Part shown: one piece after another, positions 1-64,000 of the stretch | Position numbering within the stretch: the first letter of the stretch is position 1 | Layout: every line of letters starts with the position of its first letter | Origin: a virus | IMG/VR virus record: IMGVR_UViG_3300029904_000006 | Coordinates: 1 to 64,000 of that record | Direction: 5' to 3' (one strand) | DNA length: 64,000 nucleotides | The notes under the pieces: model-generated | What the model saw: the letters and a program-made list of their open reading frames with translations, nothing else | What the model was told of the DNA's origin: nothing | Database searches by the model: none | Translations under genes and position numbers: made by a program

Positions 1-1
1 A

Positions 2-3000
2 AGAATATCGTTTAAAGTATATATTAATAAGATTATTCATAGCCATACGAACTTTAGTATTAGTTCTAAGACTATTAATACTTCTTCTAATACTTTCAAT
101 AGCTTCTTTAGTATCTTTATCTTCTGCTGAAGCATCAAGAGCAAATATCGTATCTACTCTATTGCCAAAAGTAACTGCATCAAGAATAACTTTAGCAATT
201 TCTGAGAAATACTCTGGATATTCTGCGAGAACATCATAAAGTTTCTCTTCGCTCATATCATAATTTTCACCAAGAAGTTCAAAGCTATTAATTTTATTAA
301 TAAGAGTGTTTGCAGCAGTTTGATAATATCTTGCAGCAGCAGTATAAATATTTCCTCTATTTTCAGCAAGACTACTACGGAAGTTTTTATTAACTCCTCT
401 ACGTTCTATATTACGAATGAAAGTAGTAGCTACATTACTATTATTTTTACGAGCATCAAAAGTAATTTGTTTAATAATAGCAGCCGATACGTTGTCAATG
501 TCTGTCCCTCTACGGGCAGAGTTGCCGATAACATCATCTCTATTGATAGTATCTTCAATATTGTCATCAATCATTACAGTAGCTGCATTTCTTATAGTTT
601 CTTTTTGCTCTTCGTTAGTTCGTTTAACTGGAGTAACTCTATAAATATTAGCAGACAATGGAGAAGTAGCAGTATCTTTAAGTTGTTTAACAATATAATT
701 ATATTCGTCTTTTCCTCTTTCAGTTTCTATATTAGTTTTACCATCAAGAACTGATTTAAGCTGACCACGAATCTTATTCTTTTTAGGAAGATGTGCAATA
801 GTAAATTCCATAGAGTTATTATTTTCATCAAATATACGCTGAACAGTAGATTTACCTTCAGGTATATATTGAGAAATAAGAGTATTGTTATCAAGTATAT
901 ACATTGCGTTATAATTATTCGCAAGAACTCTCGGAATCATTTTTTCAGCAATAGGTTTGGTAAGCATTTGAGCACCACCTTTAAGGAAACCGTCAGAACT
1001 TGTAGCCATAGCTTGAAGAGCCATTGGATTTTCCATAACCTCTTCCAACTTGCCCGTAGAGGGACGATATGTACCAATTTTTTGCTTTGTGGCTATAACT
1101 GTACGATTAGCATCAGCTATAATAGTTTTACTACCAACAGTTCTACGAGCTTCAGTAGCAGCTTCAAGTTCATTACATTTATCAGTGTAATAATCTTGAA
1201 CATTAAAACGATTAAATCGTTCATTATAAGAAACTTCATAAGTTTCATATTTTTCAAGAAGATTAAGAGGAACAAGATAATAATCTTTATAATCTGTTTT
1301 CTCATTGTTTGGGTCAATAGGATTACCACCTACAACGAGATAAAGAACATTATCTCTATTTTCATTCTTAGTAGGAAAGTTTACTTTAATATATCCATTA
1401 ACTCTATTTTTAAGTCTTAATTTATCAATAAGAGCTTGAGTCATAGAATTTTGAGAAGTATTATCAAGAACAACAAGACCATCTGGACGAGTAGCAGATA
1501 TAAATGCTTGAGTAGGACTCGGAATCATTCTATCATTACCTTCATTATCAGTTTTAAAACGAAGATTACCAAGACGAATTGTTTTAACTATTTCAGGATG
1601 ACTACGAACAAATAAATCAATATAACTTTCATCCATTTGTTCACCGGGCAAATCTCTTAATTTACGAACAACACCATTATTTTCAGCATGGTCAAGGTCG
1701 ATATTATTAATAATATCTATACCGCCTTGATTAATATCCGTATAAAGAGAATCGTTAGGAATAATCTTAGTAATATAACCGCTACGGAAATTAAATCCTT
1801 CAGCTATAAAAGCATATTTAATCAAATCAACACAAGCAAGTTTAATCAAAGGATTATGATTACTAAAACTATTACGGAAGAACTGAAATAAATCTTCAAT
1901 ACTATCTACTTGGTCATCATAAGAAAGATATTGACGACTTAGACCTTTGTTTTTAACATCAGTATTATTAAGAAGACTAACTTTAATATAGTTAAATATA
2001 CCTTGATTATCAGGGAAGTTTCTCTGCATAAAGAGAACTTTCTGAGCAGGAGTAAGTTTAATATATTCAGCAAGTTCTGCATCAGTAGGATGATTAACGT
2101 CAGCAACAGTAAAATTACCTTCATCAACAATACCATAACCAACAATACGGGAACGCTCGTTATTCCAGTAAATGTTAGCTGTTTTTAGCTCTGTTTCGTC
2201 TTCTTTTATTTTGTCGATAAATGGTATTATCCTACCTCGTTCATCTACCATAAGAGGCGTTAATAGCTTGCCAATACTATTATATAAGTACGTCATTCCA
2301 TATCTCCGCCACTCTTTATATTCCTTCTCATTAAATTTATGACCAATAACACGTTGAGCATGATTTTCAGCTTCAATGAAATCATCATTCTCAGTAATAA
2401 ATACTTGAGCACCAACTTGAATACTTGGAAGAGTAGAATAAGCATAAGCAGCAGCGATAGGTTTATTAACAGAAGCATTAACATTTATGTTGCCATTTTC
2501 ATCTAATGGGAACATAGCATCAGCCCAATTTTTATCACCTACTTTAAATACAGGATTAGTACGATATTCATTAACAGAATCACGGATACGACGTGTTTCA
2601 CGATTACTCGGTTTAGCACCAACTTTATCAACAGCACTAAATTGAATAATATTATTAATATGTTGAGCAGTAGTTTGCATTTGTCTAAATGCAATAAGCA
2701 TACTTAAATCAATAGCAGCTTGATTATAAGCAGTAGCTTGAGATTTATCTATTTTATTAGTACTATTCTGTGCAGCAGTTCTAATACGTTGGAAAATATA
2801 ATCCTTACGAAGAGGAAACTTAATATTCATAATATCATTATTTTCCATAGAACTAATATCTACACCAAAAATATTATTAAATGCAGTAACAAAATTAACA
2901 TCTTCTTTAAGGGCTTTTATGCTTCGTCCAAGAGAAGTATGTTTATCAATAGGAACAGTACCTTCATTCTTTTTATTACTTTGATAACCAAGACCTAAGT

Positions 3001-6000
3001 CAGAAGCTATGTCAGCAACAGTCATATCAACAGGATTGCCGCTATCACCAAAAAAGACAGAATTAGTAAGATTATAATTAGCAACAAGACGACTAATAAT
3101 AGGTTGACGCATAAATCCAACACTAAACTCATGGTCAAGACCTATACAAGTCATAAGTTTATATATATCAAAAGTATAAGCATTAACATTAGGAATACTA
3201 CCGCGTTTTACAGCATCAAGGTGATGTGCAGTAGTTTCAGCAGTATAAGTAGTAACATAATTACCTGTAATATTCTTATTGTTATTAGACCAGCCAAATT
3301 TGTTGAACTTAACAATAACTTGTTTAGAACTTTGTTCCCCTATTGTAGGAGTAATACCATTCTCAGCATTATAAAGTTCGACTGCAACAGCATGAGCCTT
3401 AGGATATTTATTAGCAAATATTTTACTTTCAACAAGAGCTTTAGAAATAGGATAACGAGATTTACTAATAATTTTATATCCTTTAATATTAGTATTCTTA
3501 ATTATTTTAGCTATTTCTTCATCAGTAACAGTATTACCTCGTTCCTCTTCTTTTTTAACATAGTCATTAATTGCTTTCATAGTAATCTTACGTTCTTTAA
3601 GAGGAGTATTGATATTATATTCAGCAACTTCTTCATAATTACTAATAATAGCAAAGAACTCATTAGACGTAGTGTTAGTAAGTAAATCCCAAATAGCTTG
3701 AGTTATAGCTACTTTACCTTTAACAAACTTAGGATATTCTCCAGTAATAGTATAAATAAGGTCTTTTATTTCATCAGTAGCTTTATAATGTCTTATACTT
3801 TCACTTCCATCATGAGTATAATGATGAGCAAATTTTATGTCGTAAGCATACGGAACAAAAGTTCCCCAATTAATATAAAAAACTTTATCATCCTTATCTA
3901 TACGAGCAGCAATAGGTTGAAGTTGTTTTAATCTTTCTTCAGTAATATAAACAGGAGTTTCTCCAAGTTCGTCAATTAAAATACGACGAGTAGGAGATTC
4001 TTTTGTTTCAGAAGTACGAGGAACAAGAGAAATAGTTTTATCGTTATCACTATAATCTTTCATATCCTCTTTATATGCAGCTTTAATATCAGCTTCATCA
4101 TAAGTAATAGCACTATCTTTAGCAGATACTCCGTCGAGATTAAGTACAGCATATACAGCTGCACCATCAGACAAATATCCATGAGCACGGTTACTTTTAG
4201 ATGCCATAGTATCCCAATTCACAGAACGAGCTTTAAGACCTGCTCCGCCCATAGCATCATCGAAATAATCAAGCTGAGTAAGAGGATTATAAGGACTAAT
4301 AAGTTTAGAAGCAGTACCTGATATTTTATTAATTACATCATTAGCACTATGGTCTTCTCCAGCAATGTCTTCAAACTGAGAACGTCCATATTGTTCTTCA
4401 CGAGAAGAAGCGTCATTCATAATCTTTATCATTCTATCAAGAATATAATTATTACGAGCACGACGACTAAGACGTTCAACAAAAGGAAGAGATTTAAAAT
4501 CTTCAAAAGATATAATACCTACCTTACCAGCTTCAATTTCAACGTCTTTAATCCAAGCATTAATATTATCTTCAATAGCTTGTTTTATAGCATCAGTCTT
4601 TTCTGCAAAATAATCTTCTTTGTTAAAAGTATAAAGACTACGTTGAGCATTAATAATATTAAGAAGAGTAGTTTGCTGGTCAAGATAATCTTGTACAGCT
4701 TGTACTTCCTCTACGGGCAAGGTATGATTGCTAAGATATTCAGTAAATTTTTCATTAATAGTAGGATAAGCATCAGTTAAATCAACTACAATTCCACTTT
4801 CTTTAGCTCGTTTCTTAGCAGTAGAGTTTATATCTTTAATAATACCACGCGCCCAACCGGGAAGACGCTTTTTATAAATTTCATTACGAGTAGCATCTTC
4901 TTTCTTATAAAGATTATCAAATTCAGTACGTTTAGCGTTAGCTTCTTTTTGTTCTCCACGAAGACGAGATTTTATTTCTTTAACAACGCTATCAATTTCT
5001 TCTCCTAAATCATTACGTTTAACTTTGTTATCAAGACGCTGATTAACATAATTAACGTAAAGCATACGGTCATCAGTAGTATCTTCTTCATAAGGAACTT
5101 TATGAATAGTAAACTTACCATCCTTACCTTTCTTACGATAAAGTTCCCAAGCAATACCATAAATACTATCAACATCAAAGTCAGAACCAGTTTGAGTTAC
5201 CCAAGCATCTGGAACTACAATAGTAGAACCAAGAGCGTCGTTAGTAAATCCTACTACTTTAAGAACAGATATAGATTGTTTACCTTCAGTAGGAATACGA
5301 TAACCAAGATGTATATCAAGACCAGCTTCTTCTATTTGTTTAAGAATAGCTTCATTTTCCTCAACTGTTTTACCTTTAGGAATAAGATTACTCCAGCGAG
5401 GAAGATATACTTGCATAACGCCTGTTTCAGGATTAAATTCAAGTTTCTTACTATAACCAATTCCAGTAATCTGAGCAGCGTGCCAACCGGGAAGAGTTTG
5501 ACGAGTAATAGCTTTATTAAACAAAGCTTGACCAACACTTTCAAGTTTCTGTTGAACGTTGTTCATAGCATTAGGCATGACAGGTTTGCCAAACTCATCA
5601 GGAATAAGATATTCCATAAAATTACTATCCATACCTAATCTAATAGCTTCTTGACGAGCACGAGCATAATAATCAGTAAGATTAAGAGTTTCTCTATTGC
5701 TTTTTATAGTTTCTGCATTGAGAAGATTACCATCAGCATCGGTAGTAGCATATTCACTATTAACTATCTTACCACTCTTATCAAGTTCCCATCCCATAGA
5801 TTCAAGGAAACTAAGAAAATCTTCACGAATATTAGCAGTATATGCTTCTTGATATTCATCAGCCCAATCTTGTACCTGTTTAGAAGCAGTAGTAACATTA
5901 TCGATAATCTTTTTACTAATCTGAGAACCAAGTTTATTTTCCTCATTAACCATGTGTTGAGGAACATCTTGTTGTTTATACAAATATTTATATTTATAAA

Positions 6001-9000
6001 TTTGTATATAAGAATCAGAGAATTTAGACTCAAAGTCTTTATCAAATTCTCCAGTTTGTTCATCCCAAATAGTAAATATATTTTTCTTAGCAGCTTTATC
6101 AGTTTCAGCAGTATTAAGCTGACCAATATCATTTTTCTTCATCCAATTATAAATTTGGACAAGAGGACTGTCTTCAGGAAGAAGTTTAGGAATAAGAACA
6201 AATTCAGCATTTTTAATCTGACGAGGAATAAATTGATTAGTTTCAGCATCAAAAACTTTATCAAAATAAAAATTCTTTTGAACTTGAATACGAGTATTAA
6301 TAGCATCAAGGTCAAGTTCTTCAGCAGAAACATTAGGGTCAAGAATTTGAGCAATTAAATCTTGATATTCATCAAGACTGCCCTCAGCTTCTTTACGACG
6401 AATAAATTCCTCAAAAGTAATAAATGATTGAGCATCGTTGGCAGTAGTATTATCCCAATAACCTTGAGCAATTTTAACAGAACGATTATGAGCACGTTCT
6501 CTATTCATACCTTGCTTAATAAATTCTTTTTCAAGAAATTTCTGAAGTTCATCAGCTTCATCAGCAGGTTTAATAGTATTATATATAGTAACAGCTCTCC
6601 AACCTGTACGAGCAATCATAGTTCCATTTGGATTGACTACTTTACCGTTATAAGTAGGAACTTCATAAGCAGAAGCTATACCATTTTTAGTTTGTTTTAT
6701 ATTAATAATAGCAGGAGAACCATTCCAAGTAATATCAGTAATTTCGTTCATGCTATCGGTAGCACTACAATTCTCATAAGATTCGCCTCCAGCTTGAGTT
6801 TCTTTTGTACGTTTAAGGAAATCACGAGCATTATTATAATACTTAAAATCTCCTTCAAACATATCATCATAGTTCATATTCATAACAGCACTATTAAGTA
6901 AAAAACTATTAATAGACTGTTCTGTATGAGGAACTTTCTGTTCTTTAAGAGCTTCAATATAATCAGCTATTTCATTACGAGAATCTTCAAGAAAAGCAGT
7001 AGTCCATTTACTAACCATTCCTTTAATATAACTTCTTTGAGCAGTAGAAAAATTAAGTCTAACTTTATTTCCATCAACTACAAGAAAACTATTCTCTCTA
7101 TTAAGATAATCTTCATTAAGCTGAAGTTTACCACCAGCGGTTTCAGTAAATAAAGCCGGCATACCTTCACGACCTCCCCCGTAGAGAGATAGTACATTCT
7201 CTATCTCTTTACCAAAGCTATAGCTTGTAGTATCAAATAAACGATTAAACTTAAACATATTACCAACAAGTCTACCGTTTTTAACAATAGCTTCGGTAAA
7301 ATCATTACCACCTTTCTTTCTTATTTTAGCAACAGCCTTTTCATCAAAATAAGCACGACCTATAAGTCCATTTACAGAAGTTTTAGTAACAAAACGACCA
7401 TTTTCATTTGTAAACAGATTATTAATAGCTTGAACAAACATATTCATTTCATCTAAGAAATGATTAAAGAAAGCAAGTTCAGCTTGAGCTCTATTATACT
7501 TAGGAGCACGAATCATAAATATCTTAGGAGCATCAGAACCGATACGCATAGGATAAACAGCACTGTCAAGATTACCAATCTTTTTAATATTACCGTTTTC
7601 CGTACGTTGAACTGTACTATTACTAAAAGCAATATATTGTGTAATAAAGAAATCAATCTTAGACATCTTATCATACACAGTTCCAACTCCAGAAGAAGAA
7701 TTCTTTACTCCATCAAATAAAGCATAACTAAGAATATTCTTAGCATAACTATATCCGTCTTTAGGGTCACCGTTAATAACAAAACCAGTAGGAGTTTTAG
7801 TAAACATACCCGGAGCAACAACTACTCCATTTTCGTCTTTAAGACCAAAGAAAATAGGATTATTAGAATACTGATTTTCTGTACCTTCTTTTGTTCCTTG
7901 AATAAGATATTCTCCAAATGCTTTAAGACCAGCAGCAGAATCTTCTGGACTTTTTGCAAGAATCATATCAAAGAAACGAGTTACAAAACAGTTTTTAATA
8001 ACGTCTGAAGCAGTATTTCCCTCAGCATTAGCAGTATTCATACGAGCACGAGACTCATTATATCTACTAATAGTATTAGCAAATCTAATAATAGATTGAT
8101 TTACAACAGGAGTAAGTTCATAAAGAGAAACATCAAATTCTTCTTTTTTAGGATATTGAGGATAATCTTCAGGTGCAAGACATTGTTCTTCAGCTATTAA
8201 ATAATCAGTATTCCATTTAGCAAGAGCATCAGTATATTCTCTATTTATTCTATCATAAGTATTATTAATATTTCTTTTAATATTACCAACACCATTAACA
8301 ATAGAAATCATATCTCGAATAATACTATTTATAATTTCTGTTTTATTAGGAAGTCTAAATATATTATCCAAATTAGTAACATCAAAGTTAGGAAAATATT
8401 TAGAAATAATAGTTTGAAGTTCAGGTTTAATAGAATCTATATCAGATTCTTTAACTCTTGAAAGTTTAGTAAGAGTAGAAGCATCGTTAACATCGTAATT
8501 ATTGTTATATGTACTACGAAGTTTATTCATCATATCAAAAGCAAGTTTAACATTACCAAAAGCATTAGGATTGCTATAATCAAATACAATACCGTCAGTA
8601 GCAGTAACATCGTTAATAGTACACATTACTTTATTAACAAGAGGCTTCGCAAAATTAGCATAAACAAAATTAGCAAGATTTCTATCTTGTTTTAATTTAT
8701 TAATAAAAGAACCAAAACCGTAAAGAGCTTTAATATTTTTAGACTTCTCTTCGAGAGAACTAATCATAGATTCAACATTAGAGAAATCCCCATGAGCAAT
8801 TATCTGAACAGTTAAATATTGAGAATCATAATAAGTCTTAACTCCAAGTTCATTATTAGTATCTATAGTTTGTACTTCGTCTTTAGAATTAAAAGGACTT
8901 TCAAGTTTAGGAATACGAGAAAGTATAAATTTCATTTTAGTAGAAATAGTTTGATTGAAGTTCTTATAAAGATTATCTTCCCAAGTTTTAGACGTTTCAT

Positions 9001-10045
9001 CAACAGACTGCTCATTAAACTGATTATCTTGAGAATCGTTATTGGTATCTTCTTCTTCAATATATTCAGTAATATCTCCAATCTTATCATATTCTTTAAT
9101 AAGATTAGTCATCTTTTTAGTATTATATACTTCAAAGAAAAATTCTTCAGGATTACCAACAATCTGCATATACAGATTGACAAAATTACGATTTCTTACA
9201 TTAAGAGCACCATCAATATTAGAAGAATAAAGGTCTATAAGATTAGCAGCCATAACTCTTCTATCTCTTCTGTGTTGAGCAAGAGCTTGTTCTTTACGTC
9301 TATGAGCAGTACGACGTTCATCAAAATCAGCTTTTAAAGCATCGTATTCTTTCTTTTCGCCAACAGTAAGTTCTCTGTTTTTATATTCATTAAGTTGACC
9401 TTGCATAGAACGAAGCCAAGGAATATTAGCGTCAATTTCATCAGCAACTTGATTTATTTTATCAATAATATCAAGATATTTCTGAGCATATTCTTTTGCT
9501 TCATTACTATATTTATCTGTACTAAGTACATTTTTAGCAAAATCATCAGCACGTCTAAGAAATTGAGAACGAATTTCTTTATGAACTTCTTGAAGTATTT
9601 CTCCATTACTTTTACGAACATTACGAGGTTTATTAAGTTCTGATTGATAACGAGAAATAATCATATCAGCAACATAATCTTTCGCAACCTTTTTAGCAGT
9701 AGAACTACTAAAACCCATAAGTCTACCCATTGCTTTATTAGTCTTAGTATTATTTACAGAATGATAGGTCCTAAGATAATAAGCATTGAGTAGGCTACCG
9801 AGTTTATTCTGATTGATATTCACATAATTGGCTTCTGTTATATTATTAATATCAACAGTAGCTCCTTTAAGAATATCATTTTCAGTAAGATTTTCAGAAA
9901 GATACTTTTTAAAAGCACTGTTTTGAAGTTGGGCTGCAAGAACGTATGCTTTGTTAATATCCCAACCAGTTACTCTACCAATGGTAGTACGAAGTTTGTT
10001 ATCTTTATCAAAAGATAGATTTAAATTATTTACTGTACATTTCAT
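2..10045 (-). CDS. giant crAss-type virion RNA polymerase (two-DPBB family), first 3348 codons; C-terminus lies beyond the left window edge
   Basis: Hand translation of the minus strand, checked line by line. ATG at 10045, with an in-frame TAA upstream at 10100-10102, and the frame stays open to position 2. It is absent from the ORF track because it has no stop in the window. The + ORFs listed here are I/S/F/N-rich antisense artefacts. HLGYRIPTEGKQSISVLKVVGF..VVPDAWVTQTGSDFDVDSIYG (5168-5302) fits the beta-prime DPBB pattern NRAPTLHRLG...NADFDGD. Confidence 0.7.
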   Translation of the reverse strand, partial: MKCTVNNLNLSFDKDNKLRTTIGRVTGWDINKAYVLAAQLQNSAFKKYLSENLTENDILKGATVDINNITEANYVNINQNKLGSLLNAYYLRTYHSVNNTKTNKAMGRLMGFSSSTAKKVAKDYVADMIISRYQSELNKPRNVRKSNGEILQEVHKEIRSQFLRRADDFAKNVLSTDKYSNEAKEYAQKYLDIIDKINQVADEIDANIPWLRSMQGQLNEYKNRELTVGEKKEYDALKADFDERRTAHRRKEQALAQHRRDRRVMAANLIDLYSSNIDGALNVRNRNFVNLYMQIVGNPEEFFFEVYNTKKMTNLIKEYDKIGDITEYIEEEDTNNDSQDNQFNEQSVDETSKTWEDNLYKNFNQTISTKMKFILSRIPKLESPFNSKDEVQTIDTNNELGVKTYYDSQYLTVQIIAHGDFSNVESMISSLEEKSKNIKALYGFGSFINKLKQDRNLANFVYANFAKPLVNKVMCTINDVTATDGIVFDYSNPNAFGNVKLAFDMMNKLRSTYNNNYDVNDASTLTKLSRVKESDIDSIKPELQTIISKYFPNFDVTNLDNIFRLPNKTEIINSIIRDMISIVNGVGNIKRNINNTYDRINREYTDALAKWNTDYLIAEEQCLAPEDYPQYPKKEEFDVSLYELTPVVNQSIIRFANTISRYNESRARMNTANAEGNTASDVIKNCFVTRFFDMILAKSPEDSAAGLKAFGEYLIQGTKEGTENQYSNNPIFFGLKDENGVVVAPGMFTKTPTGFVINGDPKDGYSYAKNILSYALFDGVKNSSSGVGTVYDKMSKIDFFITQYIAFSNSTVQRTENGNIKKIGNLDSAVYPMRIGSDAPKIFMIRAPKYNRAQAELAFFNHFLDEMNMFVQAINNLFTNENGRFVTKTSVNGLIGRAYFDEKAVAKIRKKGGNDFTEAIVKNGRLVGNMFKFNRLFDTTSYSFGKEIENVLSLYGGGREGMPALFTETAGGKLQLNEDYLNRENSFLVVDGNKVRLNFSTAQRSYIKGMVSKWTTAFLEDSRNEIADYIEALKEQKVPHTEQSINSFLLNSAVMNMNYDDMFEGDFKYYNNARDFLKRTKETQAGGESYENCSATDSMNEITDITWNGSPAIINIKQTKNGIASAYEVPTYNGKVVNPNGTMIARTGWRAVTIYNTIKPADEADELQKFLEKEFIKQGMNRERAHNRSVKIAQGYWDNTTANDAQSFITFEEFIRRKEAEGSLDEYQDLIAQILDPNVSAEELDLDAINTRIQVQKNFYFDKVFDAETNQFIPRQIKNAEFVLIPKLLPEDSPLVQIYNWMKKNDIGQLNTAETDKAAKKNIFTIWDEQTGEFDKDFESKFSDSYIQIYKYKYLYKQQDVPQHMVNEENKLGSQISKKIIDNVTTASKQVQDWADEYQEAYTANIREDFLSFLESMGWELDKSGKIVNSEYATTDADGNLLNAETIKSNRETLNLTDYYARARQEAIRLGMDSNFMEYLIPDEFGKPVMPNAMNNVQQKLESVGQALFNKAITRQTLPGWHAAQITGIGYSKKLEFNPETGVMQVYLPRWSNLIPKGKTVEENEAILKQIEEAGLDIHLGYRIPTEGKQSISVLKVVGFTNDALGSTIVVPDAWVTQTGSDFDVDSIYGIAWELYRKKGKDGKFTIHKVPYEEDTTDDRMLYVNYVNQRLDNKVKRNDLGEEIDSVVKEIKSRLRGEQKEANAKRTEFDNLYKKEDATRNEIYKKRLPGWARGIIKDINSTAKKRAKESGIVVDLTDAYPTINEKFTEYLSNHTLPVEEVQAVQDYLDQQTTLLNIINAQRSLYTFNKEDYFAEKTDAIKQAIEDNINAWIKDVEIEAGKVGIISFEDFKSLPFVERLSRRARNNYILDRMIKIMNDASSREEQYGRSQFEDIAGEDHSANDVINKISGTASKLISPYNPLTQLDYFDDAMGGAGLKARSVNWDTMASKSNRAHGYLSDGAAVYAVLNLDGVSAKDSAITYDEADIKAAYKEDMKDYSDNDKTISLVPRTSETKESPTRRILIDELGETPVYITEERLKQLQPIAARIDKDDKVFYINWGTFVPYAYDIKFAHHYTHDGSESIRHYKATDEIKDLIYTITGEYPKFVKGKVAITQAIWDLLTNTTSNEFFAIISNYEEVAEYNINTPLKERKITMKAINDYVKKEEERGNTVTDEEIAKIIKNTNIKGYKIISKSRYPISKALVESKIFANKYPKAHAVAVELYNAENGITPTIGEQSSKQVIVKFNKFGWSNNNKNITGNYVTTYTAETTAHHLDAVKRGSIPNVNAYTFDIYKLMTCIGLDHEFSVGFMRQPIISRLVANYNLTNSVFFGDSGNPVDMTVADIASDLGLGYQSNKKNEGTVPIDKHTSLGRSIKALKEDVNFVTAFNNIFGVDISSMENNDIMNIKFPLRKDYIFQRIRTAAQNSTNKIDKSQATAYNQAAIDLSMLIAFRQMQTTAQHINNIIQFSAVDKVGAKPSNRETRRIRDSVNEYRTNPVFKVGDKNWADAMFPLDENGNINVNASVNKPIAAAYAYSTLPSIQVGAQVFITENDDFIEAENHAQRVIGHKFNEKEYKEWRRYGMTYLYNSIGKLLTPLMVDERGRIIPFIDKIKEDETELKTANIYWNNERSRIVGYGIVDEGNFTVADVNHPTDAELAEYIKLTPAQKVLFMQRNFPDNQGIFNYIKVSLLNNTDVKNKGLSRQYLSYDDQVDSIEDLFQFFRNSFSNHNPLIKLACVDLIKYAFIAEGFNFRSGYITKIIPNDSLYTDINQGGIDIINNIDLDHAENNGVVRKLRDLPGEQMDESYIDLFVRSHPEIVKTIRLGNLRFKTDNEGNDRMIPSPTQAFISATRPDGLVVLDNTSQNSMTQALIDKLRLKNRVNGYIKVNFPTKNENRDNVLYLVVGGNPIDPNNEKTDYKDYYLVPLNLLEKYETYEVSYNERFNRFNVQDYYTDKCNELEAATEARRTVGSKTIIADANRTVIATKQKIGTYRPSTGKLEEVMENPMALQAMATSSDGFLKGGAQMLTKPIAEKMIPRVLANNYNAMYILDNNTLISQYIPEGKSTVQRIFDENNNSMEFTIAHLPKKNKIRGQLKSVLDGKTNIETERGKDEYNYIVKQLKDTATSPLSANIYRVTPVKRTNEEQKETIRNAATVMIDDNIEDTINRDDVIGNSARRGTDIDNVSAAIIKQITFDARKNNSNVATTFIRNIERRGVNKNFRSSLAENRGNIYTAAARYYQTAANTLINKINSFELLGENYDMSEEKLYDVLAEYPEYFSEIAKVILDAVTFGNRVDTIFALDASAEDKDTKEAIESIRRSINSLRTNTKVRMAMNNLINIYFKRYS
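508..516 (-). repeat. CCCGTAGAG-family motif copy (reads on minus strand)
   Basis: Plus strand ccCTCTACGGGcagagttgc; reverse complement GCAACTCTGCCCGTAGAGGGAC. Lies inside the RNAP gene and is read as N-S-A-R-R-G. Confidence 0.9.
1053..1061 (+). repeat. CCCGTAGAG-family motif copy (reads on plus strand)
   Basis: aacttgCCCGTAGAGggacg. The minus-strand gene reads it as R-P-S-T-G-K. Confidence 0.9.
4709..4717 (-). repeat. CCCGTAGAG-family motif copy (minus)
   Basis: Plus strand ttcCTCTACGGGcaagg. The gene reads it as T-L-P-V-E-E. Confidence 0.9.
5168..5302 (-). other. catalytic DPBB segment of the RNAP (RxPT ... DFDVD metal-binding triad)
   Basis: Codons for D-F-D-V-D lie at 5168-5182 and for Y-R-I-P-T at 5288-5302 (manual indexing, +/-1 nt). 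Confidence 0.65.
7178..7186 (+). repeat. degenerate CCCGTAGAG motif copy (plus)
   Basis: acctccCCCGTAGAGagata. The core 9-mer is exact but the flanks diverge (C instead of G upstream, A instead of G downstream). Confidence 0.6.
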
Positions 10046-10120
10046 AACTTTATTCGTATTATAAGATTCATCACTATAATGAATAATAGTTAGAACTTGT
10101 TATTTTGTAAAATTATTATA

Positions 10121-10150
10121 GATTGTGAAGCTGATTTTAGCTTCACAATC
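10121..10150 (-). terminator. hairpin between the 2562-aa gene and the RNAP gene (possible intrinsic terminator/attenuator)
   Basis: Perfect 12-bp stem gattgtgaagct/agcttcacaatc with a 6-nt loop, 27 nt after the stop at 10177. The tail on the minus strand is A/T-rich (TATAATAATTTTAC), not a clean U-tract. Confidence 0.5.
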
Positions 10151-10176
10151 TATTTAGTATGTCGGACTGAATAATC

Positions 10177-13100
10177 CTATTGGCAAGTATAATTAACCTC
10201 ACTACTATCTAATATCAGTTTAATATCGGCTTGATATTGGGCTGGGAACTGACTTATAAAGTCGTTCATACTATTGATAACCTTAACACCATAAGCATTA
10301 TCAACAGTACCATTAGCAATAGCAGGAGCATATATTTCAGTAGAACTGTTAGTATTGTCTGTAATTTCTTCTGTTATAGCATCGCGTTCAACATCATTAA
10401 AATCATCATCTAAATAATCTTCATCTTCAGCAATATAACCATCGCTATCAAGACCTATATCTTCTGGAGAAGTAACAGTTGGAGCTTGTTGAATAGCATT
10501 GTTTATATCTGGTTCTTTAACTTTCGGTTCAGGCAAAGCTCCAATAGCATCTCCATAATCTTGTTCTTCGACAGGAATGATTACATTAGGATTGTTATAT
10601 TCATCAGCAAGAGTAGGAGCTGTATAATCTACAAGAGCATCTTGAATGTTCTCATAAGTTTTACCACCATCTCTACTAACTTGAAGTTGTGAAGAATCAT
10701 TAGGATTAGTTCTATATTTAATAGTATCATTAGGTTCTGGATAATCTACATTAAATTTAATAAGACTTCCGGTATGAACTCTACCTTTTAATTCAGGATA
10801 GTTCTCTTCAAGAATCTGACGATAAATATTAACTTGTTGCTTATAACCATGAATAGTTTCAGTACTAATATTACCGTCACCAGTTCCAATACGTTTAGTC
10901 TTAAAGTCATAAATATAAATATCTCCAGTATCAGTATAAACCATCATATCCATAGTACCTGCAATAGTCTTAACTTTTCCATTGACAGTAATAGTTCCTC
11001 CAATAGGAAATTCTTGTGTAATAACTCTGTATCGACCTTTACCAAATTTCTCATCAAGATGAGCTTCAATTTTACTCATATCAGCAATAAGGTCTTCACG
11101 TTGACTTTCACCAACATTAGGTATATGCATATCATAAGTTACAACACCGTTGTTATCAAAGTAACCACGAGCAACAGCATCAGCAGTATTACCTAAAGTA
11201 GAAGCAGGAACTCCCCATTTGCCAACATCTTGTTTACCATGAATCTTTTGAGTAACGCTATAATCAATAGGTTCGCCGTCAAGAAGATAAGTATGATTTT
11301 CAGCAAAGTTAGGACTACGAGTGATACGTGCTTCAAAATCAGCACGAATAGTATCAATTTTAGTTTTAGTTCTATTAAGAACTTCTGTATTAACTCCAGA
11401 GTCAGAAGCAGGTTTAGGCTTACGTCTTCTCTCTACGGGCTGAGTGCTACGATTAACATTGGCATTATCGACAGTACCGGCAAATAACCCAGTAGTAACA
11501 GTAGGAGCAACACTTTTACTAAGTATTACATATTCTCGTGCTAATATACTATTATTTTTTATATTTTGAGGTTTAATTCCTAATAAATCTAATAGTATGT
11601 CCATAATTTTTTGCAGTATGGACTTTTTCTTTAGATTAAGACCTTGAATATCAGCATCAATAGGATAATCAGTATTATTAAGCCATTCAGTAAGAGGAGC
11701 TTGTGTAAGACATTCAACAAGAAACTCTTCCATACGAGTTTGTTGGTCTTTAGGAGTTTGAGTTTTATCAAGAACACTAACAAATTGATTATAAAGATTT
11801 TCAGTAATCTTTCCGTTAGTTTTATCTTCTTCTATTTTAGCACGAACAAAATCATAAACAGTTTGTAATTCATCAGTAATACGTTGACGTTCAGCGTTAC
11901 TAAATTTATTACTATTAAAATGTCTATGGAGATTTTCATGAAGTATAAGACGAACAGCATTTTTAGGATTGCCATTCATAGCAGTAGCTCCTTTTGGTGT
12001 AATATGAACTTGTTTATCAATAGTACTATAATACATAAAAGCATTTCCTTTTTCAGGAGAAATAGTAATTCGTTTAGTAGCTATTTGAAGACCATTATTA
12101 GTTCCAAGAAGAATATCTATTTTATCTTGTTCAACACCAGCAGCTTCAAGAATAGAAAAAGTATCAACAGTTTTACGTTTAGGATTAGCTTCACTTGTAT
12201 AAAGCATATCACTAACTGCATGATTTTCAGCTTGAGGAACTTCAACATCTTTACGAATACCAGTATCAGCAGTAATACGATTTTCATTCATATATCGAGT
12301 AACGAAACTTCCGTCTTCGTTCTGATATACATTTACTTTAAAACCATTATTTTGAGTAACAAAATCAGCATAATTGTTATAAGTAATTTTTTCTCCATTA
12401 AGATTAAGAGTAAACTTACCAGTATTAGCATCCCAATTAAATATAGTAGGAGTACCTCCAGAAGTAGTTTTCTTAGTAAAACCTAAAGCACTACGATTAA
12501 GTTTAACGCTATTAAACATATCATCAAGAGCATAATTAACCCATGCTCTAACAGTATCGGCACTTATATTTTGATTACCGTCAATATTATTAATATCTAT
12601 ATAATCTTTATTATTAGAAGTAACATTATAATTTTGACCAAAAATACGAATTGCATGACCGGGATTACCTTTAGAATCATAAGAAAAGAAAGCCATAATA
12701 GGCTTAGTTTTTTTAGTAAATCTATCATAATGTAATACATTAATAGTCTGACCACCATTAGTAATACGAACAGTAACATCTCCTTCAGCAAAGTTATTAC
12801 CAAGTCTAAATAATCCTTGATAACCACAAAGTTCAGTAAGAAGAGTTCCTATTCTTTCAAAGTTTACTTCATGACGAGCTGGGTCAGTAGCATCAAAAGT
12901 ATTAGAAAGCTGAGCTAAAATAAGACGTCTAAGTTCATCTTTAACTTTAGTAGCAATAGGAGCGTCTTTCAATTCATTAGTCTTTTTAAAATAAGCTACT
13001 TGAGTCATATTGTCATCTTTATAAACAATATAACCCATACTATAATCTCCTATATTTGGGTCAGCTTCTCCGTAATCAGTACCGTCTTCACCAAGAAGAC

Positions 13101-16100
13101 GACCATTTTTAACATAAACAAAAGAAGTATATTTTGGATTTGATTGACCATTAACAGTCTTACTAAAATCCATATTTAATTCTCCAATATCAGTATATTG
13201 ATTTTCTGGAAGAATATTAAGTTGAGTAGTATAACTAACATTAAGTTTTTTAATAATAGGAATTTCATCTCCATTTTCAATAGCTTGCTGCATTTCATAA
13301 GTCTGCTCATAGTTAGCATTAACTTCTTCTTTCCAATTATTATATCTTTCAGTAAGAGTTTTATAATCGGTAGCAAAACTATTATAGTCATAGTTAGTCG
13401 GGTCATTGACATCTTCTTCACGACCAAAAAATAATATAGCAGCTATTTTACTACTAATATCTCGAGCACGAGCAGTGTCACTATTTTTTACGCCTACATC
13501 AAATTTATATACTTCATTAGCAAGAGCTTGTTTAATATAAGGATTAGACATAATTCGCTCAGCCATATCTTTAGTCATAGCTTGACTAAGAAGTTTTTGA
13601 GCTTCATCAACTTTAAGTTCTCCTCTTTTACGTCTATCAATAATATCTCGAGTTCTAAGATAATAATCAGCTATATCATTAAATAACTGTTTAGCATTAG
13701 CGTCTTCTCTTTCAATAAGAGCTTCAAAAAGAAAATCGCAATCAAGTTTTATTTGACTATCTGTATTATAAAGAACATTAGCAAATCCAGATTGATGACG
13801 CTTAGGTCTAATATGATTACCGTCATTATCAAACTCAACAGCTCTAAGAATACCTATTTTAACAGATTTAGTTTTATTACCTTTTTTATATTCAACAATT
13901 ACGTTAAGATTAGACATAACTTCTTTATGTTCCTCAAAACCATTGGGCTGTGTTTCTTTAACATTGGTATATTGAGGTTCTACATAAATACGAACGGCAG
14001 TACCATTATGAGCAGCTTCAAGAGCTTCTCTATATTCTTTAGCTTGTTGTTTATTTTGTCTTTGTCTAAGTTCAATAGGACTAATATGAAGTTTATCAAT
14101 AGAATTTCTAATTTGAGCTTTATTTTCTCTAAGTTGATTCATAAATTCAACAGCAGAAAGCATAAGTCTATTGACAGTATTAAAACCGGTAAATATATAT
14201 TTACTTCCGTCATGAGTAGCAATATATTGACTAAGATTGTTATAAATATACATTGCGGTTTGAGTATCAACATCTTCATTATTCAGAAGATAATCAAATA
14301 ATGATTCTATATTAATAATAATCTTTCCGTCACCAACAGCAGTATTTTTAACTAATTTAGAATATTCAGTAAGAAATTCATCAACAGTATCATTAAGTGC
14401 ATCTTTAAGTTCTTTATCAGTCATGAATTCAGTTTCAGCATGTTTTTGAGCAGCTTTCTTACTAAATCCAAGAGCAAGTTGTTGAGCAAGTTTACCAAAT
14501 GCACTTTTAGTATTCATTGCTCCAAACAGATTAACTGTTGAAACAAATGCAGTAGCGGCAATCTTACGAGAAAGATTGATATCAAAACCCTGTTTAACAA
14601 GATAATTAACTACTTCATTAAGAAAAGCATCTCGTTTAGAAGTATCACCTTTAGCTAAAGCATCGGTAATTTCATTAAGACGAGCTTCACTTTTAAAACC
14701 AACCTGCATAATATATTGACGAGCCTTAATTTCTCCTCTAAGAGAAGGAGTATCATAAGATTCATCAAGAGGGTCAGCTGAAGTATCTACATCAGTAGGA
14801 TTATGAAGACGATCGTCTCCACCTCCTAAATCTACATCAGTTTGCGCAGGAGCAGGTTTAGGTTGAATAGCAGGTTGTTGAGGCTGAGGTTGAGCTGGTT
14901 GAGCAGCAGTAGCAGGTGCAGCAGATTGAGCAGGTTCTGTTTTCTGTACTCCGCCCGTAGAGGGAGGATTATTTGTATCTGTTGCTTCTTGCTCTGGAGC
15001 AGGAGGTGTACCAACACCTTCTTTTTCAGCTTCAGCGTTAGCTTGATTAGCACCTTTTCTCTTCTTTCTTTCAGTATTTATAATATCATCCATAGTCATA
15101 TTAGTAGTAAATTGTCCTTTACCACCAAGTTGAATATCTGTAGATTCGTCAGAAAGATAACGAAGATAATGAAGAGCCTCATCTACTTTAGCATTACCTG
15201 TATTTTCTGCATAAACTTTATCTAAGGCTTCATCTAAATTGTCAACAGTAGAAAGATAGTTTTTAACTCTATCAAGATACTCATCTCTACGGGCAAGTTC
15301 CATTGCATCCATAGAACGACTAAACTCATTATATAAATCTTCATATTCTTCTTGTGCAGTAGGAATTTGAGAAGAAGTATAGTTACGTTTAACTTCTGTA
15401 TCTATTTCAGCATCTATAAGGTCACGTATAGTTTCAGGCGGAAATGGAGATGTTCTTGCCTTTTGAGTAGCTTTTTCGTATTCAACAATAAAGTTATTAA
15501 AAGATTTATCTAATTCAGCATCTTCTTTACCAAGAGCTTCAGTAAATTCTTTACGAACAGCTTCAAGAGCACCTTGTGCACTATTAGCTTCTGCCCAACT
15601 ATTCCAAGTATCAATAGTTTTATCTATTTCTTTAACTTGTGCTTGATAAGCTGATTCACTTATTTCTTGATTAGCTTTTTGAAGAGAAAGACGTTTCTTT
15701 TGACGAACAAGATTATCTACATGACGTTTATAAGTTTCATACTTTTCACGTTCAGTATAAGCAGAATAATCTGTTCCAGTATCATTTTTCTCAGCAATAC
15801 GCTGATTAATATTAGCAATAGTATCATCATATTCCTGCATTTTAAGTTTATTACGAGTAATATTTCTTGCAGCAGCAATAGTTATAAATGGATTAGTAGT
15901 ATCAGCTAAAGCATCAATATCTTTAAGAGAATTTTCATAAATATCAGAAACTTCGTTCATTCTATCTATTACTTGTTGACTAAGAGCTTTATCATTAGCG
16001 TCAATACGTAATCCATTATTAGTAATATATTGGTCAAATTCAGAACTTCCAAGAACTTCTTTCATAAGTTCAAAAGTACCGTTGTCAATAGCATTCATAG

Positions 16101-17865
16101 TAACATTATCGACAAATTTAGAAACAGCTTTTTCTTTCAGAAGTTCTGCTTGAGTATCGTCAATAGTTTCATTGACAAGTTCTCCATTTTTAATAATTTC
16201 TTGACCAGTTTCAGGGTCTACTACAAAATTAAAAGGATTTCTACCTTCGCTAATAGTTTGCATATTAGAAAGGTATTCATCTATATCGGTAGTAATATTA
16301 TTAAGTTGTTCAACAGAAATCTTAGTATTACTTCTTTTCCAACGCTCATATTCATCAGCACTCATGTGCTTTTTGTTCCAAGCACCGCGAATAGCTTTAT
16401 CGGCAGCTTGATAACCACGACCAAGTTTGTTAAAAGCAATACCGCCAAGACTTCCCCAGAAACCTTGTTCCCAAATACTTCCGTCACTAAGATAACTTGA
16501 AAGAGAACGAGAAGTCATAGTAGGGTCAAAATACTTTTGAGCAACTTCCATTCCTTTCTCACTTTGAATACCTTGATAGATTTCTTCAAAACCTTCACCA
16601 AGTTCAAGAGCAAAGAAACTATCTTTAGGATTCTTTAGAGCATAGTGAATACCTTCTTTACTTCTATTCCAAATATTATCTTTAATAAGTTGTTCAGCAG
16701 GTTTACCTGCAAGAGTACGACGAGCATTTTCAGCAGCTATTCTTTCAGAAGCAGTATTAGCTCTACGTCCAGTTCTTCCCCAAAGTTTACCAAGAGCTTT
16801 AAATTGAGGAATATCCATAAGAAGCATAGCATAATCGTTATAGAAAGTAGTATTTGCAGATTTACGAGCAATCTCTTTAGCTATGTCATCTTTAGACATA
16901 TCTTTAAATTCAGGATTGTTAAAAAGAAACTTAGCAAATTCTTCGTTTGGCATATTTTCTAAGTTCTCTTTTGAATTAGTATAAACATCATCGTATATAG
17001 CTTTAGCTTCCATATAGTTTTCGCCAGTACGATTAAGTACAGCAGTGCCAATAATTCCAGTACCTTGATTAATAGTATTTTCTATACGATTGGCTTTTCC
17101 TGCAGCAGTACGTAAAGCACCAAATTTATTACCTATTTTGCCTGCTTTTCCAGCACCAGCTATACCACGAGAAGCCCATCTACTTACTCCACTAAGAGCT
17201 TTAGAAGCTCTAGTTATTTTTCCAAGAGAACTTAATCCTCTTGCCCAACCAGCAGCAGGAAGAAGAAGAGAAGCTGTAGATGCAACACTAACAGCGTTAT
17301 CCATCCACCAACCGAAATCTCCAACGTCCCAAGAAGTATTTGGGTTACGACGATAAATTTGATAATTCTTTTTAAGATTTTCCTTAGCTTCAGTCATAAA
17401 CTGAGTATAAGGATTAATTCCATAATTATTACCAGTAAAAGTATTTATAATACCGTCAGCTATATTACCAAAACCTTCCATAGTTCCAAGTATAACTTCT
17501 CCTACACCAGCTTGCATAAGAAAGTTACCAGCTTTAGCCCAATTACTTTGATTCTCTGCACGAGCAGCATTAAGTTCGTCTTCGGTATTATACGGAGAAA
17601 GAGAAATGCCAAGATTGGCATCTCTCTCAATATCTTCATTAGTAAAACCAAGTTCTCTACCTGTATATCGAAGTCTTCGACTTTGTTCTGCGTAACGAGT
17701 AGCGATACCCTCATCAAAACTTGGAGCAGAAGTATCTACTATATACTTAGGTTGAACTTTACCTTTTTTAGTTTTAGGATTATATTCAGGATTAACTTTA
17801 ATACCACCTGTAATAATACTATCTATAAAAGCATCACCTACAAGATGTTTTCTATCGTCATTCAT
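10177..17865 (-). CDS. 2562-aa multidomain protein (HExxH zincin-like motif; C-terminal PD-(D/E)XK nuclease-like domain; P/A/Q-rich linker); likely virion cargo/ejected protein
   Basis: ORF track. HENLH is encoded at 11926-11940. The C-terminal pattern ENHTY..SVT / TMDMMV / IYDFKTK / QQVNIYRQ (about 10816-11305) follows the D..(D/E)xK..QxxxY nuclease layout. The PPAPEQ...AAQPAQPQPQQPAIQPKPAPAQ linker lies at about 14830-15055. Its position next to the RNAP gene resembles crAss cargo genes (inference). Confidence 0.5.
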   Translation of the reverse strand: MNDDRKHLVGDAFIDSIITGGIKVNPEYNPKTKKGKVQPKYIVDTSAPSFDEGIATRYAEQSRRLRYTGRELGFTNEDIERDANLGISLSPYNTEDELNAARAENQSNWAKAGNFLMQAGVGEVILGTMEGFGNIADGIINTFTGNNYGINPYTQFMTEAKENLKKNYQIYRRNPNTSWDVGDFGWWMDNAVSVASTASLLLPAAGWARGLSSLGKITRASKALSGVSRWASRGIAGAGKAGKIGNKFGALRTAAGKANRIENTINQGTGIIGTAVLNRTGENYMEAKAIYDDVYTNSKENLENMPNEEFAKFLFNNPEFKDMSKDDIAKEIARKSANTTFYNDYAMLLMDIPQFKALGKLWGRTGRRANTASERIAAENARRTLAGKPAEQLIKDNIWNRSKEGIHYALKNPKDSFFALELGEGFEEIYQGIQSEKGMEVAQKYFDPTMTSRSLSSYLSDGSIWEQGFWGSLGGIAFNKLGRGYQAADKAIRGAWNKKHMSADEYERWKRSNTKISVEQLNNITTDIDEYLSNMQTISEGRNPFNFVVDPETGQEIIKNGELVNETIDDTQAELLKEKAVSKFVDNVTMNAIDNGTFELMKEVLGSSEFDQYITNNGLRIDANDKALSQQVIDRMNEVSDIYENSLKDIDALADTTNPFITIAAARNITRNKLKMQEYDDTIANINQRIAEKNDTGTDYSAYTEREKYETYKRHVDNLVRQKKRLSLQKANQEISESAYQAQVKEIDKTIDTWNSWAEANSAQGALEAVRKEFTEALGKEDAELDKSFNNFIVEYEKATQKARTSPFPPETIRDLIDAEIDTEVKRNYTSSQIPTAQEEYEDLYNEFSRSMDAMELARRDEYLDRVKNYLSTVDNLDEALDKVYAENTGNAKVDEALHYLRYLSDESTDIQLGGKGQFTTNMTMDDIINTERKKRKGANQANAEAEKEGVGTPPAPEQEATDTNNPPSTGGVQKTEPAQSAAPATAAQPAQPQPQQPAIQPKPAPAQTDVDLGGGDDRLHNPTDVDTSADPLDESYDTPSLRGEIKARQYIMQVGFKSEARLNEITDALAKGDTSKRDAFLNEVVNYLVKQGFDINLSRKIAATAFVSTVNLFGAMNTKSAFGKLAQQLALGFSKKAAQKHAETEFMTDKELKDALNDTVDEFLTEYSKLVKNTAVGDGKIIINIESLFDYLLNNEDVDTQTAMYIYNNLSQYIATHDGSKYIFTGFNTVNRLMLSAVEFMNQLRENKAQIRNSIDKLHISPIELRQRQNKQQAKEYREALEAAHNGTAVRIYVEPQYTNVKETQPNGFEEHKEVMSNLNVIVEYKKGNKTKSVKIGILRAVEFDNDGNHIRPKRHQSGFANVLYNTDSQIKLDCDFLFEALIEREDANAKQLFNDIADYYLRTRDIIDRRKRGELKVDEAQKLLSQAMTKDMAERIMSNPYIKQALANEVYKFDVGVKNSDTARARDISSKIAAILFFGREEDVNDPTNYDYNSFATDYKTLTERYNNWKEEVNANYEQTYEMQQAIENGDEIPIIKKLNVSYTTQLNILPENQYTDIGELNMDFSKTVNGQSNPKYTSFVYVKNGRLLGEDGTDYGEADPNIGDYSMGYIVYKDDNMTQVAYFKKTNELKDAPIATKVKDELRRLILAQLSNTFDATDPARHEVNFERIGTLLTELCGYQGLFRLGNNFAEGDVTVRITNGGQTINVLHYDRFTKKTKPIMAFFSYDSKGNPGHAIRIFGQNYNVTSNNKDYIDINNIDGNQNISADTVRAWVNYALDDMFNSVKLNRSALGFTKKTTSGGTPTIFNWDANTGKFTLNLNGEKITYNNYADFVTQNNGFKVNVYQNEDGSFVTRYMNENRITADTGIRKDVEVPQAENHAVSDMLYTSEANPKRKTVDTFSILEAAGVEQDKIDILLGTNNGLQIATKRITISPEKGNAFMYYSTIDKQVHITPKGATAMNGNPKNAVRLILHENLHRHFNSNKFSNAERQRITDELQTVYDFVRAKIEEDKTNGKITENLYNQFVSVLDKTQTPKDQQTRMEEFLVECLTQAPLTEWLNNTDYPIDADIQGLNLKKKSILQKIMDILLDLLGIKPQNIKNNSILAREYVILSKSVAPTVTTGLFAGTVDNANVNRSTQPVERRRKPKPASDSGVNTEVLNRTKTKIDTIRADFEARITRSPNFAENHTYLLDGEPIDYSVTQKIHGKQDVGKWGVPASTLGNTADAVARGYFDNNGVVTYDMHIPNVGESQREDLIADMSKIEAHLDEKFGKGRYRVITQEFPIGGTITVNGKVKTIAGTMDMMVYTDTGDIYIYDFKTKRIGTGDGNISTETIHGYKQQVNIYRQILEENYPELKGRVHTGSLIKFNVDYPEPNDTIKYRTNPNDSSQLQVSRDGGKTYENIQDALVDYTAPTLADEYNNPNVIIPVEEQDYGDAIGALPEPKVKEPDINNAIQQAPTVTSPEDIGLDSDGYIAEDEDYLDDDFNDVERDAITEEITDNTNSSTEIYAPAIANGTVDNAYGVKVINSMNDFISQFPAQYQADIKLILDSSEVNYTCQ
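11431..11439 (-). repeat. CCCGTAGAG-family motif copy (minus)
   Basis: Plus strand tctCTCTACGGGctgagtgc; reverse complement GCACTCAGCCCGTAGAGAGA. Read as Q-P-V-E-R in a basic linker. Confidence 0.85.
14954..14962 (+). repeat. CCCGTAGAG-family motif copy, long form (plus)
   Basis: gtACTCCGCCCGTAGAGGGagg. Read as P-S-T-G-G-V-Q-K inside the P/A/Q linker. Confidence 0.95.
15285..15293 (-). repeat. CCCGTAGAG-family motif copy (minus)
   Basis: Plus strand catCTCTACGGGcaagtt. Read as L-A-R-R-D. Confidence 0.85.
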
Positions 17866-17871
17866 AACATA

Positions 17872-20556
17872 TTATTCTATTGATTCTTTAAAATAATTAG
17901 CAATAGCAACACCAAGAACTTCAGGAGAAACACTCAATACAGAAGCAAGATTTTTAGCATAAGCATCAATATGATTTTGAAGCACCTCTCTTTTCTGCTC
18001 AGGGTTAAGTTGAGTATTAGCAGCAAGATTAGGAATTTGATATTTCATTTGTTCAAGACGCATAAGTTGTTCTGTAACAAGTTCTGCTTGTCTTTCATTA
18101 AGAGTAGTATGTCTTCCTAATATACCAGTAGTATAAATTCCGTCATTTTGAGGAAGTAAACGAGTATCTCCAAGACTTGTACTATAACCAAAATTTTCAA
18201 CAGGAGCGCCTGTAGCTTTAGAAGTACCTATAAAATTTTGAGCGATATAACGAGGATTATTATTAATTTTATAACCACTACCATCATCAATAGACCCTGT
18301 TACATACATATTAATAGTTTTACCTCTATACCCTTCTGTAATATCATTTTTATCATTAGCAGGAACAGTAAAACTAAAATAATAACCTTCTGGCATATTA
18401 TCATCTCCAGCAGAATATGTACGAGTTATATTATTTGGGTCAACAGAATACATGTGTTGAAGAAGTAAATTAAGTTCAGTAGCATTAGTTATTTGTTTAT
18501 TAAATCTACGAGGAGATTTAATATCATTGGGATTGCCTATAAGATAAACTTGTCCTCCAGCAAGGTCCCCGTTAGCAATAGACCTATCTACACGTTCTCT
18601 ACAATCTTTTTGTTGAGCACGTATTTCAGAACCAGTCCAACCAAGTTGATTACCCATTTCCATATAATATACTTCTCCCGGAGTTGTAACATCGGTGCCA
18701 AGTAAGTTTTTAGTACCTTTAAATCCACCTACTTTAGATTGAATTTTAGCAGCAGCTTCTTCTCCACGTTCATAAAGTAAAGCAAGATTACCTCCACCAC
18801 TAATATTTCTTACATTAGTCGCACCATTTTTATTACGAAATTTAACTACATAATTTCCAGAAGCAGCATCTGCAGTAAAAAACTTTTTAGCCCATCCGCC
18901 TAAACTACCTCCAACTTTATCATCAGCTTTAGCAATATAACTGTCAAATTTAGGCATTAGATTTCTATTATCTGGAGTAAACGAAACAACATAATTACCA
19001 TTAGAAAGTTGACTATAAGAAAGTCCAACATTTCTTAAATCTTTAACTCCATATAAACGAGTAACAGCATCAAATACATCTTTACCTATTTCATAATCAA
19101 CTTGATTATTAAGTTTAAAAATATTATTTAAATCGCCAATAATAGCTTTACCATATTTATTATCATTAGTATAATTTTGACCATTAATATTATCGCTAAA
19201 TCTTAAAGCATCTGCATCAGCACCAGCTTTCTTAAGCATATCATTAACTTGTCTATTAGTTTTCCAATATGTAAAGAAAGCGTTGGTAAGATTTGTTCTT
19301 TCAACTGAAGTAAGATTTGCTCCATAAGTATTAATAATATATTGAACAGCAGTATTTGGTCCAGTAGCTTTTTTCTCAGAAATAAGTTTTTGTTGAATAT
19401 CTCCAATGTTCATATCTCTAAACTTACCAGCAGCTATTCTATTAATAATATCAAGACCAGATTGAGAAGCATTGTTGCGAGCATTTAAAGCACTACTATA
19501 AGCATTTTGTTCAACTTCATAAGTTCCGAGAGTATTAGAACCTATAAAATCTATACTTAAACTATTTCCTTCGGCACCACCAGCAGCAGTAAATTGAGCT
19601 TTACGTCTATTTTCAAGAGCATCACCAAAATTAATTTCAGAATAAACATGATTATATGCAGCAACATCAGCAAAATTATTTATTTTATTATTAAGCCATT
19701 GTTCTTCACTATAAACATTACCATTTTTATCAGTAAATCCGGGAATAACAGGAGTAGTATTTCCTCCTTTTTGACGAGCGTCTTCTACTAATTTATCATA
19801 TTGCCAAGTAGCATAACGGTAATCTTGATTAAGACTATCACGAGCGCCGGGAATACTATCAATAGCTACTTTATATGCTTGACGAATTTTATCTTCAGAA
19901 AGACGTTCATATTTACTTCCTATTTTACGATAAAAAGCGCCATCGGTAGATTTAGAAGGGTCATAAGTTTCATTTCCATTAGCATCAAGAAATGAAATAC
20001 GTTCTCCACCACCAGCTTCTTTAGCAGCTATTTGCAAAGCATATTTTTGAATTTCATTTTCAGAAACAGTAGCAACAGGATTAGATTTAGCTTCCCAAAG
20101 TTCTCCGGGAAGAGTACGACCAGTTCTTTCATCAATAGAACCATCTTCATAATAATAAGGATTTTCTTCCTTATACATTTGTTTCATACCATCAGGTATA
20201 GCCATAGCATCTACTTTAGCATCATACTCTTTCTTAGCTTTCTGATTACGAAGTCTACCAATAACTCTACCATCGGATTGGATATTACCAGCTTGAGCTA
20301 CAAGATTGTCTAAAGCACCATAAGCATTTCCGTAAAGAGTATTGCTATCAATAGTATCTTTAATTTCATTTATAAGATGTTCTTTAAAACCATCTTCAGC
20401 TTCATTCATATCAAGTTGTGATACTGCTATTTCAAGGTCAGAAGCTGCTTTTACAGCAGCTTGATGACCTTCTTCAAGAGTATTAAAAGTATTGCCAAGA
20501 GTAGTTAAATCTACACGAGGTATGTAGTCACGACTTATATAATTAACTTGAGCCAT
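17872..20556 (-). CDS. 894-aa virion/tail-associated protein, function unknown
   Basis: ORF track. It sits 6 nt from the next gene, on the same strand with the same codon style. No motif recognised. Confidence 0.8.
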   Translation of the reverse strand: MAQVNYISRDYIPRVDLTTLGNTFNTLEEGHQAAVKAASDLEIAVSQLDMNEAEDGFKEHLINEIKDTIDSNTLYGNAYGALDNLVAQAGNIQSDGRVIGRLRNQKAKKEYDAKVDAMAIPDGMKQMYKEENPYYYEDGSIDERTGRTLPGELWEAKSNPVATVSENEIQKYALQIAAKEAGGGERISFLDANGNETYDPSKSTDGAFYRKIGSKYERLSEDKIRQAYKVAIDSIPGARDSLNQDYRYATWQYDKLVEDARQKGGNTTPVIPGFTDKNGNVYSEEQWLNNKINNFADVAAYNHVYSEINFGDALENRRKAQFTAAGGAEGNSLSIDFIGSNTLGTYEVEQNAYSSALNARNNASQSGLDIINRIAAGKFRDMNIGDIQQKLISEKKATGPNTAVQYIINTYGANLTSVERTNLTNAFFTYWKTNRQVNDMLKKAGADADALRFSDNINGQNYTNDNKYGKAIIGDLNNIFKLNNQVDYEIGKDVFDAVTRLYGVKDLRNVGLSYSQLSNGNYVVSFTPDNRNLMPKFDSYIAKADDKVGGSLGGWAKKFFTADAASGNYVVKFRNKNGATNVRNISGGGNLALLYERGEEAAAKIQSKVGGFKGTKNLLGTDVTTPGEVYYMEMGNQLGWTGSEIRAQQKDCRERVDRSIANGDLAGGQVYLIGNPNDIKSPRRFNKQITNATELNLLLQHMYSVDPNNITRTYSAGDDNMPEGYYFSFTVPANDKNDITEGYRGKTINMYVTGSIDDGSGYKINNNPRYIAQNFIGTSKATGAPVENFGYSTSLGDTRLLPQNDGIYTTGILGRHTTLNERQAELVTEQLMRLEQMKYQIPNLAANTQLNPEQKREVLQNHIDAYAKNLASVLSVSPEVLGVAIANYFKESIE

Positions 20557-20571
20557 AGCATTTATATTATT

Positions 20572-22185
20572 TTATTTAGAATAAGTTCCACGACGGTTAT
20601 CTTTAAGAGGATAACCTTTTCTATAAGTATCATATTCTTTCTGATTAATAAGACCAGAAGCAAGAAGTTGTTCAGCAGGTAAATTAGGATACGCCATAAG
20701 CATTGCTCTTATAGTTTTACCTTCATTTCTTCTACGTTGTATTTTACTAATAACATCTTGAATACCAGCATTAATATTATTAATCATGGAAATATTATTT
20801 TCAGCTTTTTGTTGAAGAATAGCATTATCAAAAGCAGCTTTACCTTCAGACCACTTATTATAATCCTTAATATTTTCAGCAGCAACAGCTTGCTGATTAA
20901 GTCTATCTTGATTAATAAGTTGAGTTTCAATATTTTCTTTGTTACCAAACAACTCATTAGTTTGAAGTACATTAGCAAGACGAGCACGTTGTTTTCTTGC
21001 AAGAGCAACTTTTGAACTCGAAGTATTATTATCTATTTCTCTTTCATAAGCTGCAAGACTTTCTCGCATTTTATCAAGTTGAGGATTAATATTAATACGA
21101 GTTTTGAGTTTAGTGGCTCTACGTGTAATAGGTTGAGAAGAATATCTCATTCTATCAAGAATACGATTATTAGCGTTACGACCAGCAATAGAAAAACCAA
21201 GATTAGATATAAGACCAATAGCATCTTCTGTTACATCAGGATTTTTTCTTACATAATCTCTTGCAGAAGTATAAGTACGTTTAAGCCAATTAGGATATGT
21301 ACCTGATTCTTTTTGATAAGCAAAGTTAAGTTCTTCTGGGTCGGTAATATTTCTATTACGTTTAGCAAAAGCTCTTGGTACAGAAGATGTATTATTTTCA
21401 ATATTATTAGATGAAGTAAGATTAGGAATTTGTTCATAAGAAGTAAAAGGATTTACTTCAGGAGTAATAGATTGAACTACTTTTTCTATATTTTCTTTTT
21501 TATTACCACCAGTATTATATTTATCTCGTTTAGCAGTTTTAACTGGTTTAGTAGTTGTAGCTTTACGCACTCCGCCCGTAGAAGGAAATGGATATAACTT
21601 TGTTAGTCCATTAACTGTAACTGAATAAAGTCCACCATTACGAGCTTTCTTTCTAAGGTCAGGATACTTACTATAAACTTTAGCTTTAACATCACTACGA
21701 CCATGAAGACCAGCAAGTCTTAATGCATCTCTTGCATCAACTTTAGTAGGAATAGGATAACTTCTATGTCTACCAGCAAAATCTCCAGATTTAACATTTG
21801 GATAAGGCTTAGACTTTGACCCATAATCTTTATCTCTACTTAATCCACCCATACGTTTCTTTTTAGTACCATCATCATTAAGTTTATTACGTTTTTTATA
21901 ACGTTCTTGAGCATTAAAAACAGCATTTGGATTATCACCTTGCATTACACGTTGAGCAGGAGATTTACCATTAAGAAAAGGCTGAGCACTAAATACTTTA
22001 ATTTCATTTTTACCAACATGCATAACTTCACCGTCTTCAACTTCAAGACCAGTACGAGGATTTTTTCCTATATCAATACCACCGGTTTTATGTTTACGCC
22101 CAGACATATAATAGTAGTTACGTCCAAGAGGAATAGCAGTTCCACCACGTACTACATTAGGTTTGCGAACTTTACGAATAGTCAT
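20572..22185 (-). CDS. 537-aa highly basic protein with repeated x-G-G-x-x-K patches, function unknown (virion-internal candidate)
   Basis: ORF track. The N-terminal half is K/R-rich. It is preceded by a 118-nt intergenic region carrying the 18-nt leader repeat, and it contains one motif copy (FPSTGGVRK). Confidence 0.75.
   Translation of the reverse strand: MTIRKVRKPNVVRGGTAIPLGRNYYYMSGRKHKTGGIDIGKNPRTGLEVEDGEVMHVGKNEIKVFSAQPFLNGKSPAQRVMQGDNPNAVFNAQERYKKRNKLNDDGTKKKRMGGLSRDKDYGSKSKPYPNVKSGDFAGRHRSYPIPTKVDARDALRLAGLHGRSDVKAKVYSKYPDLRKKARNGGLYSVTVNGLTKLYPFPSTGGVRKATTTKPVKTAKRDKYNTGGNKKENIEKVVQSITPEVNPFTSYEQIPNLTSSNNIENNTSSVPRAFAKRNRNITDPEELNFAYQKESGTYPNWLKRTYTSARDYVRKNPDVTEDAIGLISNLGFSIAGRNANNRILDRMRYSSQPITRRATKLKTRININPQLDKMRESLAAYEREIDNNTSSSKVALARKQRARLANVLQTNELFGNKENIETQLINQDRLNQQAVAAENIKDYNKWSEGKAAFDNAILQQKAENNISMINNINAGIQDVISKIQRRRNEGKTIRAMLMAYPNLPAEQLLASGLINQKEYDTYRKGYPLKDNRRGTYSK
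21575..21583 (+). repeat. CCCGTAGAG-family motif copy, long form with one core mismatch (CCCGTAGAA)
   Basis: cgCACTCCGCCCGTAGAAGGaaa. Read as P-S-T-G-G-V-R-K. Confidence 0.85.
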
Positions 22186-22200
22186 ATATAATAGAAAAAT

Positions 22201-22218
22201 ATTAGTTATTATGACTTA
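22201..22218 (-). repeat. 18-nt leader/promoter-region repeat, copy 1 (minus-sense TAAGTCATAATAACTAAT)
   Basis: Plus strand attagttattatgactta, 15 nt upstream of the ATG at 22185. Identical to 43919-43936. Confidence 0.9.
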
Positions 22219-22303
22219 ATATCAGCCTCATACAGACACGATATATAAAATGTGATATAATTATAAGCTGACATAGTTTAGTAGAATATGAAGCTAAAAA
22301 CAG

Positions 22304-22906
22304 TTATTTACGACCGCCAAAACACTTTTTAAATTTACCGCCGCACTTATTTTTAGCCCGACCGCCACAGCGCATATAAATAGTATTATTATCAATAAGA
22401 TTATTAGGATTAGTAATATAATCAGGTTGTTTAATATATTCTTTTGGAATAGCTTTAAACATATTACCTTGTCTTAGAGTAGTATCTGTACTACTTTTAA
22501 TACCAGAATTTATAATAGAAGAACCTACATTTCCTAATGAATTAATAACAGCATTAGTGTCTGATGCTCCCCATTGAGCTTTTTTACGTCCACCACATTT
22601 AAATTTTTTAGCAAGAGAAACTCTATCTTTATAGTTATTATCTTTAGTTTTCATTTTACCACCATTTTTAAAAACAACTTTCTTTTTAAATTCATCTATA
22701 TATTCTTGATTACCATATCCAGCAGAAAGATTTTGAGCCATTTCATAAGTATCATGTTTATTTTGTTGACGTTGTTGTTCTTCTAATTGTTTTTCAGTAG
22801 AATTTTTATTAATAGCTCCAGAAATAGCACTTCCTGCCATACCAAGTACACCGCCAATAATAGCTCCTAAAAATGCTTTATCTCGTTTTTTATCTACTTT
22901 TTTCAT
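22304..22906 (-). CDS. 200-aa protein with N-terminal Gly-zipper TM segment and C-terminal (K/R)-C-G-G-(K/R) repeats, function unknown
   Basis: ORF track. AFLGAIIGGVLGMAGSAISGAI is hydrophobic. The C-terminus holds KCGGRKK, RCGGRAK, KCGGKFK and KCFGGRK. It overlaps the upstream gene by 4 nt. Confidence 0.75.
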   Translation of the reverse strand: MKKVDKKRDKAFLGAIIGGVLGMAGSAISGAINKNSTEKQLEEQQRQQNKHDTYEMAQNLSAGYGNQEYIDEFKKKVVFKNGGKMKTKDNNYKDRVSLAKKFKCGGRKKAQWGASDTNAVINSLGNVGSSIINSGIKSSTDTTLRQGNMFKAIPKEYIKQPDYITNPNNLIDNNTIYMRCGGRAKNKCGGKFKKCFGGRK

Positions 22907-25900
22907 ACAAATTCAGAATTAGTAAGTTTTATATCAATAGACTTATATTCTATTTGTTTATTAGTATTACAAGCAAAATAAATAACAAACCAATTACCAT
23001 ATATTCGACTACTTTTTGTTGCATCAATTTCACCATCAATATATTCTTTTAGTTTATTACGAATAGCATTAAAATGATAATTTCCATATCTCCAATAAGG
23101 TTTTGTATAATCCATTACTTTATTTATAGTATCTTCTGGATTAGTATATGAAATATCAATAATGCCAGTATTACAAAACTCAGAATAAATTTTAATAAAA
23201 TCAGTAGCATAATACATTGTTGTTCCCTCTACGGGCGAATAATCGTTAAACAATACTTTATCTATTTTACTGATATTATAATTAATACATTCAATAGTAT
23301 TTATATTATAATTATTAGGATTAATAATAATAGATATATTAGAATTATTATATTCATCATTATTATATTTAAGAATATTATTTATTTCATTATCTATTAT
23401 TTTATCAACAATATAAGTAATTTCTTTAGTAGACCAACCTCTATAAAAAGTATAAGAATGACGAGAAATAAAAGTATCAGTATTATAATTATAACTTAAT
23501 ACTATATCTTCGTCATTATTATTAAAGAATCTAAATAGTATTCTATTTCTTAATTTATCATCAACAAGATAAACATCATAATCTTTAAGTTTATATAGTA
23601 AACCTATAATATTAGAATCAATATAAAATATTTTACCATTATCATATCTATATATTCTTTTAGCATCAGCATCATAAAATATATATCCAAATTCTCCGAT
23701 TATACCATTATATTCTTTTTGTATTCCGGCAAATCCTAAAGAACTTGTTACTACTTCTTTATAATTTATATCCCAAATATCAATAGAAGCTAATTGAATA
23801 TCTTGTTCATTACTTTTAATAGCATTAGTATCATTAAATAAAAACATACTATATTGAGTATGTACAATAAAATAATATCCAATAGAAACAAGTTTAACTA
23901 TATTACCTTTATTTTCAGTAATTATTTTATAATTATCTATTTCAAATTTACGCCAACTTATTTCATTACTTTCATCTTGAATAACATTACTTCTTCTAAT
24001 AGTTTTAGTATAATCATTAGTATAATTAACAGTAGCATCGTACCAACTTAATGTTTTGGGATATGAATCATAAACAGTATTATTTTTTTGTTGAAATAAA
24101 TCAATAGTATTTTTAGCTTCAACTATAAGTCCAACAGCAAAAGATTTTTCATATTCGTCAGTAGTATCTAATCCTGTAAGAGGAAAAAATTCAACAGTAG
24201 GTTTATTATTTATTTGAATACTTTCAGCAGGAATTTCGATAGGAAAATCAAATAGATAACTATGACATGGTTCTGCAACATAATCAGAACTTCCAGCAGT
24301 TTGAAAATATTTAATAGCATCATTAAAATAAGTATCTTCTTCATAAATTAGTGCCTGCTGAGTACTAATAAAACAATTATTTATATTTAAAATATTATCA
24401 GTATTTATAGAATAACTAACAGGAGTACAAGGAATAAGAGTTTTATTATATTTATTATAATAATCATTAGAGTTCTTTTTATATAGCATAACTATATATG
24501 GTTTACCTCTTTGTAGAGTACCAATTCCTTGACAAGTAACAGATAGATTAGTACTACCTCCAATATTATTATAACTATCTGCTACAAATAAATCTTTATT
24601 AGCTACTGTATAATCTGTACTACTTAAACTATTAAGACTACAAATACTTTGTGCATCTCTTCGTTCATCATCAACATTAATATCATCATATAGTCTTAAA
24701 GTATCAAAATCAAAATCTATATAATCGTCATAATTAAATCTGTCATTATAAACTTTGATTCCATAAATAGAACTTGCATAACCTCCAATAACAATACCAA
24801 AATATTTTACTCTTGTTTCTACTTTTTCATAACTTGCATACCATCCAATATATTCATATGGAATAGAATCTATATTAATATATCCTTTAATAACATTTTT
24901 AGTAAAATCAAAAGATGGATTAAACATTATAAGTTTATTTCCAATATTATTAACTAAAATTTTAATATCTTCTTTTTTAATATAAACATTAAAATTACTA
25001 ATATTTATACCTAAAGTAGAATTACCATATTTATCAACAAAATGAATAAATATATTATAATAAGTAAAAGGAAATATACTACAAGTATTAAGTTCATAAT
25101 TAGAACCTTCAAAGAAAGATGTTGGAATAATATTATAATCTATACTTAAATTTATATTATTACAAGCAATAGCAATTTCTTTTTCATTATTATTTTCTTT
25201 ATAATTACCAATATATAATCTATTTTTATTTATACACATAGATTTTACATTATAGTAATTATAATAAGTAGAAATCAAATCAGCAACAGAATATTCTTCT
25301 AAATTATTAATATTAAAAGTAGTATTTTTAGTATTAATATCTAAATCAGAAGTTTTATAACATCTCGTAGAAGATTTAGTAACATTTATAAATCCTAATT
25401 GATATTTATTATATAGGTCAGTATTATTATTTATTTCTACATTAAAGCTAACTTTGCTAACATCTAATTCGTTACTGAAAGTATAATATATTTCTGTATT
25501 TATATTTGGAACTCTATCTCCAGAAACTCCTGTATTGCCAGTAAGTTCTCCGCTAATCCAATAATCAAAAAACGAAGTAGATTTATAATCATCAACAAAT
25601 ACATTAGCATTTAAATCAAACCATTGAGTATATGTGGAATCACTTATTTTATATCTTATAAATATATAATACCATCCTTTATAAGCATTACCATTTACAT
25701 ATTTGATAGCAGCAATAGGAATTTTTACTTCAGGACAAATACTATGAAGTTCTTTTTTATTTAATTGATTAATATCATCGGTAGAAATATTTTCTTCAAA
25801 CTTACCAAAATTTATAACTTTAATAGGAATTTTTTTACTATCATCTTCAAAATATTCACTAATTGCAATTATTAAATCATTATGATTATAAGTAAATTCT

Positions 25901-26238
25901 CCAATAAGATTTCCACCACTATATTCAATTTCAGTAACATATTTTATTGAATCGTATATTTCAGAATATCTATAAAGATATAATGAATTATTAGAATTAT
26001 TATAAGAACAAAATATAATTATTTCCTTATTACACGGAATACAATAAACAATATTATACTTAATATTATCATCTATAATATCATTTAATTTATCAGAAAT
26101 ATCTGTTATATTTAATATAGGTTCTGATTGAATAACAGAATTATCAGCACTAACAATTAAGTTAGTGCCATCAATAAGACTACCTGTTTGAGTTTCTTTA
26201 GGATGCTTATTAAGATTAAGATTAGGAATAATTTTCAT
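22903..26238 (-). CDS. 1111-aa N/Y/I-rich structural protein (tail component candidate)
   Basis: ORF track. This is the most AT-rich stretch of the window, with no recognisable motif. The assignment is positional only. Confidence 0.7.
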   Translation of the reverse strand: MKIIPNLNLNKHPKETQTGSLIDGTNLIVSADNSVIQSEPILNITDISDKLNDIIDDNIKYNIVYCIPCNKEIIIFCSYNNSNNSLYLYRYSEIYDSIKYVTEIEYSGGNLIGEFTYNHNDLIIAISEYFEDDSKKIPIKVINFGKFEENISTDDINQLNKKELHSICPEVKIPIAAIKYVNGNAYKGWYYIFIRYKISDSTYTQWFDLNANVFVDDYKSTSFFDYWISGELTGNTGVSGDRVPNINTEIYYTFSNELDVSKVSFNVEINNNTDLYNKYQLGFINVTKSSTRCYKTSDLDINTKNTTFNINNLEEYSVADLISTYYNYYNVKSMCINKNRLYIGNYKENNNEKEIAIACNNINLSIDYNIIPTSFFEGSNYELNTCSIFPFTYYNIFIHFVDKYGNSTLGINISNFNVYIKKEDIKILVNNIGNKLIMFNPSFDFTKNVIKGYINIDSIPYEYIGWYASYEKVETRVKYFGIVIGGYASSIYGIKVYNDRFNYDDYIDFDFDTLRLYDDINVDDERRDAQSICSLNSLSSTDYTVANKDLFVADSYNNIGGSTNLSVTCQGIGTLQRGKPYIVMLYKKNSNDYYNKYNKTLIPCTPVSYSINTDNILNINNCFISTQQALIYEEDTYFNDAIKYFQTAGSSDYVAEPCHSYLFDFPIEIPAESIQINNKPTVEFFPLTGLDTTDEYEKSFAVGLIVEAKNTIDLFQQKNNTVYDSYPKTLSWYDATVNYTNDYTKTIRRSNVIQDESNEISWRKFEIDNYKIITENKGNIVKLVSIGYYFIVHTQYSMFLFNDTNAIKSNEQDIQLASIDIWDINYKEVVTSSLGFAGIQKEYNGIIGEFGYIFYDADAKRIYRYDNGKIFYIDSNIIGLLYKLKDYDVYLVDDKLRNRILFRFFNNNDEDIVLSYNYNTDTFISRHSYTFYRGWSTKEITYIVDKIIDNEINNILKYNNDEYNNSNISIIINPNNYNINTIECINYNISKIDKVLFNDYSPVEGTTMYYATDFIKIYSEFCNTGIIDISYTNPEDTINKVMDYTKPYWRYGNYHFNAIRNKLKEYIDGEIDATKSSRIYGNWFVIYFACNTNKQIEYKSIDIKLTNSEFV
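23227..23235 (-). repeat. CCCGTAGAG-family motif copy (minus)
   Basis: Plus strand ttccCTCTACGGGcgaat. Read as S-P-V-E-G. Confidence 0.9.
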
Positions 26239-26241
26239 AAC

Positions 26242-27093
26242 TTAACGTCTTGTATCAAAAGTATTAATATAGAAATTACTTCTAAGAATCTTAGTAATAT
26301 CTTCATCGCTATCAAACTTGTTAGCAATAACACTACGACGAGCTTCTTCTTTCATTTGAGTCCAAATATAATAAGGATTAGTTCCATATTGAGAAGCATT
26401 AAGATTAAACACAGGATGTTTATAACCTCGACATAGCATTTTATACATACAGAAATAAACAAGAGCTTCAATTAATAAACCATTATTAGGAATAACTGGA
26501 AGTTCATATCCAAGACTTGTATGCTCAGTTTTTATAGCATCATATTCAATAGTAATACAATCAGTATCAAAATTTAATTCAATTTTATTACAATCGACAA
26601 GAACATAATTACGTTCTTCAGTATTACGTTCTCCAAGATAAAATTCATTAACACGATAACGACCAGGCCACTCTTTATCAGCATTAAGAGTTTCTGCAAC
26701 AAGATAATTAGGAGTATCTGCAATAGGATTATTCGATTCATACAGACCAGCAGATTTAGAAAATTCTGTCGTTTCAGACTTTTGCACTCCGCCCGTAGAG
26801 GGACAATTACATTTAAAAGTTGTTTCTCTAGCTTCTTTTATCTCGCAACCATTAGAATCATATACCTTAATATTATTATTGCTAATAGGACAAGGAGAAT
26901 TAGCAATTCTATCTATAATAGCAAGTTTTATTTTCTTACGTTCAAGACAAAGACAATCCAACATAGACATAGCATCTATACACCAAGCACCAACACGAGG
27001 TATCCAATCGCTATTATCAGGATTAAAATCATTGTCAATCTTAGCTATTATGCGCTCCACGTTGGTATTTACATTGTTCAGCATTGCGGACAT
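26242..27093 (-). CDS. 283-aa structural-module protein, function unknown
   Basis: ORF track. The start at 27093 (or the Met at 27084) overlaps the upstream gene by about 44-53 nt. It contains one motif copy (CPSTGGVQK). Confidence 0.75.
   Translation of the reverse strand: MSAMLNNVNTNVERIIAKIDNDFNPDNSDWIPRVGAWCIDAMSMLDCLCLERKKIKLAIIDRIANSPCPISNNNIKVYDSNGCEIKEARETTFKCNCPSTGGVQKSETTEFSKSAGLYESNNPIADTPNYLVAETLNADKEWPGRYRVNEFYLGERNTEERNYVLVDCNKIELNFDTDCITIEYDAIKTEHTSLGYELPVIPNNGLLIEALVYFCMYKMLCRGYKHPVFNLNASQYGTNPYYIWTQMKEEARRSVIANKFDSDEDITKILRSNFYINTFDTRR
26792..26800 (+). repeat. CCCGTAGAG-family motif copy, long form (plus)
   Basis: ttGCACTCCGCCCGTAGAGGGaca. Read as P-S-T-G-G-V-Q-K. Confidence 0.95.
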
Positions 27094-27988
27094 AATTTAA
27101 ATACTTTGTTGGGTCTTTATATAATAGGATATTAAGTTTATATTTAATATCCACTTGAAGATTATAAATATCTTCTTCAGTATGACAAAGTTCATCAGCC
27201 ATTTGCATATAGGACATTCCTCTATATTTCTTAGCAACATATTCAGTGCGTTGATAATCATAACTACCAGTCTTAACTATTTGAGGTTTCAGAAAAGTAA
27301 ATTCATACCAATCTGTATTCTCACGCCAAACACGATAATCGACACCGTTATAGGGAATTTTACGAGCATCGTACCAAGCAGCTTCTTTTTCATCATAAAG
27401 TTTAACACCTTGAGCAAGAAGTTCTTTCTTACGAGCATTAGTAGCTGAATAATCAAGATGAACTTTACGTTTCATTTTAGTAGCATCAAGTTTCCAATGA
27501 TTACATACATAAGTACCAATGCCATAAGAAAACTTATATCCCATACCTTGCAATACACATTTATGTACTTTAATATAATAAGCAGTAACATATTTACGAT
27601 ATTCACCAAATTTAAGTTTCTTACGTTTCTCAGTAAGAACAATCATTCGACGACATCTATGTTCTACACGAAGTATGTTACAATATTTAATAACTTGAAG
27701 TACAATAATTCTATTAGGATGTTCTTCTATATGTTGTAGAAGTTTAATAAGAGTATTATAAAGATGTTCTTTAGGATTATATTCTTTTTTAATCCACTCT
27801 ATTTCATAAGCATTAAGATTGATATTAAAATCAGATTTAAGAACATCTTTATGGTCATCAATATATTCATAACATTTATCTTTAGCTGTAATAGTTAAAT
27901 CAAGTTTATTTTTGTACTTGTCTGCATCAGTTTTGGCATTATGAATAAATTGAAGATAGAAATCTTTAATAGCAATATCTGGTAGCAT
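27041..27988 (-). CDS. 315-aa protein, function unknown
   Basis: ORF track; compact same-strand arrangement. Confidence 0.8.
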   Translation of the reverse strand: MLPDIAIKDFYLQFIHNAKTDADKYKNKLDLTITAKDKCYEYIDDHKDVLKSDFNINLNAYEIEWIKKEYNPKEHLYNTLIKLLQHIEEHPNRIIVLQVIKYCNILRVEHRCRRMIVLTEKRKKLKFGEYRKYVTAYYIKVHKCVLQGMGYKFSYGIGTYVCNHWKLDATKMKRKVHLDYSATNARKKELLAQGVKLYDEKEAAWYDARKIPYNGVDYRVWRENTDWYEFTFLKPQIVKTGSYDYQRTEYVAKKYRGMSYMQMADELCHTEEDIYNLQVDIKYKLNILLYKDPTKYLNYVRNAEQCKYQRGAHNS

Positions 27989-27997
27989 AGTAATATT

Positions 27998-28681
27998 TTA
28001 TCTTATAATATTAGCAGAAGGAACTTCATTAGTATCTCTGATAACATTAGGATTCCAAGTTTCAAGAATAAGTTTCTTAACAGTACTAATCATATCTTCA
28101 GGAAGTAGAAATTCATCATTATCATCTATGCTATCTATATCTAATTTTCCATCAATAGTTTCAGTTTGAATAATGTGAGGATATTCAAATACAGATTCAA
28201 CAATGATAGCACCAAGATTTTGAAGTTTATTATCTTCAGGAATATTAACATAAATATATTCGTTAATATAATCATAAGTAATTACAGGACACATTCCCGG
28301 AAGTTTAGCATAATAACGAGAAGATGCTTCTTTAACAAAAGCAATTTCCATAGTATTTCTTACTCCAGCAGTACGAACTGAATGAAAAGAAAGATTATTA
28401 AGCAGACGTGTAGGACGAGGAACTTTATTAGTAGTTCTTTTAATTCGTTCTTTAATAACATCTTGAGAATCAGCTAAATCTCCATCTGGAACATCAGTAA
28501 GAGTAAGTTTAAATCTCTGTTGTAGAACTTTATCGGTGTAATTATGATTGCCATAAGTACGACGTATAGCTTCATTACGAGCATGAATTATACCAAGTTT
28601 AATAGCTCTACGAACAGGAATACTGTCAGGTTGCTTCATAGAATGAGCAATTTCAGAAACAAGTTGATTAATCGAACTCAT
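27998..28681 (-). CDS. 227-aa protein, function unknown
   Basis: ORF track. It is the first gene downstream of a terminator plus a host-type -7 box. Confidence 0.8.
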   Translation of the reverse strand: MSSINQLVSEIAHSMKQPDSIPVRRAIKLGIIHARNEAIRRTYGNHNYTDKVLQQRFKLTLTDVPDGDLADSQDVIKERIKRTTNKVPRPTRLLNNLSFHSVRTAGVRNTMEIAFVKEASSRYYAKLPGMCPVITYDYINEYIYVNIPEDNKLQNLGAIIVESVFEYPHIIQTETIDGKLDIDSIDDNDEFLLPEDMISTVKKLILETWNPNVIRDTNEVPSANIIR

Positions 28682-28728
28682 ATCAGCAATAAGTTTAATA
28701 ATAAATATATAAATACAATTATTTTCTA

Positions 28729-28736
28729 CAAATATA
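28729..28736 (-). promoter_or_regulatory. Bacteroidota-type -7 promoter box (TAnnTTTG)
   Basis: Minus-sense TATATTTG, about 48 nt upstream of the ATG at 28681 and just after a strong terminator. The -33 element is not clear. Confidence 0.4.
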
Positions 28737-28780
28737 ATAGTTTTATCTAAAAGACCAACGGCTAACCTATAATTTTGTTC

Positions 28781-28824
28781 AAAAAAAATTGCAGCAGCAT
28801 TATCATTAAGATATGCTACTGCAA
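28781..28824 (-). terminator. intrinsic terminator after the 140-aa gene
   Basis: 12-bp stem (28789-28800 pairs with 28813-28824, with one G.U) and a 12-nt loop, followed on the minus strand by U8 (plus-strand a8 at 28781-28788). Confidence 0.75.
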
Positions 28825-28843
28825 TAATAATAAGATAAACATA

Positions 28844-29266
28844 TTAAACTATTTCATACCAATCAATCGGAATACCATTACCAATCATAGTTTGCATCCA
28901 TCTACGAAAAGTAGTACCAGCATCAGCATCAATATCATCTACTGTATCTTTTATATAAAGAGCAAGATGATATTCATCTTCAATAGAACTTCCAAGATAA
29001 TCAGCTTTACACATAGTAGCAGCAAAAACATAATCATACATTATCTTATTTTTAAGTTCTATATTATGTTTAGCAAGAAGTTCATCAATATAATCTTTAG
29101 TATAAGGTTCTACGGTTTCTTCACGATTAGTTTTAGGATTACGCTTTTTCATAAAACTAACAGCATAATTATAAGCTCTCTTATTAAAATGAAAACCGTA
29201 ATTACTAATATACCTTTTCATTCCAACAGGCATATCATCATATATATCTAATGGTGTATGTTTCAT
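28844..29266 (-). CDS. 140-aa protein, function unknown
   Basis: ORF track; bracketed by two terminator-like hairpins. Confidence 0.8.
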   Translation of the reverse strand: MKHTPLDIYDDMPVGMKRYISNYGFHFNKRAYNYAVSFMKKRNPKTNREETVEPYTKDYIDELLAKHNIELKNKIMYDYVFAATMCKADYLGSSIEDEYHLALYIKDTVDDIDADAGTTFRRWMQTMIGNGIPIDWYEIV

Positions 29267-29270
29267 AAAT

Positions 29271-29304
29271 ATAAAAATAAAAATAGGAGCATTTCTGCTC
29301 CTAT
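29271..29304 (-). terminator. intrinsic terminator after the 77-aa RGG gene
   Basis: 9-bp stem ataggagca/tgctcctat (29283-29304) with a 4-nt loop, then minus-sense TTTTATTTTTAT. It lies 10 nt after the stop at 29315. Confidence 0.7.
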
Positions 29305-29314
29305 CAATTACTTA

Positions 29315-29548
29315 TTAATAACGACCATAACGACCTCCACGAGCATAACGGTTTCTACCGCCTTGACGATACATATTTCTACCTCCGGCTGCGTACTCAT
29401 CTCTCTCTTCTTCATCGTCATAATCATAATCAGAACCACCTTTCATATCTTCAAGACATTCAGCGACTTTACTAAGACACTTAATACTCTTTCCAATATG
29501 TTCCATCATATTATCAATCTTATCTTCACTAATTTCTATCATATACAT
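29315..29548 (-). CDS. 77-aa protein with acidic centre and C-terminal RGG/RNxY repeats (nucleic-acid-binding candidate)
   Basis: ORF track. Contains DYDYDDEEERDEY followed by GGRNMYRQGGRNRYARGGRYGRY. Confidence 0.7.
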   Translation of the reverse strand: MYMIEISEDKIDNMMEHIGKSIKCLSKVAECLEDMKGGSDYDYDDEEERDEYAAGGRNMYRQGGRNRYARGGRYGRY

Positions 29549-29549
29549 A

Positions 29550-30041
29550 TTATTGTCCTCCTTGTTTTACGTTCATCATTTGAGACAGCATAGCTTTAAT
29601 ATCGTTAATACCATGTTCCATATTACCAACTCTATTTTCAAGATTATTGAGTTTATTCTCTTGTTCTTTTTCCTTAGCATATTTAGGATTAAGTTTAGCA
29701 AAAATCTCATCTTGACTTTCGATAACAGCTTTATGATAATCTATACTTTCAAGAGCTTGCTTACTTGTTTTAACGGTTCCTTCAAATTCTTTTGTCATAT
29801 CTTCTGCATTATCAGAAATAACAATTCCAGCAGAAGGACTAAGAATAGATATATTAGTAGGAATCTTTTTGAACTCATAAACTTCTCCATTAACATCTAC
29901 CTTGATGTCCATTTCTTGATTAGCAAGACCATAAAACTGTGGATTAACTTTGGCTTCAGTAACTTTACCTATTTTAAGAACAGGTTTATTATTCTTATCT
30001 AAGATATAGAATAAGCTATTTTGTCCTAATGTACTAAACAT
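29550..30041 (-). CDS. 163-aa protein, function unknown
   Basis: ORF track; 1-3 nt spacing to its neighbours. Confidence 0.8.
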   Translation of the reverse strand: MFSTLGQNSLFYILDKNNKPVLKIGKVTEAKVNPQFYGLANQEMDIKVDVNGEVYEFKKIPTNISILSPSAGIVISDNAEDMTKEFEGTVKTSKQALESIDYHKAVIESQDEIFAKLNPKYAKEKEQENKLNNLENRVGNMEHGINDIKAMLSQMMNVKQGGQ

Positions 30042-30044
30042 AGA

Positions 30045-30374
30045 TTAAATACCAGTTAAAAGTTGTAACGTATTACCGTCATAAAAAGCAAGATAAATAC
30101 CAGATTGGTTAAGTTCAGCAGAAGTAACCGCAGCACCACTAAGAGTAGTGACAGCTTGCTGTTCACCATCCGTATCAAATATAATAGGAACGGAAGTAGA
30201 AGGAGCAGTGTAAGCAGGAAGTTTAAATATAATTAAACCTGCAAAGTTTCTATTATAAAAAGCATTGCGTTGAAAACTATATATAACAGCAGTAGTACTA
30301 ACACTTACTCCAGTAGCTTCAATTCTTGGAATACCATTCCTATTAGCCATAAAGAAAGGATTAAACAAACTCAT
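30045..30374 (-). CDS. 109-aa protein, function unknown
   Basis: ORF track; GC-richer codon usage than the flanking genes. Confidence 0.8.
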   Translation of the reverse strand: MSLFNPFFMANRNGIPRIEATGVSVSTTAVIYSFQRNAFYNRNFAGLIIFKLPAYTAPSTSVPIIFDTDGEQQAVTTLSGAAVTSAELNQSGIYLAFYDGNTLQLLTGI

Positions 30375-30377
30375 AAT

Positions 30378-31346
30378 TTACCCCCATTGACCAAACGGTA
30401 AACCAAATCCAAGTCCAAAACCATATTGAGCAGCAACACAAGTAGGTACTCCTACAACAGGAGAATATGGTATAGTAGTAGTTTCTGGAAGTTTACATTT
30501 AACCCCATCAATATCTTTCTGCAAAGCTGCAACAGCAGCACCAATAGGAGCAGTAGCTTGCTGAATCATTTGACCAAATATAGCAGTCTGTTGCCCATTG
30601 TTAATAACAACAGCTTGTTCAGCAATCTTACGGTCACGTTCTGCAAGTTCTCTCTGATACTCACGAAGTTCAGCAGCACGTTGACCAGCAATAACCTGTG
30701 CAGTATTTTCACGAATAGCATCGCGAAGTTCACAAGTTTGTTGAGCAGCAGCATAACCAACTTGAGCAAAACCTCTTTCTTGACCGACAGCAACATTATT
30801 AATTGTTTGCTGAAGAGTATTAGTTTGCTGACAAGTAGCAAGACGTTGGTCGCAACAGCACTGTGCAAGCTGAGCAGCAATAGTATTATTACCTGCTTGT
30901 ATAGCGTTAATAACTTGCAAACCAGACATTTCAGTCTTACTTCCAATTTGTTGAATAGAAGTATTAATAGTACACAAAGCATTCTGAATAGCTTTACTAT
31001 CGCAGTTAAGCATAGAAGAAAGTTCATTCAACTTAGAAGCATTACCTTGAATAAGTTGTTCAAGACACTGACGACCAGTATCGTTGTTCATCATATTGCC
31101 AAGATAAGCAGCTCCATTTCCATCACTGTTTCCCCATCCAAAACCGTTACCATTACGACCAAATAGAACAAGCAAGAAAAGAATCCAAACAAACCAACCG
31201 CCGTTGTTTGCACCAAAACCATTACCGTTTTGAAGAGCAAGAATAGTGTTTGCGTCAATACCACGCTGATTAAGCAGAGGTATAAGAGTATTCAAAACGT
31301 TGTTATTAGCGTCTTGACCAAACACATAAGTTTTAGTTTCACTCAT
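30378..31346 (-). CDS. 322-aa membrane-anchored Q/A-rich, Cys-containing protein, function unknown
   Basis: ORF track. One hydrophobic helix (WFVWILFLLVLF), G/N-rich flanks, a long Q/A-rich helical region and a G/F-rich C-terminus. It is the first gene after a host-type -7 box. Confidence 0.75.
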   Translation of the reverse strand: MSETKTYVFGQDANNNVLNTLIPLLNQRGIDANTILALQNGNGFGANNGGWFVWILFLLVLFGRNGNGFGWGNSDGNGAAYLGNMMNNDTGRQCLEQLIQGNASKLNELSSMLNCDSKAIQNALCTINTSIQQIGSKTEMSGLQVINAIQAGNNTIAAQLAQCCCDQRLATCQQTNTLQQTINNVAVGQERGFAQVGYAAAQQTCELRDAIRENTAQVIAGQRAAELREYQRELAERDRKIAEQAVVINNGQQTAIFGQMIQQATAPIGAAVAALQKDIDGVKCKLPETTTIPYSPVVGVPTCVAAQYGFGLGFGLPFGQWG

Positions 31347-31417
31347 AACTTTACTTTTTAGATTAATAATTAAATTAATAATATTGTAACCGATTACAAC
31401 CTAAAAGTAAGAATGAA

Positions 31418-31425
31418 CAAAACTA
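31418..31425 (-). promoter_or_regulatory. Bacteroidota-type -7 promoter box (TAnnTTTG)
   Basis: Minus-sense TAGTTTTG in the 157-nt intergenic region, about 72 nt upstream of the ATG at 31346. It is flanked by two 6-bp hairpins (31384-31399 and 31480-31496). Confidence 0.4.
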
Positions 31426-31503
31426 AAATAGGTATAATTACAATTTTACCTGTAACTATGCCTATATTAATACTTTACGTTGTGAGATAATCACAATATC
31501 AGT

Positions 31504-31836
31504 TTAAGGATGTGTTTCTTTATAACGTTTAATTCGATAAATAGTAGCTTCATCGAAATCTTTCTCACTCCAAGAAAGTTCTTTGAAACCAGCTTCTTTA
31601 TGACCGGGAGGTATAAGACCAAGTTTAAGATAATTATCAAATGTGCTCGGACTACAATAAAGAATCTTATCACACGCTTCGCGTTTACTAATACGTTTAA
31701 TGCCACGATTTAATTTTGTTAAATCTTTAATAATAGTATCAAGTTCTTCTTCACTATGATTGCTATTACCAGCATCAATATTTGTAATAGCTTCTTCAAG
31801 AAGCTTACGTATAATTTTAAAACGAGAGCTAATCAT
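31504..31836 (-). CDS. 110-aa excisionase/MerR-like HTH DNA-binding protein
   Basis: ORF track. ISKREACDKILYCSPSTFDNYLKLGLIPPGHK resembles the HTH_17/excisionase-type helix-turn-helix pattern. Confidence 0.5.
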   Translation of the reverse strand: MISSRFKIIRKLLEEAITNIDAGNSNHSEEELDTIIKDLTKLNRGIKRISKREACDKILYCSPSTFDNYLKLGLIPPGHKEAGFKELSWSEKDFDEATIYRIKRYKETHP

Positions 31837-32189
31837 TTTTGTTTTATATGTATTATAGTTGCTACAATTATAAATATAACTGCAATAATATGATATGTAA
31901 TAAGAAGTTGAATATCAGAAATAGGAATATAAAAAATAGAATCAATGTTAGCAATAATAAGATTGATAAAATTACCAGTAATAATCAATCTATGCCAAAT
32001 ACAAAAGTGAAATATATTACTACAAATATAAAGTAGAATAGTAGTTACAATAGAATTGCCAATTACAAAATCGAAAGTATAACTAAGTTTATCACAAATA
32101 TCAAAGTAGTATAAAATATTATTAAGCAACATGCCCGCCATTTGTATAGCGGGCATGAATTTTATTAATAGTATTAACAACTTCTTCAT
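31833..32189 (-). CDS. 118-aa integral membrane protein (about 4 TM segments)
   Basis: ORF track. Strongly hydrophobic throughout, with 4-nt overlaps on both sides. Confidence 0.7.
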   Translation of the reverse strand: MKKLLILLIKFMPAIQMAGMLLNNILYYFDICDKLSYTFDFVIGNSIVTTILLYICSNIFHFCIWHRLIITGNFINLIIANIDSIFYIPISDIQLLITYHIIAVIFIIVATIIHIKQK

Positions 32190-32362
32190 TCTTTAGAAGT
32201 ATCTTCTTCTTTAGAATCTTTAGAATCTTTAGAAGTTTCTTCTGTGGGTTGTTCATCAACTTCTTCAGCGTTTGTTTCGCTAACAATATATTGTTCTTTA
32301 CCACCACTTCCGCCCGGTCTCTTAGGGCCGGCAGAACCTGTACCACGATTAGGTCTTCCCAT
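32186..32362 (-). CDS. 58-aa basic-then-acidic small protein (not in track, below 60-aa cutoff)
   Basis: Hand translation gives MGRPNRGTGSAGPKRPGGSGGKEQYIVSETNAEEVDEQPTEETSKDSKDSKEEDTSKE. The ATG lies 3 nt after the upstream stop, and the stop overlaps the next ATG. The track ORFs 32122..32346(-) and 32244..32519(+) are off-frame. Confidence 0.55.
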   Translation of the reverse strand: MGRPNRGTGSAGPKRPGGSGGKEQYIVSETNAEEVDEQPTEETSKDSKDSKEEDTSKE

Positions 32363-32365
32363 AAT

Positions 32366-32791
32366 TTATGAATTTGCGACTACACCAGCAGTCTTAAGGT
32401 TAGATATAAGTGTATTAACAGTAGAAATTACTGTTGTAATCTCATCTGAATCAGAAAGAGCAGCAACAGTAGTGGCTTGTTTAACTAAGCCTAAAGTAGA
32501 ATTAGTAGCAGCAGAATAAGTAGTATTATTGTCGGTCCAAGGTATGGTAACATAAGCCTTACCATCTTCACCAACTTTAACAGCATAATTTTTAGCATTT
32601 TCTGAATAACCAGTTTTAAAACCTCCAAACGCATTATCAGTAGCAACTGTAATTTCTGGGGATTCAATTCCAGCTTGAGCAGCATCAATAATAGCTACAA
32701 TAACATCGCCGAGAAGTTTCTTTTGATTTTGACTCAAAGGCAAGCCCTTAAAAACATATTGGAGCTTAGCATTAATTTCAGTTTTATTCAT
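32366..32791 (-). CDS. 141-aa fibre-like protein
   Basis: ORF track. ATNSTLGLVKQAT resembles the A-[ST]-x4-G-x-V-K-x-A repeat common in phage tail fibres. Weak call. Confidence 0.35.
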   Translation of the reverse strand: MNKTEINAKLQYVFKGLPLSQNQKKLLGDVIVAIIDAAQAGIESPEITVATDNAFGGFKTGYSENAKNYAVKVGEDGKAYVTIPWTDNNTTYSAATNSTLGLVKQATTVAALSDSDEITTVISTVNTLISNLKTAGVVANS

Positions 32792-32794
32792 AAT

Positions 32795-33103
32795 TTATTT
32801 ACGTTTAGGTTTATAATCAATTCCTAATCTACCAGCAATAGGCTTCGCAAGCCAACTCCAAACAACAGGAGAAATAATAATACTATCAATGATAATAATA
32901 AATTTAACATCAGAAAGAAAATAGTAAACACAACCAATAAGAATAGATACGCACACAAATATAATTCTTTTTTGCCAAGTTGTTACTATTTTTTCATTAT
33001 TTATTTCGTCTAATAATTTAATAGCAATATAAGTAACAACATTAATAACAAGTATTAAAGCAAAATCAAAATTATTAATAAGTTGAGAAATAATTTGTTC
33101 CAT
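32795..33103 (-). CDS. 102-aa membrane protein with 3 TM segments (holin-like topology)
   Basis: ORF track. Three hydrophobic helices and a basic C-terminus (DYKPKRK). It is located in the tail cluster, not in the lysis cassette. Confidence 0.4.
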   Translation of the reverse strand: MEQIISQLINNFDFALILVINVVTYIAIKLLDEINNEKIVTTWQKRIIFVCVSILIGCVYYFLSDVKFIIIIDSIIISPVVWSWLAKPIAGRLGIDYKPKRK

Positions 33104-33118
33104 ATTATAATTTATAAT

Positions 33119-36100
33119 TTAATTACCTTTTCTATCAATATATACAAATCCAACATACCATGTCGGTATTTTATTTGTTTGTGTAGAATTTTCACCACAA
33201 CAAACAATAAATCCAATTCCTAATTTTGGAGGTAAAATTGATGCTGTACCTGAATCAGAAGTTTTAACATCACTTCCAGTAGATTCCCTACCATCATAAT
33301 ATTTTATAGTATATTTTGTATCAGCAGATATAATATTGTAAGCACTGGTAAGACTTGTAATTTGAGCTATAGGAACAATAATAGTTTTTCTATAATTAAA
33401 AGGTAATTTTGGAAGTATTATACTCCCTCCACTGGCATCCATTCCATAGGCTTGTTCTAAAATATTTCCAAGTATATTTCCAGAACTATCCCATTTTAAA
33501 TTATCTCCAGCTAATGAACCACTACCATCAGTATTGAATTTAATTTTACCGGCAGAAAGATGTCCAGCTCCTGTTTTAAAATTAAATAAAATATTAGGAG
33601 TAAAAGTACCATCATATATATGTTCAGGGTCAAAACTCTCATAATTAGTAGTAGAAGCATTAGAAGAACTTGGATTAATTCCCTGTTGACTAAACATATA
33701 GTCACCGTTAAATACAGCACTACCAATTAGACCGTTAGCTATAATACCTATTTTAGCATATACAGCTTCAAAAGCATCAAATTTAAGCCAATATTTTCCT
33801 TTATTAGAAGCAAAATCTTGAGAAGGAGTTCTATTACTTTGTTCAGTTCCTTTCCAAGTCATTTGAGCATTTAATACATAAAAGTTACCATCAGAAGTAT
33901 CAAGTACATAAGGTGCTTTATTTTCATCAGTAGTATAATTTGCACTATTGCTATATGTACCAGCAGGATAAACTAACTGACCTCTTTTTCCATCAGCTCC
34001 ATCTTCACCATCAGCACCCGGAGCACCATCTAATCCATTAACGCCACTTAATCTAAATGGAGTTCCCCAAGCAATAGTACCAGTTTCATCAGAAGAACTG
34101 CTATAAGTTCTTCTACCTTGAATACACCATATATAAGGTTTCTGTTTAGTAGTAGTTGGTATGGTAGTAGACCATTCTGAAGGATTATCTCCAGAAGGAG
34201 AGTTATTTCCGTCATAAGAAGATTCAGTACCTAAACAATATCTAAGTTCAATAGATACACCGGGAATACCACTAACACCTTGACTACCCGTAGGACCTCT
34301 TTCTCCAGCAGGACCTGTTTCTCCTTGTGGTCCTTGTTCTCCACTAATTCTAACAGGGTCAGTCCAATTACTATATAGAGTATCGTTAGGGTTTATAACA
34401 GCGGTAGTCATCCATAAATATTGACCACTAACTAATTGAGGAGGATTAACAGTCCATCCAGAAGGATTTCTTACTGTTTTAGTTAAATTAGGAGCAACAT
34501 AAGATGAATTATTAGCAGCAAATCTAAATTCAGTTCTTCTACCATCTTGAGCTTCACCATCTTGACCATTAACAGGAAGAACTTCAGACCATTCAGTAAC
34601 TAAATCAGTAACACCATTAACAGTACCTATACATTGCCACCATTGTCCAGTAGTATTAGGATAATCTACCCATCCTTCAGGAATTTTATTAGTACCTGTA
34701 GGTTTATCAGGTTTGACAGTAGCTTGTTTATAAACATAAGTTTTATAATTAGGAGGAGTACCTTGTTTACCGGGAGTACCAGTAACTATCCAAGGGCCTT
34801 GCCATCCTTCATAAGCAGCTCCATCTTCTGTAGTAGCAAGTTTATTATCATAGGTCACATAAGCTTGAATACACCATACAGCTTCAGTTTCACTATCATA
34901 ATCAGGAAAGACAGAACCCCATATAGAGCCGGGATTAATATTATCCTTAACTACAACAGGAGTTTCACCTATATCTGCTTTAGCATACATAGTTCTAAGA
35001 CTTAAACCTGAATAACCATCATCGCCAAACTTAGCCCAAACAGCAGGGTCACTAAAAGCTCCCCATACACCGTTTCTATATTTTCTTTGTGATACCCATT
35101 CATATTTAAATTCAGAACTAACTCCTTGAGGATTATCAGTCCAACCAGCTGGAATATATTCTATATTTTCATAATCCCCTCTTTCTTGATATTGGTCAGT
35201 ATTAGTATCTTCTGGTGTAGGATTATCTACAGGTTCTCCATTATTTCTTGTAAAAATATATTCTACACCATCGCCATCAGTACCATTAACTCCCCATTTA
35301 GACCATATAGCAGGTTCACTCCAATCAGACCAACTTCCATCTTCTGTTTTACTTCTCGTGGAAACCCATTCGCATTGATATTCAACACTAATACCACTCG
35401 GACTATCTGTCCATCCATCAGGAATATAATCATTAGTATTAGGACTATCTGTTGTATCAAGATGAGGAGGTTCTAAAGAAGTTTTAGTAAGTTTAAAAAT
35501 GAATTCTACATTAGTTCCATCAGCACCATTAGTACCATTCTGTCCTGTTATTCTTACAGGAGTAGTCCATTCATCAATTAATTCACCAGTATCGCTTCTA
35601 AATATACCAGAAGACATCCAAACAATACCCTCTAAAGCATCAGTTCTACTCCATCCGTCGGGAGGTGTAAATTCATTAGTAGAACTATTCCAATGTCCGC
35701 CAACAGGAGTTTCAGGAGCGGCAGTACTTTTACCAGTAGATTTAAATACGATAAAAGTTTGCATGGCAACAGAAACGTCGCCAGAAGGACCTTGTGGACC
35801 GGGTTCTCCTTGAGGACCGGCTGGACCAGCAGGACCGGCTGGGCCTATTTCTCCTTGAGGACCTTTAGGAAGTCCAAAAGCAAATTGAAGAGTAGTACCA
35901 ACTACTTGTACATCAGCAGATGCTACTTGTGTATCTTCCGCTGTAGCAGTAGCAGCTAATCCTTCTATTGTACCATCTTTGCCTTTTGGAATACCAAAAC
36001 TAAAACGAAGTTTATTATCTTCAATAACAACATCTGCTGTTGCCGTATCTTTAGTAGTAGTTACTTCTTTTACATCAGCACCAAAATTAGATAAATCTAT

Positions 36101-36967
36101 ATCTCCTGTAACAGCAAATTCTTTCCAATCTTCTCCATCATAATATTTAATAGTTTCTCCTATAAACATTATAAGACCTTTGGTAAACTTTCCTGTAAAA
36201 TTAGCATTACCACATTCTTCAAAAGAATGTTTACCTATAATGGTACCTCCATCAAAATTTATAGTTCCATTATTAATAGAACCTCCTTTAAACCATAAAG
36301 AAGTATTTTCGGAAAGATTAATAGTAGCACCTTTTAAATCAAAATCATATCTAACTTCATAAATTGTATTATCAGAATTAATACTATCTTCAGATAAAAC
36401 ATTAATTCCATTAATCCAATTTTTACGAAGTATTTTATAACCTTTTCCTGAAGCTAAATAAGGATTATAATCTTTATCTTTAAATTTAATAATATGACAT
36501 TGTAATTCTGTTAAATCTTCATCATCTACAAAATTAATAATATTATGATGTTTACTAAGAAAATCTTGTAAAGCAGGACTTAACATTTCTGGGATAATTG
36601 CTCCATTTGGAATACGAGAAGCAGCAGAATTAACATAATTCAAATCTGGAACAATCTCCCAATTAGAATTATTAGACCATTTATAATCATCTTGAGAATC
36701 AACATTACTACCAGTAAACCATTCTGTATGAAGACCATCACTATCTTCATAACTTATCCATAAACCAAATCTTCTTAAATAAGTAGGAATTAAAAGACGA
36801 GTTTCTTCAATAGTATCTTGTTTAGTAACATATATATGATTATATAATTGTAAAATATCACTGAGATTAATACTATTATTATCATCAATAATATTTTTTA
36901 ATTTAGTAAGAGGATATATAGGGATATATCCTCCACTAATCTTTTCAAATAATTGTTTATCTTTCAT
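33119..36967 (-). CDS. 1282-aa tail fibre with collagen-like G-X-Y tracts and six Trp-rich repeat modules
   Basis: ORF track. G-X-Y runs: GPQGEIGPAGPAGPAGPQGEPGPQGPSG, GEQGPQGETGPAGERGPTGSQGVSGIPG and GVNGLDGAPGADGEDGADGKRG. There are six P-x-G-W...W..W..P..(I/W)-[ST]-G modules. The N-terminal adaptor and beta-helix-entry module are shared with other fibre genes. Confidence 0.8.
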   Translation of the reverse strand: MKDKQLFEKISGGYIPIYPLTKLKNIIDDNNSINLSDILQLYNHIYVTKQDTIEETRLLIPTYLRRFGLWISYEDSDGLHTEWFTGSNVDSQDDYKWSNNSNWEIVPDLNYVNSAASRIPNGAIIPEMLSPALQDFLSKHHNIINFVDDEDLTELQCHIIKFKDKDYNPYLASGKGYKILRKNWINGINVLSEDSINSDNTIYEVRYDFDLKGATINLSENTSLWFKGGSINNGTINFDGGTIIGKHSFEECGNANFTGKFTKGLIMFIGETIKYYDGEDWKEFAVTGDIDLSNFGADVKEVTTTKDTATADVVIEDNKLRFSFGIPKGKDGTIEGLAATATAEDTQVASADVQVVGTTLQFAFGLPKGPQGEIGPAGPAGPAGPQGEPGPQGPSGDVSVAMQTFIVFKSTGKSTAAPETPVGGHWNSSTNEFTPPDGWSRTDALEGIVWMSSGIFRSDTGELIDEWTTPVRITGQNGTNGADGTNVEFIFKLTKTSLEPPHLDTTDSPNTNDYIPDGWTDSPSGISVEYQCEWVSTRSKTEDGSWSDWSEPAIWSKWGVNGTDGDGVEYIFTRNNGEPVDNPTPEDTNTDQYQERGDYENIEYIPAGWTDNPQGVSSEFKYEWVSQRKYRNGVWGAFSDPAVWAKFGDDGYSGLSLRTMYAKADIGETPVVVKDNINPGSIWGSVFPDYDSETEAVWCIQAYVTYDNKLATTEDGAAYEGWQGPWIVTGTPGKQGTPPNYKTYVYKQATVKPDKPTGTNKIPEGWVDYPNTTGQWWQCIGTVNGVTDLVTEWSEVLPVNGQDGEAQDGRRTEFRFAANNSSYVAPNLTKTVRNPSGWTVNPPQLVSGQYLWMTTAVINPNDTLYSNWTDPVRISGEQGPQGETGPAGERGPTGSQGVSGIPGVSIELRYCLGTESSYDGNNSPSGDNPSEWSTTIPTTTKQKPYIWCIQGRRTYSSSSDETGTIAWGTPFRLSGVNGLDGAPGADGEDGADGKRGQLVYPAGTYSNSANYTTDENKAPYVLDTSDGNFYVLNAQMTWKGTEQSNRTPSQDFASNKGKYWLKFDAFEAVYAKIGIIANGLIGSAVFNGDYMFSQQGINPSSSNASTTNYESFDPEHIYDGTFTPNILFNFKTGAGHLSAGKIKFNTDGSGSLAGDNLKWDSSGNILGNILEQAYGMDASGGSIILPKLPFNYRKTIIVPIAQITSLTSAYNIISADTKYTIKYYDGRESTGSDVKTSDSGTASILPPKLGIGFIVCCGENSTQTNKIPTWYVGFVYIDRKGN

Positions 36968-36970
36968 AGT

Positions 36971-37390
36971 TTAAACTTTAGAAACATATCTTCCACCTTC
37001 TGCAAGTTCTGCAAGAGTCCAAACACTTAATGCTAAACTTTCAGTACATAAATACTTAATACCATTTTCTATATAGTATTTATCTTTAATAAGTTCCATT
37101 CCTGAAGAATAATTAATAGGATTATCAATAGTACCTTCTTCTCCGGGACTTGCATACTTAACAAATAAAGAATAAGAAACATCAGGAGTCCAAGTAGATT
37201 GAGCAGTATGAGTATTAGTACATTTATATAACCAACTCTTATAATAAACTCTTTTATCTACTTTTATTTCTTTACCTATCTGACTTGTCCATTCAGGATA
37301 ACATTCAGCATAGGTTTGAGCAGTATTATCATCAAATTCAGCTAACTTCATTTTAGCTATCTGAACAACCATTTGTAATAAATCACTCAT
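36971..37390 (-). CDS. 139-aa protein with two CBM5/12-like carbohydrate-binding modules
   Basis: ORF track. YPEWTSQIGKEIKVDKRVYYKSWLYKCTNTHTAQSTWTPDVSYSLF follows the W..Y..G..V.Y.G..Y.C..H....W.P pattern. A second, weaker copy sits C-terminally. Confidence 0.5.
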   Translation of the reverse strand: MSDLLQMVVQIAKMKLAEFDDNTAQTYAECYPEWTSQIGKEIKVDKRVYYKSWLYKCTNTHTAQSTWTPDVSYSLFVKYASPGEEGTIDNPINYSSGMELIKDKYYIENGIKYLCTESLALSVWTLAELAEGGRYVSKV

Positions 37391-37718
37391 TTAACAAAGC
37401 TCTTAATTGTTCTTCAATATCAGTATTATCATTACCAGAAACAGAAATAAGAGAATAACCTTTATCAATAATTTCTTGAATCAAAGAAAGTCTAATATTC
37501 TCAATAGCTTGTTCCATCTTTTTAGTATCTTGCATTTCTTCATTTTCATACAAAGAATTAACTTGCTCTTCATACTTATTATGAAAATAAAGAGCATCTT
37601 CTTTACTAACTTCAACTATATTAGGATTTACATTATCGGCACAAACTATCATGCTACCATAACCAAAGTGGTCAATATTAATAAATCCTTTTCCATCAGC
37701 AGCTTTAAATTCTTTCAT
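37383..37718 (-). CDS. 111-aa protein, function unknown
   Basis: ORF track; 8-nt overlap with the downstream gene. Confidence 0.75.
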   Translation of the reverse strand: MKEFKAADGKGFINIDHFGYGSMIVCADNVNPNIVEVSKEDALYFHNKYEEQVNSLYENEEMQDTKKMEQAIENIRLSLIQEIIDKGYSLISVSGNDNTDIEEQLRALLNE

Positions 37719-37728
37719 ACTTTAAATA

Positions 37729-39717
37729 TTAAATATATTCAACATTAATTGTATAACCTTTATCTACAATAGAACTCTTCTGTTCTTCAGTAAGTTTATT
37801 ATATAGTATTTCTCTAATAGTAACTGTTAAATCTTTTCCAGTATCATTAACTTGTAATCCATCAAGTATTTTCTGTAAAGTAACATCATCAAACATATTA
37901 CCTTCATACTTATCTATAATAGCAATATTTGAACCATAAATGAATATTCTATCAGTATCAATAGTATATTTATTATTTTCATTCTTTATATTAGCATTTT
38001 TAATATTACATACTATAAAAGGATGTTTAACGGAATATCCATAAACAGGAAGAGGATAAATAGTATTTATAGTACTATTTTTTAGTACTTCATCAGTTAC
38101 AGTATCTTCTAATTCTATATAATTAATATCTCCAGCAAGATTATCTGAATATCCATAAATAGTAATAAACATAGTAAAGATTATTTTATTATTACTATTA
38201 GGAAATAATCTAATATGTATTTTATCATAAGATTCAATAGCTCTGGGAATATAATTTCCCCAACTATTAATTTGACTTATTTCTATAACAGTATCATCCA
38301 TTAATACTCCACCTTGACAAGAGAAATATTCAGTTCTTAAACTTGGTATTTTCCAAAATAATTTATTAGAACCACTATACTTTGGAGCAGATTCAGGAAA
38401 AACAACGTTTTTAAAAGTATGCTTACCTATAAGATTAGGAAAAGCATCTATTGCATACCATGTAGTACCTTCTATTTGTTCACATCCAAGATTTATAATA
38501 TCATCATCAGTAAGAGAATTAAGTGTTCTACAATAATAAAATATTCTTAAATAGTTAATATTTGTAACATCAAATATTTGATTATTTGCAGGAACTAACT
38601 TATCAAATATTATACCTCTATATATATCGCAATAATGGTCATCATCTCCACCATCTACAAGTTTAGATGCCATATCAGAATCAAACTCAGGATAACTATC
38701 TTTTATATACATATAAGGCATGTACCAATCAATAGAATCATATTCTCCTACTATATTAAGAGAATCTACTTTATATGGTGCATTACTAATACCTTCAGTA
38801 AATTCTTGACCACTGATACCATGAGAGTCATTTTTAATAGGTTTAAGTATGTCACTTAATCTAACATCCTTATTATAAGTACAATCAATAGTAAGTTCTA
38901 TACCTTTTTCACTTTCAGTAGGAATAGTATGTATTATATCTTGTGGTCTATCACATATTCTTTGATTATTAGTACCTTTTGCAAGAGTTATATAATATTG
39001 ATTATTATCAGATTTAATATAATTCTCCCAAATCTCATGTTCACCATCGATATTATACCACATATATTCACTTTTCCAAGGACCAGTGCCTTTCCAATGA
39101 GTATAACAACTATAAAGATGAGGTGGAGTTGTAGAAGAATCTAAAGGAAAATTCAGATACTTATTATCATCATCTATTATAAGTTCAGGACTATTTTCTA
39201 CATAATTATCTCTTTTTCCAGATGCTATATCTCCATTTGTAATAGTAGCATTTTTAAAATCACCTTTAATATACAAAGAAGTTCCTTGTGTACTACCATT
39301 TGATATTAAGTATCTTACAGTTCCGTCTAAAGGAGCATCTGTAAAATCAACTATCATTTGTTTACCATTAGGACAAAGATTATATAAATTTCTAAGATTT
39401 TCCCAATTAGATTTAACTACTTCAAATTCAGTAGCAGAAATATTATTAAAAGTATTATTAAATTCTTGTATCCTATCTCCATCAGGAACTTTTGAAATAA
39501 TAGAAAAAGGAACAGTAGTTCTATTAAATACTCCTCTATTATCTACTATATTCCAAGTAAATCCAATAGCACCCCATATAGATTCTATATTAGCTCCATA
39601 TAGTACATTATTTAAATCAGTAACCAAAGCAGCAATATCTTCAGTATTAAAATCTATATCATTTAGCTTTTGAGTAAAATCATCAAAAGTCTTAACAATA
39701 ACTAAATTTCTACTCAT
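37729..39717 (-). CDS. 662-aa tail fibre/receptor-binding candidate
   Basis: ORF track. N/Y/D-rich and positioned within the fibre cluster. No motif recognised. Confidence 0.45.
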   Translation of the reverse strand: MSRNLVIVKTFDDFTQKLNDIDFNTEDIAALVTDLNNVLYGANIESIWGAIGFTWNIVDNRGVFNRTTVPFSIISKVPDGDRIQEFNNTFNNISATEFEVVKSNWENLRNLYNLCPNGKQMIVDFTDAPLDGTVRYLISNGSTQGTSLYIKGDFKNATITNGDIASGKRDNYVENSPELIIDDDNKYLNFPLDSSTTPPHLYSCYTHWKGTGPWKSEYMWYNIDGEHEIWENYIKSDNNQYYITLAKGTNNQRICDRPQDIIHTIPTESEKGIELTIDCTYNKDVRLSDILKPIKNDSHGISGQEFTEGISNAPYKVDSLNIVGEYDSIDWYMPYMYIKDSYPEFDSDMASKLVDGGDDDHYCDIYRGIIFDKLVPANNQIFDVTNINYLRIFYYCRTLNSLTDDDIINLGCEQIEGTTWYAIDAFPNLIGKHTFKNVVFPESAPKYSGSNKLFWKIPSLRTEYFSCQGGVLMDDTVIEISQINSWGNYIPRAIESYDKIHIRLFPNSNNKIIFTMFITIYGYSDNLAGDINYIELEDTVTDEVLKNSTINTIYPLPVYGYSVKHPFIVCNIKNANIKNENNKYTIDTDRIFIYGSNIAIIDKYEGNMFDDVTLQKILDGLQVNDTGKDLTVTIREILYNKLTEEQKSSIVDKGYTINVEYI

Positions 39718-39718
39718 A

Positions 39719-41857
39719 TTATTCTTGTATTACAGAAACAGTAAGTGCAGCAATAGAAATAATATCTTGTTGTTGCTCAGAATTTAATTGATTCCATATA
39801 CTTTGTTGAATATATAAATTAGCGCATTGAACAACAAAACTCATACTATTTACAAAAGCATCTATATCAAGTTTTTTACATCCTGTTAAATCTATTGTAT
39901 TAACTCTAAATTTTTTATCAGCATCAGATTGTAGTCTAAAATAAACAAGTTCTTCACAACCATTACAATCTATATTTCCTGTATACCAATATCTATTAGA
40001 ATAATTTATATTAAGATTAACTGATGTAAGTTTCTTTAGATTACTAAAATAATAATAAACATTATAATTTTGATTATTGTCATAGGTAGAAATATTAAGA
40101 TGAATATTAGGACACTTAGTCATATTAGTATTTCCTCTAAAATCAATAATGTTAGAACTGGTGTCTCCTAAATCTATATAAATATCTTTATAATACCAAT
40201 GACAATTTTCAGTAAAATCAATAGTAGGAATATTATAAAAAGGATTCAGTTCTCTATTATAACCATCAAGTTGTTTATAATCAAGATATAATGTTTGCTC
40301 AGGAACATTATTTATAATAGTAGAACCACTAAAATTAATATACTGATAAGGTGTACCATCTTCATTATATTGATAATCAGGATTATGAAATATATAAGGA
40401 AAATTTTTAGGAGTATCACTTGTTACATTAGTAAACTCAATATTCCTTAAGCAATCAAAGTTCTTAAAATCAATATCACCTTCAATATAACAACTATTAA
40501 ATTGACCACTACTTTCAACAATAGTCTTATTAGGAGAAAAATCAAAACTAATACCACCTAAGAATCTACAATTAGAATAAATCCCAGTAGTAGTAGTAGT
40601 AGTAGTAGTAGTAATAGGAGGTAATGTATCAAACTCATTATAAGCAAAAGTATAATTCATACTTGTGCATCCAGCAAAATTATCAGATACATTAAAATTA
40701 CAAGTAGCAAATCCAACTCCTTTAATATTATAATTAGTTATACCACTATCGTTAAACCAAGTCTCTTGTACTCTATTTGTTAAATGTACATTATTATTAG
40801 ATTCTTTACCTAATATATTCCTAAAAGCATAATCAAGATTATACTGACCACTAACACCAAGATTGATAGTGAGATTCTTGTTTCTTCCATAACTAGCACT
40901 ATTATAACTACCAATAGAATCAAATAAACCAGTTAAATCAAGAACTTCTTCATCATGATTTACATTACTTAAATCAAGACTTATTACATGAGGATTATCA
41001 TCATTTCCACTTGGATAAAAGAAAACAGCTCCACTAAAAGCATATCTCCAGCTCTTAATATTATTAATAGTATCAGCAGTAAAATAATCATTAATATTAA
41101 TAGATGGGGCTTTAAGATTAGCCCAATGAAAACCAAAGTCAAGTAATTCAAGTAATGGAGCATTAAGAATAAAATTATCTTCTATCCAAGCACCTTTAAC
41201 AAATCCTTTAGCAGATATAAGATTAGGCATAGAAAGATTAATTCCTTCAGTAGAATCAACAATCTTAAATCTATTACAGAAGAACATTTCTTCTGCACTC
41301 TTTAAAGCAGGATAATCAGCTTGATTTAGTGTAAGTAATGGAGCATAAGTATTTTGATATTGAGTAGAAGTAAATATTGTATTAATATTACTAATCCTTT
41401 TATAAGCTCTATCAGCAGTAACTATATTACTTGTATCAAAACTTTCAACAGTAGTAATTTTATCTTGACTATTCAGAAAATCATTTATATGATATAATCT
41501 ATTACCATCAATAATAGACCTTACAGTATTAGTTTCTTTTACCTTATAAAGATTTCCTCCATGAAGAACTTTATTATTATAAGTATAATCATTCCATTCC
41601 CATCCAAAATAACCCCAGACAATCTCTAAGAAGAACTTAGTCTTAGTAACATCACTATCCCAATATTTCATAACATATTCATTATCATTATTGGTAGTTC
41701 TATGAGAAGGATAATAATCCTTCTCATTTTCTGGTAATTCATTTGGACTTTTAATAACAGAATAATTCACTTCCTCAAATGTAGATTCTTTTGCAGTATA
41801 ATCTGATTCATTATCAAATACTGTAAGATATTTATGTTCATAATGAGGAATATCCAT
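39719..41857 (-). CDS. 712-aa tail fibre/receptor-binding candidate with poly-Thr linker
   Basis: ORF track. Repetitive F..C...L-type segments (possibly LRR/BspA-like, uncertain). Thr9 is encoded by an (ACT)9 microsatellite. Confidence 0.45.
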   Translation of the reverse strand: MDIPHYEHKYLTVFDNESDYTAKESTFEEVNYSVIKSPNELPENEKDYYPSHRTTNNDNEYVMKYWDSDVTKTKFFLEIVWGYFGWEWNDYTYNNKVLHGGNLYKVKETNTVRSIIDGNRLYHINDFLNSQDKITTVESFDTSNIVTADRAYKRISNINTIFTSTQYQNTYAPLLTLNQADYPALKSAEEMFFCNRFKIVDSTEGINLSMPNLISAKGFVKGAWIEDNFILNAPLLELLDFGFHWANLKAPSININDYFTADTINNIKSWRYAFSGAVFFYPSGNDDNPHVISLDLSNVNHDEEVLDLTGLFDSIGSYNSASYGRNKNLTINLGVSGQYNLDYAFRNILGKESNNNVHLTNRVQETWFNDSGITNYNIKGVGFATCNFNVSDNFAGCTSMNYTFAYNEFDTLPPITTTTTTTTTGIYSNCRFLGGISFDFSPNKTIVESSGQFNSCYIEGDIDFKNFDCLRNIEFTNVTSDTPKNFPYIFHNPDYQYNEDGTPYQYINFSGSTIINNVPEQTLYLDYKQLDGYNRELNPFYNIPTIDFTENCHWYYKDIYIDLGDTSSNIIDFRGNTNMTKCPNIHLNISTYDNNQNYNVYYYFSNLKKLTSVNLNINYSNRYWYTGNIDCNGCEELVYFRLQSDADKKFRVNTIDLTGCKKLDIDAFVNSMSFVVQCANLYIQQSIWNQLNSEQQQDIISIAALTVSVIQE
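40586..40612 (-). repeat. (ACT)9 trinucleotide microsatellite encoding Thr9
   Basis: Plus strand (agt)x9, in frame (PPI-TTTTTTTTT-GIY). Confidence 0.95.
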
Positions 41858-41861
41858 AATA

Positions 41862-42620
41862 TTATTTATTTTGTAGTTCTGTTATAGCCATTTCATGTCT
41901 TGCAAGAGCATTAGCAGTAACTCTTTCATTATCTTTAATAGCAGTCTGTAATTCAGTAATATACTCACCAATTACATCATCAAGAACTTCCTTGATATAG
42001 TTCTTTATAGTAGTAGCACCTTCTTCACTATTGAAATAATTATTAACAGCTTCTTGTATATATTGAGGAACTATCTTATTAAGTATCTCCATGATAGTTT
42101 CATCAAAATTACCACTTTCAAAATAATTATTGACTATCTCCTCAATACTATTATTAATGATTTCAACTAAATCAGGGTAATCTTTAAAGTTTTCAAATAT
42201 CTCTTGAATAATCTTTTTAATATCTTCAAGAAGACTATCAAAATCCCATGCTTCCCAATTCTCATCAGCTTTCCAAGCCTCATCAGATATACTATCTTCT
42301 CCTTTATATCTTTGAGTCCAAGTATAATTATTAAGGTCTCTGAAAGTAACAATAAGACCTTTTCTTCTCATATCTATACCAACTTGAAGTCTTGTATCTT
42401 CAGTAGTTCCATTAAAAGGAAGATATATAGCATTACATAAAGCAAGAATCTGGTCAAGTCTTGTTCCTGTAAGTCCATCGTAAATAGCTTGAATTACACT
42501 AACAGGAAAAACATCTTTATTCTTAAACTTATTAACAGCGTCATCTGTAACTATCTTAAATAGCTGCTGTATTGTAGTAGCATCATATCTTATACATAAA
42601 TCATTCATAAAGCATTCCAT
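41862..42620 (-). CDS. 252-aa fibre-associated protein sharing the N-terminal adaptor module
   Basis: ORF track. TTEDTRLQVGIDMRRKGLIVTFRD..NWEAW aligns with TIEETRLLIPTYLRRFGLWISYED..NWEIV of the 1282-aa fibre. Confidence 0.55.
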   Translation of the reverse strand: MECFMNDLCIRYDATTIQQLFKIVTDDAVNKFKNKDVFPVSVIQAIYDGLTGTRLDQILALCNAIYLPFNGTTEDTRLQVGIDMRRKGLIVTFRDLNNYTWTQRYKGEDSISDEAWKADENWEAWDFDSLLEDIKKIIQEIFENFKDYPDLVEIINNSIEEIVNNYFESGNFDETIMEILNKIVPQYIQEAVNNYFNSEEGATTIKNYIKEVLDDVIGEYITELQTAIKDNERVTANALARHEMAITELQNK

Positions 42621-43912
42621 TTATTATTCTTATAAACTTCATACACAGCAGTATCTTTATTATATCTTAATTGACCAGTACGAAAATCACCATTAAAAGT
42701 AATATTATTAAATTCATCAAGAACACCAAAAATATCTTTTACATAAGCATTATTTAGATTTATAATTCCTCTATTTATAGAACCACCTTCAAAAAGCAAA
42801 ATACAATTTTCAGGAATAGTAATTTCTTTATCATTTAAACAATAATCATATCTAATTACATAAACAGTATTTGGAGTATTAATCATAGATTGTTCAAGAA
42901 GATTAATATCGTCAGTCATATTTCTTCTTAATATAACATATCCATAACCAGTAAATTTACCTTCTTTATATTCTCGATTAGCAAACTTTAATTTATTATC
43001 TTCAACAGTTAAATCTTCTTCATCAGGAAAATTAGTTATATTTCCACCAGAAGAAAACATTTGTTTAATACTTTCAGATAAATCATCCCAAACAATACTA
43101 CCATCAGGTATATCCAAATTATTAATTTGATTTATAACTTCTTTTATAATAGCATTATGTAATCCACTTCGAGTTATATAAGTATCATGAATAATATTAC
43201 CTAAAGCATCTTTAGTAGCTCTATCAGCATAAGTTTCATCTAAACGAGTTTCAAATTCACCAGCATCTCTTGAATAAATAGCTTTATATTTATTAGCAAA
43301 AGCAAATGCAGGAGTTTGAGTATTTTTCCAATTACCATTCTCTACGCAAACATAAAGAATAGCATTATCCATACTTTCACCAACAAAAGCATAATCACCT
43401 ATTTCTGGATGAGGAACATTATTTATAAGAAGACATTCATTAAGAAAATAACCTTTAAACTTATCAATGTTATCATAAATACTTATCCAACATTCAAGTT
43501 TATTCCAATCATCAATAGTATCAGAATTAAACTGATAAAGGAACCATTCAGCTCCTCCATCTTGATTAGATGGATTAGTACCATAAAAACCAAGAATAAG
43601 TCCGGGTCGTTTGTCTTCTGTGTTAATAGTAGCAATAGCTGTTTCAAGAGTATATCTAACAAGTTCATTAGTATTTGGGTCAATATCAGAAAGAATAATA
43701 ATATTATTATCTCTATATCCGCCAGAACCAATAGGTTGCCAATACTCTTGATTTTCAATACTTACTCCAGTGGGTACATCTTTCTTAGCAATATAACTAC
43801 GACCTGTAATAGGATGTGTAACTATATCTATACGTTCATAAGTATTTGCTCTTGTCCAATCGCCAGCAGGAGTAAGACAAACTTTACCAAGATTTTTATA
43901 AGCAGGTTTCAT
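42605..43912 (-). CDS. 435-aa tail fibre/spike protein
   Basis: ORF track. N-terminal GDWTRANTYERIDIVTHPITGRSYIAKKDVPTGVSIENQEYWQPI follows a fibre/CBM-like motif, followed by the shared adaptor. The C-terminal GYVILRRN..VIRYDYCL..ITIPENCILLFEGGSINRGIIN is homologous to residues 174-246 of the 1282-aa fibre. Confidence 0.65.
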   Translation of the reverse strand: MKPAYKNLGKVCLTPAGDWTRANTYERIDIVTHPITGRSYIAKKDVPTGVSIENQEYWQPIGSGGYRDNNIIILSDIDPNTNELVRYTLETAIATINTEDKRPGLILGFYGTNPSNQDGGAEWFLYQFNSDTIDDWNKLECWISIYDNIDKFKGYFLNECLLINNVPHPEIGDYAFVGESMDNAILYVCVENGNWKNTQTPAFAFANKYKAIYSRDAGEFETRLDETYADRATKDALGNIIHDTYITRSGLHNAIIKEVINQINNLDIPDGSIVWDDLSESIKQMFSSGGNITNFPDEEDLTVEDNKLKFANREYKEGKFTGYGYVILRRNMTDDINLLEQSMINTPNTVYVIRYDYCLNDKEITIPENCILLFEGGSINRGIINLNNAYVKDIFGVLDEFNNITFNGDFRTGQLRYNKDTAVYEVYKNNKWNAL

Positions 43913-43918
43913 AAAATT

Positions 43919-43936
43919 ATTAGTTATTATGACTTA
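43919..43936 (-). repeat. 18-nt leader/promoter-region repeat, copy 2
   Basis: Plus strand attagttattatgactta, 6 nt upstream of the ATG at 43912. Identical to 22201-22218. Confidence 0.9.
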
Positions 43937-44055
43937 TTTTCGGGCTATTTGACTGTCTTTTGCTTATAGCTTATAAATAGTATCGTAAAGTATATCCGAA
44001 AGCTCATACAGCTAATAATAGCTAAATACAGCCGTTTTTGTTAGTATTGTTGGCA

Positions 44056-44628
44056 TTAACCATTGTACTTGCCCGTAGAGGAATCAATATCAATATCAGT
44101 CTCACTTGTATCAGTAGAAATCAAATCATTATCCTTAACAGTATAAACTTTACCATCATCTTTACTTTCAAGATATTGCTCATAAAGTTCTCCAGTTTTA
44201 GTATCCACTATAAACTTAACATCATTGCCACAACTAACCATAGCTTTAAGTTTACCATCTTCAGTTACAGCAAGAGGCACAGTAGACTTATAAACAGTCT
44301 TACCTGAGCCTTTATATATAAGCTCAAGTTGTTTTTTAATATAATCAATAAAGAACTCAGCTTCTTTGTTACGACCTAAAGTACGACAAGCAATAGCAGA
44401 CTGAAACAAGTTCCAACAAGTAATAATATTTTTACTATTTCCTTTACATATAGCACTACAATCATCAACGATAGTTTTACCAAAGTCAGCCATATACGTC
44501 AAAAGTTTGTGATAAACACAAACATACTCAGCGGGAATAGTAAGATAAACATATTCAGGATTAATTTCCTTATATGATTCTTGTTCCTTATCAGCAAGGA
44601 CATGAACTTCATTATAGCTATCCGACAT
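44056..44628 (-). CDS. 190-aa protein, function unknown
   Basis: ORF track. The last codons (DSSTGKYNG) are built on a motif copy. Confidence 0.8.
   Translation of the reverse strand: MSDSYNEVHVLADKEQESYKEINPEYVYLTIPAEYVCVYHKLLTYMADFGKTIVDDCSAICKGNSKNIITCWNLFQSAIACRTLGRNKEAEFFIDYIKKQLELIYKGSGKTVYKSTVPLAVTEDGKLKAMVSCGNDVKFIVDTKTGELYEQYLESKDDGKVYTVKDNDLISTDTSETDIDIDSSTGKYNG
44072..44080 (+). repeat. CCCGTAGAG-family motif copy (plus)
   Basis: tgtacttgCCCGTAGAGgaatc. It lies at the 3' end of the 190-aa gene, 159 nt before the ATG at 43912. Confidence 0.9.
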
Positions 44629-44842
44629 AACTTAACTTATTAATAAAGTTAGAAATATTATTAAGTTGAGTAGCATTAAAAATCTCAACATTTTCCATAC
44701 AATGAATAAGTATTGAGAACAGCATCGGAATACAGTCGTCGGATATAAAACCAAGTTCAAGTCTTTTAATATTAGAAGATTGTATATCTGCAAGAAGACT
44801 ATTATATTTATCTATTAAAGTTTGTCTTAGTTTATTATCCAT
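44618..44842 (-). CDS. 74-aa protein, function unknown
   Basis: ORF track. Confidence 0.7.
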   Translation of the reverse strand: MDNKLRQTLIDKYNSLLADIQSSNIKRLELGFISDDCIPMLFSILIHCMENVEIFNATQLNNISNFINKLSYVG

Positions 44843-44846
44843 AGTA

Positions 44847-45488
44847 TTATCCTTTTATAGAATTATTTATAACATAAGTAATATAAGATTGAAATTTCAG
44901 ATTAATCTTATTAGAAAAACTAAGTATTTTATCTTCAGCGTTAAGTTTATCATTATAAATACTTGCAATCATAGCTTGTTCTACTTCTTCAATCCACTCT
45001 TTCTTAAGATGAGCAGAAACTTTTTCTCCATTAAATTCATATAGAGATAAAGTAGAATAAATAGTATAATATTCAGCATTAGTGATATTTTTAATATTAG
45101 CCAATATAGTTTCTCTATTAATATCAATATGATTGTTAATAAGAGTGTCTACGACAAATTTATTAAGTTTATAAGCTGCATGACTCATAGAATCAGTAAT
45201 CGCAGCTTTACATTTATCTTTATCTCTTTCAATAGTACTTTTAGTAATAGTAGTAATAAATGTACTTATATTAGTTATAGATTCAACAAGGTCAGAATTA
45301 ATCTTCGCTTGAAATTTATCTTTTTTATTATCTATAATCTTTACAATAATTAAGTATAAAGCAACTACAATAGCAGGAGTTATACCTTGCGCCAGAGCTT
45401 CTCCTAAAATATCCATAGATTTATAATGTAAAAAGAGGTTATCAATATTAATAATACTATTAACATCGACAACCTCTTTCCGTAACAA
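44847..45488 (-). CDS. 213-aa protein, function unknown (one hydrophobic segment)
   Basis: ORF track. ITPAIVVALYLIIVKII is hydrophobic. Confidence 0.75.
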   Translation of the reverse strand: MLRKEVVDVNSIINIDNLFLHYKSMDILGEALAQGITPAIVVALYLIIVKIIDNKKDKFQAKINSDLVESITNISTFITTITKSTIERDKDKCKAAITDSMSHAAYKLNKFVVDTLINNHIDINRETILANIKNITNAEYYTIYSTLSLYEFNGEKVSAHLKKEWIEEVEQAMIASIYNDKLNAEDKILSFSNKINLKFQSYITYVINNSIKG

Positions 45489-45513
45489 ACTCCCTATGAA
45501 AACAAGCAGCTTT

Positions 45514-46389
45514 TTAAGCTATTCCGGCAAGTGCTTTACAAGCAGTTTCAAAAGCAGCTATTCCAGCAGCTCCAGTCGGGAAAGCAACTTGAACAATTTG
45601 ATTAACTACTTCATCACGGGTCTTGACATCACGAGGTTCAGCAAAACGAAGAGTAAAAATAGTATAGCCTTCATCTTCTGTATCAGCAGCACGAAGCGGA
45701 TTAAGAGGATAATTCGGATACAAATTACGAGTCCAAGTATAGAATGTATATTCAAATCCTGCATCAGCAGCAGCCTTGTTAGCAAGGTCAGTGACATAAG
45801 CAGCATCACCATAAGCAGGAATACCGGTAGCATTTATAGTAACATCTTGACCCATAAGCCAATCAGCACCAATTACATCATAGTCTTTACCTTTTTCCTG
45901 AGCTGTAATAGTGATTGTAGCAGTAGATACAGAAGCGGTGCAACCATGACCAACAGTATTATTGTTAATCTGATTAGCAAGAGCCTGTGCAAGGTCAGCA
46001 GCAGTCATTGTTACATCGATTACAAGAACTGTAGCAGTCCACTTATTACGATAATTAAACTGCATACCTTTCTTAACAATAATTAGAGAATACTCTCCAA
46101 TCTTCGTGGGAGCTTCGATAACGACCGTAGCTTTAAACGTAGTAGCAGCCTGATATTCGCCTTTCACATAAGAAAAATTATTCTTAAAGATAGGAAGCAC
46201 AACAGGACCACCATCATCAGCAGCACGACCAAGTACGAGCATTCCCTCACGAGTGATATGGGAACCGTCATTATCCACAGCCAACTGTCCAGCATTGTTG
46301 TAGTAAAAACCACAAGCACCCGCAGGAACAGCATCCAAAGTAGCAGCAGTAGGATAAGCAACGTCACCAGCTAAAATAAGTTGTCGCAT
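45514..46389 (-). CDS. 291-aa abundant-structural-protein candidate (head decoration/auxiliary or neck)
   Basis: ORF track. GC-richer, with an A/G/T/V-rich composition typical of highly expressed virion proteins. It is the third gene after the MCP. Function is positional only. Confidence 0.4.
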   Translation of the reverse strand: MRQLILAGDVAYPTAATLDAVPAGACGFYYNNAGQLAVDNDGSHITREGMLVLGRAADDGGPVVLPIFKNNFSYVKGEYQAATTFKATVVIEAPTKIGEYSLIIVKKGMQFNYRNKWTATVLVIDVTMTAADLAQALANQINNNTVGHGCTASVSTATITITAQEKGKDYDVIGADWLMGQDVTINATGIPAYGDAAYVTDLANKAAADAGFEYTFYTWTRNLYPNYPLNPLRAADTEDEGYTIFTLRFAEPRDVKTRDEVVNQIVQVAFPTGAAGIAAFETACKALAGIA

Positions 46390-46416
46390 ATTGCTTAAAT
46401 TTTAATGTTTAATTAC

Positions 46417-47223
46417 TTATTGAGAGCGTTGTTGAGAAGCCTGATTAGGAGTTGTTGCTCCAATAGATTGATAGTACTTATAAACAGCTCTTTCAACTAT
46501 TTCAAAATGTGTAAAGACAGGAAGGTCACAATTAACACATTTAGCATCATCTACATCAAACTTAACAACATTAGGAGTTTTAATGTATTTAACATTAAGA
46601 TATTGAATCTTTTGATTCTTAGCATTAAGATAAACTTCGAGTTGTTCGTTAGAAATAACTCCAATTTGTTCAACGTTATTTGAAATAACAGGAATAGAAG
46701 TTAAACAAACAATCGGAGCATCTTTAGAAGCTCCGTTGCAATAATCTCTCAGAGTAGTTTCAAGAACATCACTACCAACAAGCCTACAAGCGATAGGATT
46801 ACCACGAAGAGTATTATCATATTCAATGGAGAATCCTAAAAACATCAGAGGTGTCATAGCATACTCTCCAGAATCAACTGTAACACCAGAATCAACAGTA
46901 GGAATATTGATAATATGAAAACCATTATCGGGATTATAATAATCAACTTTCTTATCATCACCGACAATAGTTACATCAATCTTATAACGAGCAGTACGAA
47001 GAAGATTTCTAAAAGTATTAATTGGAGACATCGTTTGAGCTTGAGTGTTCACACTGTCTTGTAGAGCAGTGCGAACTCCTTCAATAAGCTCAGTACGAGT
47101 TTTCTCCATAATCGCATCATTGAGATAAACATCAATACTTTCAGGAAGAATACCTCTATTAAGTTGCAGACCCATTTGTTGACCAAGAGTCCGAAACGTA
47201 TTGTGCATCTCGTGAATAGTCAT
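46417..47223 (-). CDS. 268-aa head/neck-module protein, function unknown
   Basis: ORF track; position. Confidence 0.75.
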   Translation of the reverse strand: MTIHEMHNTFRTLGQQMGLQLNRGILPESIDVYLNDAIMEKTRTELIEGVRTALQDSVNTQAQTMSPINTFRNLLRTARYKIDVTIVGDDKKVDYYNPDNGFHIINIPTVDSGVTVDSGEYAMTPLMFLGFSIEYDNTLRGNPIACRLVGSDVLETTLRDYCNGASKDAPIVCLTSIPVISNNVEQIGVISNEQLEVYLNAKNQKIQYLNVKYIKTPNVVKFDVDDAKCVNCDLPVFTHFEIVERAVYKYYQSIGATTPNQASQQRSQ

Positions 47224-47224
47224 A

Positions 47225-48376
47225 TTAAATATTATTAAGTCTGTTCAAGTAAGCATTTACAACAGAAGCATTAACAGGGTTCTTAAACCAAGCAACAGCT
47301 TCTTTCATATTTGCTCCAATGAGGTCACCATCAGCAGTGGTTATATTCTGATTATATTGCAGACGAGTAAGTTCACCACGAGCGATAAGCATTTCAATCT
47401 GAGCAATTAATTTATTGTCTTTGTTATTAAAGATTCTGTTAAACTTATCCGGATGTTCAGTACTAAATTTATCCAGCTTAATTTCTCTTTCAAGTCTATC
47501 TTCTGCAAGAGAAGAAATAACTGGAAAATTATTAGCAAGACAATACTGAATATAAATAGCGTCAAAGAGTTTGTCATCAGCAAGACAAGCAACATAGTTA
47601 GCTTTAGCACGATTAACTTGCTGACGGAAATCTTGACGTTTCTTAGCTTCTTTGACATCATCTTTGAAGTAGAACCTAACAGAAGCATCTGCATTAACAA
47701 GCGCAACATCTTTCGCAACATCATTGTACAAAAGACAATGGCGATAAAGCAGATAATCAGACATATTCAGAGGATAACCATACTTATGTTTAGTTCCTTC
47801 AAGAGCATTAAGAGCATTAATTTTAATCTTAAGAGCTTCACGAAGTTTCTTAGTAGTAGTACGGTCAGCTTTCTGATATTCTTCTTCTATTTTAGTTTCC
47901 TCAGCATGAATTCTGTCATAATCTTTTTTATGATAATAAAGAAAAGAAGTATCGAAAGTACGTCCAAGTTCATCAACACTAACTCGAATGTTATTGAGAT
48001 ACTCTTTAACTCTCATTACAAAATCCGGGTCATTAACAGAACGACCGACGATATTAGGAAAATACGCTTCAACCTCTTGTTTATTAGCTGCAAGAATTTG
48101 AGAAGATTGAACACAACTACCAATATAATCCATTTTCTTAGGAAGAACTTTGTCGTTAGCTTTACGATAAAGACTATAATTCTTAATAAGCATGATAGTT
48201 ACACTACGGCGGTCAGTATATTCTAATTCTCCATAATCAATATCTTCAGCAGTAGCTTGCGGCTTAGGTTGTTCCTCTACGGGGGAGGGCGTGTTATCTA
48301 CTTCTGCTTTATTTGCACCAGCATCAGCACTTGCATTACCGATTCTAAAACTGGCTTTAGCATCATTGTTATCCAT
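47225..48376 (-). CDS. 383-aa head-module protein, function unknown
   Basis: ORF track. It lies immediately downstream of the MCP. The disordered N-terminus carries a motif copy (SPVEEQPKP). Confidence 0.75.
   Translation of the reverse strand: MDNNDAKASFRIGNASADAGANKAEVDNTPSPVEEQPKPQATAEDIDYGELEYTDRRSVTIMLIKNYSLYRKANDKVLPKKMDYIGSCVQSSQILAANKQEVEAYFPNIVGRSVNDPDFVMRVKEYLNNIRVSVDELGRTFDTSFLYYHKKDYDRIHAEETKIEEEYQKADRTTTKKLREALKIKINALNALEGTKHKYGYPLNMSDYLLYRHCLLYNDVAKDVALVNADASVRFYFKDDVKEAKKRQDFRQQVNRAKANYVACLADDKLFDAIYIQYCLANNFPVISSLAEDRLEREIKLDKFSTEHPDKFNRIFNNKDNKLIAQIEMLIARGELTRLQYNQNITTADGDLIGANMKEAVAWFKNPVNASVVNAYLNRLNNI
48275..48283 (-). repeat. CCCGTAGAG-family motif copy (minus), C-variant flank
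   Basis: Plus strand gttcCTCTACGGGggaggg. Read as S-P-V-E-E. Confidence 0.8.
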
Positions 48377-48398
48377 AATTACATCAGTTTATTTGTTA

Positions 48399-49871
48399 TT
48401 ACAAAGCACAACTCAACAAGAACATCTTAGTAGAATTATTAACTTGCAGACCTATAGAAGATTTAACTTCATAACGTGCCAAGTCAATTTCAGTAGCAGC
48501 ATGGTTAGTGTTAGGAAGACCCCAGCAAGCCGGAATATCAGTCATACCTTCGATAACCTTAGCCTTATAGATTTGTCCCTTTTGACGAACCATACGAACA
48601 TTACGTTGACCTTCATAATTAGAGAAATCAATAAAGGCAGCTTGGTGAGAAGTAATAGGAAGGCCAGAACGAGGATGAATATAACCATTTTGCTTAGCAG
48701 CTTCTGCAATAGTACCCTTATCAAAGAAAGAACAATGCTTCACAGTAATACGGTGACCATCAACAGTCTTATAAGCGCGGAAATAAGCACCATATTCAAG
48801 ACCATAACCACTTCCTTGAATTTCTTTATCGCCAAGAGGAGTAAGGAATCCGTTATCCTTAGCATCACGCTTTAAAGCGTCGTCAAAGTCTTCCATGAAA
48901 CCTTTACCAGCCATAAGAACAACTTCCATAGAACCAGTATCAGTATCACGGTCAAGAACGTCATCGACAATTCTCTTCAACTTACCAATAGTTAGATATT
49001 CACCATAAGTATCGTAGTTAGACTCACGACAAATCTCCAACATACCAGAAGTATGAGGAATAGGTTTACCATTGTCACGGTCTTTCAACATAATCTCACC
49101 ATTAGTATTACGGTTGTACTCAGCAATCCACAAACGTTCTTCATTCATTACACGCATAGTAAGATTGAACTGACGCATTTCTTCATTAATCCAAAGATTA
49201 GAAGTACCACCATTTCCATTCTTAAACTCATAGCAAGTAACAACGTTAGCAAGATTACCAGCAATTTCCTTAGAATAACGATGGAACTCAAGCTGAGAAG
49301 TCATCTTACCCGGTCCCATAGAATTACTTCTATTACCCTTAGAATACGATTCAGAAACCGTAGGAGCAGTCATACTCCAATACTTACCTTTAGCAAGCAT
49401 TTCAGGGTCAACAAAAGCATTAGGATTAGGATTAGTAATCTTCAACAGATAAGCATAACCATAAGGAGATTCACCTAAATCTTTCTGAATACGAACCTGA
49501 GTTTTACCATCAGGAGCAAGCAGACCATACTGTTCAATAAACCAATGAGTGCTAAAATGAACCTCAAACTCAGCACCAGCAAGACCCGGCTTTGTGTTAG
49601 CGGTATTAAAATAAGTAACGAAGTCAGTAAACTTCATACGACCCATTGTACTCCAAGTCCATTGAACCGTAGCAATATCAACAACACCAGAGCTTCCTTG
49701 ACCTTCGGTCATAAACGACAACGGAAAACGGTCATCGTCCATACCGTAGTTATAGGTCATAAAAGCATTAATTTCCACAGGTTTTGTAAGCTGAAGATAA
49801 GCAATACTCTCTTCATTAGAATATCCTCTATCCTCATAGCGACCCTGTGAAAGAATACGCATTTTGTACAT
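48399..49871 (-). CDS. major capsid protein (HK97-fold, crAss-like)
   Basis: ORF track, 490 aa. It follows the canonical TerL-portal-x-MCP order and has GC-richer, highly expressed codon usage. I recognise the sequence style as a crAss-like MCP from memory; this is not verifiable here. Confidence 0.75.
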   Translation of the reverse strand: MYKMRILSQGRYEDRGYSNEESIAYLQLTKPVEINAFMTYNYGMDDDRFPLSFMTEGQGSSGVVDIATVQWTWSTMGRMKFTDFVTYFNTANTKPGLAGAEFEVHFSTHWFIEQYGLLAPDGKTQVRIQKDLGESPYGYAYLLKITNPNPNAFVDPEMLAKGKYWSMTAPTVSESYSKGNRSNSMGPGKMTSQLEFHRYSKEIAGNLANVVTCYEFKNGNGGTSNLWINEEMRQFNLTMRVMNEERLWIAEYNRNTNGEIMLKDRDNGKPIPHTSGMLEICRESNYDTYGEYLTIGKLKRIVDDVLDRDTDTGSMEVVLMAGKGFMEDFDDALKRDAKDNGFLTPLGDKEIQGSGYGLEYGAYFRAYKTVDGHRITVKHCSFFDKGTIAEAAKQNGYIHPRSGLPITSHQAAFIDFSNYEGQRNVRMVRQKGQIYKAKVIEGMTDIPACWGLPNTNHAATEIDLARYEVKSSIGLQVNNSTKMFLLSCAL

Positions 49872-49887
49872 AATCTACAACTTTAAA

Positions 49888-51237
49888 TTAATTATAACCT
49901 AAATCAATATTAGAACCTTTGTTACCAGTAGTATTAGGTTTAGTAATTCTAACTGTACTTCCACTCCGTTCTTTGGCTTTAAGTTTAAGTGTTGCAACTT
50001 TTTCTTTGTTAATAGCCATGTTTACAAGATTAGAATAATTACCACCAACAAACATAAGATATGCACGAAGAATCTCGTCATCGCGTCTACTTTCAGGAGT
50101 TTGTTTAGCCAAATCACGTTCATACGCAGAATGACCATTTTGGTCTACACGATAAATGTAATTGAAAAAGTCTTCGGGAGTAACAGAAAGTTTCTGACCA
50201 TCACGGTTAATAATAATCTGTTCAGGAATCTGATAACCAGCAATTTGACGAGTCTTGATAACATCATGAACACCATTCCAATATTTCTCAAGTTTCTCAA
50301 TCCGTTCATTTTCCTTACGTTCAGCTTCTTCTTCAAGTTCCTTACGATATTGAGCATCAGCTTCTTGCAAAGCAGCAAGTTCTTCTTTAGCCGTAGCAAG
50401 TAAAATACCAGAAGATTTAAGATAAGCGATATAACTTTCGACATCACCTTTGCGACCTTGTTCGCTCCAAGCAGTACGAATAATAGCTTCTTGTTGCGCT
50501 TCATTAGTATCATCAATGGTAATACCAGAACGGTCAGGAATTTCACCAAATCCTTCAAGTGAATTACCATTAGCAATATAATAATTCAGTACATCATTAA
50601 TTATAGGATATTTCTGATAAAGAGTATTGATAGCAGCTTCTTGTTGTTCCTCTTTTGCAGTTTCGAGTACAGCATCAATATAAGCCTTAACTCCAGCAGG
50701 AGTATTCTCATATTCAATAGGCTTGTCATTATCATCAGTAATTTCAATGCCAACAGCTTCTTGAATAGAAGAAATAGAAATAGCATCTTTATCAGCATCT
50801 TCAATCTTGTCAAACTCTTCAAGCCAAGTCTTAACATCTTTAGCTTCTTTAAAGATATTATTATCTTTGTCGACAAGATTGCCATTAGCATCAACGGTGT
50901 ATTTTTCTTCTCCTACTTCAATAACAGTTCCGACCTGCAAAGGTTCATCAGTTTTATTACCATTACCATTATCGCCTTTGTCACCGTTACCATCATCGTT
51001 TTGGTTTCCGTTACCATTTGTACCACCGTTACCTCCGTTACCATTATCGCCAGTACCGGTATCACCATTACCACCATTACCGCCATTGCTATCAATATTA
51101 TCAATAGCAACACCATTAATATCATGGTCGATTTTACCCGTACCTAAATTAGTCTTTTGAGAACCGTCACCAGTTCCACCAGCAGACCCAGCACTATCGC
51201 CGCTTCCATTCTGCCCATAACCAAAATCAATATCCAT
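49888..51237 (-). CDS. 449-aa scaffolding/head-assembly protein candidate with G/N/D-rich N-terminus
   Basis: ORF track. Located between portal and MCP. It has about 95 aa of GNGGNGDTGTGDNGNGG low complexity, then an E/K/A-rich helical region. The call is positional. Confidence 0.35.
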   Translation of the reverse strand: MDIDFGYGQNGSGDSAGSAGGTGDGSQKTNLGTGKIDHDINGVAIDNIDSNGGNGGNGDTGTGDNGNGGNGGTNGNGNQNDDGNGDKGDNGNGNKTDEPLQVGTVIEVGEEKYTVDANGNLVDKDNNIFKEAKDVKTWLEEFDKIEDADKDAISISSIQEAVGIEITDDNDKPIEYENTPAGVKAYIDAVLETAKEEQQEAAINTLYQKYPIINDVLNYYIANGNSLEGFGEIPDRSGITIDDTNEAQQEAIIRTAWSEQGRKGDVESYIAYLKSSGILLATAKEELAALQEADAQYRKELEEEAERKENERIEKLEKYWNGVHDVIKTRQIAGYQIPEQIIINRDGQKLSVTPEDFFNYIYRVDQNGHSAYERDLAKQTPESRRDDEILRAYLMFVGGNYSNLVNMAINKEKVATLKLKAKERSGSTVRITKPNTTGNKGSNIDLGYN

Positions 51238-51396
51238 ATCTATAAGTATTTAATGGTTTAATAACATTACAATTATAACAATAAATAATAGTATCAGCAA
51301 TATAACGAACAACAAAATACCTAAAACTTATAGTAACTCCAACATTATTATATATACTGCTTCTACCAGTTTAATCTAAAATGCTCTATTTCCTTG

Positions 51397-51405
51397 CCCG
51401 TAGAG
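51397..51405 (+). repeat. CCCGTAGAG-family motif copy (plus), intergenic
   Basis: tttccttgCCCGTAGAGggactttt. It lies in the 327-nt portal-to-scaffold intergenic region, 159 nt before the ATG at 51237. Confidence 0.9.
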
Positions 51406-51488
51406 GGACTTTTGCATCAGCCAGACTTATAACTCATAATTCAATAAATTTAAGTCAAATATCGAGCTATAATTAGCTTATAAACGGC

Positions 51489-51526
51489 AAAAATAAACCC
51501 TACCGAAATATCACATTTCAGTAGGG
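51489..51526 (-). terminator. intrinsic terminator after the portal gene
   Basis: ccctac-c-gaaat / atttc-a-gtaggg stem (51498-51526; 11 bp with one mismatch) and a 5-nt loop, followed on the minus strand by TTTATTTTTG. Confidence 0.7.
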
Positions 51527-51564
51527 CTTAGCTTTCTAATAACATTGATAACAACAGAATTATC

Positions 51565-53982
51565 TTACTTCTTAGAAGAAGGTTTAGCAGTAGGTTTAGG
51601 TTTCATTTTAGCAATTTGAACTTTAGCTTTAATATCTTTTTCTTTAATTTGTCTATCTCGTTCTTTATTATAAGCATCAATATAAGCTTTTTGTCTTTCA
51701 ACATTAACCTTTTCTTGTTCTACACGAGCACGAGCAGCATCAAGACGATTGAGAGCTTCATTCTTATTGGCATCACCAATCTCAGCATTATAACTAATAG
51801 CATTAGCATCTGCTCTGATGAGTTCAATCTGTTGGTCAAGATAACCTTCAAGTTCTTTAGTCTTACGGTCTTCTTCACCTTTAACTCTAATCTTTTCAAC
51901 TTCAAATTCTTGTTGCATTTGAGTAGTCTGCTGGTCAAGTTGTTTAAGATGTTCTTCATGAGCATCTTTTTGCTCTTGAAATTTCTTAATAAGTTTAGTA
52001 ATAGTAGCAACGTTATCTCCTTCAATTGCAGCAATAGCCATCATATTATCACCATTCTGTGCAGCACTAAAAGCATATTGCTGAAGTTGTTGAAGTTTCT
52101 CACGTTCTTTAGTAGAAAGTTTACACTTAATAATATAATCAGCATAAATATGCTTATCGACATCAAGACTAATATATTTCAATTCTCCATGAGTATCACG
52201 GTAAGAAGTATCAAGTCCATCAATCCAAGCAAGTTTAGAATAATCCATATCTCTGTTATAATCTCGTTCTCTAACCATATCTGCAATAAATTCAATTATT
52301 ACAGAACCCATAGAGCCACGAATTACAGCCTCTTCAGTAACACTTTTGCCGGCACTATTAGCAATCTCACCATAACGTTGAGCAGTCATATCGACTTGCT
52401 CGTTAGCAGCGTTCTTAATTTCAGTAAGAAGATTATTAAGTTGAGTAAGATAATCTCCAATATTAGTTTCAAGTATTCTTACTTGTTGAGCACGAAGCAT
52501 ACCTTGGTCATACGTATCATCAACAGCAAGCATACCATCAGCAATCATTCTATAAAGAGTTTCTTCAGGAAATTTTCCAAGAAGAGATTTAGCAATTAAA
52601 AGAATATTAAGTTTATTCTTAGCAATAACCATTTCTCTGTGATAAGAAACAATATTATAAAATACTTGATAAGGCATCATAATATCAATAATACTGAATT
52701 TACCAAATCCGGGAAGAAGCTCATTAATACCATTATAAGGAAGTTTACCTTTACGATTAAAAGCTATAGCTCTTGCACCATAAGGATAAATTGCATCATT
52801 ACGAGTACCTATACGAACGCACTCATATACTTGAGGCTTCCAAATATAATCAATAGAAATATCTCCTAACTCAGGAGTAAGAGTATATTCATCATTTTCT
52901 ACTCTTGTATCAATAAGTCCAGCTTCATTTACATAAGTAACTAAAGCTCTGCGTTCTTCTCCTCTCCAAACAACGTGCCAAACATCAAACAAATCCGAAT
53001 TAAGGTCACGACGCATATTAGGTTCTCTTCTAAAAAGTTCACGTTCTTCTTGTGTAAACTTTTTACAAACATCAGGAAAAGTAGCTTCATATTGTCTGTA
53101 CATAAGTTCAATAGGAGTGGCATAAGATTGCTTAGCATAGTAAGTATTAAGAAAAGCACGTTGTTCATTATTAAGATAATCATCAAATTCATCCATAATT
53201 TGCTGATAACTTAATTTACGACGACAAGCAAACATATCATCATCTTCTCTAAACATATTGTCGGTATTAACAGGGAAAGCATCACGAGGATGTATAACTC
53301 GTTTAATAAGTTTTGTACCAACAACATCAGTATAAGTATAAGCCTCTCCGAAAGTTATAAAGTCAAAATAGAATTGACTATAAAGAATAGCATCTTCTGT
53401 TATATCTTGAATAACATTAAGAAGAGCTTGACCTTGTGCAGAAATATCATCTATATAATTATCATTAAATTCTTTAGTAAATGCTTCAACATCAATAGAT
53501 TGTTGAGGATTAAATTGTTGAGGGTCATTACCACTATTAACCCATTCTTGATAACTTTGTTGAATACGAGCAGCAATTTGTTGACTAACAAGACGTTGAA
53601 GTTCTTGTCTAAGCGCAGAATTACGAGCAAGAACAACTTCAGGATTATTAGCACCTACAATAAAATCATGAGGATTTTTATTATACTCACCAATATATCT
53701 ACGAATAACACCTTTCATAAGGTCATAATTACGCATAGTAGCAGGAAAACGAGTAAATCTTTCTTGAGTAGCATTATAAGGATTAAGTATCTTCTTATAA
53801 AATTCATCAGGAATTTTACCATGAAGAACACTATATTTAAGTTCAGTTTCGGTTACATCGCGACAAGCGTAACCTTGTGCAATAATCCAATCACAACAAT
53901 TAGCATACCAATCAGCTTCTTTTTTACGACTATTAGGAACACGTTGTTGTGGAAAATCAAATTGTTGAAGAGTAGTTCTCAT
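51565..53982 (-). CDS. portal protein
   Basis: ORF track, 805 aa. It lies immediately downstream of TerL with a 9-nt gap and has a long E/K/Q-rich C-terminal tail. The size and position are typical; recognised from memory as crAss-like portal. Confidence 0.75.
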   Translation of the reverse strand: MRTTLQQFDFPQQRVPNSRKKEADWYANCCDWIIAQGYACRDVTETELKYSVLHGKIPDEFYKKILNPYNATQERFTRFPATMRNYDLMKGVIRRYIGEYNKNPHDFIVGANNPEVVLARNSALRQELQRLVSQQIAARIQQSYQEWVNSGNDPQQFNPQQSIDVEAFTKEFNDNYIDDISAQGQALLNVIQDITEDAILYSQFYFDFITFGEAYTYTDVVGTKLIKRVIHPRDAFPVNTDNMFREDDDMFACRRKLSYQQIMDEFDDYLNNEQRAFLNTYYAKQSYATPIELMYRQYEATFPDVCKKFTQEERELFRREPNMRRDLNSDLFDVWHVVWRGEERRALVTYVNEAGLIDTRVENDEYTLTPELGDISIDYIWKPQVYECVRIGTRNDAIYPYGARAIAFNRKGKLPYNGINELLPGFGKFSIIDIMMPYQVFYNIVSYHREMVIAKNKLNILLIAKSLLGKFPEETLYRMIADGMLAVDDTYDQGMLRAQQVRILETNIGDYLTQLNNLLTEIKNAANEQVDMTAQRYGEIANSAGKSVTEEAVIRGSMGSVIIEFIADMVRERDYNRDMDYSKLAWIDGLDTSYRDTHGELKYISLDVDKHIYADYIIKCKLSTKEREKLQQLQQYAFSAAQNGDNMMAIAAIEGDNVATITKLIKKFQEQKDAHEEHLKQLDQQTTQMQQEFEVEKIRVKGEEDRKTKELEGYLDQQIELIRADANAISYNAEIGDANKNEALNRLDAARARVEQEKVNVERQKAYIDAYNKERDRQIKEKDIKAKVQIAKMKPKPTAKPSSKK

Positions 53983-53991
53983 ATCATTAAA

Positions 53992-56235
53992 TTAAAACCA
54001 TAATCTGTTAAGAATATCGTTTTCATCAATATTTTCGGCATTAAGAGGTTTTCTATTCTGCATTTCGTCTTCTGCAAGAATATTAAATCCTTTCCATTCA
54101 ATACCACGAAGAAGCATAGAAGAAACTCTATCGAAGTTACCCTTAACTGACCACTTCTTTAATTCGAGTATTGTTTGATAATCATAAATACGATGAAAAT
54201 TACGAACAGGATTTCCAAATTCATCCTTACCAATTTCTTCATAAAGAAACTCTTTTAGTAAACGAATACAATCGAGTTTATGTTGCTCACCAGAAATATT
54301 AAAACCATAAGTAGTATTAACTTTACCTTTAAAAGAAGCATCCCAAACATAAAGAGGCTCACAAGCAAGATATTGAAGAGCATTCCATTTACGGAAGTTA
54401 GAAACAGTTTCTCCACGATTGACTTCGACATTAGTTGTACCAATACAATTATAATAACGTGCAAGTAGATAACAAATTCTATCAGCTTCTTCAAGAGTAT
54501 CAGGACGACCATAATAAGTGCAAACAAGTTTTTGTTTAAAACCATTAAGAGGATGAGGATTCATCCAAACCATAATACTATTATGAGAATGTTTATTAGT
54601 AACTTCATCTTTATTTTTGTCTACACCAACAGGGTCATAATTAATACTATAAAGACCAGATGGAATACGTTTAACTAATTTACCAGCAATAGTAACTTCT
54701 TCATATTCAGGAGCGAACCAACGTCTAATACAACCATGAGGGTCTTCATGTCCTCTACGTGGAACACCAAGAATATAATCGTAAACTTTCTTACCTTCAG
54801 AATGAAGTCTGGCATTAGATTTAAACTGAACAATATTTCTATCATCCAGTTCAAGCATACCATCAACATAAAAGTGTAAATCAGAATCAACACGAAGTCT
54901 ATCTTCCCAAGCAGAAAGTTCTTCAGAACTAAATATATTTTCAGAAGCACTACTGAAAGATTCGGCAGGAAAATTAGCATACTGACCAAGATAATTAATA
55001 TAATCAGAATACTTCTTAACGCTTTCTTTCTTTTTAAGACGCTCACGACGAGCAATTTCAAGACCTATAAGAATATTACTATTACCATCTTTATCTACTC
55101 CCGGAACTCCGTCAATCTCACCTTGTAGTCCCCAACAATAAGGTTTAAAGAAACCACAAGTTTCATTACGGCAATCTCTATCCCAAACATTTTCAAAAGG
55201 CATAAAATTAAAGCCTTTAACATCATAAAAATTCTGTTCAAAGACTTGCATATTACCAGAAGTAGCAGTACCCCAAGCACAAAGCATACCAGTAGTATAA
55301 GAACCAGTACGCATAGCAGGTTCAGTAACGTTCATAAACTCATCAAAATTATCCATTGTAGATACCTCTTCGACTTTAACTTTTACCGCGTCTTTACCAA
55401 TAGCACAATCAGGATTATTTGCAGCAGAAACACTAATAAGAGCAGACCTCCAAGATTTATCTGCTTCCATACCATTAGGTAACTTATAGCCAAGTCTAAA
55501 GTCAGACTTGACAGTAGACATAATTCCGCGAACAAATGGAGTATTTTCTTCATAAAACTTTAAATCGTTAACAGCAAAGTCGGTAAGACCGCCAGTTTGA
55601 GTAAGATATTTTTTATCAACAGCAACATGAATAACTACTTTACGAGAACTTCCATTAACAGCGTTTGCTGAATCAGCAGCCATCATATAAGAAAAACCAC
55701 CACGCCGAGTCTTATCTATAAGAAGATGAAAACCATTTTTCTCAGCAAATTCCATTACATGGAACATCCAGAACTGCGAATCAAAGAACTTTGGGAAGTC
55801 ATAATACTTCTTAGCAGTATTTGTATTACCTCTTTGAATAGTTCTTTCATCAAGCTGTTCAATACGAATATAATTCAGAAAATTATAATGACTACCAGTA
55901 ATACGAACACTGTGAATAGTTCCCTTATCGTCCATTAAGCAAGGAGCAGTAAAACCATACTTCCGTCTATGCTGTTCTCTACGACGAAATTGTCTATGAG
56001 GAATAGAATCAACTTTATAAGAAGTATATTGACCTTTATGAGTTTTATAATAATTAGCTTGCTCATAAAAAAGTTCAGTATTAATAAACTTCCAACCCGG
56101 ACGAATATTCATAAGAAAACCTCCACTATCACCAATAAGAAACAAGTCATCGTCATCAACAAAACCAGCATCTTTGGCATGTTTATAACGAGACTTGTCT
56201 TCATTAATATAGTCGAGAAAAGGATAGCTTTCCAT
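53992..56235 (-). CDS. terL: terminase large subunit
   Basis: ORF track, 747 aa. Contains a Walker-A-like segment, DKTRRGGFSYM. It sits directly upstream of the portal. The N-terminus (MESYPFLDYINEDKSRYKH...) is recognised from memory as crAss-type TerL. Confidence 0.8.
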   Translation of the reverse strand: MESYPFLDYINEDKSRYKHAKDAGFVDDDDLFLIGDSGGFLMNIRPGWKFINTELFYEQANYYKTHKGQYTSYKVDSIPHRQFRRREQHRRKYGFTAPCLMDDKGTIHSVRITGSHYNFLNYIRIEQLDERTIQRGNTNTAKKYYDFPKFFDSQFWMFHVMEFAEKNGFHLLIDKTRRGGFSYMMAADSANAVNGSSRKVVIHVAVDKKYLTQTGGLTDFAVNDLKFYEENTPFVRGIMSTVKSDFRLGYKLPNGMEADKSWRSALISVSAANNPDCAIGKDAVKVKVEEVSTMDNFDEFMNVTEPAMRTGSYTTGMLCAWGTATSGNMQVFEQNFYDVKGFNFMPFENVWDRDCRNETCGFFKPYCWGLQGEIDGVPGVDKDGNSNILIGLEIARRERLKKKESVKKYSDYINYLGQYANFPAESFSSASENIFSSEELSAWEDRLRVDSDLHFYVDGMLELDDRNIVQFKSNARLHSEGKKVYDYILGVPRRGHEDPHGCIRRWFAPEYEEVTIAGKLVKRIPSGLYSINYDPVGVDKNKDEVTNKHSHNSIMVWMNPHPLNGFKQKLVCTYYGRPDTLEEADRICYLLARYYNCIGTTNVEVNRGETVSNFRKWNALQYLACEPLYVWDASFKGKVNTTYGFNISGEQHKLDCIRLLKEFLYEEIGKDEFGNPVRNFHRIYDYQTILELKKWSVKGNFDRVSSMLLRGIEWKGFNILAEDEMQNRKPLNAENIDENDILNRLWF

Positions 56236-56241
56236 AATATC

Positions 56242-56652
56242 TTATTTAGCTATAAGACCAATTATAAGACCTGCAACAGCAGCACCTGCACCATATCCAA
56301 TAATCTTATTTTTAGTCTTTTGTTTTTCTAAGTCTTTCTTAACCGCTTCGTTAAGTTTATTAGCATCAGCAATTCGTTTTTGAAAATCAGTAATAATTTT
56401 CTGTTGTTCATTAATATATTTATCTTTCATAATAATAACAGAATCTTGTTCATTAGTAATACGAATTAAATAATTACGTTCAATCATCTTAGCATTAGCA
56501 AGACGAATATAACCAATATTAATCGTTATAGTAGTATCTGATTTTAGCACTCCGCCCGTAGAGGCAACACTATCATTAAGGTGCTGTGCATAGCTTTTTA
56601 AACAACTTAATAGCAGCACTATCACTAAGCTCAAAACTTTCAGTAACTTCAT
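56242..56652 (-). CDS. 136-aa envelope protein with N-terminal signal/lipobox-like sequence and C-terminal TM (unimolecular-spanin-like topology)
   Basis: ORF track. MKLLKVLSLVIVLLLSC has a possible lipobox (LLSC). The middle is a coiled-coil, and the C-terminal IIGYGAGAAVAGLIIGLIAK is hydrophobic. It lies next to the endolysin and contains a motif copy. Confidence 0.35.
   Translation of the reverse strand: MKLLKVLSLVIVLLLSCLKSYAQHLNDSVASTGGVLKSDTTITINIGYIRLANAKMIERNYLIRITNEQDSVIIMKDKYINEQQKIITDFQKRIADANKLNEAVKKDLEKQKTKNKIIGYGAGAAVAGLIIGLIAK
56555..56563 (+). repeat. CCCGTAGAG-family motif copy, long form (plus)
   Basis: taGCACTCCGCCCGTAGAGGcaa. Read as A-S-T-G-G-V-L-K. Confidence 0.95.
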
Positions 56653-56896
56653 CTTTCATTTTCTTTTTAATATTATAAATAACAGAATCTTTTTTAATAA
56701 TATTATATTCTATAGAATCAAAAATAACTTTATTGTAAGTTGTATCAGGTACAACTTCATTATTATTTTTATTATTTACATTACACGTAAAAAATATTAT
56801 CAATCCTAATATAATAAATCCAATAATAAAACGAGTAATGGTAATTATAACATCACGCTTTTCCATACTGCATAAGATTATATTTAAGTTCATCAC
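56576..56896 (-). CDS. 106-aa single-pass membrane protein (holin or i-spanin candidate)
   Basis: ORF track. The TM segment is VIITITRFIIGFIILGLIIFF. The true start may be the internal Met (MEKRD, about 56866). Confidence 0.4.
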   Translation of the reverse strand: MMNLNIILCSMEKRDVIITITRFIIGFIILGLIIFFTCNVNNKNNNEVVPDTTYNKVIFDSIEYNIIKKDSVIYNIKKKMKDEVTESFELSDSAAIKLFKKLCTAP

Positions 56897-57275
56897 TCCA
56901 TTTACCAGTAACAGTCATCATAAGAACTTGCTGTGCAATTCTAATAGCAGTAGTTTTACCACAATTAACACAAGTATCAAACATTTCGTGAGCAATACTT
57001 TGACTCGGAATATCATCAAGTTCAAGAACGTCCCAGTAATTTTGTTTATAAAGAAGTTTAGCACTATTGGTAAGAGCTGTATCTTTTTTAAGACGAGCAG
57101 TTATATTATTAAGACCTTTCTTTTTTTCAGCATCAATAATTCCCCATCCTATCCATTTTGGATTGTTCTTACGACTAATTCCAAGATAAGTTTCACCTCC
57201 AGCATCATCTGGTTCATTCACGTAGCCACCTTCGGCAAGGATTAATTTGTCAAATTCTTCATCAAATCGTGCCAT
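56853..57275 (-). CDS. GH108-family N-acetylmuramidase (endolysin)
   Basis: ORF track. LAEGGYVNEPDDAGGETYLGIS matches the GH108 signature EGGYvndpxDxGGxTxxGI. Confidence 0.8.
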   Translation of the reverse strand: MARFDEEFDKLILAEGGYVNEPDDAGGETYLGISRKNNPKWIGWGIIDAEKKKGLNNITARLKKDTALTNSAKLLYKQNYWDVLELDDIPSQSIAHEMFDTCVNCGKTTAIRIAQQVLMMTVTGKWSDELKYNLMQYGKA

Positions 57276-57495
57276 AAGGATTAACTATTTTATTATAAAG
57301 TTCAATAGATTCATATTTACAAAAGTTAGCATCATCATCATAATCAAGTTCACGAAACTTTTTAATAGTAATCCAAAAGAATAATACTTTAACTTGAACT
57401 TTAAAAGAAAGTATATAATAAGGAATATCATCATCATAAGCACCATATTTACTTACAGTAACTCGATATTTATTATTTCTAACAATAACTTTCAT
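57262..57495 (-). CDS. 77-aa protein, function unknown
   Basis: ORF track; sits within the lysis cassette. Confidence 0.65.
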   Translation of the reverse strand: MKVIVRNNKYRVTVSKYGAYDDDIPYYILSFKVQVKVLFFWITIKKFRELDYDDDANFCKYESIELYNKIVNPYGTI

Positions 57496-57501
57496 AATAT
57501 A

Positions 57502-57831
57502 TTACTCATTTAAAACACGATTAATCCAACCACGAAGATATTTAATATTATTGCCTTTAGCAGCAACATCGTTATAATATTTAATACGACCAAGTTTATA
57601 TCGAGCAACAAATAAATCTTCTCCAAGAGAATCTTTAACATAAGTAAGAGTATCTTGAGTATGTCTAAGTTGTTCTCTATAATAAATAAGACTATCAACA
57701 CAAGTAGTATCTTTTATAGGAATATATATAGTCTTTTCAACAGGAATAGTATTATTTTTAAAATTAGTACAAACAGTACAAATAATAATAATACATATTC
57801 CAACTATTATTATACTAAATATTTTCTTCAT
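57502..57831 (-). CDS. 109-aa signal-anchored protein (i-spanin/holin-associated candidate)
   Basis: The track ORF is 57502..57861. I prefer the Met at 57831 (MKKIFSIIIVGICIIIICTVC), which abuts the nuclease stop at 57833-57835. It has an N-terminal TM and a helical C-terminal part. Confidence 0.4.
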   Translation of the reverse strand: MKKIFSIIIVGICIIIICTVCTNFKNNTIPVEKTIYIPIKDTTCVDSLIYYREQLRHTQDTLTYVKDSLGEDLFVARYKLGRIKYYNDVAAKGNNIKYLRGWINRVLNE

Positions 57832-57832
57832 G

Positions 57833-58831
57833 TTAATCAAATAAACCTTTATTACGAACAATATTAGCTTGAATAACTTTTCGTCTATCAGTAAGAATAT
57901 TAATAATTTCTTGTTTAAGATACTTCATTTTATGAAGAGTAACTTTCTCAACAGGATTCTTCTTAATATGATAAAGACCATCAGGAAATCTTTTAGGCAT
58001 ACCATATTCATTAAGAACAAAATCTGAATCAATATGACAAAGCCAAAGACCAGCATTAGGAATACCTAAAATAGATTCTACCATAAAAGCATACATAGAA
58101 AGCTGAAGATTATAAATAGCTCCATTACAATCTGGAAGATGATTTACAGGAGGAAGTAAAGTATCATTCTTAGTAATCCATTCATCAGTTAATTGATGAG
58201 GTTTTTGAGTTTTATCTTTCTTATAATATCCAGACTCAAATTTAAGACCACCTCTATTAGTTTTCCAATCACCAATAACAAATTGGTCATCACGAATACA
58301 AAGAACGTCAATAGTTCCAGACACAAGATAATCAATAAGGAAAGCTCCAATCTCAGAATAAATCTTATATCCGGCATTAGTATAATAATCAAATACTTTA
58401 TATATTTCAGGATATTTATTTTCAGTAGCATCAATGAACTCTTTAATGTCAAGTTCTCTAACATTTATATCTATATTTGGAAGGTCAGCAATAGTAATCA
58501 TTTCTCCATTTTCACGAATCATATATTGAACTGCCTTACGAAACATAGAAGAATCTTTAATACCATCTTCAAGACCATTATGAGTTTTTGTTCCACGAGC
58601 ACAAGCTTCATCAGTTATATCTTGCCATTGTTTAGCAAGACGAGATTCAGATATACCAAGTTCTTTAGCTTTTTTCTTAAGCCAATAACTTTTATCAAAG
58701 GTAGATTTATAATCGTGTAGTAGGGTAGTAGTAGACTTATATTCATTACCAAAAGTATCATTATATTTATGACCTTCTTCTTTGAATATAAGTCTTACAT
58801 CATTATATCGAGTATCTCTAAGATTCAGCAT
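57833..58831 (-). CDS. PD-(D/E)XK (RecB/Cas4-like) nuclease
   Basis: ORF track. EGHKY...TTT, GTIDVL, IGDWKT and LQLSMYAF give the motif I / D / (D/E)xK / QxxxY layout. Confidence 0.65.
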   Translation of the reverse strand: MLNLRDTRYNDVRLIFKEEGHKYNDTFGNEYKSTTTLLHDYKSTFDKSYWLKKKAKELGISESRLAKQWQDITDEACARGTKTHNGLEDGIKDSSMFRKAVQYMIRENGEMITIADLPNIDINVRELDIKEFIDATENKYPEIYKVFDYYTNAGYKIYSEIGAFLIDYLVSGTIDVLCIRDDQFVIGDWKTNRGGLKFESGYYKKDKTQKPHQLTDEWITKNDTLLPPVNHLPDCNGAIYNLQLSMYAFMVESILGIPNAGLWLCHIDSDFVLNEYGMPKRFPDGLYHIKKNPVEKVTLHKMKYLKQEIINILTDRRKVIQANIVRNKGLFD

Positions 58832-59036
58832 CGTCTATTATTTTACAATCGTCCATATTAATTTTTACAAAATGCTTAGTAATATCATCAGCAATAACGA
58901 GTTTATCAGGTTCATTATTATTTCCTGAAATAAATCCAACTATTTCTCCTGTATGTTTTACTCCTTGATTATAAGTAATTGGAGTACTATTAACAATACG
59001 AGTGCGAACTTGTATAACTGTATATTCTACTTTCAT
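58818..59036 (-). CDS. 72-aa protein, function unknown
   Basis: ORF track. Confidence 0.65.
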   Translation of the reverse strand: MKVEYTVIQVRTRIVNSTPITYNQGVKHTGEIVGFISGNNNEPDKLVIADDITKHFVKINMDDCKIIDDAES

Positions 59037-59039
59037 AAT

Positions 59040-59648
59040 TTAATCTTCATCAGCGTCCATACTACTAAGAATCTGTTTACCACCACGAGCAAGTTGTTCT
59101 TCTTCCTCATTGCGAAGATTCTCATAAGCAACACTAAGAGCTTTGGTAAGTGCAGGAATTTCAACTACACGTTTACTAACAGAATCCATCATAGTTAAAA
59201 TAGAAGTAATATCTTCATCAGAAATAGCACCAGAAAGTTTCTTATTAAGAATATCATTAATCTTAGTAGCAGCAAGAGAAACTAAATGAATAGACTTATG
59301 AAGAACTTCGAGAGCAACACCAGCTTCTGTAATATTTTGAGTATAATATTTATCAATAAGTTTACGAACAAGAGAGTCTATTTGATAATCTTTAGGAAGA
59401 TTAAAATTATCAATAGCCATTTGTAAAGCCTCAGCATCAGTAAGACCTTGTTGCTTGGCAGGAGATTTCGGGTCGCCCAGATAATAAATAACTCCAACTT
59501 CAGCAATATATTTACGCTTATCTTTTGTAGTATCTCTCTGCCAAAGAAGTGCTACATCTTTATCAAGTATTTGACGAAGAGTAGGAGCTTGTGGCATACC
59601 GGTTTCATCAATAGTAAGCATCTTATCTATATTAACAGTAGTAGCCAT
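59040..59648 (-). CDS. 202-aa protein, function unknown
   Basis: ORF track. Confidence 0.8.
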   Translation of the reverse strand: MATTVNIDKMLTIDETGMPQAPTLRQILDKDVALLWQRDTTKDKRKYIAEVGVIYYLGDPKSPAKQQGLTDAEALQMAIDNFNLPKDYQIDSLVRKLIDKYYTQNITEAGVALEVLHKSIHLVSLAATKINDILNKKLSGAISDEDITSILTMMDSVSKRVVEIPALTKALSVAYENLRNEEEEQLARGGKQILSSMDADED

Positions 59649-59650
59649 AG

Positions 59651-60175
59651 TTAATCTTTTAGTTGATTATAATAATCTTCAAATTCTTGAGAATAAGGAA
59701 CTTCTTTTAATCCTCTAATAGAAAAAATAAACATTTCAGCATAAGCACGTCCTAATTTCTTATATAATTCATCATAACGCTTTTTATTATTACGACGAAT
59801 TTTAGTCATAATCAATTTTTCAGCATCAGCTTTATCCATCTCTTGACCAAATTCATGAACAATATCTTTAACGTGTTGTTTATAATCATTCTTAGACATA
59901 TTCTTTCTCATAAGAGATAGATGCAGTTTAGCATCACGTAACTTACGTTTAATAGGATTAATTCTAAGACAACCAATAAATGGAAGAGAAACAGTTTTCA
60001 TTTCTCTAATTGCAAAAGCAGCATCTTTTTCAAGATTAGTAATAATGGACTCACAAAGTAAACGCTCATCTTCATCATTAAAGTCCATATCATTAAGAAT
60101 ATTATTTATATCCTTACTTATAATGACATAATTTTCTCCAATGTCAGCAACCTCAAATTGTACTTCATCATTCAT
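59651..60175 (-). CDS. 174-aa protein, function unknown
   Basis: ORF track. It is the first gene after a 124-nt intergenic region carrying a motif copy. Confidence 0.8.
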   Translation of the reverse strand: MNDEVQFEVADIGENYVIISKDINNILNDMDFNDEDERLLCESIITNLEKDAAFAIREMKTVSLPFIGCLRINPIKRKLRDAKLHLSLMRKNMSKNDYKQHVKDIVHEFGQEMDKADAEKLIMTKIRRNNKKRYDELYKKLGRAYAEMFIFSIRGLKEVPYSQEFEDYYNQLKD

Positions 60176-60246
60176 AAGCTAAGAATTATTAGTAATAGCA
60201 AATAGAGCAGATACAGTAATTATAGCCAATACTGCCAACAACTCTG

Positions 60247-60255
60247 CCCGTAGAG
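60247..60255 (+). repeat. CCCGTAGAG-family motif copy (plus), intergenic; left arm of a 16-bp inverted pair
   Basis: caACTCTGCCCGTAGAGGaata (16-mer at 60241-60256), 71 nt before the ATG at 60175. Confidence 0.95.
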
Positions 60256-60299
60256 GAATAACTATTGAATATCACCTCTCCATTTGCTTTATATTATTC

Positions 60300-60845
60300 T
60301 TAATTAAGATTACTATCATAAATTACAAACGGGTCAATACCATTAGCTTCACGAGGAACAGTAGCCTTAATATCTGATACAGGAACAATCTTAAATTCAA
60401 GAACAATAATATTATCACGTTTAGTCATATCCTTAAAGATAGGATTAGAACGAGTTATAATAGATTTTGTCAAAGCCTCATCAGAAGCTAAATAGTTACG
60501 AGCATTATCAGTGCTAATCATAACAGGAAGACTAAGATGAGTTCCCATTTCCAAAGCACTACGACTAATAATAACTTTATCGCTTACAGCAGCATTTGTT
60601 TCAACAGCATCTTCTTCTGAAATCTTAGCCAAAACCGGAACAACAGAAATACTGTGTTCTTTCTTGCTATTCATAGCAACGACAAAATCAAAAAGACGAG
60701 TTTTAAAACACAAAGCAATAATACAATAATGTTTAGGCAATTTAACTTGCTCTGTAATACTCGTTAAAACTTCAGGTGTTAGTTCATCAACAGAAGTAGG
60801 AAAATTAATTCCATAAGACTTCTTTTCGCTTTTAATTTGAATCAT
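60300..60845 (-). CDS. 181-aa protein, function unknown
   Basis: ORF track; bracketed by the inverted motif pair. Confidence 0.8.
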   Translation of the reverse strand: MIQIKSEKKSYGINFPTSVDELTPEVLTSITEQVKLPKHYCIIALCFKTRLFDFVVAMNSKKEHSISVVPVLAKISEEDAVETNAAVSDKVIISRSALEMGTHLSLPVMISTDNARNYLASDEALTKSIITRSNPIFKDMTKRDNIIVLEFKIVPVSDIKATVPREANGIDPFVIYDSNLN

Positions 60846-60884
60846 AATTTGATTAATAAATAAAACATTAATAAGAGCAGGATG

Positions 60885-61025
60885 TTACAATAATTCTCCC
60901 TCTACGGGCAGAGTGCTATGAACTCCAACAGCAATATCTGCAACATCGGCAGGACTAAAAATAATAACACGAGGTGGATTAATAGTTCCAGCTCCACCTA
61001 CTTTAAGAAACTCAACTTCATTCAT
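60885..61025 (-). CDS. 46-aa small ORF (not in track)
   Basis: Hand translation gives MNEVEFLKVGGAGTINPPRVIIFSPADVADIAVGVHSTLPVEGELL. It uses typical genome codons and ends 39 nt before the next ATG. Its 3' end is built on a motif copy (LPVEG frame). Confidence 0.45.
   Translation of the reverse strand: MNEVEFLKVGGAGTINPPRVIIFSPADVADIAVGVHSTLPVEGELL
60900..60908 (-). repeat. CCCGTAGAG-family motif copy, long form (minus); right arm of the inverted pair
   Basis: Plus strand tcccTCTACGGGcagagtgc (16-mer at 60899-60914); reverse complement GCACTCTGCCCGTAGAGGGAG. Confidence 0.95.
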
Positions 61026-61133
61026 AATAAAAACTGTTTTATAATTAATAACAGCACTAATATAATAATACTTAGTATAAGTACCAAATACATTATAAGT
61101 TTTAGCAGCACTATAACATATACTGCCTTATAT

Positions 61134-61207
61134 CACACGTACACACATATATACGCACGCATACGCATACGCGCATACATACGCACATACGTATGTACAC
61201 ACACGCG
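61134..61207. repeat. 74-nt perfect alternating pyrimidine-purine tract (CA/CG/TA steps; Z-DNA-prone)
   Basis: cacacgtacacacatatatacgcacgcatacgcatacgcgcatacatacgcacatacgtatgtacacacacgcg. Checked base by base; the Y-R alternation is unbroken. Confidence 0.9.
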
Positions 61208-61210
61208 ATA

Positions 61211-61274
61211 AGTAGTATATAATATAATATATATTATGTAATAATATATATTATATATTATATTATATACTACT
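61211..61274. repeat. AT-only near-perfect palindrome (27-nt arms, 3-nt spacer, 7-nt insertion in the right arm)
   Basis: The left arm agtagtatataatataatatatattat (61211-61237) is the reverse complement of the right arm (61241-61274), except for an inserted attatat. Confidence 0.85.
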
Positions 61275-61312
61275 AATAATATAATTATATATAATACTAT
61301 ATTAAGCATGAC

Positions 61313-61753
61313 CTATAATTTAATCTTAGGTGAAGTAACTTCTGGATTAACTTCTATAACAAAAAACTTAGCTTTAGCAATAGCTTTTAAATCAGCAGCA
61401 ACAGTAATAGAAGGACGAAGTTCTTTAGCACCGCTACCATAAATAAGTTTCTTATCTCTAAGATTAGCAATAGCCCTTGCAACAGTAGCAGTACTTTTAT
61501 TAATAACTTTTGCAACGGCAGCACAAACTTCTCTACTAAGAGCAGTATTATCGTTAATTATAACATATTTAAGAACAGCAGTTTCAGCTTCTTCAAGATG
61601 ATGTATACCAGCTATAATAGCAATATATTTATCAATAGTAGAATTATTATCAATAAGTATAAATCTAACAATCTCATCACTATTAGCAACATGATTATTA
61701 GATTTATCTACATACATAGCAGCATTAATACGATTATCAATAACTATATTCAT
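61313..61753 (-). CDS. 146-aa winged-HTH DNA-binding protein (first gene of the minus-strand block)
   Basis: ORF track. LSREVCAAVAKVINKSTATVARAIANLRDKKLIYG follows the MarR-like helix-turn-helix pattern. Confidence 0.55.
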   Translation of the reverse strand: MNIVIDNRINAAMYVDKSNNHVANSDEIVRFILIDNNSTIDKYIAIIAGIHHLEEAETAVLKYVIINDNTALSREVCAAVAKVINKSTATVARAIANLRDKKLIYGSGAKELRPSITVAADLKAIAKAKFFVIEVNPEVTSPKIKL

Positions 61754-61857
61754 AATAACAAAATTTGCACACTAATATAACAAATTTTATCCAAATCGCA
61801 AGGATATTCAAAATTTTATTATATATTTATAGTCAAAATGTTAATATTAATGTTGGT
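61754..61857. promoter_or_regulatory. divergent control region between two HTH genes with four CAAAWTTT words
   Basis: CAAAATTT at 61759, CAAATTTT at 61781, CAAAATTTT at 61809 and CAAAATGTT at 61834, spaced 22-28 nt apart. No exact TAnnTTTG box found. Confidence 0.4.
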
Positions 61858-62148
61858 ATGAATAATAAAGTTACTATTAATCCTAAAGCTATTCTTAAAT
61901 ATGACTTTAGACATATATTTACTTATAAACTTCTTTATCATATTATGGTAAATTATAATACTGGTCTTTGTAGAGTTTATCTTAATAGAAAAGAACTTGT
62001 TGAAAAATATAATGTTAGTGATTATAGTATTATTAAAGCTATAGGAGAGCTTGTAAATAATAATATTATTAATTCATATTCTTATTGTGTAGATTGGTAT
62101 GTTGTTAATAAAAAAGTATTTATTAATTTTGTAAAAGATACAATATGA
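61858..62148 (+). CDS. 96-aa winged-HTH DNA-binding protein
   Basis: The track ORF 61765..62148 begins at a TTG. I prefer the ATG at 61858 (MNNKVTINPK...). LNRKELVEKYNVSDYSIIKAIGELVNNNII is HTH-like. Confidence 0.5.
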   Translation: MNNKVTINPKAILKYDFRHIFTYKLLYHIMVNYNTGLCRVYLNRKELVEKYNVSDYSIIKAIGELVNNNIINSYSYCVDWYVVNKKVFINFVKDTI

Positions 62149-62462
62149 TTACTAAAGTAAAAGAAACTAAGGATACTATTACTTATTTAGTTGATAGTAT
62201 TGGTCGAATAGAGATTAAGAAGAATTACAAATATAATGAACTTCTTAGTTATCCTGTTGCTAAAATTCGTGAAACAGATACAGATATTACTTATCGTATG
62301 CCTGATGAAATGCTTTGTACTGTTTCTAAAGAACTTCAAATTTCTATTAAAGAAGTTATTATTAGATATTATATTCTGAAAACTTTTTGGGATAATAATA
62401 TCTATATTGAAAGTAGTAAATATCAGTTTAGACATCCTAATAATATTAGACCTAAATCATGA
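62145..62462 (+). CDS. 105-aa protein, function unknown
   Basis: ORF track; ATGA start/stop overlap with the upstream gene. Confidence 0.7.
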   Translation: MITKVKETKDTITYLVDSIGRIEIKKNYKYNELLSYPVAKIRETDTDITYRMPDEMLCTVSKELQISIKEVIIRYYILKTFWDNNIYIESSKYQFRHPNNIRPKS

Positions 62463-62479
62463 ATAATAAATAATGAACA

Positions 62480-62668
62480 ATGGCTATTACTAAAGTATAT
62501 GAAGTTACTTGTGATAAATGCTGTCAAGTTATAAATCATTATATTCATTATAAACCAAGTTTAAAAGAACTTCGTAAAGATAGTGGACGAGTTAGAATTA
62601 ATAATGGCAAAATAATTACTATTTGTGAGGATTGTACTAAAAGAGAAGTTGATGGAGAAGCTGAATAA
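62480..62668 (+). CDS. 62-aa zinc-ribbon protein
   Basis: ORF track; CDKC ... CEDC Cys pairs. Confidence 0.6.
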   Translation: MAITKVYEVTCDKCCQVINHYIHYKPSLKELRKDSGRVRINNGKIITICEDCTKREVDGEAE

Positions 62669-62686
62669 GTTTCTCCTTTTTATTTT
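62654..62686 (+). terminator. possible intrinsic terminator of the three-gene plus-strand unit
   Basis: ggagaa/ttctcc 6-bp stem with an 11-nt loop, followed by tttttatttt. The stem is weak. Confidence 0.4.
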
Positions 62687-62690
62687 ATAA

Positions 62691-63100
62691 GAGTTGAAAG
62701 ATGCAATAAAGAAAAAGAAAAAAAAAGAGAAAGAAGTGTTATTAATAATGATATTAAAAGAAGAGAATAAAAGGGTTATGCTATAAATGAAGATAAGAAA
62801 GATAATGGGATTTGTGAAATAGATAAATAACTGGGAAAAGAAGAGAAAGAAGATAGTGGTATAGAAAATTTGGTAAGTGAATGAGATACAGGAGATTAAA
62901 TTATTGTTGTTTATAAAGGAGAATAATAGGTTTTAGATGAGAGATAAAATGAGATTAAACATATGAGGAAATAAAAGGGAGAATATAGGGTTATAGAAAA
63001 AGATGAATATAAAGAAAATAAAGAAGAAGATAAAGGAAAAGATAAAAGAAGAGATAAAGGAGTAGATTATGCGGATATAAAAAATTAAATATATTAGCGA
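62691..63100 (+). repeat. C-depleted, A/G-rich non-coding spacer with AGATAAA-type repeats
   Basis: I count 7 C in 410 nt. AGATAAARG occurs at 63028, 63040 and 63052 (12-nt period), with further copies at 62821 and 62942. AATAAAAGGG..GGGTTAT..GATGAA blocks occur at about 62766 and about 62969. Stops are present in all frames. Confidence 0.8.
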
Positions 63101-63122
63101 GATACGGGAGGTATTACTATGA

Positions 63123-63158
63123 ACCCCCGGGGGGTCGAAGTGCGTCTTGAATACCCCC
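63123..63158 (+). promoter_or_regulatory. GC-rich palindrome / alternative hairpin element
   Basis: acccccggggggt (63123-63135). gggggt (63130-63135) can alternatively pair with accccc (63153-63158). It is the only strongly GC-rich patch in this region, about 120-150 nt upstream of the ATG at 63275. Confidence 0.5.
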
Positions 63159-63274
63159 GTCAATCAGCTGCTGAAAATAGTTTTCGAGCGATATATAAAT
63201 ATAGTTATAAAAATATTTCTACACCTAACAATACATAACTTTATAAACATTGCTAAACATAAATAGTTATTGAT

Positions 63275-63514
63275 ATGAATAAAATTGAATCTTGGATTGA
63301 TATTCATTTTGATGAGTTGACATCAACAAAGACATTGTTTGTAGTATTCTCAGTTGTACTGAACATCATCTTGCTATGGGGTTCTCATCATCTTATAGTT
63401 CACTCTGATATTGCTCATAGATATATACAAGAGCTTGAAGAACAAGTTGGTGATGTACTTATGGATACAGTTGGTAGTGGTGATGCTTATGCTGATTACT
63501 ATGACTATGAATAA
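63275..63514 (+). CDS. 79-aa membrane protein, function unknown
   Basis: ORF track. The TM segment is TLFVVFSVVLNIILLWGS and the C-terminus is acidic. Confidence 0.6.
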   Translation: MNKIESWIDIHFDELTSTKTLFVVFSVVLNIILLWGSHHLIVHSDIAHRYIQELEEQVGDVLMDTVGSGDAYADYYDYE

Positions 63515-63614
63515 AATGAAGATAAACTGGGATAAAGTGCTGGGAATTATACTTCTGGCACTTATAGTTTTATACTTCTTATGGACAATGTTCTATATCG
63601 CTGTAAAGTGGTGA
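63501..63614 (+). CDS. 37-aa hydrophobic peptide
   Basis: This is the tail of track ORF 63411..63614. A plausible start is the ATG at 63501, 63507 or 63516, overlapping the upstream stop. Sequence: MTMNKMKINWDKVLGIILLALIVLYFLWTMFYIAVKW. Confidence 0.35.
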   Translation: MTMNKMKINWDKVLGIILLALIVLYFLWTMFYIAVKW

Positions 63615-63756
63615 CTAATATAACTATTGCTATTATAGCAATAGCTTATGTTAATCACGTTACCTAAACTAACATAACTTATAAAACTTTGCATTGTGCT
63701 CGGAGGTGCATAAACTAATAAAGCTGTAAAGGCAGCTATTCGAGCTATTTTTCGTT

Positions 63757-63999
63757 ATGACAACACGTGCTAAGAAATCAGGTAATGCAGCTGTTGCTGC
63801 TCAAGATGCCAATCTTCAGGCTGGTGTACAACTTCCAGAGGAAAATACTACTGCTATTCAGAATGCTACTACTAATGATGTAGAAGATGACAGTTTCTCT
63901 TGGGACGGTATTATGGAAGATGTTGAGTCTGGTAAGACTCGCGATGACATCATTCGTGAATGTCTTGCAGATAATAAACATTTTCGTCGTGTGAATAAT
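63757..63999 (+). CDS. 5' part of a plus-strand gene running off the right edge, function unknown
   Basis: Hand translation from the ATG at 63757 gives MTTRAKKSGNAAVAAQDANLQAGVQLPEENTTAIQNATTNDVEDDSFSWDGIMEDVESGKTRDDIIRECLADNKHFRRVNN, with no stop before 64000. It is not in the track because it is open-ended. Confidence 0.6.
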   Translation, partial: MTTRAKKSGNAAVAAQDANLQAGVQLPEENTTAIQNATTNDVEDDSFSWDGIMEDVESGKTRDDIIRECLADNKHFRRVNN

Positions 64000-64000
64000 C

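Follow-up and report, generated by a model that had tools for sequence, protein, structure and literature searches.

Among described elements, the nick sites of phages share several features with the one reported here. T5, phiKMV-like phages and phage tf carry localized single-strand interruptions, and the known nick consensuses are 9–19 nt long, dispersed, co-evolving with the phage lineage and found at similar positions in relatives (PMC3517423). In the 64,000-nt window (the whole stretch of viral DNA that was analysed), by contrast, the sites lie on both strands. USS and DUS sequences provide a further parallel: they too occupy coding positions that tolerate them, form inverted pairs where genes end and differ between lineages as dialects.

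A GC-rich motif dispersed through the window

The motif forms a GC-rich island in DNA of around 30% GC. Its core, CCCGTAGAG, has 15 exact matches over both strands, compared with 0.07 expected (mean of dinucleotide-preserving shuffles; maximum, 1). The preliminary description had claimed enrichment far above chance, and this is borne out, as are the coordinates and strands that it gave for the 15 exact copies. A 16th copy, at 21575, has one mismatch (CCCGTAGAA). A k-mer enrichment scan found no other word in the window to be strongly over-represented, and a fuzzy scan (13-mer, up to 3 mismatches) added a single candidate, the possibly decayed GCCAGTGGAGGGA (Table 1). The extended consensus is aCTC(C/T)G-CCCGTAGAG-G(G/A)A, with two degenerate positions, Y and R; a second 5′ form, one base shorter, reads CTTG-CCCGTAGAG. 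The motif had been described as ending in GGGAGA, a terminus that occurs in one copy only, and the copy at 7178 had been called degenerate, which is true of its 5′ flank and not of its core, which is exact. We found no description of the motif in the open papers searched; its regular spacing on each strand, its independence from gene direction and the composite copies are new.

Table 1. Copies of the motif in the window, with their gene context and corresponding sites in relatives
Copy (strand)	Core	Orientation and reading	Location	Remarks
505..524 (−)	508–516	sense, NSARRG	ORF 1–10099(−), gp44-like	kept in relative L009
1045..1064 (+)	1053–1061	antisense, PSTGK	gp44-like ORF	
4706..4725 (−)	4709–4717	sense, LPVEE	gp44-like ORF	
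7170..7189 (+)	7178–7186	antisense, LYGGG	gp44-like ORF	5′ flank CCTCC; ortholog cr3_1 33863
11428..11447 (−)	11431–11439	sense, QPVER	ORF 10177–17865(−), gp45-like	
14946..14965 (+)	14954–14962	antisense, PSTGG	gp45-like ORF	
15282..15301 (−)	15285–15293	sense, LARRD	gp45-like ORF	one core change in relative L005, CCCGTAGGG
21567..21586 (+)	mismatch, CCCGTAGAA	antisense, PSTGG	ORF 20572–22185(−), gp47-like	perfect core in relatives; orthologs p-crAss 51407, cr3_1 20975
23224..23243 (−)	23227–23235	sense, SPVEG	ORF 22903–26238(−), gp49-like	ortholog cr3_1 19022; p-crAss ortholog without motif, no indel
26784..26803 (+)	26792–26800	antisense, PSTGG	ORF 26242–27093(−), gp50-like tail tubular protein	perfect 20-mer; orthologs p-crAss 58728, cr3_1 14360
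33424..33436 (−)	GCCAGTGGAGGGA, 2 mismatches			possible decayed copy
44064..44083 (+)	44072–44080	antisense, SSTGK	C-terminal end of ORF 44056–44628(−), gp68-like	
48272..48291 (−)	48275–48283	sense, SPVEE, residue ~31	ORF 47225–48376(−), gp73-like	5′ flank CCTCC; orthologs p-crAss 83015, cr3_1 89915
51389..51408 (+)	51397–51405		intergenic, gp75-like gene (start 51237) / portal gene (end 51565)	
56547..56566 (+)	56555–56563	antisense, ASTGG	ORF 56242–56652(−), gp78-like	
60239..60258 (+)	60247–60255		intergenic, ORFs 59651–60175(−) / 60300–60845(−)	ortholog in relative L015 has upstream GC-rich module
60897..60916 (−)	60900–60908	LPVEGE, near C terminus	small ORF 60886–61035(−)	perfect 20-mer

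Long minus-strand ORFs hold 12 of the window copies, including those in the homolog of p-crAssphage gp44, the giant RNA polymerase (RNAP) catalytic protein, and in the RNAP-associated gp45-like ORF. Only the copies at 51397 and 60247 are clearly intergenic, and that at 60900 falls within an ORF of 46–49 amino acids predicted by gene callers. A terminator-like hairpin (51494–51530) adjoins the copy at 51397. Nine of the 16 copies are antisense to genes, and coding sequence holds about two thirds of copies. Among the sense copies, four read xPVE(E/R/G) and two xARR(G/D); six antisense copies read (P/S/A)STG(G/K). The frame containing TAG is never used in coding copies, as had been noted before; the earlier list of frames was incomplete, as the copy at 7178 uses a fourth.

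Conservation and lineage dialects

The proposal that selection acts on the nucleotide sequence is strongly supported: the nucleotides themselves are under purifying selection, even inside genes. The core is identical in relatives at 168 of 171 positions (98%), compared with 83.6% for the flanks; this conservation persists where the flanks are only 66–70% identical and is also seen at sites left out when relative loci were fetched. Motif sites occupy orthologous protein positions across genera, and at the p-crAssphage ortholog of the 56555 site (91288) the motif is kept in another reading frame (PPRG). Inside genes it uses codons that are rare in the window, as previously observed (CCC, 6% of Pro; ACG, 3% of Thr; GGC, 7% of Gly; GTG, 2% of Val; GGG, 1% of Gly). 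Sites are gained and lost by substitution, and motif-less orthologs align without gaps.

The motif is common to the whole family Intestiviridae, in lineage-specific dialects. Four complete genomes from four genera carry 28–31 copies each: prototypic crAssphage (p-crAssphage; 31 copies, ggnTAGAC(Y)CCCCGT(R)GAGGATGGA), cr3_1 (31, gYTCCCCCGTA(R)AGGAA), cr8_1 (28, CTCTAGCC(S)CCCCGTAAAAGGTATGTA) and cr107_1 (28, TTCCCCC(R)TA(R)AGGAG). Metagenome loci provide additional dialects. Across dialects the common core is CCC(G/A)T followed by purines, and within one genome every copy is in the same dialect. Genomes sampled from Steigviridae, Suoliviridae and Crevaviridae lack the motif (crAss001, cr10_1 and cr127_1).

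Spacing and candidate readers

Copies in the same orientation are spaced more regularly than expected at random (coefficient of variation (CV) of gaps, 0.32–0.46 compared with about 0.9; P ≤ 0.004 in each of the 8 strand sets), whereas pooling both orientations gives a CV of 0.64–0.70. The smallest gap on one strand is 1.2–3.6 kb, compared with 26–82 bp between strands, and the same-orientation spacing fits an exclusion of about 3 kb. Strands are balanced, with 13–18 copies each, at a density of one copy per 6–7 kb per orientation. The alternation noted for the first ten window copies is confirmed; the whole window has 12 orientation changes in 15 steps (permutation P = 0.024), and alternation exceeds chance in the other genomes too (P = 0.001–0.02). 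Both orientations are present in both transcription arms, with no link to gene direction. The gap reported over the fibre region is also real: it spans 17,280 nt (26800 to 44072), its only motif-like sequence is the possibly decayed copy, and p-crAssphage homologs of this tail-fibre block are mostly absent. As a gap of 17–25 kb on each strand is tolerated in the window, no single site is essential, which counts against a priming role.

Enrichment, selection, dialects, per-strand spacing and independence from transcription together point to a directional signal at the DNA level with a trans-acting reader. We consider it very probable that the motif is a cis-acting DNA signal, as opposed to an RNA or protein element, read in an orientation-specific manner by a co-evolving phage-encoded factor, and its most likely role is to mark sites used by the DNA replication or repair machinery of the phage itself. 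Within this class, we tentatively favour a strand-specific site for priming or initiation of phage DNA synthesis, resembling ssi (single-strand initiation) signals; a replication protein would be the reader, and priming or initiation the reaction. The approximately 14–15 copies per strand, one per 6–7 kb, would provide start points on whichever strand becomes single-stranded, for use by the replisome, a primase or an enzyme that generates nicks or primers. Several features argue against priming. DnaG- and T7-type primases read 3–5 nt, whereas the Intestiviridae motif spans 18–25 nt; classical ssi signals are hairpins, which most copies lack; and the Intestiviridae primase (phrog_12622) has a homolog in the motif-free cr10_1, which counts against the primase as reader. 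A fixed bidirectional origin with priming of the lagging strand only should also produce an orientation switch between genome arms, and there is none. RepL was rejected as a universal reader, as it is not detectable in the motif-bearing cr3_1.

A nickase, a translocase or any other directional reader would account for the spacing just as well. A phage-encoded site-specific nickase, which would nick each copy in virion or replicating DNA, is a somewhat unlikely reader. The length, dispersal, lineage co-evolution and kept positions of known nick consensuses all hold for the motif, a strand-specific reaction accounts for the per-strand spacing, and the arrangement of a hairpin upstream of a conserved single-stranded stretch recalls that of nic sites; yet the described cases all have their sites on one strand (PMC3517423), unlike the balanced strands seen here. 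With about 15 nicks on each strand, and opposite-strand neighbours in some cases only 26–120 bp away, double-strand breaks would be a danger, and we found no candidate enzyme shared by every motif-bearing genome. Of the ends of fragmentary metagenome contigs, 12% fall within 200 nt of a motif, compared with 16% of random positions, although this is a weak test. The motif could alternatively be a 'self' tag similar to Chi, KOPS or USS, an unlikely reading in which an oriented copy would change the behaviour of a translocating helicase–nuclease or DNA motor of phage or host (degradation stops, a recombinase is loaded) and thereby protect or mark broken phage DNA. A directional reader predicts spread same-orientation copies and independent opposite-orientation copies, as observed, and the density is of the order of that of Chi. 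Inverted pairs at gene ends, of the USS/DUS kind, are seen (p-crAssphage 22902/22928; a + − + − cluster of four copies in L092), and the gene repertoire of the phages includes an SF1 RecD/Pif1-like helicase, a PD-(D/E)XK nuclease, RecT and a Gam-like protein. Against this, the conserved block of 18–26 nt far exceeds Chi (5–8 nt) and KOPS (8 nt), orientation shows no bias by genome arm, dialects that follow phage genera speak against a host enzyme, and a Gam-like nuclease inhibitor makes mimicry of host Chi needless. Double-strand binding by a phage protein, for genome organization or compaction, packaging recognition or global regulation, is quite unlikely. Length, asymmetry and the degenerate Y and R positions suit a protein operator, the strand switch harbours genes for small wHTH or RepL-like proteins, and crAss002 packages DNA by a headful/pac mechanism (PMC8042965); but pac sites are single, compared with about 30 copies per genome here, regulators usually bind between genes, whereas about two thirds of the copies are coding, and a non-directional binder should give regularity in the pooled copies, although it is seen per orientation and opposite copies can lie as close as 26–82 bp.

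Three suggestions of the preliminary description are disfavoured: the promoter, the RNA element and the mobile GC cluster. A promoter for a phage RNAP, or a factor-specific terminator, is very improbable. In its favour, the element has an asymmetric sequence of about 20 nt, promoters of crAss virion RNAPs are not known, and some intergenic copies face downstream genes (p-crAssphage 3336, 22902, 28078 and 95746). Roughly half of the copies are nevertheless antisense to uniformly oriented genes, most lie within ORFs, no T7-like RNAP of the single-subunit type invoked is annotated in complete relatives, and transcription offers no reason for regular spacing on both strands. In phi14:2, moreover, no upstream motif is common to the early transcripts of the virion RNAP, and transcription of middle and late genes relies on the host RNAP (10.1101/2020.03.07.982082). 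An RNA element is not supported, given the lack of orientation bias relative to transcription, of any Rfam match and of a conserved stem. Also very improbable are recognition by a sequence-specific DNA-modifying enzyme and spread by insertion as a mobile GC cluster or miniature element, for which the GC-rich island and the single dialect per genome (concerted evolution) can be cited. Modification enzymes normally recognize 4–8 nt; as for mobility, there is no insertion or deletion polymorphism, terminal repeats and target duplications are absent, positions are stable across genera and copy number is steady in all four.

Composite copies and predicted origins

Some copies are preceded by a module, either GC-rich (CGCTY)n or a mini-hairpin, and such copies are found notably near strand-switch regions and predicted origins. 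Among the GCTTCGC sites in three genomes, 9 of 11 lie 16–24 nt upstream of a motif in the same orientation. In p-crAssphage, the composite copies at 28173 and 95865 are each one member of a close opposite-strand pair beside one of the two RepL genes. Schmidtke et al. predicted an origin ahead of one repL gene (PMC10983915), and 95865 lies directly upstream of that gene. A composite copy of cr3_1 (44005) lies at a strand switch, and the source genome of the window has a module-bearing copy at window-equivalent position 68221. If the motif is a priming or initiation site, the main origins would be these stronger composite copies (module plus motif), often as opposite-strand pairs, near strand-switch regions. 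Many lineages have an opposite-strand pair at a constant position, about 10 kb downstream of the primase gene, and L092 has its + − + − cluster of four copies. Within the window, the copies at 14954 and 15285 form a close opposite-strand pair (331 nt), and an origin-like RY/AT tract, flanked by divergent wHTH genes, is found less than 1 kb (about 220–880 nt) from the 60247/60900 pair, with the 60900 copy about 220 nt from the tract.

The motif in the window and its orthologous sites

The GC-rich asymmetric word dispersed through the window is very probably a cis-acting DNA signal, read directionally by a factor (referred to here as the reader) that co-evolves with its sites and is therefore probably encoded by the phage. 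The 15 exact copies of CCCGTAGAG counted in the preliminary description were all recovered, position by position and strand by strand, whereas dinucleotide-preserving shuffles of the window contained a mean of 0.07 copies and a maximum of 1. With up to 3 mismatches allowed, the 20-mer consensus occurs 8 times in the window and 0 times in the shuffles. A 13-mer search found every one of the 16 copies, that at 21575 with its single mismatch among them, and returned a possible relic at 33424 as its sole additional match. The top 8-, 9- and 10-mers of an unbiased k-mer enrichment scan were all sub-words of the motif, with nothing else near them. Alignment of the copies gives the consensus aCTC(C/T)G-CCCGTAGAG-G(G/A)A; in a variant, CTTG-CCCGTAGAG, one base fewer is present.

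The window derives from an alpha-type crAss-like phage with 75–78% DNA identity to Carjivirus and to cr3_1, a complete Intestiviridae genome. Its gene order is syntenic with gp44 to gp86 of the prototypic crAssphage (p-crAssphage), on the minus strand nearly throughout. Twelve motif copies lie inside long open reading frames (ORFs) and one inside a small ORF that ends just after copy 60900; this copy is thus probably coding, not intergenic. The codons used by the copies (CCC, ACG, GGC, GTG, GGG, GCC and TCC) each account for 1–7% of their amino acid, in line with the rarity noted previously. The restriction to three reading frames held in part: PVE and ARR are found in the sense direction and STG in antisense, and a fourth frame (LYG) is also used, once. 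The 17-kb block that is free of copies consists of tail-fibre genes, mostly without p-crAssphage homologs. The 15-kb tail-fibre block at 28800–43900, which has few such homologs and no copy except the possible relic, may be a host-range module that was exchanged recently and still lacks the signal.

Relatives at 67–95% identity, fetched by a pattern scan of IMG/VR, bear out the proposal that selection acts on the nucleotides themselves. Across the orthologous sites, 168 of the 171 nucleotides that make up the 9-nt cores are unchanged, compared with 83.6% identity in the flanks. The conservation extends to sites with flanks that are just 66–70% identical and to sites outside the search pattern, so that ascertainment bias does not arise there. 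Window sites 21575, 26792 and 48275 have counterparts in p-crAssphage as well as in cr3_1, with the motif at an unchanged place in the protein. An orthologous motif is present in cr3_1 only for sites 7178 and 23227, and in p-crAssphage only for site 56555, where it is read in another frame (PPRG, not STGG). Orthologs that lack the motif align without gaps (23227 against p-crAssphage; 56555 against cr3_1). Orthology across genera, together with these gap-free losses, indicates that the sites are old, kept at the DNA level and turned over by substitution, which excludes a mobile insertion element as well as an explanation at the protein level.

Dialects, orientation and spacing across the family

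Complete genomes from four genera, covering all three Intestiviridae subfamilies, each carry 28–31 copies in their own dialect, that is, in a lineage-specific form of the motif around the shared core (see table). The dialect of crAss002 is of the cr107_1 type, and further dialects, among them CTTGCCTGTAGAGG, CCCCTGTAAAGA and GTAGCTTGCCCGTAG(G/A)G, came from 79 metagenome loci with the primase gene at their centre. No comparable word was found in the sampled sequences of Steigviridae (crAss001), Suoliviridae (cr10_1) or Crevaviridae (cr127_1). The use of one dialect per genome, at orthologous positions, points to a single trans-acting reader that co-evolves with the sites.

The orientation of the motif is independent of gene direction. 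Copies in p-crAssphage are sense in 13 cases and antisense in 18, across both arms, and the plus-strand gene arm of cr3_1 has 8 copies in each orientation. The strands are balanced in four genomes (13–18 copies per strand), and orientation is not skewed with the direction of replication, as it is in Chi, but balanced in both genome arms. Copies on the same strand are spaced far more evenly than chance (coefficient of variation of gaps, 0.32–0.46 versus approximately 0.9 for random placement; P ≤ 0.004; 8 of 8 strand sets), with mean gaps of 5.4–7.5 kb and minimum gaps of 1.2–3.6 kb. Neighbours on opposite strands can be as close as 26–82 bp, and the coefficient of variation for pooled strands is 0.64–0.70. 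In simulations, the data agree with an exclusion distance of about 3 kb for copies of the same orientation, and a distance of 1 kb is rejected. The alternating orientation described previously exceeds chance in several genomes (P = 0.001–0.02). Spacing of this kind, regular per orientation, is the signature expected if a cost tracks the distance that a directional process travels to a correctly oriented site. A separate observation concerns base composition: within ±300 nt of the oriented copies of five genomes, GC skew takes a small step of −0.058 (P < 0.001) on passing from the upstream to the downstream side, a step that is gone at 1–2 kb.

Composite copies and origin-like regions

The RNA element listed previously among the options is not supported, and the window has no Rfam match. 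A hairpin with variable outer stems, seen by eye, was discarded because complementarity of the flanks equals that of permuted pairs (permutation test, four genomes), and the stem of a small inner hairpin in p-crAssphage (CTCC-CCGT-GGAG) is broken by the two common in-genome variants. A strong upstream hairpin accompanies 15 of 132 copies, compared with 6.6 expected, and no stem is conserved in the core or its surroundings.

A minority of copies are composite: 2–8 nt upstream of the motif they have a GC-rich module, either CGCTY pentamers in tandem or a small hairpin of G and C, in many cases with GCTTCGC. The GCTTCGC/(CGCTY)n module has 2–4 copies per genome in three genomes; when other small GC hairpins are included, there are about 7 per genome in p-crAssphage and cr107_1. 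Nine of 11 GCTTCGC sites in three genomes are 16–24 nt upstream of a motif in the same orientation, and some modules sit within coding sequence. The source genome of the window, a 94,974-bp JGI contig with 100% identity over window positions 52145–64000, also has a composite copy. GCGAAGC, the complement of GCTTCGC, forms an exceptionally stable DNA mini-hairpin that has been described at certain origins of replication.

Two of the composite copies in p-crAssphage, 28173 and 95865, are each one half of a closely spaced pair on opposite strands, beside one or other of the two RepL genes. The copy at 95865 is a short way upstream of the repL gene in front of which an origin was predicted by Schmidtke et al. 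(PMC10983915). A further pair on opposite strands lies some 10 kb downstream of the primase gene and keeps its position in many lineages, and a four-copy cluster in one metagenome locus (L092) looks like an origin or a terminator. In the window, an alternating purine–pyrimidine (RY) and A/T tract at the strand-switch point looks like a replication origin. It is flanked by divergent small genes, both with weak matches to HTH_36 (winged-helix), and the pair 60247/60900 is within 1 kb of it (approximately 220–880 nt). Similar RY tracts occur in cr8_1 and cr107_1; none was found in p-crAssphage or cr3_1.

Features associated with the motif and dialects of the complete genomes compared
Feature	Genome or locus	Position	Strand	Remarks
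Small ORF, 46–49 aa	Window	60886–61035	−	Predicted as a gene in public assemblies; stops just past copy 60900
Terminator-like hairpin, 17 bp, with T-run	Window	51494–51530	−	Between portal and gp75-like genes; ~90 nt from copy 51397
RY tract, 74 nt (CA/CG/TA, Z-DNA-prone), then ~100 nt of pure A/T	Window	61134–61300		Strand-switch point
Small gene, weak HTH_36 match	Window	61313–61753	−	Flanks RY tract
Small gene, weak HTH_36 match	Window	61840–62148	+	Flanks RY tract
Similar RY tract	cr8_1	66093–66145
Similar RY tract	cr107_1	252–279
Composite copies	p-crAssphage (BK010471)	28173, 44954, 95865
Composite copies	cr3_1	44005, 77146		44005 at strand switch
Composite copies	cr107_1	6913, 53275, 89691
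Composite copy	Source genome of window (L036)	16077		Window-equivalent 68221
Motif cluster	L092	12351–12513	+ − + −	Four copies within 170 nt, intergenic, two long hairpins
Dialect	p-crAssphage			ggnTAGAC(Y)CCCCGT(R)GAGGATGGA; 31 copies
Dialect	cr3_1			gYTCCCCCGTA(R)AGGAA; 31 copies
Dialect	cr8_1			CTCTAGCC(S)CCCCGTAAAAGGTATGTA; 28 copies
Dialect	cr107_1			TTCCCCC(R)TA(R)AGGAG; 28 copies

Candidate functions and known signal systems

We tentatively favour a role for the motif in starting or priming DNA synthesis in a strand-specific way, given that it is spaced regularly on each strand, takes no account of transcription and has composite and paired copies in regions that resemble origins. It is weakened by the short recognition sequences of known DnaG-type primases (only 3–5 nt), by the lack of a hairpin at most copies, by the tolerance of the window for a gap of 17–25 kb and by a homolog of the family primase in cr10_1, which is free of the motif. 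The family primase itself has a sole match, phrog_12622 ‘DNA primase’, and no Pfam or PDB sequence match; a Foldseek search with a poor AlphaFold model (pLDDT 58) returned nothing, and by eye its motifs look DnaG/TOPRIM-like. A RepB′-like or archaeo-eukaryotic (AEP) primase as the reader found no support in these searches. RepL was rejected as a universal reader, because no homolog of the p-crAssphage RepL proteins (PF05732) could be detected in cr3_1, a genome that is complete. Pairing with a guide or primer RNA, in which Y/R degeneracy would reflect G·U wobble, gained no support: transitions predominate over transversions in cr3_1 (40:10) and cr107_1 (25:6) but not in p-crAssphage (42:34) or cr8_1 (15:36).

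Site-specific nicking on both strands is an unlikely alternative to initiation or priming. Phages of the T5, phiKMV-like and tf/LUZ24-like groups have nick sites with a dispersed asymmetric consensus of 9–19 nt at similar positions in relatives, the site and the enzyme are inferred to co-evolve, and the function is unknown even in T5 (PMC3517423). These systems resemble the motif in all but strand distribution: they have 4–14 sites, all on one strand (PMC3517423), whereas the motif has about 30 regularly spaced sites divided evenly between the strands. The ends of fragmentary metagenome contigs, an indirect proxy for nicks, show no enrichment at copies of the motif. That the motif is a Chi/USS/KOPS-like tag, acted on by a translocase or nuclease, is improbable. 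Chi, KOPS and SRS are likewise oriented oligomers that are read directionally and spaced on a kilobase scale, and the purine-rich 3′ half of the motif (GTAGAGGGA) has what we take to be a loose likeness to the G/A-rich KOPS and SRS. These words are 5–8 nt long, strongly skewed with the direction of replication and found in cellular chromosomes; Chi in particular serves host RecBCD/AddAB and is over-represented in the host chromosome, and the motif block of 18–26 nt argues against it.

A double-strand binding site for organization, packaging or regulation is still harder to credit, as it is disfavoured by the per-orientation spacing. We regard a promoter or terminator as very improbable. The T7-type promoter suggested by the architecture of the motif in the preliminary description is contradicted by the 9 of 16 window copies that are antisense to genes and by the location of 12 copies within long ORFs and one in the small called ORF. 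No T7-like single-subunit RNA polymerase is annotated in the complete cr3_1 and p-crAssphage genomes, the sole RNA polymerase being the giant two-barrel virion enzyme (gp44-like). We consider a modification target or a mobile cluster equally remote. Presence or absence by indel, as in the mobile GC cluster entertained previously (a MITE- or RPE-like insertion), was not found among orthologs, and breakpoints of identity with relatives show no visible coincidence with motif copies, so that nothing here marks the copies as boundaries of recombination modules.

We class the motif among dispersed genomic signal sequences. Statistically, it is most like bacterial uptake sequences and, biologically, most like the nick consensus sites of phages, and it misses a defining feature of each (a competent cell and one-strandedness, respectively). 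The uptake sequences of Pasteurellaceae (USS) and Neisseriaceae (DUS) occur on both strands, evenly spaced, at tolerant coding positions in particular reading frames, with inverted pairs and dialects. The motif shares the core of about 10 nt, over-represented and set in a longer consensus, the equal use of both orientations, the spacing that is more even than chance, the tolerant protein parts and particular frames, the inverted pairs at gene ends and the lineage dialects that co-evolve with a reader. It differs in that it is carried by a crAss-like phage with no uptake machinery, not by a competent bacterium with a matching DNA receptor, and in its approximately threefold lower density, its regularity per orientation and its longer conserved block. 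Single-strand initiation (ssi) or primosome assembly sites (G4-type; ssiA/ssiB of RSF1010, read by the RepB′ primase) are strand-specific signals of tens of nucleotides, with a hairpin beside a specific sequence and oppositely oriented pairs at origins; the classical examples are small in number, occur at origins only and invariably have secondary structure. The composite copies and the pairs beside RepL genes, at a predicted origin and near strand switches may recall these sites, the origins being predictions, whereas the motif is mostly unstructured, dispersed genome-wide and embedded in genes. The hrs of baculoviruses, dispersed repeats that act as origins or enhancers, also recur at intervals through a viral genome, but are intergenic clusters of 30-bp palindromes (about 8 per 130 kb), in contrast to the single asymmetric words inside genes seen here.

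To our knowledge, no comparable genome-wide signal system has been described for any phage. Searches of the open literature by sequence strings and keywords returned no description of the motif, including in the C. communis phage-plasmid, crAss002 and phi14:2 RNA polymerase papers. It is possible, if less likely than not, that Intestiviridae, p-crAssphage included, carry about 30 strand-specific ‘self’ signals genome-wide, at least one in any 6–8 kb of either strand, read by a dedicated co-evolving phage enzyme, as a viral counterpart of Chi/USS signals or for distributed multi-site initiation of replication. If the even per-strand spacing reflects a directional reader, Chi/USS/KOPS-like ‘genomic signal sequences’ would extend to viruses. 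These phages are among the most abundant human gut viruses, yet very little has been learned of how they replicate, package their genomes and are regulated. A conserved signal, roughly 20 nt long and constraining many essential proteins, with about 30 sites per genome, must serve an important process. This constraint, the abundance of the family and its cultured members (crAss002 on B. xylanisolvens and C. communis on P. vulgatus) make experimental follow-up worthwhile, with some 30 defined sites as a handle on the reader protein, nicks, primers and binding. The motif and its dialects also offer a compact signature by which to recognize and classify Intestiviridae in metagenomes, and short peptides such as PSTGG, PVEE and ARRG in unrelated proteins call for caution in annotation and in evolutionary analyses, as by-products of a DNA signal.

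A possible marine dialect, TAAGCCAGTAG, is over-represented in a TARA marine scaffold (L102; 5 sites in 14 kb) with a primase that is 35% identical. The resemblance of this word to the gut motif GCCCGTAGAG hints that the system may be older than gut Intestiviridae.

Follow-up and report, generated by a model that had tools for sequence, protein, structure and literature searches.

The stretch of DNA analysed here, referred to as the window, comprises 64,000 nt of viral sequence (IMGVR_UViG_3300029904_000006:1-64000). Four of its minus-strand genes carry, on the plus strand and in one and the same frame, nearly identical copies of a short sequence that their products read as a similar nine-residue peptide. 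The first copy, of the long form, lies at 14948..14965 in a disordered linker of a 2562-aa RNAP-associated protein (P-P-S-T-G-G-V-Q-K); the second (ACTCCGCCCGTAGAAGGA; 21569..21586) is in a variable linker of a 537-aa protein (F-P-S-T-G-G-V-R-K); the third is in a 283-aa protein, which is the crAss tail ring protein 1 (26786..26803; C-P-S-T-G-G-V-Q-K); and the fourth is in a 136-aa lipobox/TM protein encoded upstream of TerL (56549..56566; V-A-S-T-G-G-V-L-K). The N-terminus of the last product is lipobox-like and a hydrophobic helix lies at its C-terminus; its Pfam hit is below threshold, and the name envelope protein that it had been given is unsupported. The 17-mer ACTCCGCCCGTAGAGGG, for which 100 shuffles gave an expectation of zero matches, is present exactly at 14948-14964 and 26786-26802 and with one mismatch at 21569-21585 and 56549-56565. 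Thus the four copies of the original prediction are real and share orientation and frame as it described, and its coordinates were right to within 0-1 nt, if not exact. The four proteins indeed have nothing else in common, since they give solely short local matches that are seeded by the motif. The further similarity that had been noted, reading x-K-[ST], is present in this genome but is lost in orthologues, where the lysine is replaced by Q, W or C.

These four copies form part of a larger, genome-wide and family-wide set that the original prediction overlooked. The 18-base motif 5'-ACYYYGCCCGTAGAGGRA-3' occurs 16 times in the window, where about 0.5 copies are expected by chance, and a search with the core GCCCGTAGAG (at most one mismatch) likewise gave 16 copies against 0.47 expected, nine on the plus and seven on the minus strand. 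Allowing up to two mismatches to the 17-mer added four copies, at 506 (minus), 11429 (minus), 60241 (plus) and 60898 (minus), three of them on the strand opposite to the first four. Copies are thus found on both strands, in three frames (P-S-T-G, P-V-E and A-R-R) and in intergenic DNA; those beyond the first four include four in the P-V-E frame, two in A-R-R and one in L-Y-G, and three lie outside large ORFs.

On the minus strand, copies in gene sense are located at 505..522 (the long form ACTCTGCCCGTAGAGGGA, in an ORF of more than 3366 aa, reading S-A-R-R-G and conserved in the related locus L018), 4706..4723 (ACCTTGCCCGTAGAGGAA; L-P-V-E-E), 11428..11445 (ACTCAGCCCGTAGAGAGA, in the 2562-aa gene; Q-P-V-E-R) and 23224..23241 (TATTCGCCCGTAGAGGGA, in a 1111-aa homologue of a 'stabilization' protein; S-P-V-E-G). 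The copy at 11428..11445 is degenerate and its orthologue in L010 matches the motif better (ACCTCCCCCGTAGAGGGA), while the core of the copy at 23224..23241 is kept in L050 although the flanks are 67% identical. The same strand holds a C-variant at 48272..48289 (CCCTCCCCCGTAGAGGAA) in a 383-aa protein (P-S-P-V-E-E), with an orthologous site in p-crAssphage LMMB (I-P-P-V-E-D), and a weak, partial copy at 15282..15299 (AACTTGCCCGTAGAGATG; A-R-R-D), which is missing from more distant orthologues and is possibly decaying or a chance match. The last minus-strand copy, ACTCTGCCCGTAGAGGGA(GAATTATTGT) at 60897..60914, sits at the 3'-terminal end of a 46-aa ORF (...S-T-L-P-V-E-G-E-L-L, then the stop), next to the junction at which the two gene arms diverge; more distant contigs also contain a 28-nt match to it. 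On the plus strand there are short forms at 1047..1064 (AACTTGCCCGTAGAGGGA; antisense to its gene, P-S-T-G-K) and at 44066..44083 (TACTTGCCCGTAGAGGAA; near the C-terminus of a 190-aa protein, S-S-T-G-K), and a C-variant at 7172..7189 (ACCTCCCCCGTAGAGAGA; antisense, L-Y-G-G), which is the sole antisense copy not in the S-T-G frame. Two plus-strand copies lie between genes, one in the interval that separates the portal gene from its neighbour (51391..51408; TCCTTGCCCGTAGAGGGA; conserved in L009 and L021) and the other at 60241..60258 (ACTCTGCCCGTAGAGGAA), between the genes at 59651-60175 and 60300-60845.

The codons that the motif spells are rare in this genome (CCC 6%, ACG 3%, GGC 7% and GTG 3%) and yet are unchanged at every motif copy, whereas the two S-T-G tripeptides that lie off the motif use ordinary codons. 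In comparisons with orthologues the core is 92% identical and the flanks 74-78%. At identities of 49-95%, the motif nucleotides stand at identical positions with no indels while flanking residues are altered; CC[CT] TCT ACG GG[CG] is retained and the adjacent residues are free to change. Specifically, the site at 21569..21586 keeps CCC TCT ACG GGN in orthologues of 49-75% amino acid identity, and the sites at 14948..14965 and 26786..26803 have orthologous LMMB sites reading P-S-S-T-G-S-I and P-S-S-T-G-G-Q. At the LMMB orthologue of 56549..56566 the peptide is H-P-P-R-G-V in place of A-S-T-G-G-V; the DNA motif is kept there in LMMB's own form and, being 2 nt shorter, shifts the frame on one side. 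A peptide conserved with freely varying codons, the outcome that the original prediction had named as evidence against itself, is therefore the opposite of what the orthologues show, and retention at the nucleotide level is borne out by the frozen rare codons amid varying neighbours. Judging from these alignments, selection acts on the DNA sequence and the motif is cis-acting. P-S-T-G-G-V is simply the spelling of the motif in its best-tolerated frame, and its recurrence in unrelated proteins arises because the motif is accommodated where it does least harm, usually in linkers, which is mostly where the proteins host it.

The original prediction had read the four copies as a cassette inserted in frame, by analogy with palindromic elements of some AT-rich bacteria, or as a peptide serving as a maturation-protease or packaging tag. 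The single frame and similar nine-residue peptide of those copies fit such readings, as do the 128 of 129 antisense copies in one frame (counted over loci, and corresponding to about 10-12 independent sites) and the zincin protease domain with which the LMMB RNAP-associated protein is annotated. However, no indel is seen at any site in the alignments and orthologous positions retain the motif, so that insertion finds no footing. In the sole clear case of presence and absence, near 28236 of the window compared with L056, the two sequences are of equal length and about 12 of 18 positions are substituted. Like the palindromic elements of Rickettsia and the GC clusters of mitochondria, the motif forms GC-rich islands within genes of an AT-rich genome that are read in frame. 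Those elements, however, are inserted palindromes, of tens to more than 100 nt for the kind known from Rickettsia, and are polymorphic for their presence, whereas the block conserved here is asymmetric and not palindromic, 18-28 nt long, with a stem of 3-4 bp at most, and displays no hallmark of the Rickettsia elements. A peptide signal is contradicted by the remaining copies, which occupy other frames and both orientations and are in part intergenic, and by the peptide itself, which drifts where the codons stay frozen. We thus regard both the cassette and the tag as highly improbable.

Across 65 related loci (1.32 Mb) we found 336 copies of the motif. Bacteroides phage crAss002 has 25 (11 plus, 14 minus) and p-crAssphage LMMB has 29 of a form of about 24 nt (16 plus, 13 minus), and yet more lineage-specific forms, or dialects, are present beyond those of the window, crAss002 and LMMB. 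No copy was found in the 100 kb of crAss001, a member of the Steigviridae. Orthologous sites in different genera each follow the dialect of their own genome. These comparisons indicate that the motif is family-wide in Intestiviridae, the prototype human-gut crAssphage included, and that all sites of a lineage have shifted in step to its dialect. Full-text searches of the literature turned up neither the motif strings nor any description of a comparable motif for crAss phages, and a review of the Crassvirales does not mention one. A 43-nt query around the copy at 60898 retrieved no crAss record among GenBank phages because the dialects differ.

In its general form the motif opens with some 7 nt of pyrimidines, followed by R-T and by 7-11 nt of purines, and its core is CCC-R-T-R-R-A-G-G. 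It is asymmetric and 18-28 nt long, with a purine fraction of at least 0.8-1.0 over the 7-11 nt that begin at the base after the T and with pyrimidines upstream. Copies occur over the whole genome and on both strands at one per ~3.5-4 kb, or one per strand every 6-7.5 kb. ORFs contain 54 of 70 copies (~77%), and about 60% of copies are mid-ORF; in the DNA between genes the motif is enriched ~3.5-fold. Relative to genes, 167 of the copies in the 65 loci are sense, 129 are antisense and 40 are intergenic, and the two gene arms of LMMB carry 12 sense and 15 antisense copies.

A promoter or terminator, used by the host RNAP with a phage factor or by a phage RNAP, would account for the intergenic enrichment, and the motif does look T7-like, in that a recognition block precedes a purine at which RNA would initiate and the start is rich in purines; in addition, a few close inverted pairs form long hairpins at operon ends. 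Nevertheless, about half of the copies oppose the genes they lie in, most lack an inverted partner and the promoters reported for the middle and late genes of crAss-like phages resemble those of sigma-70, which together with the mid-ORF positions makes this role quite improbable. There are 1-3 close inverted pairs per genome, the bulk of copies being solitary, and long hairpins or terminators were set aside as a general explanation on that ground. Intragenic invertons were rejected likewise, as inversion in silico of every inverted pair in the two giant genes introduced 1-304 stops. A known RNA was also discarded, the window giving no Rfam hit at the gathering score and no tRNA by ARAGORN.

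Stoperators are oriented with transcription and are mostly located between genes. Those of cluster A mycobacteriophages, 13-14 bp long and read by one phage protein, resemble the motif in having ~25-35 asymmetric copies genome-wide, but the motif is oriented ~50:50 and lies ~77% inside ORFs. Site-specific nick sites of T5, phiKMV-like and tf/LUZ24-like phages offer another parallel, for their consensus sequences (7-19 nt) are dispersed, asymmetric and found at similar positions in related phages, and the authors of the tf study suggested that the nickase and its sites co-evolve. Such sites are confined to one strand in every described case, whereas the motif uses the strands equally (9 plus/7 minus in the window, 11/14 in crAss002 and 16/13 in LMMB), and we consider nicking improbable.

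The two orientations are also arranged in an orderly manner. Within LMMB the spacing of plus copies has a coefficient of variation (CV) of 0.44 (P 0.0004) and that of minus copies one of 0.42 (P 0.0014), and the orientations are interleaved (strand-label permutation P 0.0003). Interleaving was likewise significant for the window taken with L051 (label permutation P 0.0017) but not for crAss002 (P 0.45), these tests being not fully independent as the three genomes have orthologous sites in common. The orientation classes are thus evenly spaced and interleaved, significantly so in two of the three genomes, an arrangement that a polar signal would need if it had to be encountered, or to work, whichever way the DNA is travelled. 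Alternating orientation could also come from avoidance of neighbouring direct repeats.

From the asymmetry of the motif and the in-step change of all sites of a dialect we infer a co-evolving reader, which is probably phage-encoded. Our main reading, to which we assign a probability of about 70%, is that a dispersed and polar nucleotide motif, acting in cis and served by such a reader, runs through the genomes of Intestiviridae crAss-like phages and includes the four copies. The uptake sequences (DUS/USS) of Neisseria and Haemophilus show much the same behaviour: a short core with weaker flanks, both orientations in equal number, a mostly intragenic location in frames whose peptides are tolerated, inverted pairs that now and then form hairpins after genes, lineage dialects, and sites that arise through substitution and not insertion. 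They differ in that the motif belongs to a phage without uptake machinery, for whose genome uptake is neither known nor expected, has 25-29 copies per genome versus hundreds or thousands, and has its orientations interleaved at even spacing.

A non-polar site on duplex DNA, at which a phage protein would act in compaction, a replication factory or global regulation with no regard to orientation, is consistent with the equal numbers of the two orientations, their lack of relation to gene direction and the even overall spacing, and the dialects again suggest a co-evolving protein. It predicts neither even spacing within each orientation class nor the strongly asymmetric pyrimidine/purine build, and it appears rather unlikely. 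No DNA-binding candidate was found for such a role; the genes called 'IHF' in older annotations, which would have supplied an IHF-like reader, have their matches in crAss tail ring proteins 1 and 2. A Pfam search for the reader among small ORFs near the arm junction and replication proteins gave nothing informative, and presence or absence by BLAST relative to crAss001 was of no help in telling candidates apart, since the majority of Intestiviridae genes find no match there.

Among mechanisms we tentatively favour, at less than even odds, one in which RNA synthesis would start at the motif on a single-stranded template. The motif would mark the start of RNA on ssDNA, either of replication primers or of transcripts made by the phage's own polymerase. 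In this scheme the complementary strand can always fold into a 3-4-bp mini-hairpin clamped by G:C and G·T pairs, whose 5-nt loop would display YTA or CCA; the first base copied would be the invariant purine after the T, and the conserved purine tract would become the first 7-11 nt of the RNA. Hairpin pairs 1-3 are Watson-Crick or G·T on the complementary strand at 148-152 of 152 distinct sites and on the motif strand at 40-152 of 152, an asymmetry that is not independent structural evidence because a C-tract followed by a purine tract yields it automatically. Under this proposal start sites would be needed on both strands in genomes that are circularly permuted and use recombination to replicate. 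In line with this, circular permutation is predicted for crAss002, which bears the motif, whereas crAss001, which lacks it, has fixed terminal repeats, a link based on two phages. A crAss-like virion RNAP is active in vitro on single-stranded or denatured DNA only, and its early transcripts have no common upstream motif. Annotated Intestiviridae genomes list a DnaG-family primase and no DnaB-type helicase, while crAss001 lists both; the primases of Intestiviridae gave no Pfam hit, so that the argument rests on the depositors' annotation. The DnaG origin of G4 and the hairpin promoters of the N4 virion RNAP are known polar signals on ssDNA, in which a small hairpin presents the start region and, in a system of this kind, a phage-specific polymerase works on ssDNA; their likeness to the motif lies in a compatible architecture of purine start, purine tract and complementary-strand hairpin, and they differ in being few and local (one origin; three early promoters) and in having longer stems. 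The 3-4-bp stem is weak, and with 6-7.5 kb between sites on a strand the motif is more thinly spread than is usual for Okazaki priming. The sequences that DnaG-type primases are known to need are trinucleotides, and a motif of 18-28 nt is far longer.

The main competitor of initiation at the motif is a Chi-like function, in which a helicase-nuclease or exonuclease entering from a DNA end would read the polar sequence and limit degradation or switch to recombination. In circularly permuted genomes such a signal would be needed everywhere and in both orientations. Like Chi, the motif is asymmetric, over-represented and dispersed at intervals of a few kb, the overall spacing of 3.4-3.7 kb resembling the density of Chi in E. 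coli, and function in two directions would explain the even interleaving. The contrast between a motif-bearing, permuted crAss002 and a motif-free crAss001 fits as well, and among the genes of these phages are those for a PD-(D/E)XK exonuclease, RecT and an SF1 helicase. However, the Chi sites known from other systems measure 5-8 nt, well short of the 18-28 nt of the motif, and the dialects are not the same among phages of one host genus, which makes a host enzyme unlikely as the reader. A scan of 185,579 genomes with the crAss002 dialect gave scattered single hits in unrelated taxa and no Bacteroides cluster among the matches listed; as far as these go, they give no sign of a host-genome repeat or host Chi. 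Moreover, the phages carry Gam-like nuclease inhibitors, and no RecBCD/AddAB-like complex was found in them. A Chi-like role is thus unlikely, if a serious contender.

Returning to initiation on single-stranded DNA, the ~25-30 polar, interleaved copies might conceivably constitute a self-encoded addressing system, a more speculative suggestion in which a co-evolving phage enzyme would start RNA primers or control end processing on single-stranded or unwinding DNA. If true, a genome that is circularly permuted and has no DnaB-type helicase could thereby replicate starting at any end. No viruses of the human gut are more abundant than the crAss-like phages of the Intestiviridae, and a strictly conserved signal that is present ~25-30 times per genome and takes precedence over codon choice in essential genes speaks for a central, so far undescribed DNA transaction. 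The motif could be used as bait for its reader, with crAss002 in Bacteroides xylanisolvens as a cultivable system. For annotation, the recurrent P-S-T-G, P-V-E and P-R-K-G islands of unrelated crAss proteins are to be read as DNA-level and not protein motifs, and the dialects are potential lineage markers.

Finally, recombination break-points at the motifs were considered and set aside. Points at which identity between related genomes changes lie a median of 590 nt from motifs compared with 917 nt for random positions (P ~0.045), in a test whose observations are not independent and which is confounded by linker and domain boundaries. With no step in identity at the other motif sites, the boundary at 21576, within the second copy, is sharp.

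A search of the window located the 17-mer ACTCCGCCCGTAGAGGG exactly at 14948-14964 and 26786-26802, and with one mismatch each at 21569-21585 and 56549-56565; shuffled sequence is expected to contain none of these four matches. The minus strand carries every gene from position 1 to ~60.9 kb (1-10099 being the end of an ORF of >3366 codons), and the four copies, all antisense to their genes, encode PPSTGGVQK, CPSTGGVQK, FPSTGGVRK and VASTGGVLK, respectively. The original prediction of four near-identical copies in one frame and orientation was borne out, as was, by protein comparison, the lack of other similarity among the four host proteins; the copies are real and their predicted positions were shifted by 0-1 nt. 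These four copies are a subset of a larger motif set. The same search returned four further copies, three on the opposite strand, and the core GCCCGTAGAG (≤1 mismatch) occurs 16 times in the window, nine times on the plus and seven on the minus strand, versus 0.47 expected. A position matrix yielded the 18-nt motif A-C-Y-Y-Y-G-C-C-C-G-T-A-G-A-G-G-R-A. Relative to the genes, the window copies read P-S-T-G (six), L-Y-G (one), P-V-E (four) or A-R-R (two), and 3 of the 16 lie outside large ORFs. Because one DNA word is read in three frames and in both orientations and also turns up outside coding sequence, a peptide signal, such as the proposed protease or packaging tag, is ruled out.

The genome has a GC content of 31%, and motif codons are rare in it: CCC accounts for 6% of Pro, ACG for 3% of Thr, GGC for 7% of Gly and GTG for 3% of Val. 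Only two S-T-G tripeptides occur outside the motif, with codons TCT ACT GGT/GGA. The R-A-R repeat CGTGCTCG, present in six copies (window 4455, 5655, 8043, 13463, 20981 and 51725), always in gene sense and with common codons, is a peptide- or codon-level repeat, opposite in behaviour to the motif. In IMG/VR contigs with 70-95% identity to the window, the motif occupies the same positions between diverged flanks, with no indels at motif sites, and orthologue identity is 92% in the motif core versus 74-78% in the flanks. Homologues of the 537-aa protein (49-75% amino-acid identity) all use CC[CT] TCT ACG GG[CG], while the following residues vary (GGVRK, GKIKK, GESAA, GEDML); thus the predicted x-K-[ST] tail is not conserved. 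In the one clear presence/absence case, window ~28236 versus the related locus L056, the two are of equal length with ~12 of 18 positions substituted; sites arise via substitution or patch replacement, not insertion. Frozen nucleotides and codons that do not vary freely place the constraint on the DNA, the absence of any cassette indel among orthologues contradicts an in-frame inserted cassette, and we give the cassette or peptide readings hardly any credence. What is shown is a family-wide, genome-wide nucleotide motif that acts in cis and is kept by strong purifying selection; the shared peptide is its by-product.

The window is from a crAss-like phage with recognisable TerL, portal, tail fibre and ring proteins, and its gene order agrees with CrAssphage LMMB (genus Carjivirus). 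Across 65 related loci, every one of the most over-represented GC-rich words is a variant of CCC-R-T-R-R-A-G-G (336 copies in 1.32 Mb). Each lineage has its own dialect: CTYYGCCCGTAGAGGGA / CTCCCCCGTAGAGGGA in the window's clade (16 copies in the 64-kb window), TTCCCCCRTARAGGAGY in Bacteroides phage crAss002 (25 in 93 kb), the ~24-nt TWKACYCCCCGTRGAGGATGGA in LMMB, of the p-crAssphage genus (29 in 98 kb), and forms with GTAGGGGA in further lineages. crAss001 (Steigviridae) has zero copies in 100 kb and no comparable word. Orthologous sites in the window and LMMB each follow their own genome's dialect: CPSTGGVQ versus PSSTGGQA in ring protein 1, PPSTGGVQ versus PSSTGSIA in the RNAP-associated protein, PSPVEE versus IPPVED in a 383-aa protein, and ASTGGV versus HPPRGV in the small protein upstream of TerL, the last owing to a motif two bases shorter in LMMB. 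Such concerted change of all sites per lineage bears the hallmark of a co-evolving reader, a putative protein recognising the motif.

Motif orientation is independent of transcription direction. Of the copies in the 65 loci, 167 run in gene sense, 129 are antisense and 40 are intergenic, and both gene arms of LMMB have about half of each sense. Nearly all antisense copies use the S-x-[TM]-G frame and sense copies the two stop-free frames, which we read as amino-acid tolerance because the sites fall in variable or low-complexity linkers. In three genomes, 16 of 70 copies are intergenic versus 4.5 expected and 42 of 70 are mid-gene; promoters or terminators of gene expression are an improbable explanation. 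Overall spacing is evener than random (CV 0.62 and 0.66), and in LMMB each orientation class is evenly spaced (P 0.0004 and 0.0014). Label permutation supports strand interleaving in LMMB (P 0.0003) and in the window joined to the related locus L051 (P 0.0017), without significance in crAss002. A Chi-like end-processing signal agrees with interleaved orientations and is a tentative alternative; against it, the motif is longer than Chi would allow and, among the matches listed in a genome scan, not host-like. Nick sites are unlikely, those described being confined to one strand. The motif resembles USS/DUS, Chi, nick sites and stoperators as dispersed genome signals but misses at least one testable defining feature of each. 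Full-text literature searches for motif strings and any description found nothing, a 2023 Crassvirales review does not mention it, and within the literature covered the motif appears previously undescribed.

Most copies stand alone, and a few close inverted pairs give long inter-operon hairpins, with convergent pairs at crAss002 64742-64785 (19-bp stem) and LMMB 23112-23150, 28270-28375 (both L123) and 96605-96735 (L124); they sit at the gene-arm convergence, past the Gam-like gene and upstream of the two RepL genes. A 17-kb stretch of the window, 26800-44070, spanning the tail-fibre module, small genes and ring protein 2, has no copy and has a GC content of 26-28% at 36-44 kb, consistent with a module that was exchanged recently and is yet to acquire the signal. 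Identity between the window and L055 (IMG/VR 3300045988_056906) steps from ~72% to ~97% at 21576, no more than ~30 nt from the motif copy at 21569-21586, which may mark a recombination end-point or just a conserved-domain/variable-linker boundary; no comparable step was seen at other motif sites.

The layout common to all dialects is a pyrimidine tract followed by R-T and a 7-11-nt purine tract opening with an invariant purine, and transitions account for all within-genome variation. We infer a polar signal, required in both directions and recognised by a co-evolving, probably phage-encoded enzyme; a non-polar binding site seems doubtful. A 3-4-bp G:C/G·T stem closing a 5-nt loop, T-Y-T-A-Y or T-C-Y-A-C, is always possible on the complementary strand and not on the motif strand; this asymmetry follows from base composition and is therefore no independent proof of structure. 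The mechanism we favour, with a probability of roughly 0.3, is RNA initiation on a single-stranded template: the start trinucleotide would sit in the hairpin loop, and the first 7-11 nt of RNA would correspond to the purine tract. DnaG-type primases initiate at CTA or TTA-type trinucleotides, and their primers are ~11 nt long. A crAss-like virion RNAP shows activity only when its DNA is single-stranded or denatured, and it has no known promoter motif. Depositors' annotations list a primase and no DnaB-type helicase in Intestiviridae, and both in crAss001; a Pfam search did not confirm the Intestiviridae primase. Circular permutation is predicted for crAss002, which bears the motif, whereas the motif-free crAss001 has fixed terminal repeats.

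The divergent intergenic region separating the two gene arms (61130-61304) may be an origin or promoter region, with an alternating purine/pyrimidine array of ACGCAT / TACGCACATACA units (61140-61190) adjoining an AT-only tandem array of ATATA / 17-29-nt units (61208-61304). Motif copies lie inside a minus-strand 46-aa ORF ending STLPVEGELL (60885-61025), a gene call in public assemblies, and a possible 27-codon Cys-rich minus-strand frame (60178-60271) with a GTG start after GGAGAGG. The 136-aa protein (56242-56652, minus strand) is encoded between TerL and genes for the GH108 lysozyme / PG-binding proteins; with its lipobox-like N-terminus (LLLSC) and a hydrophobic helix at the C-terminus, it looks like a unimolecular spanin. 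Its sole Pfam match, ETRAMP, is sub-threshold. At 27041-28681 (minus strand), where relatives' records label the genes 'IHF / histone-like', the 227-aa product corresponds to crAss tail ring protein 2 (PF25702) and the adjoining 283-aa product to ring protein 1 (PF24228); that older label is misleading.
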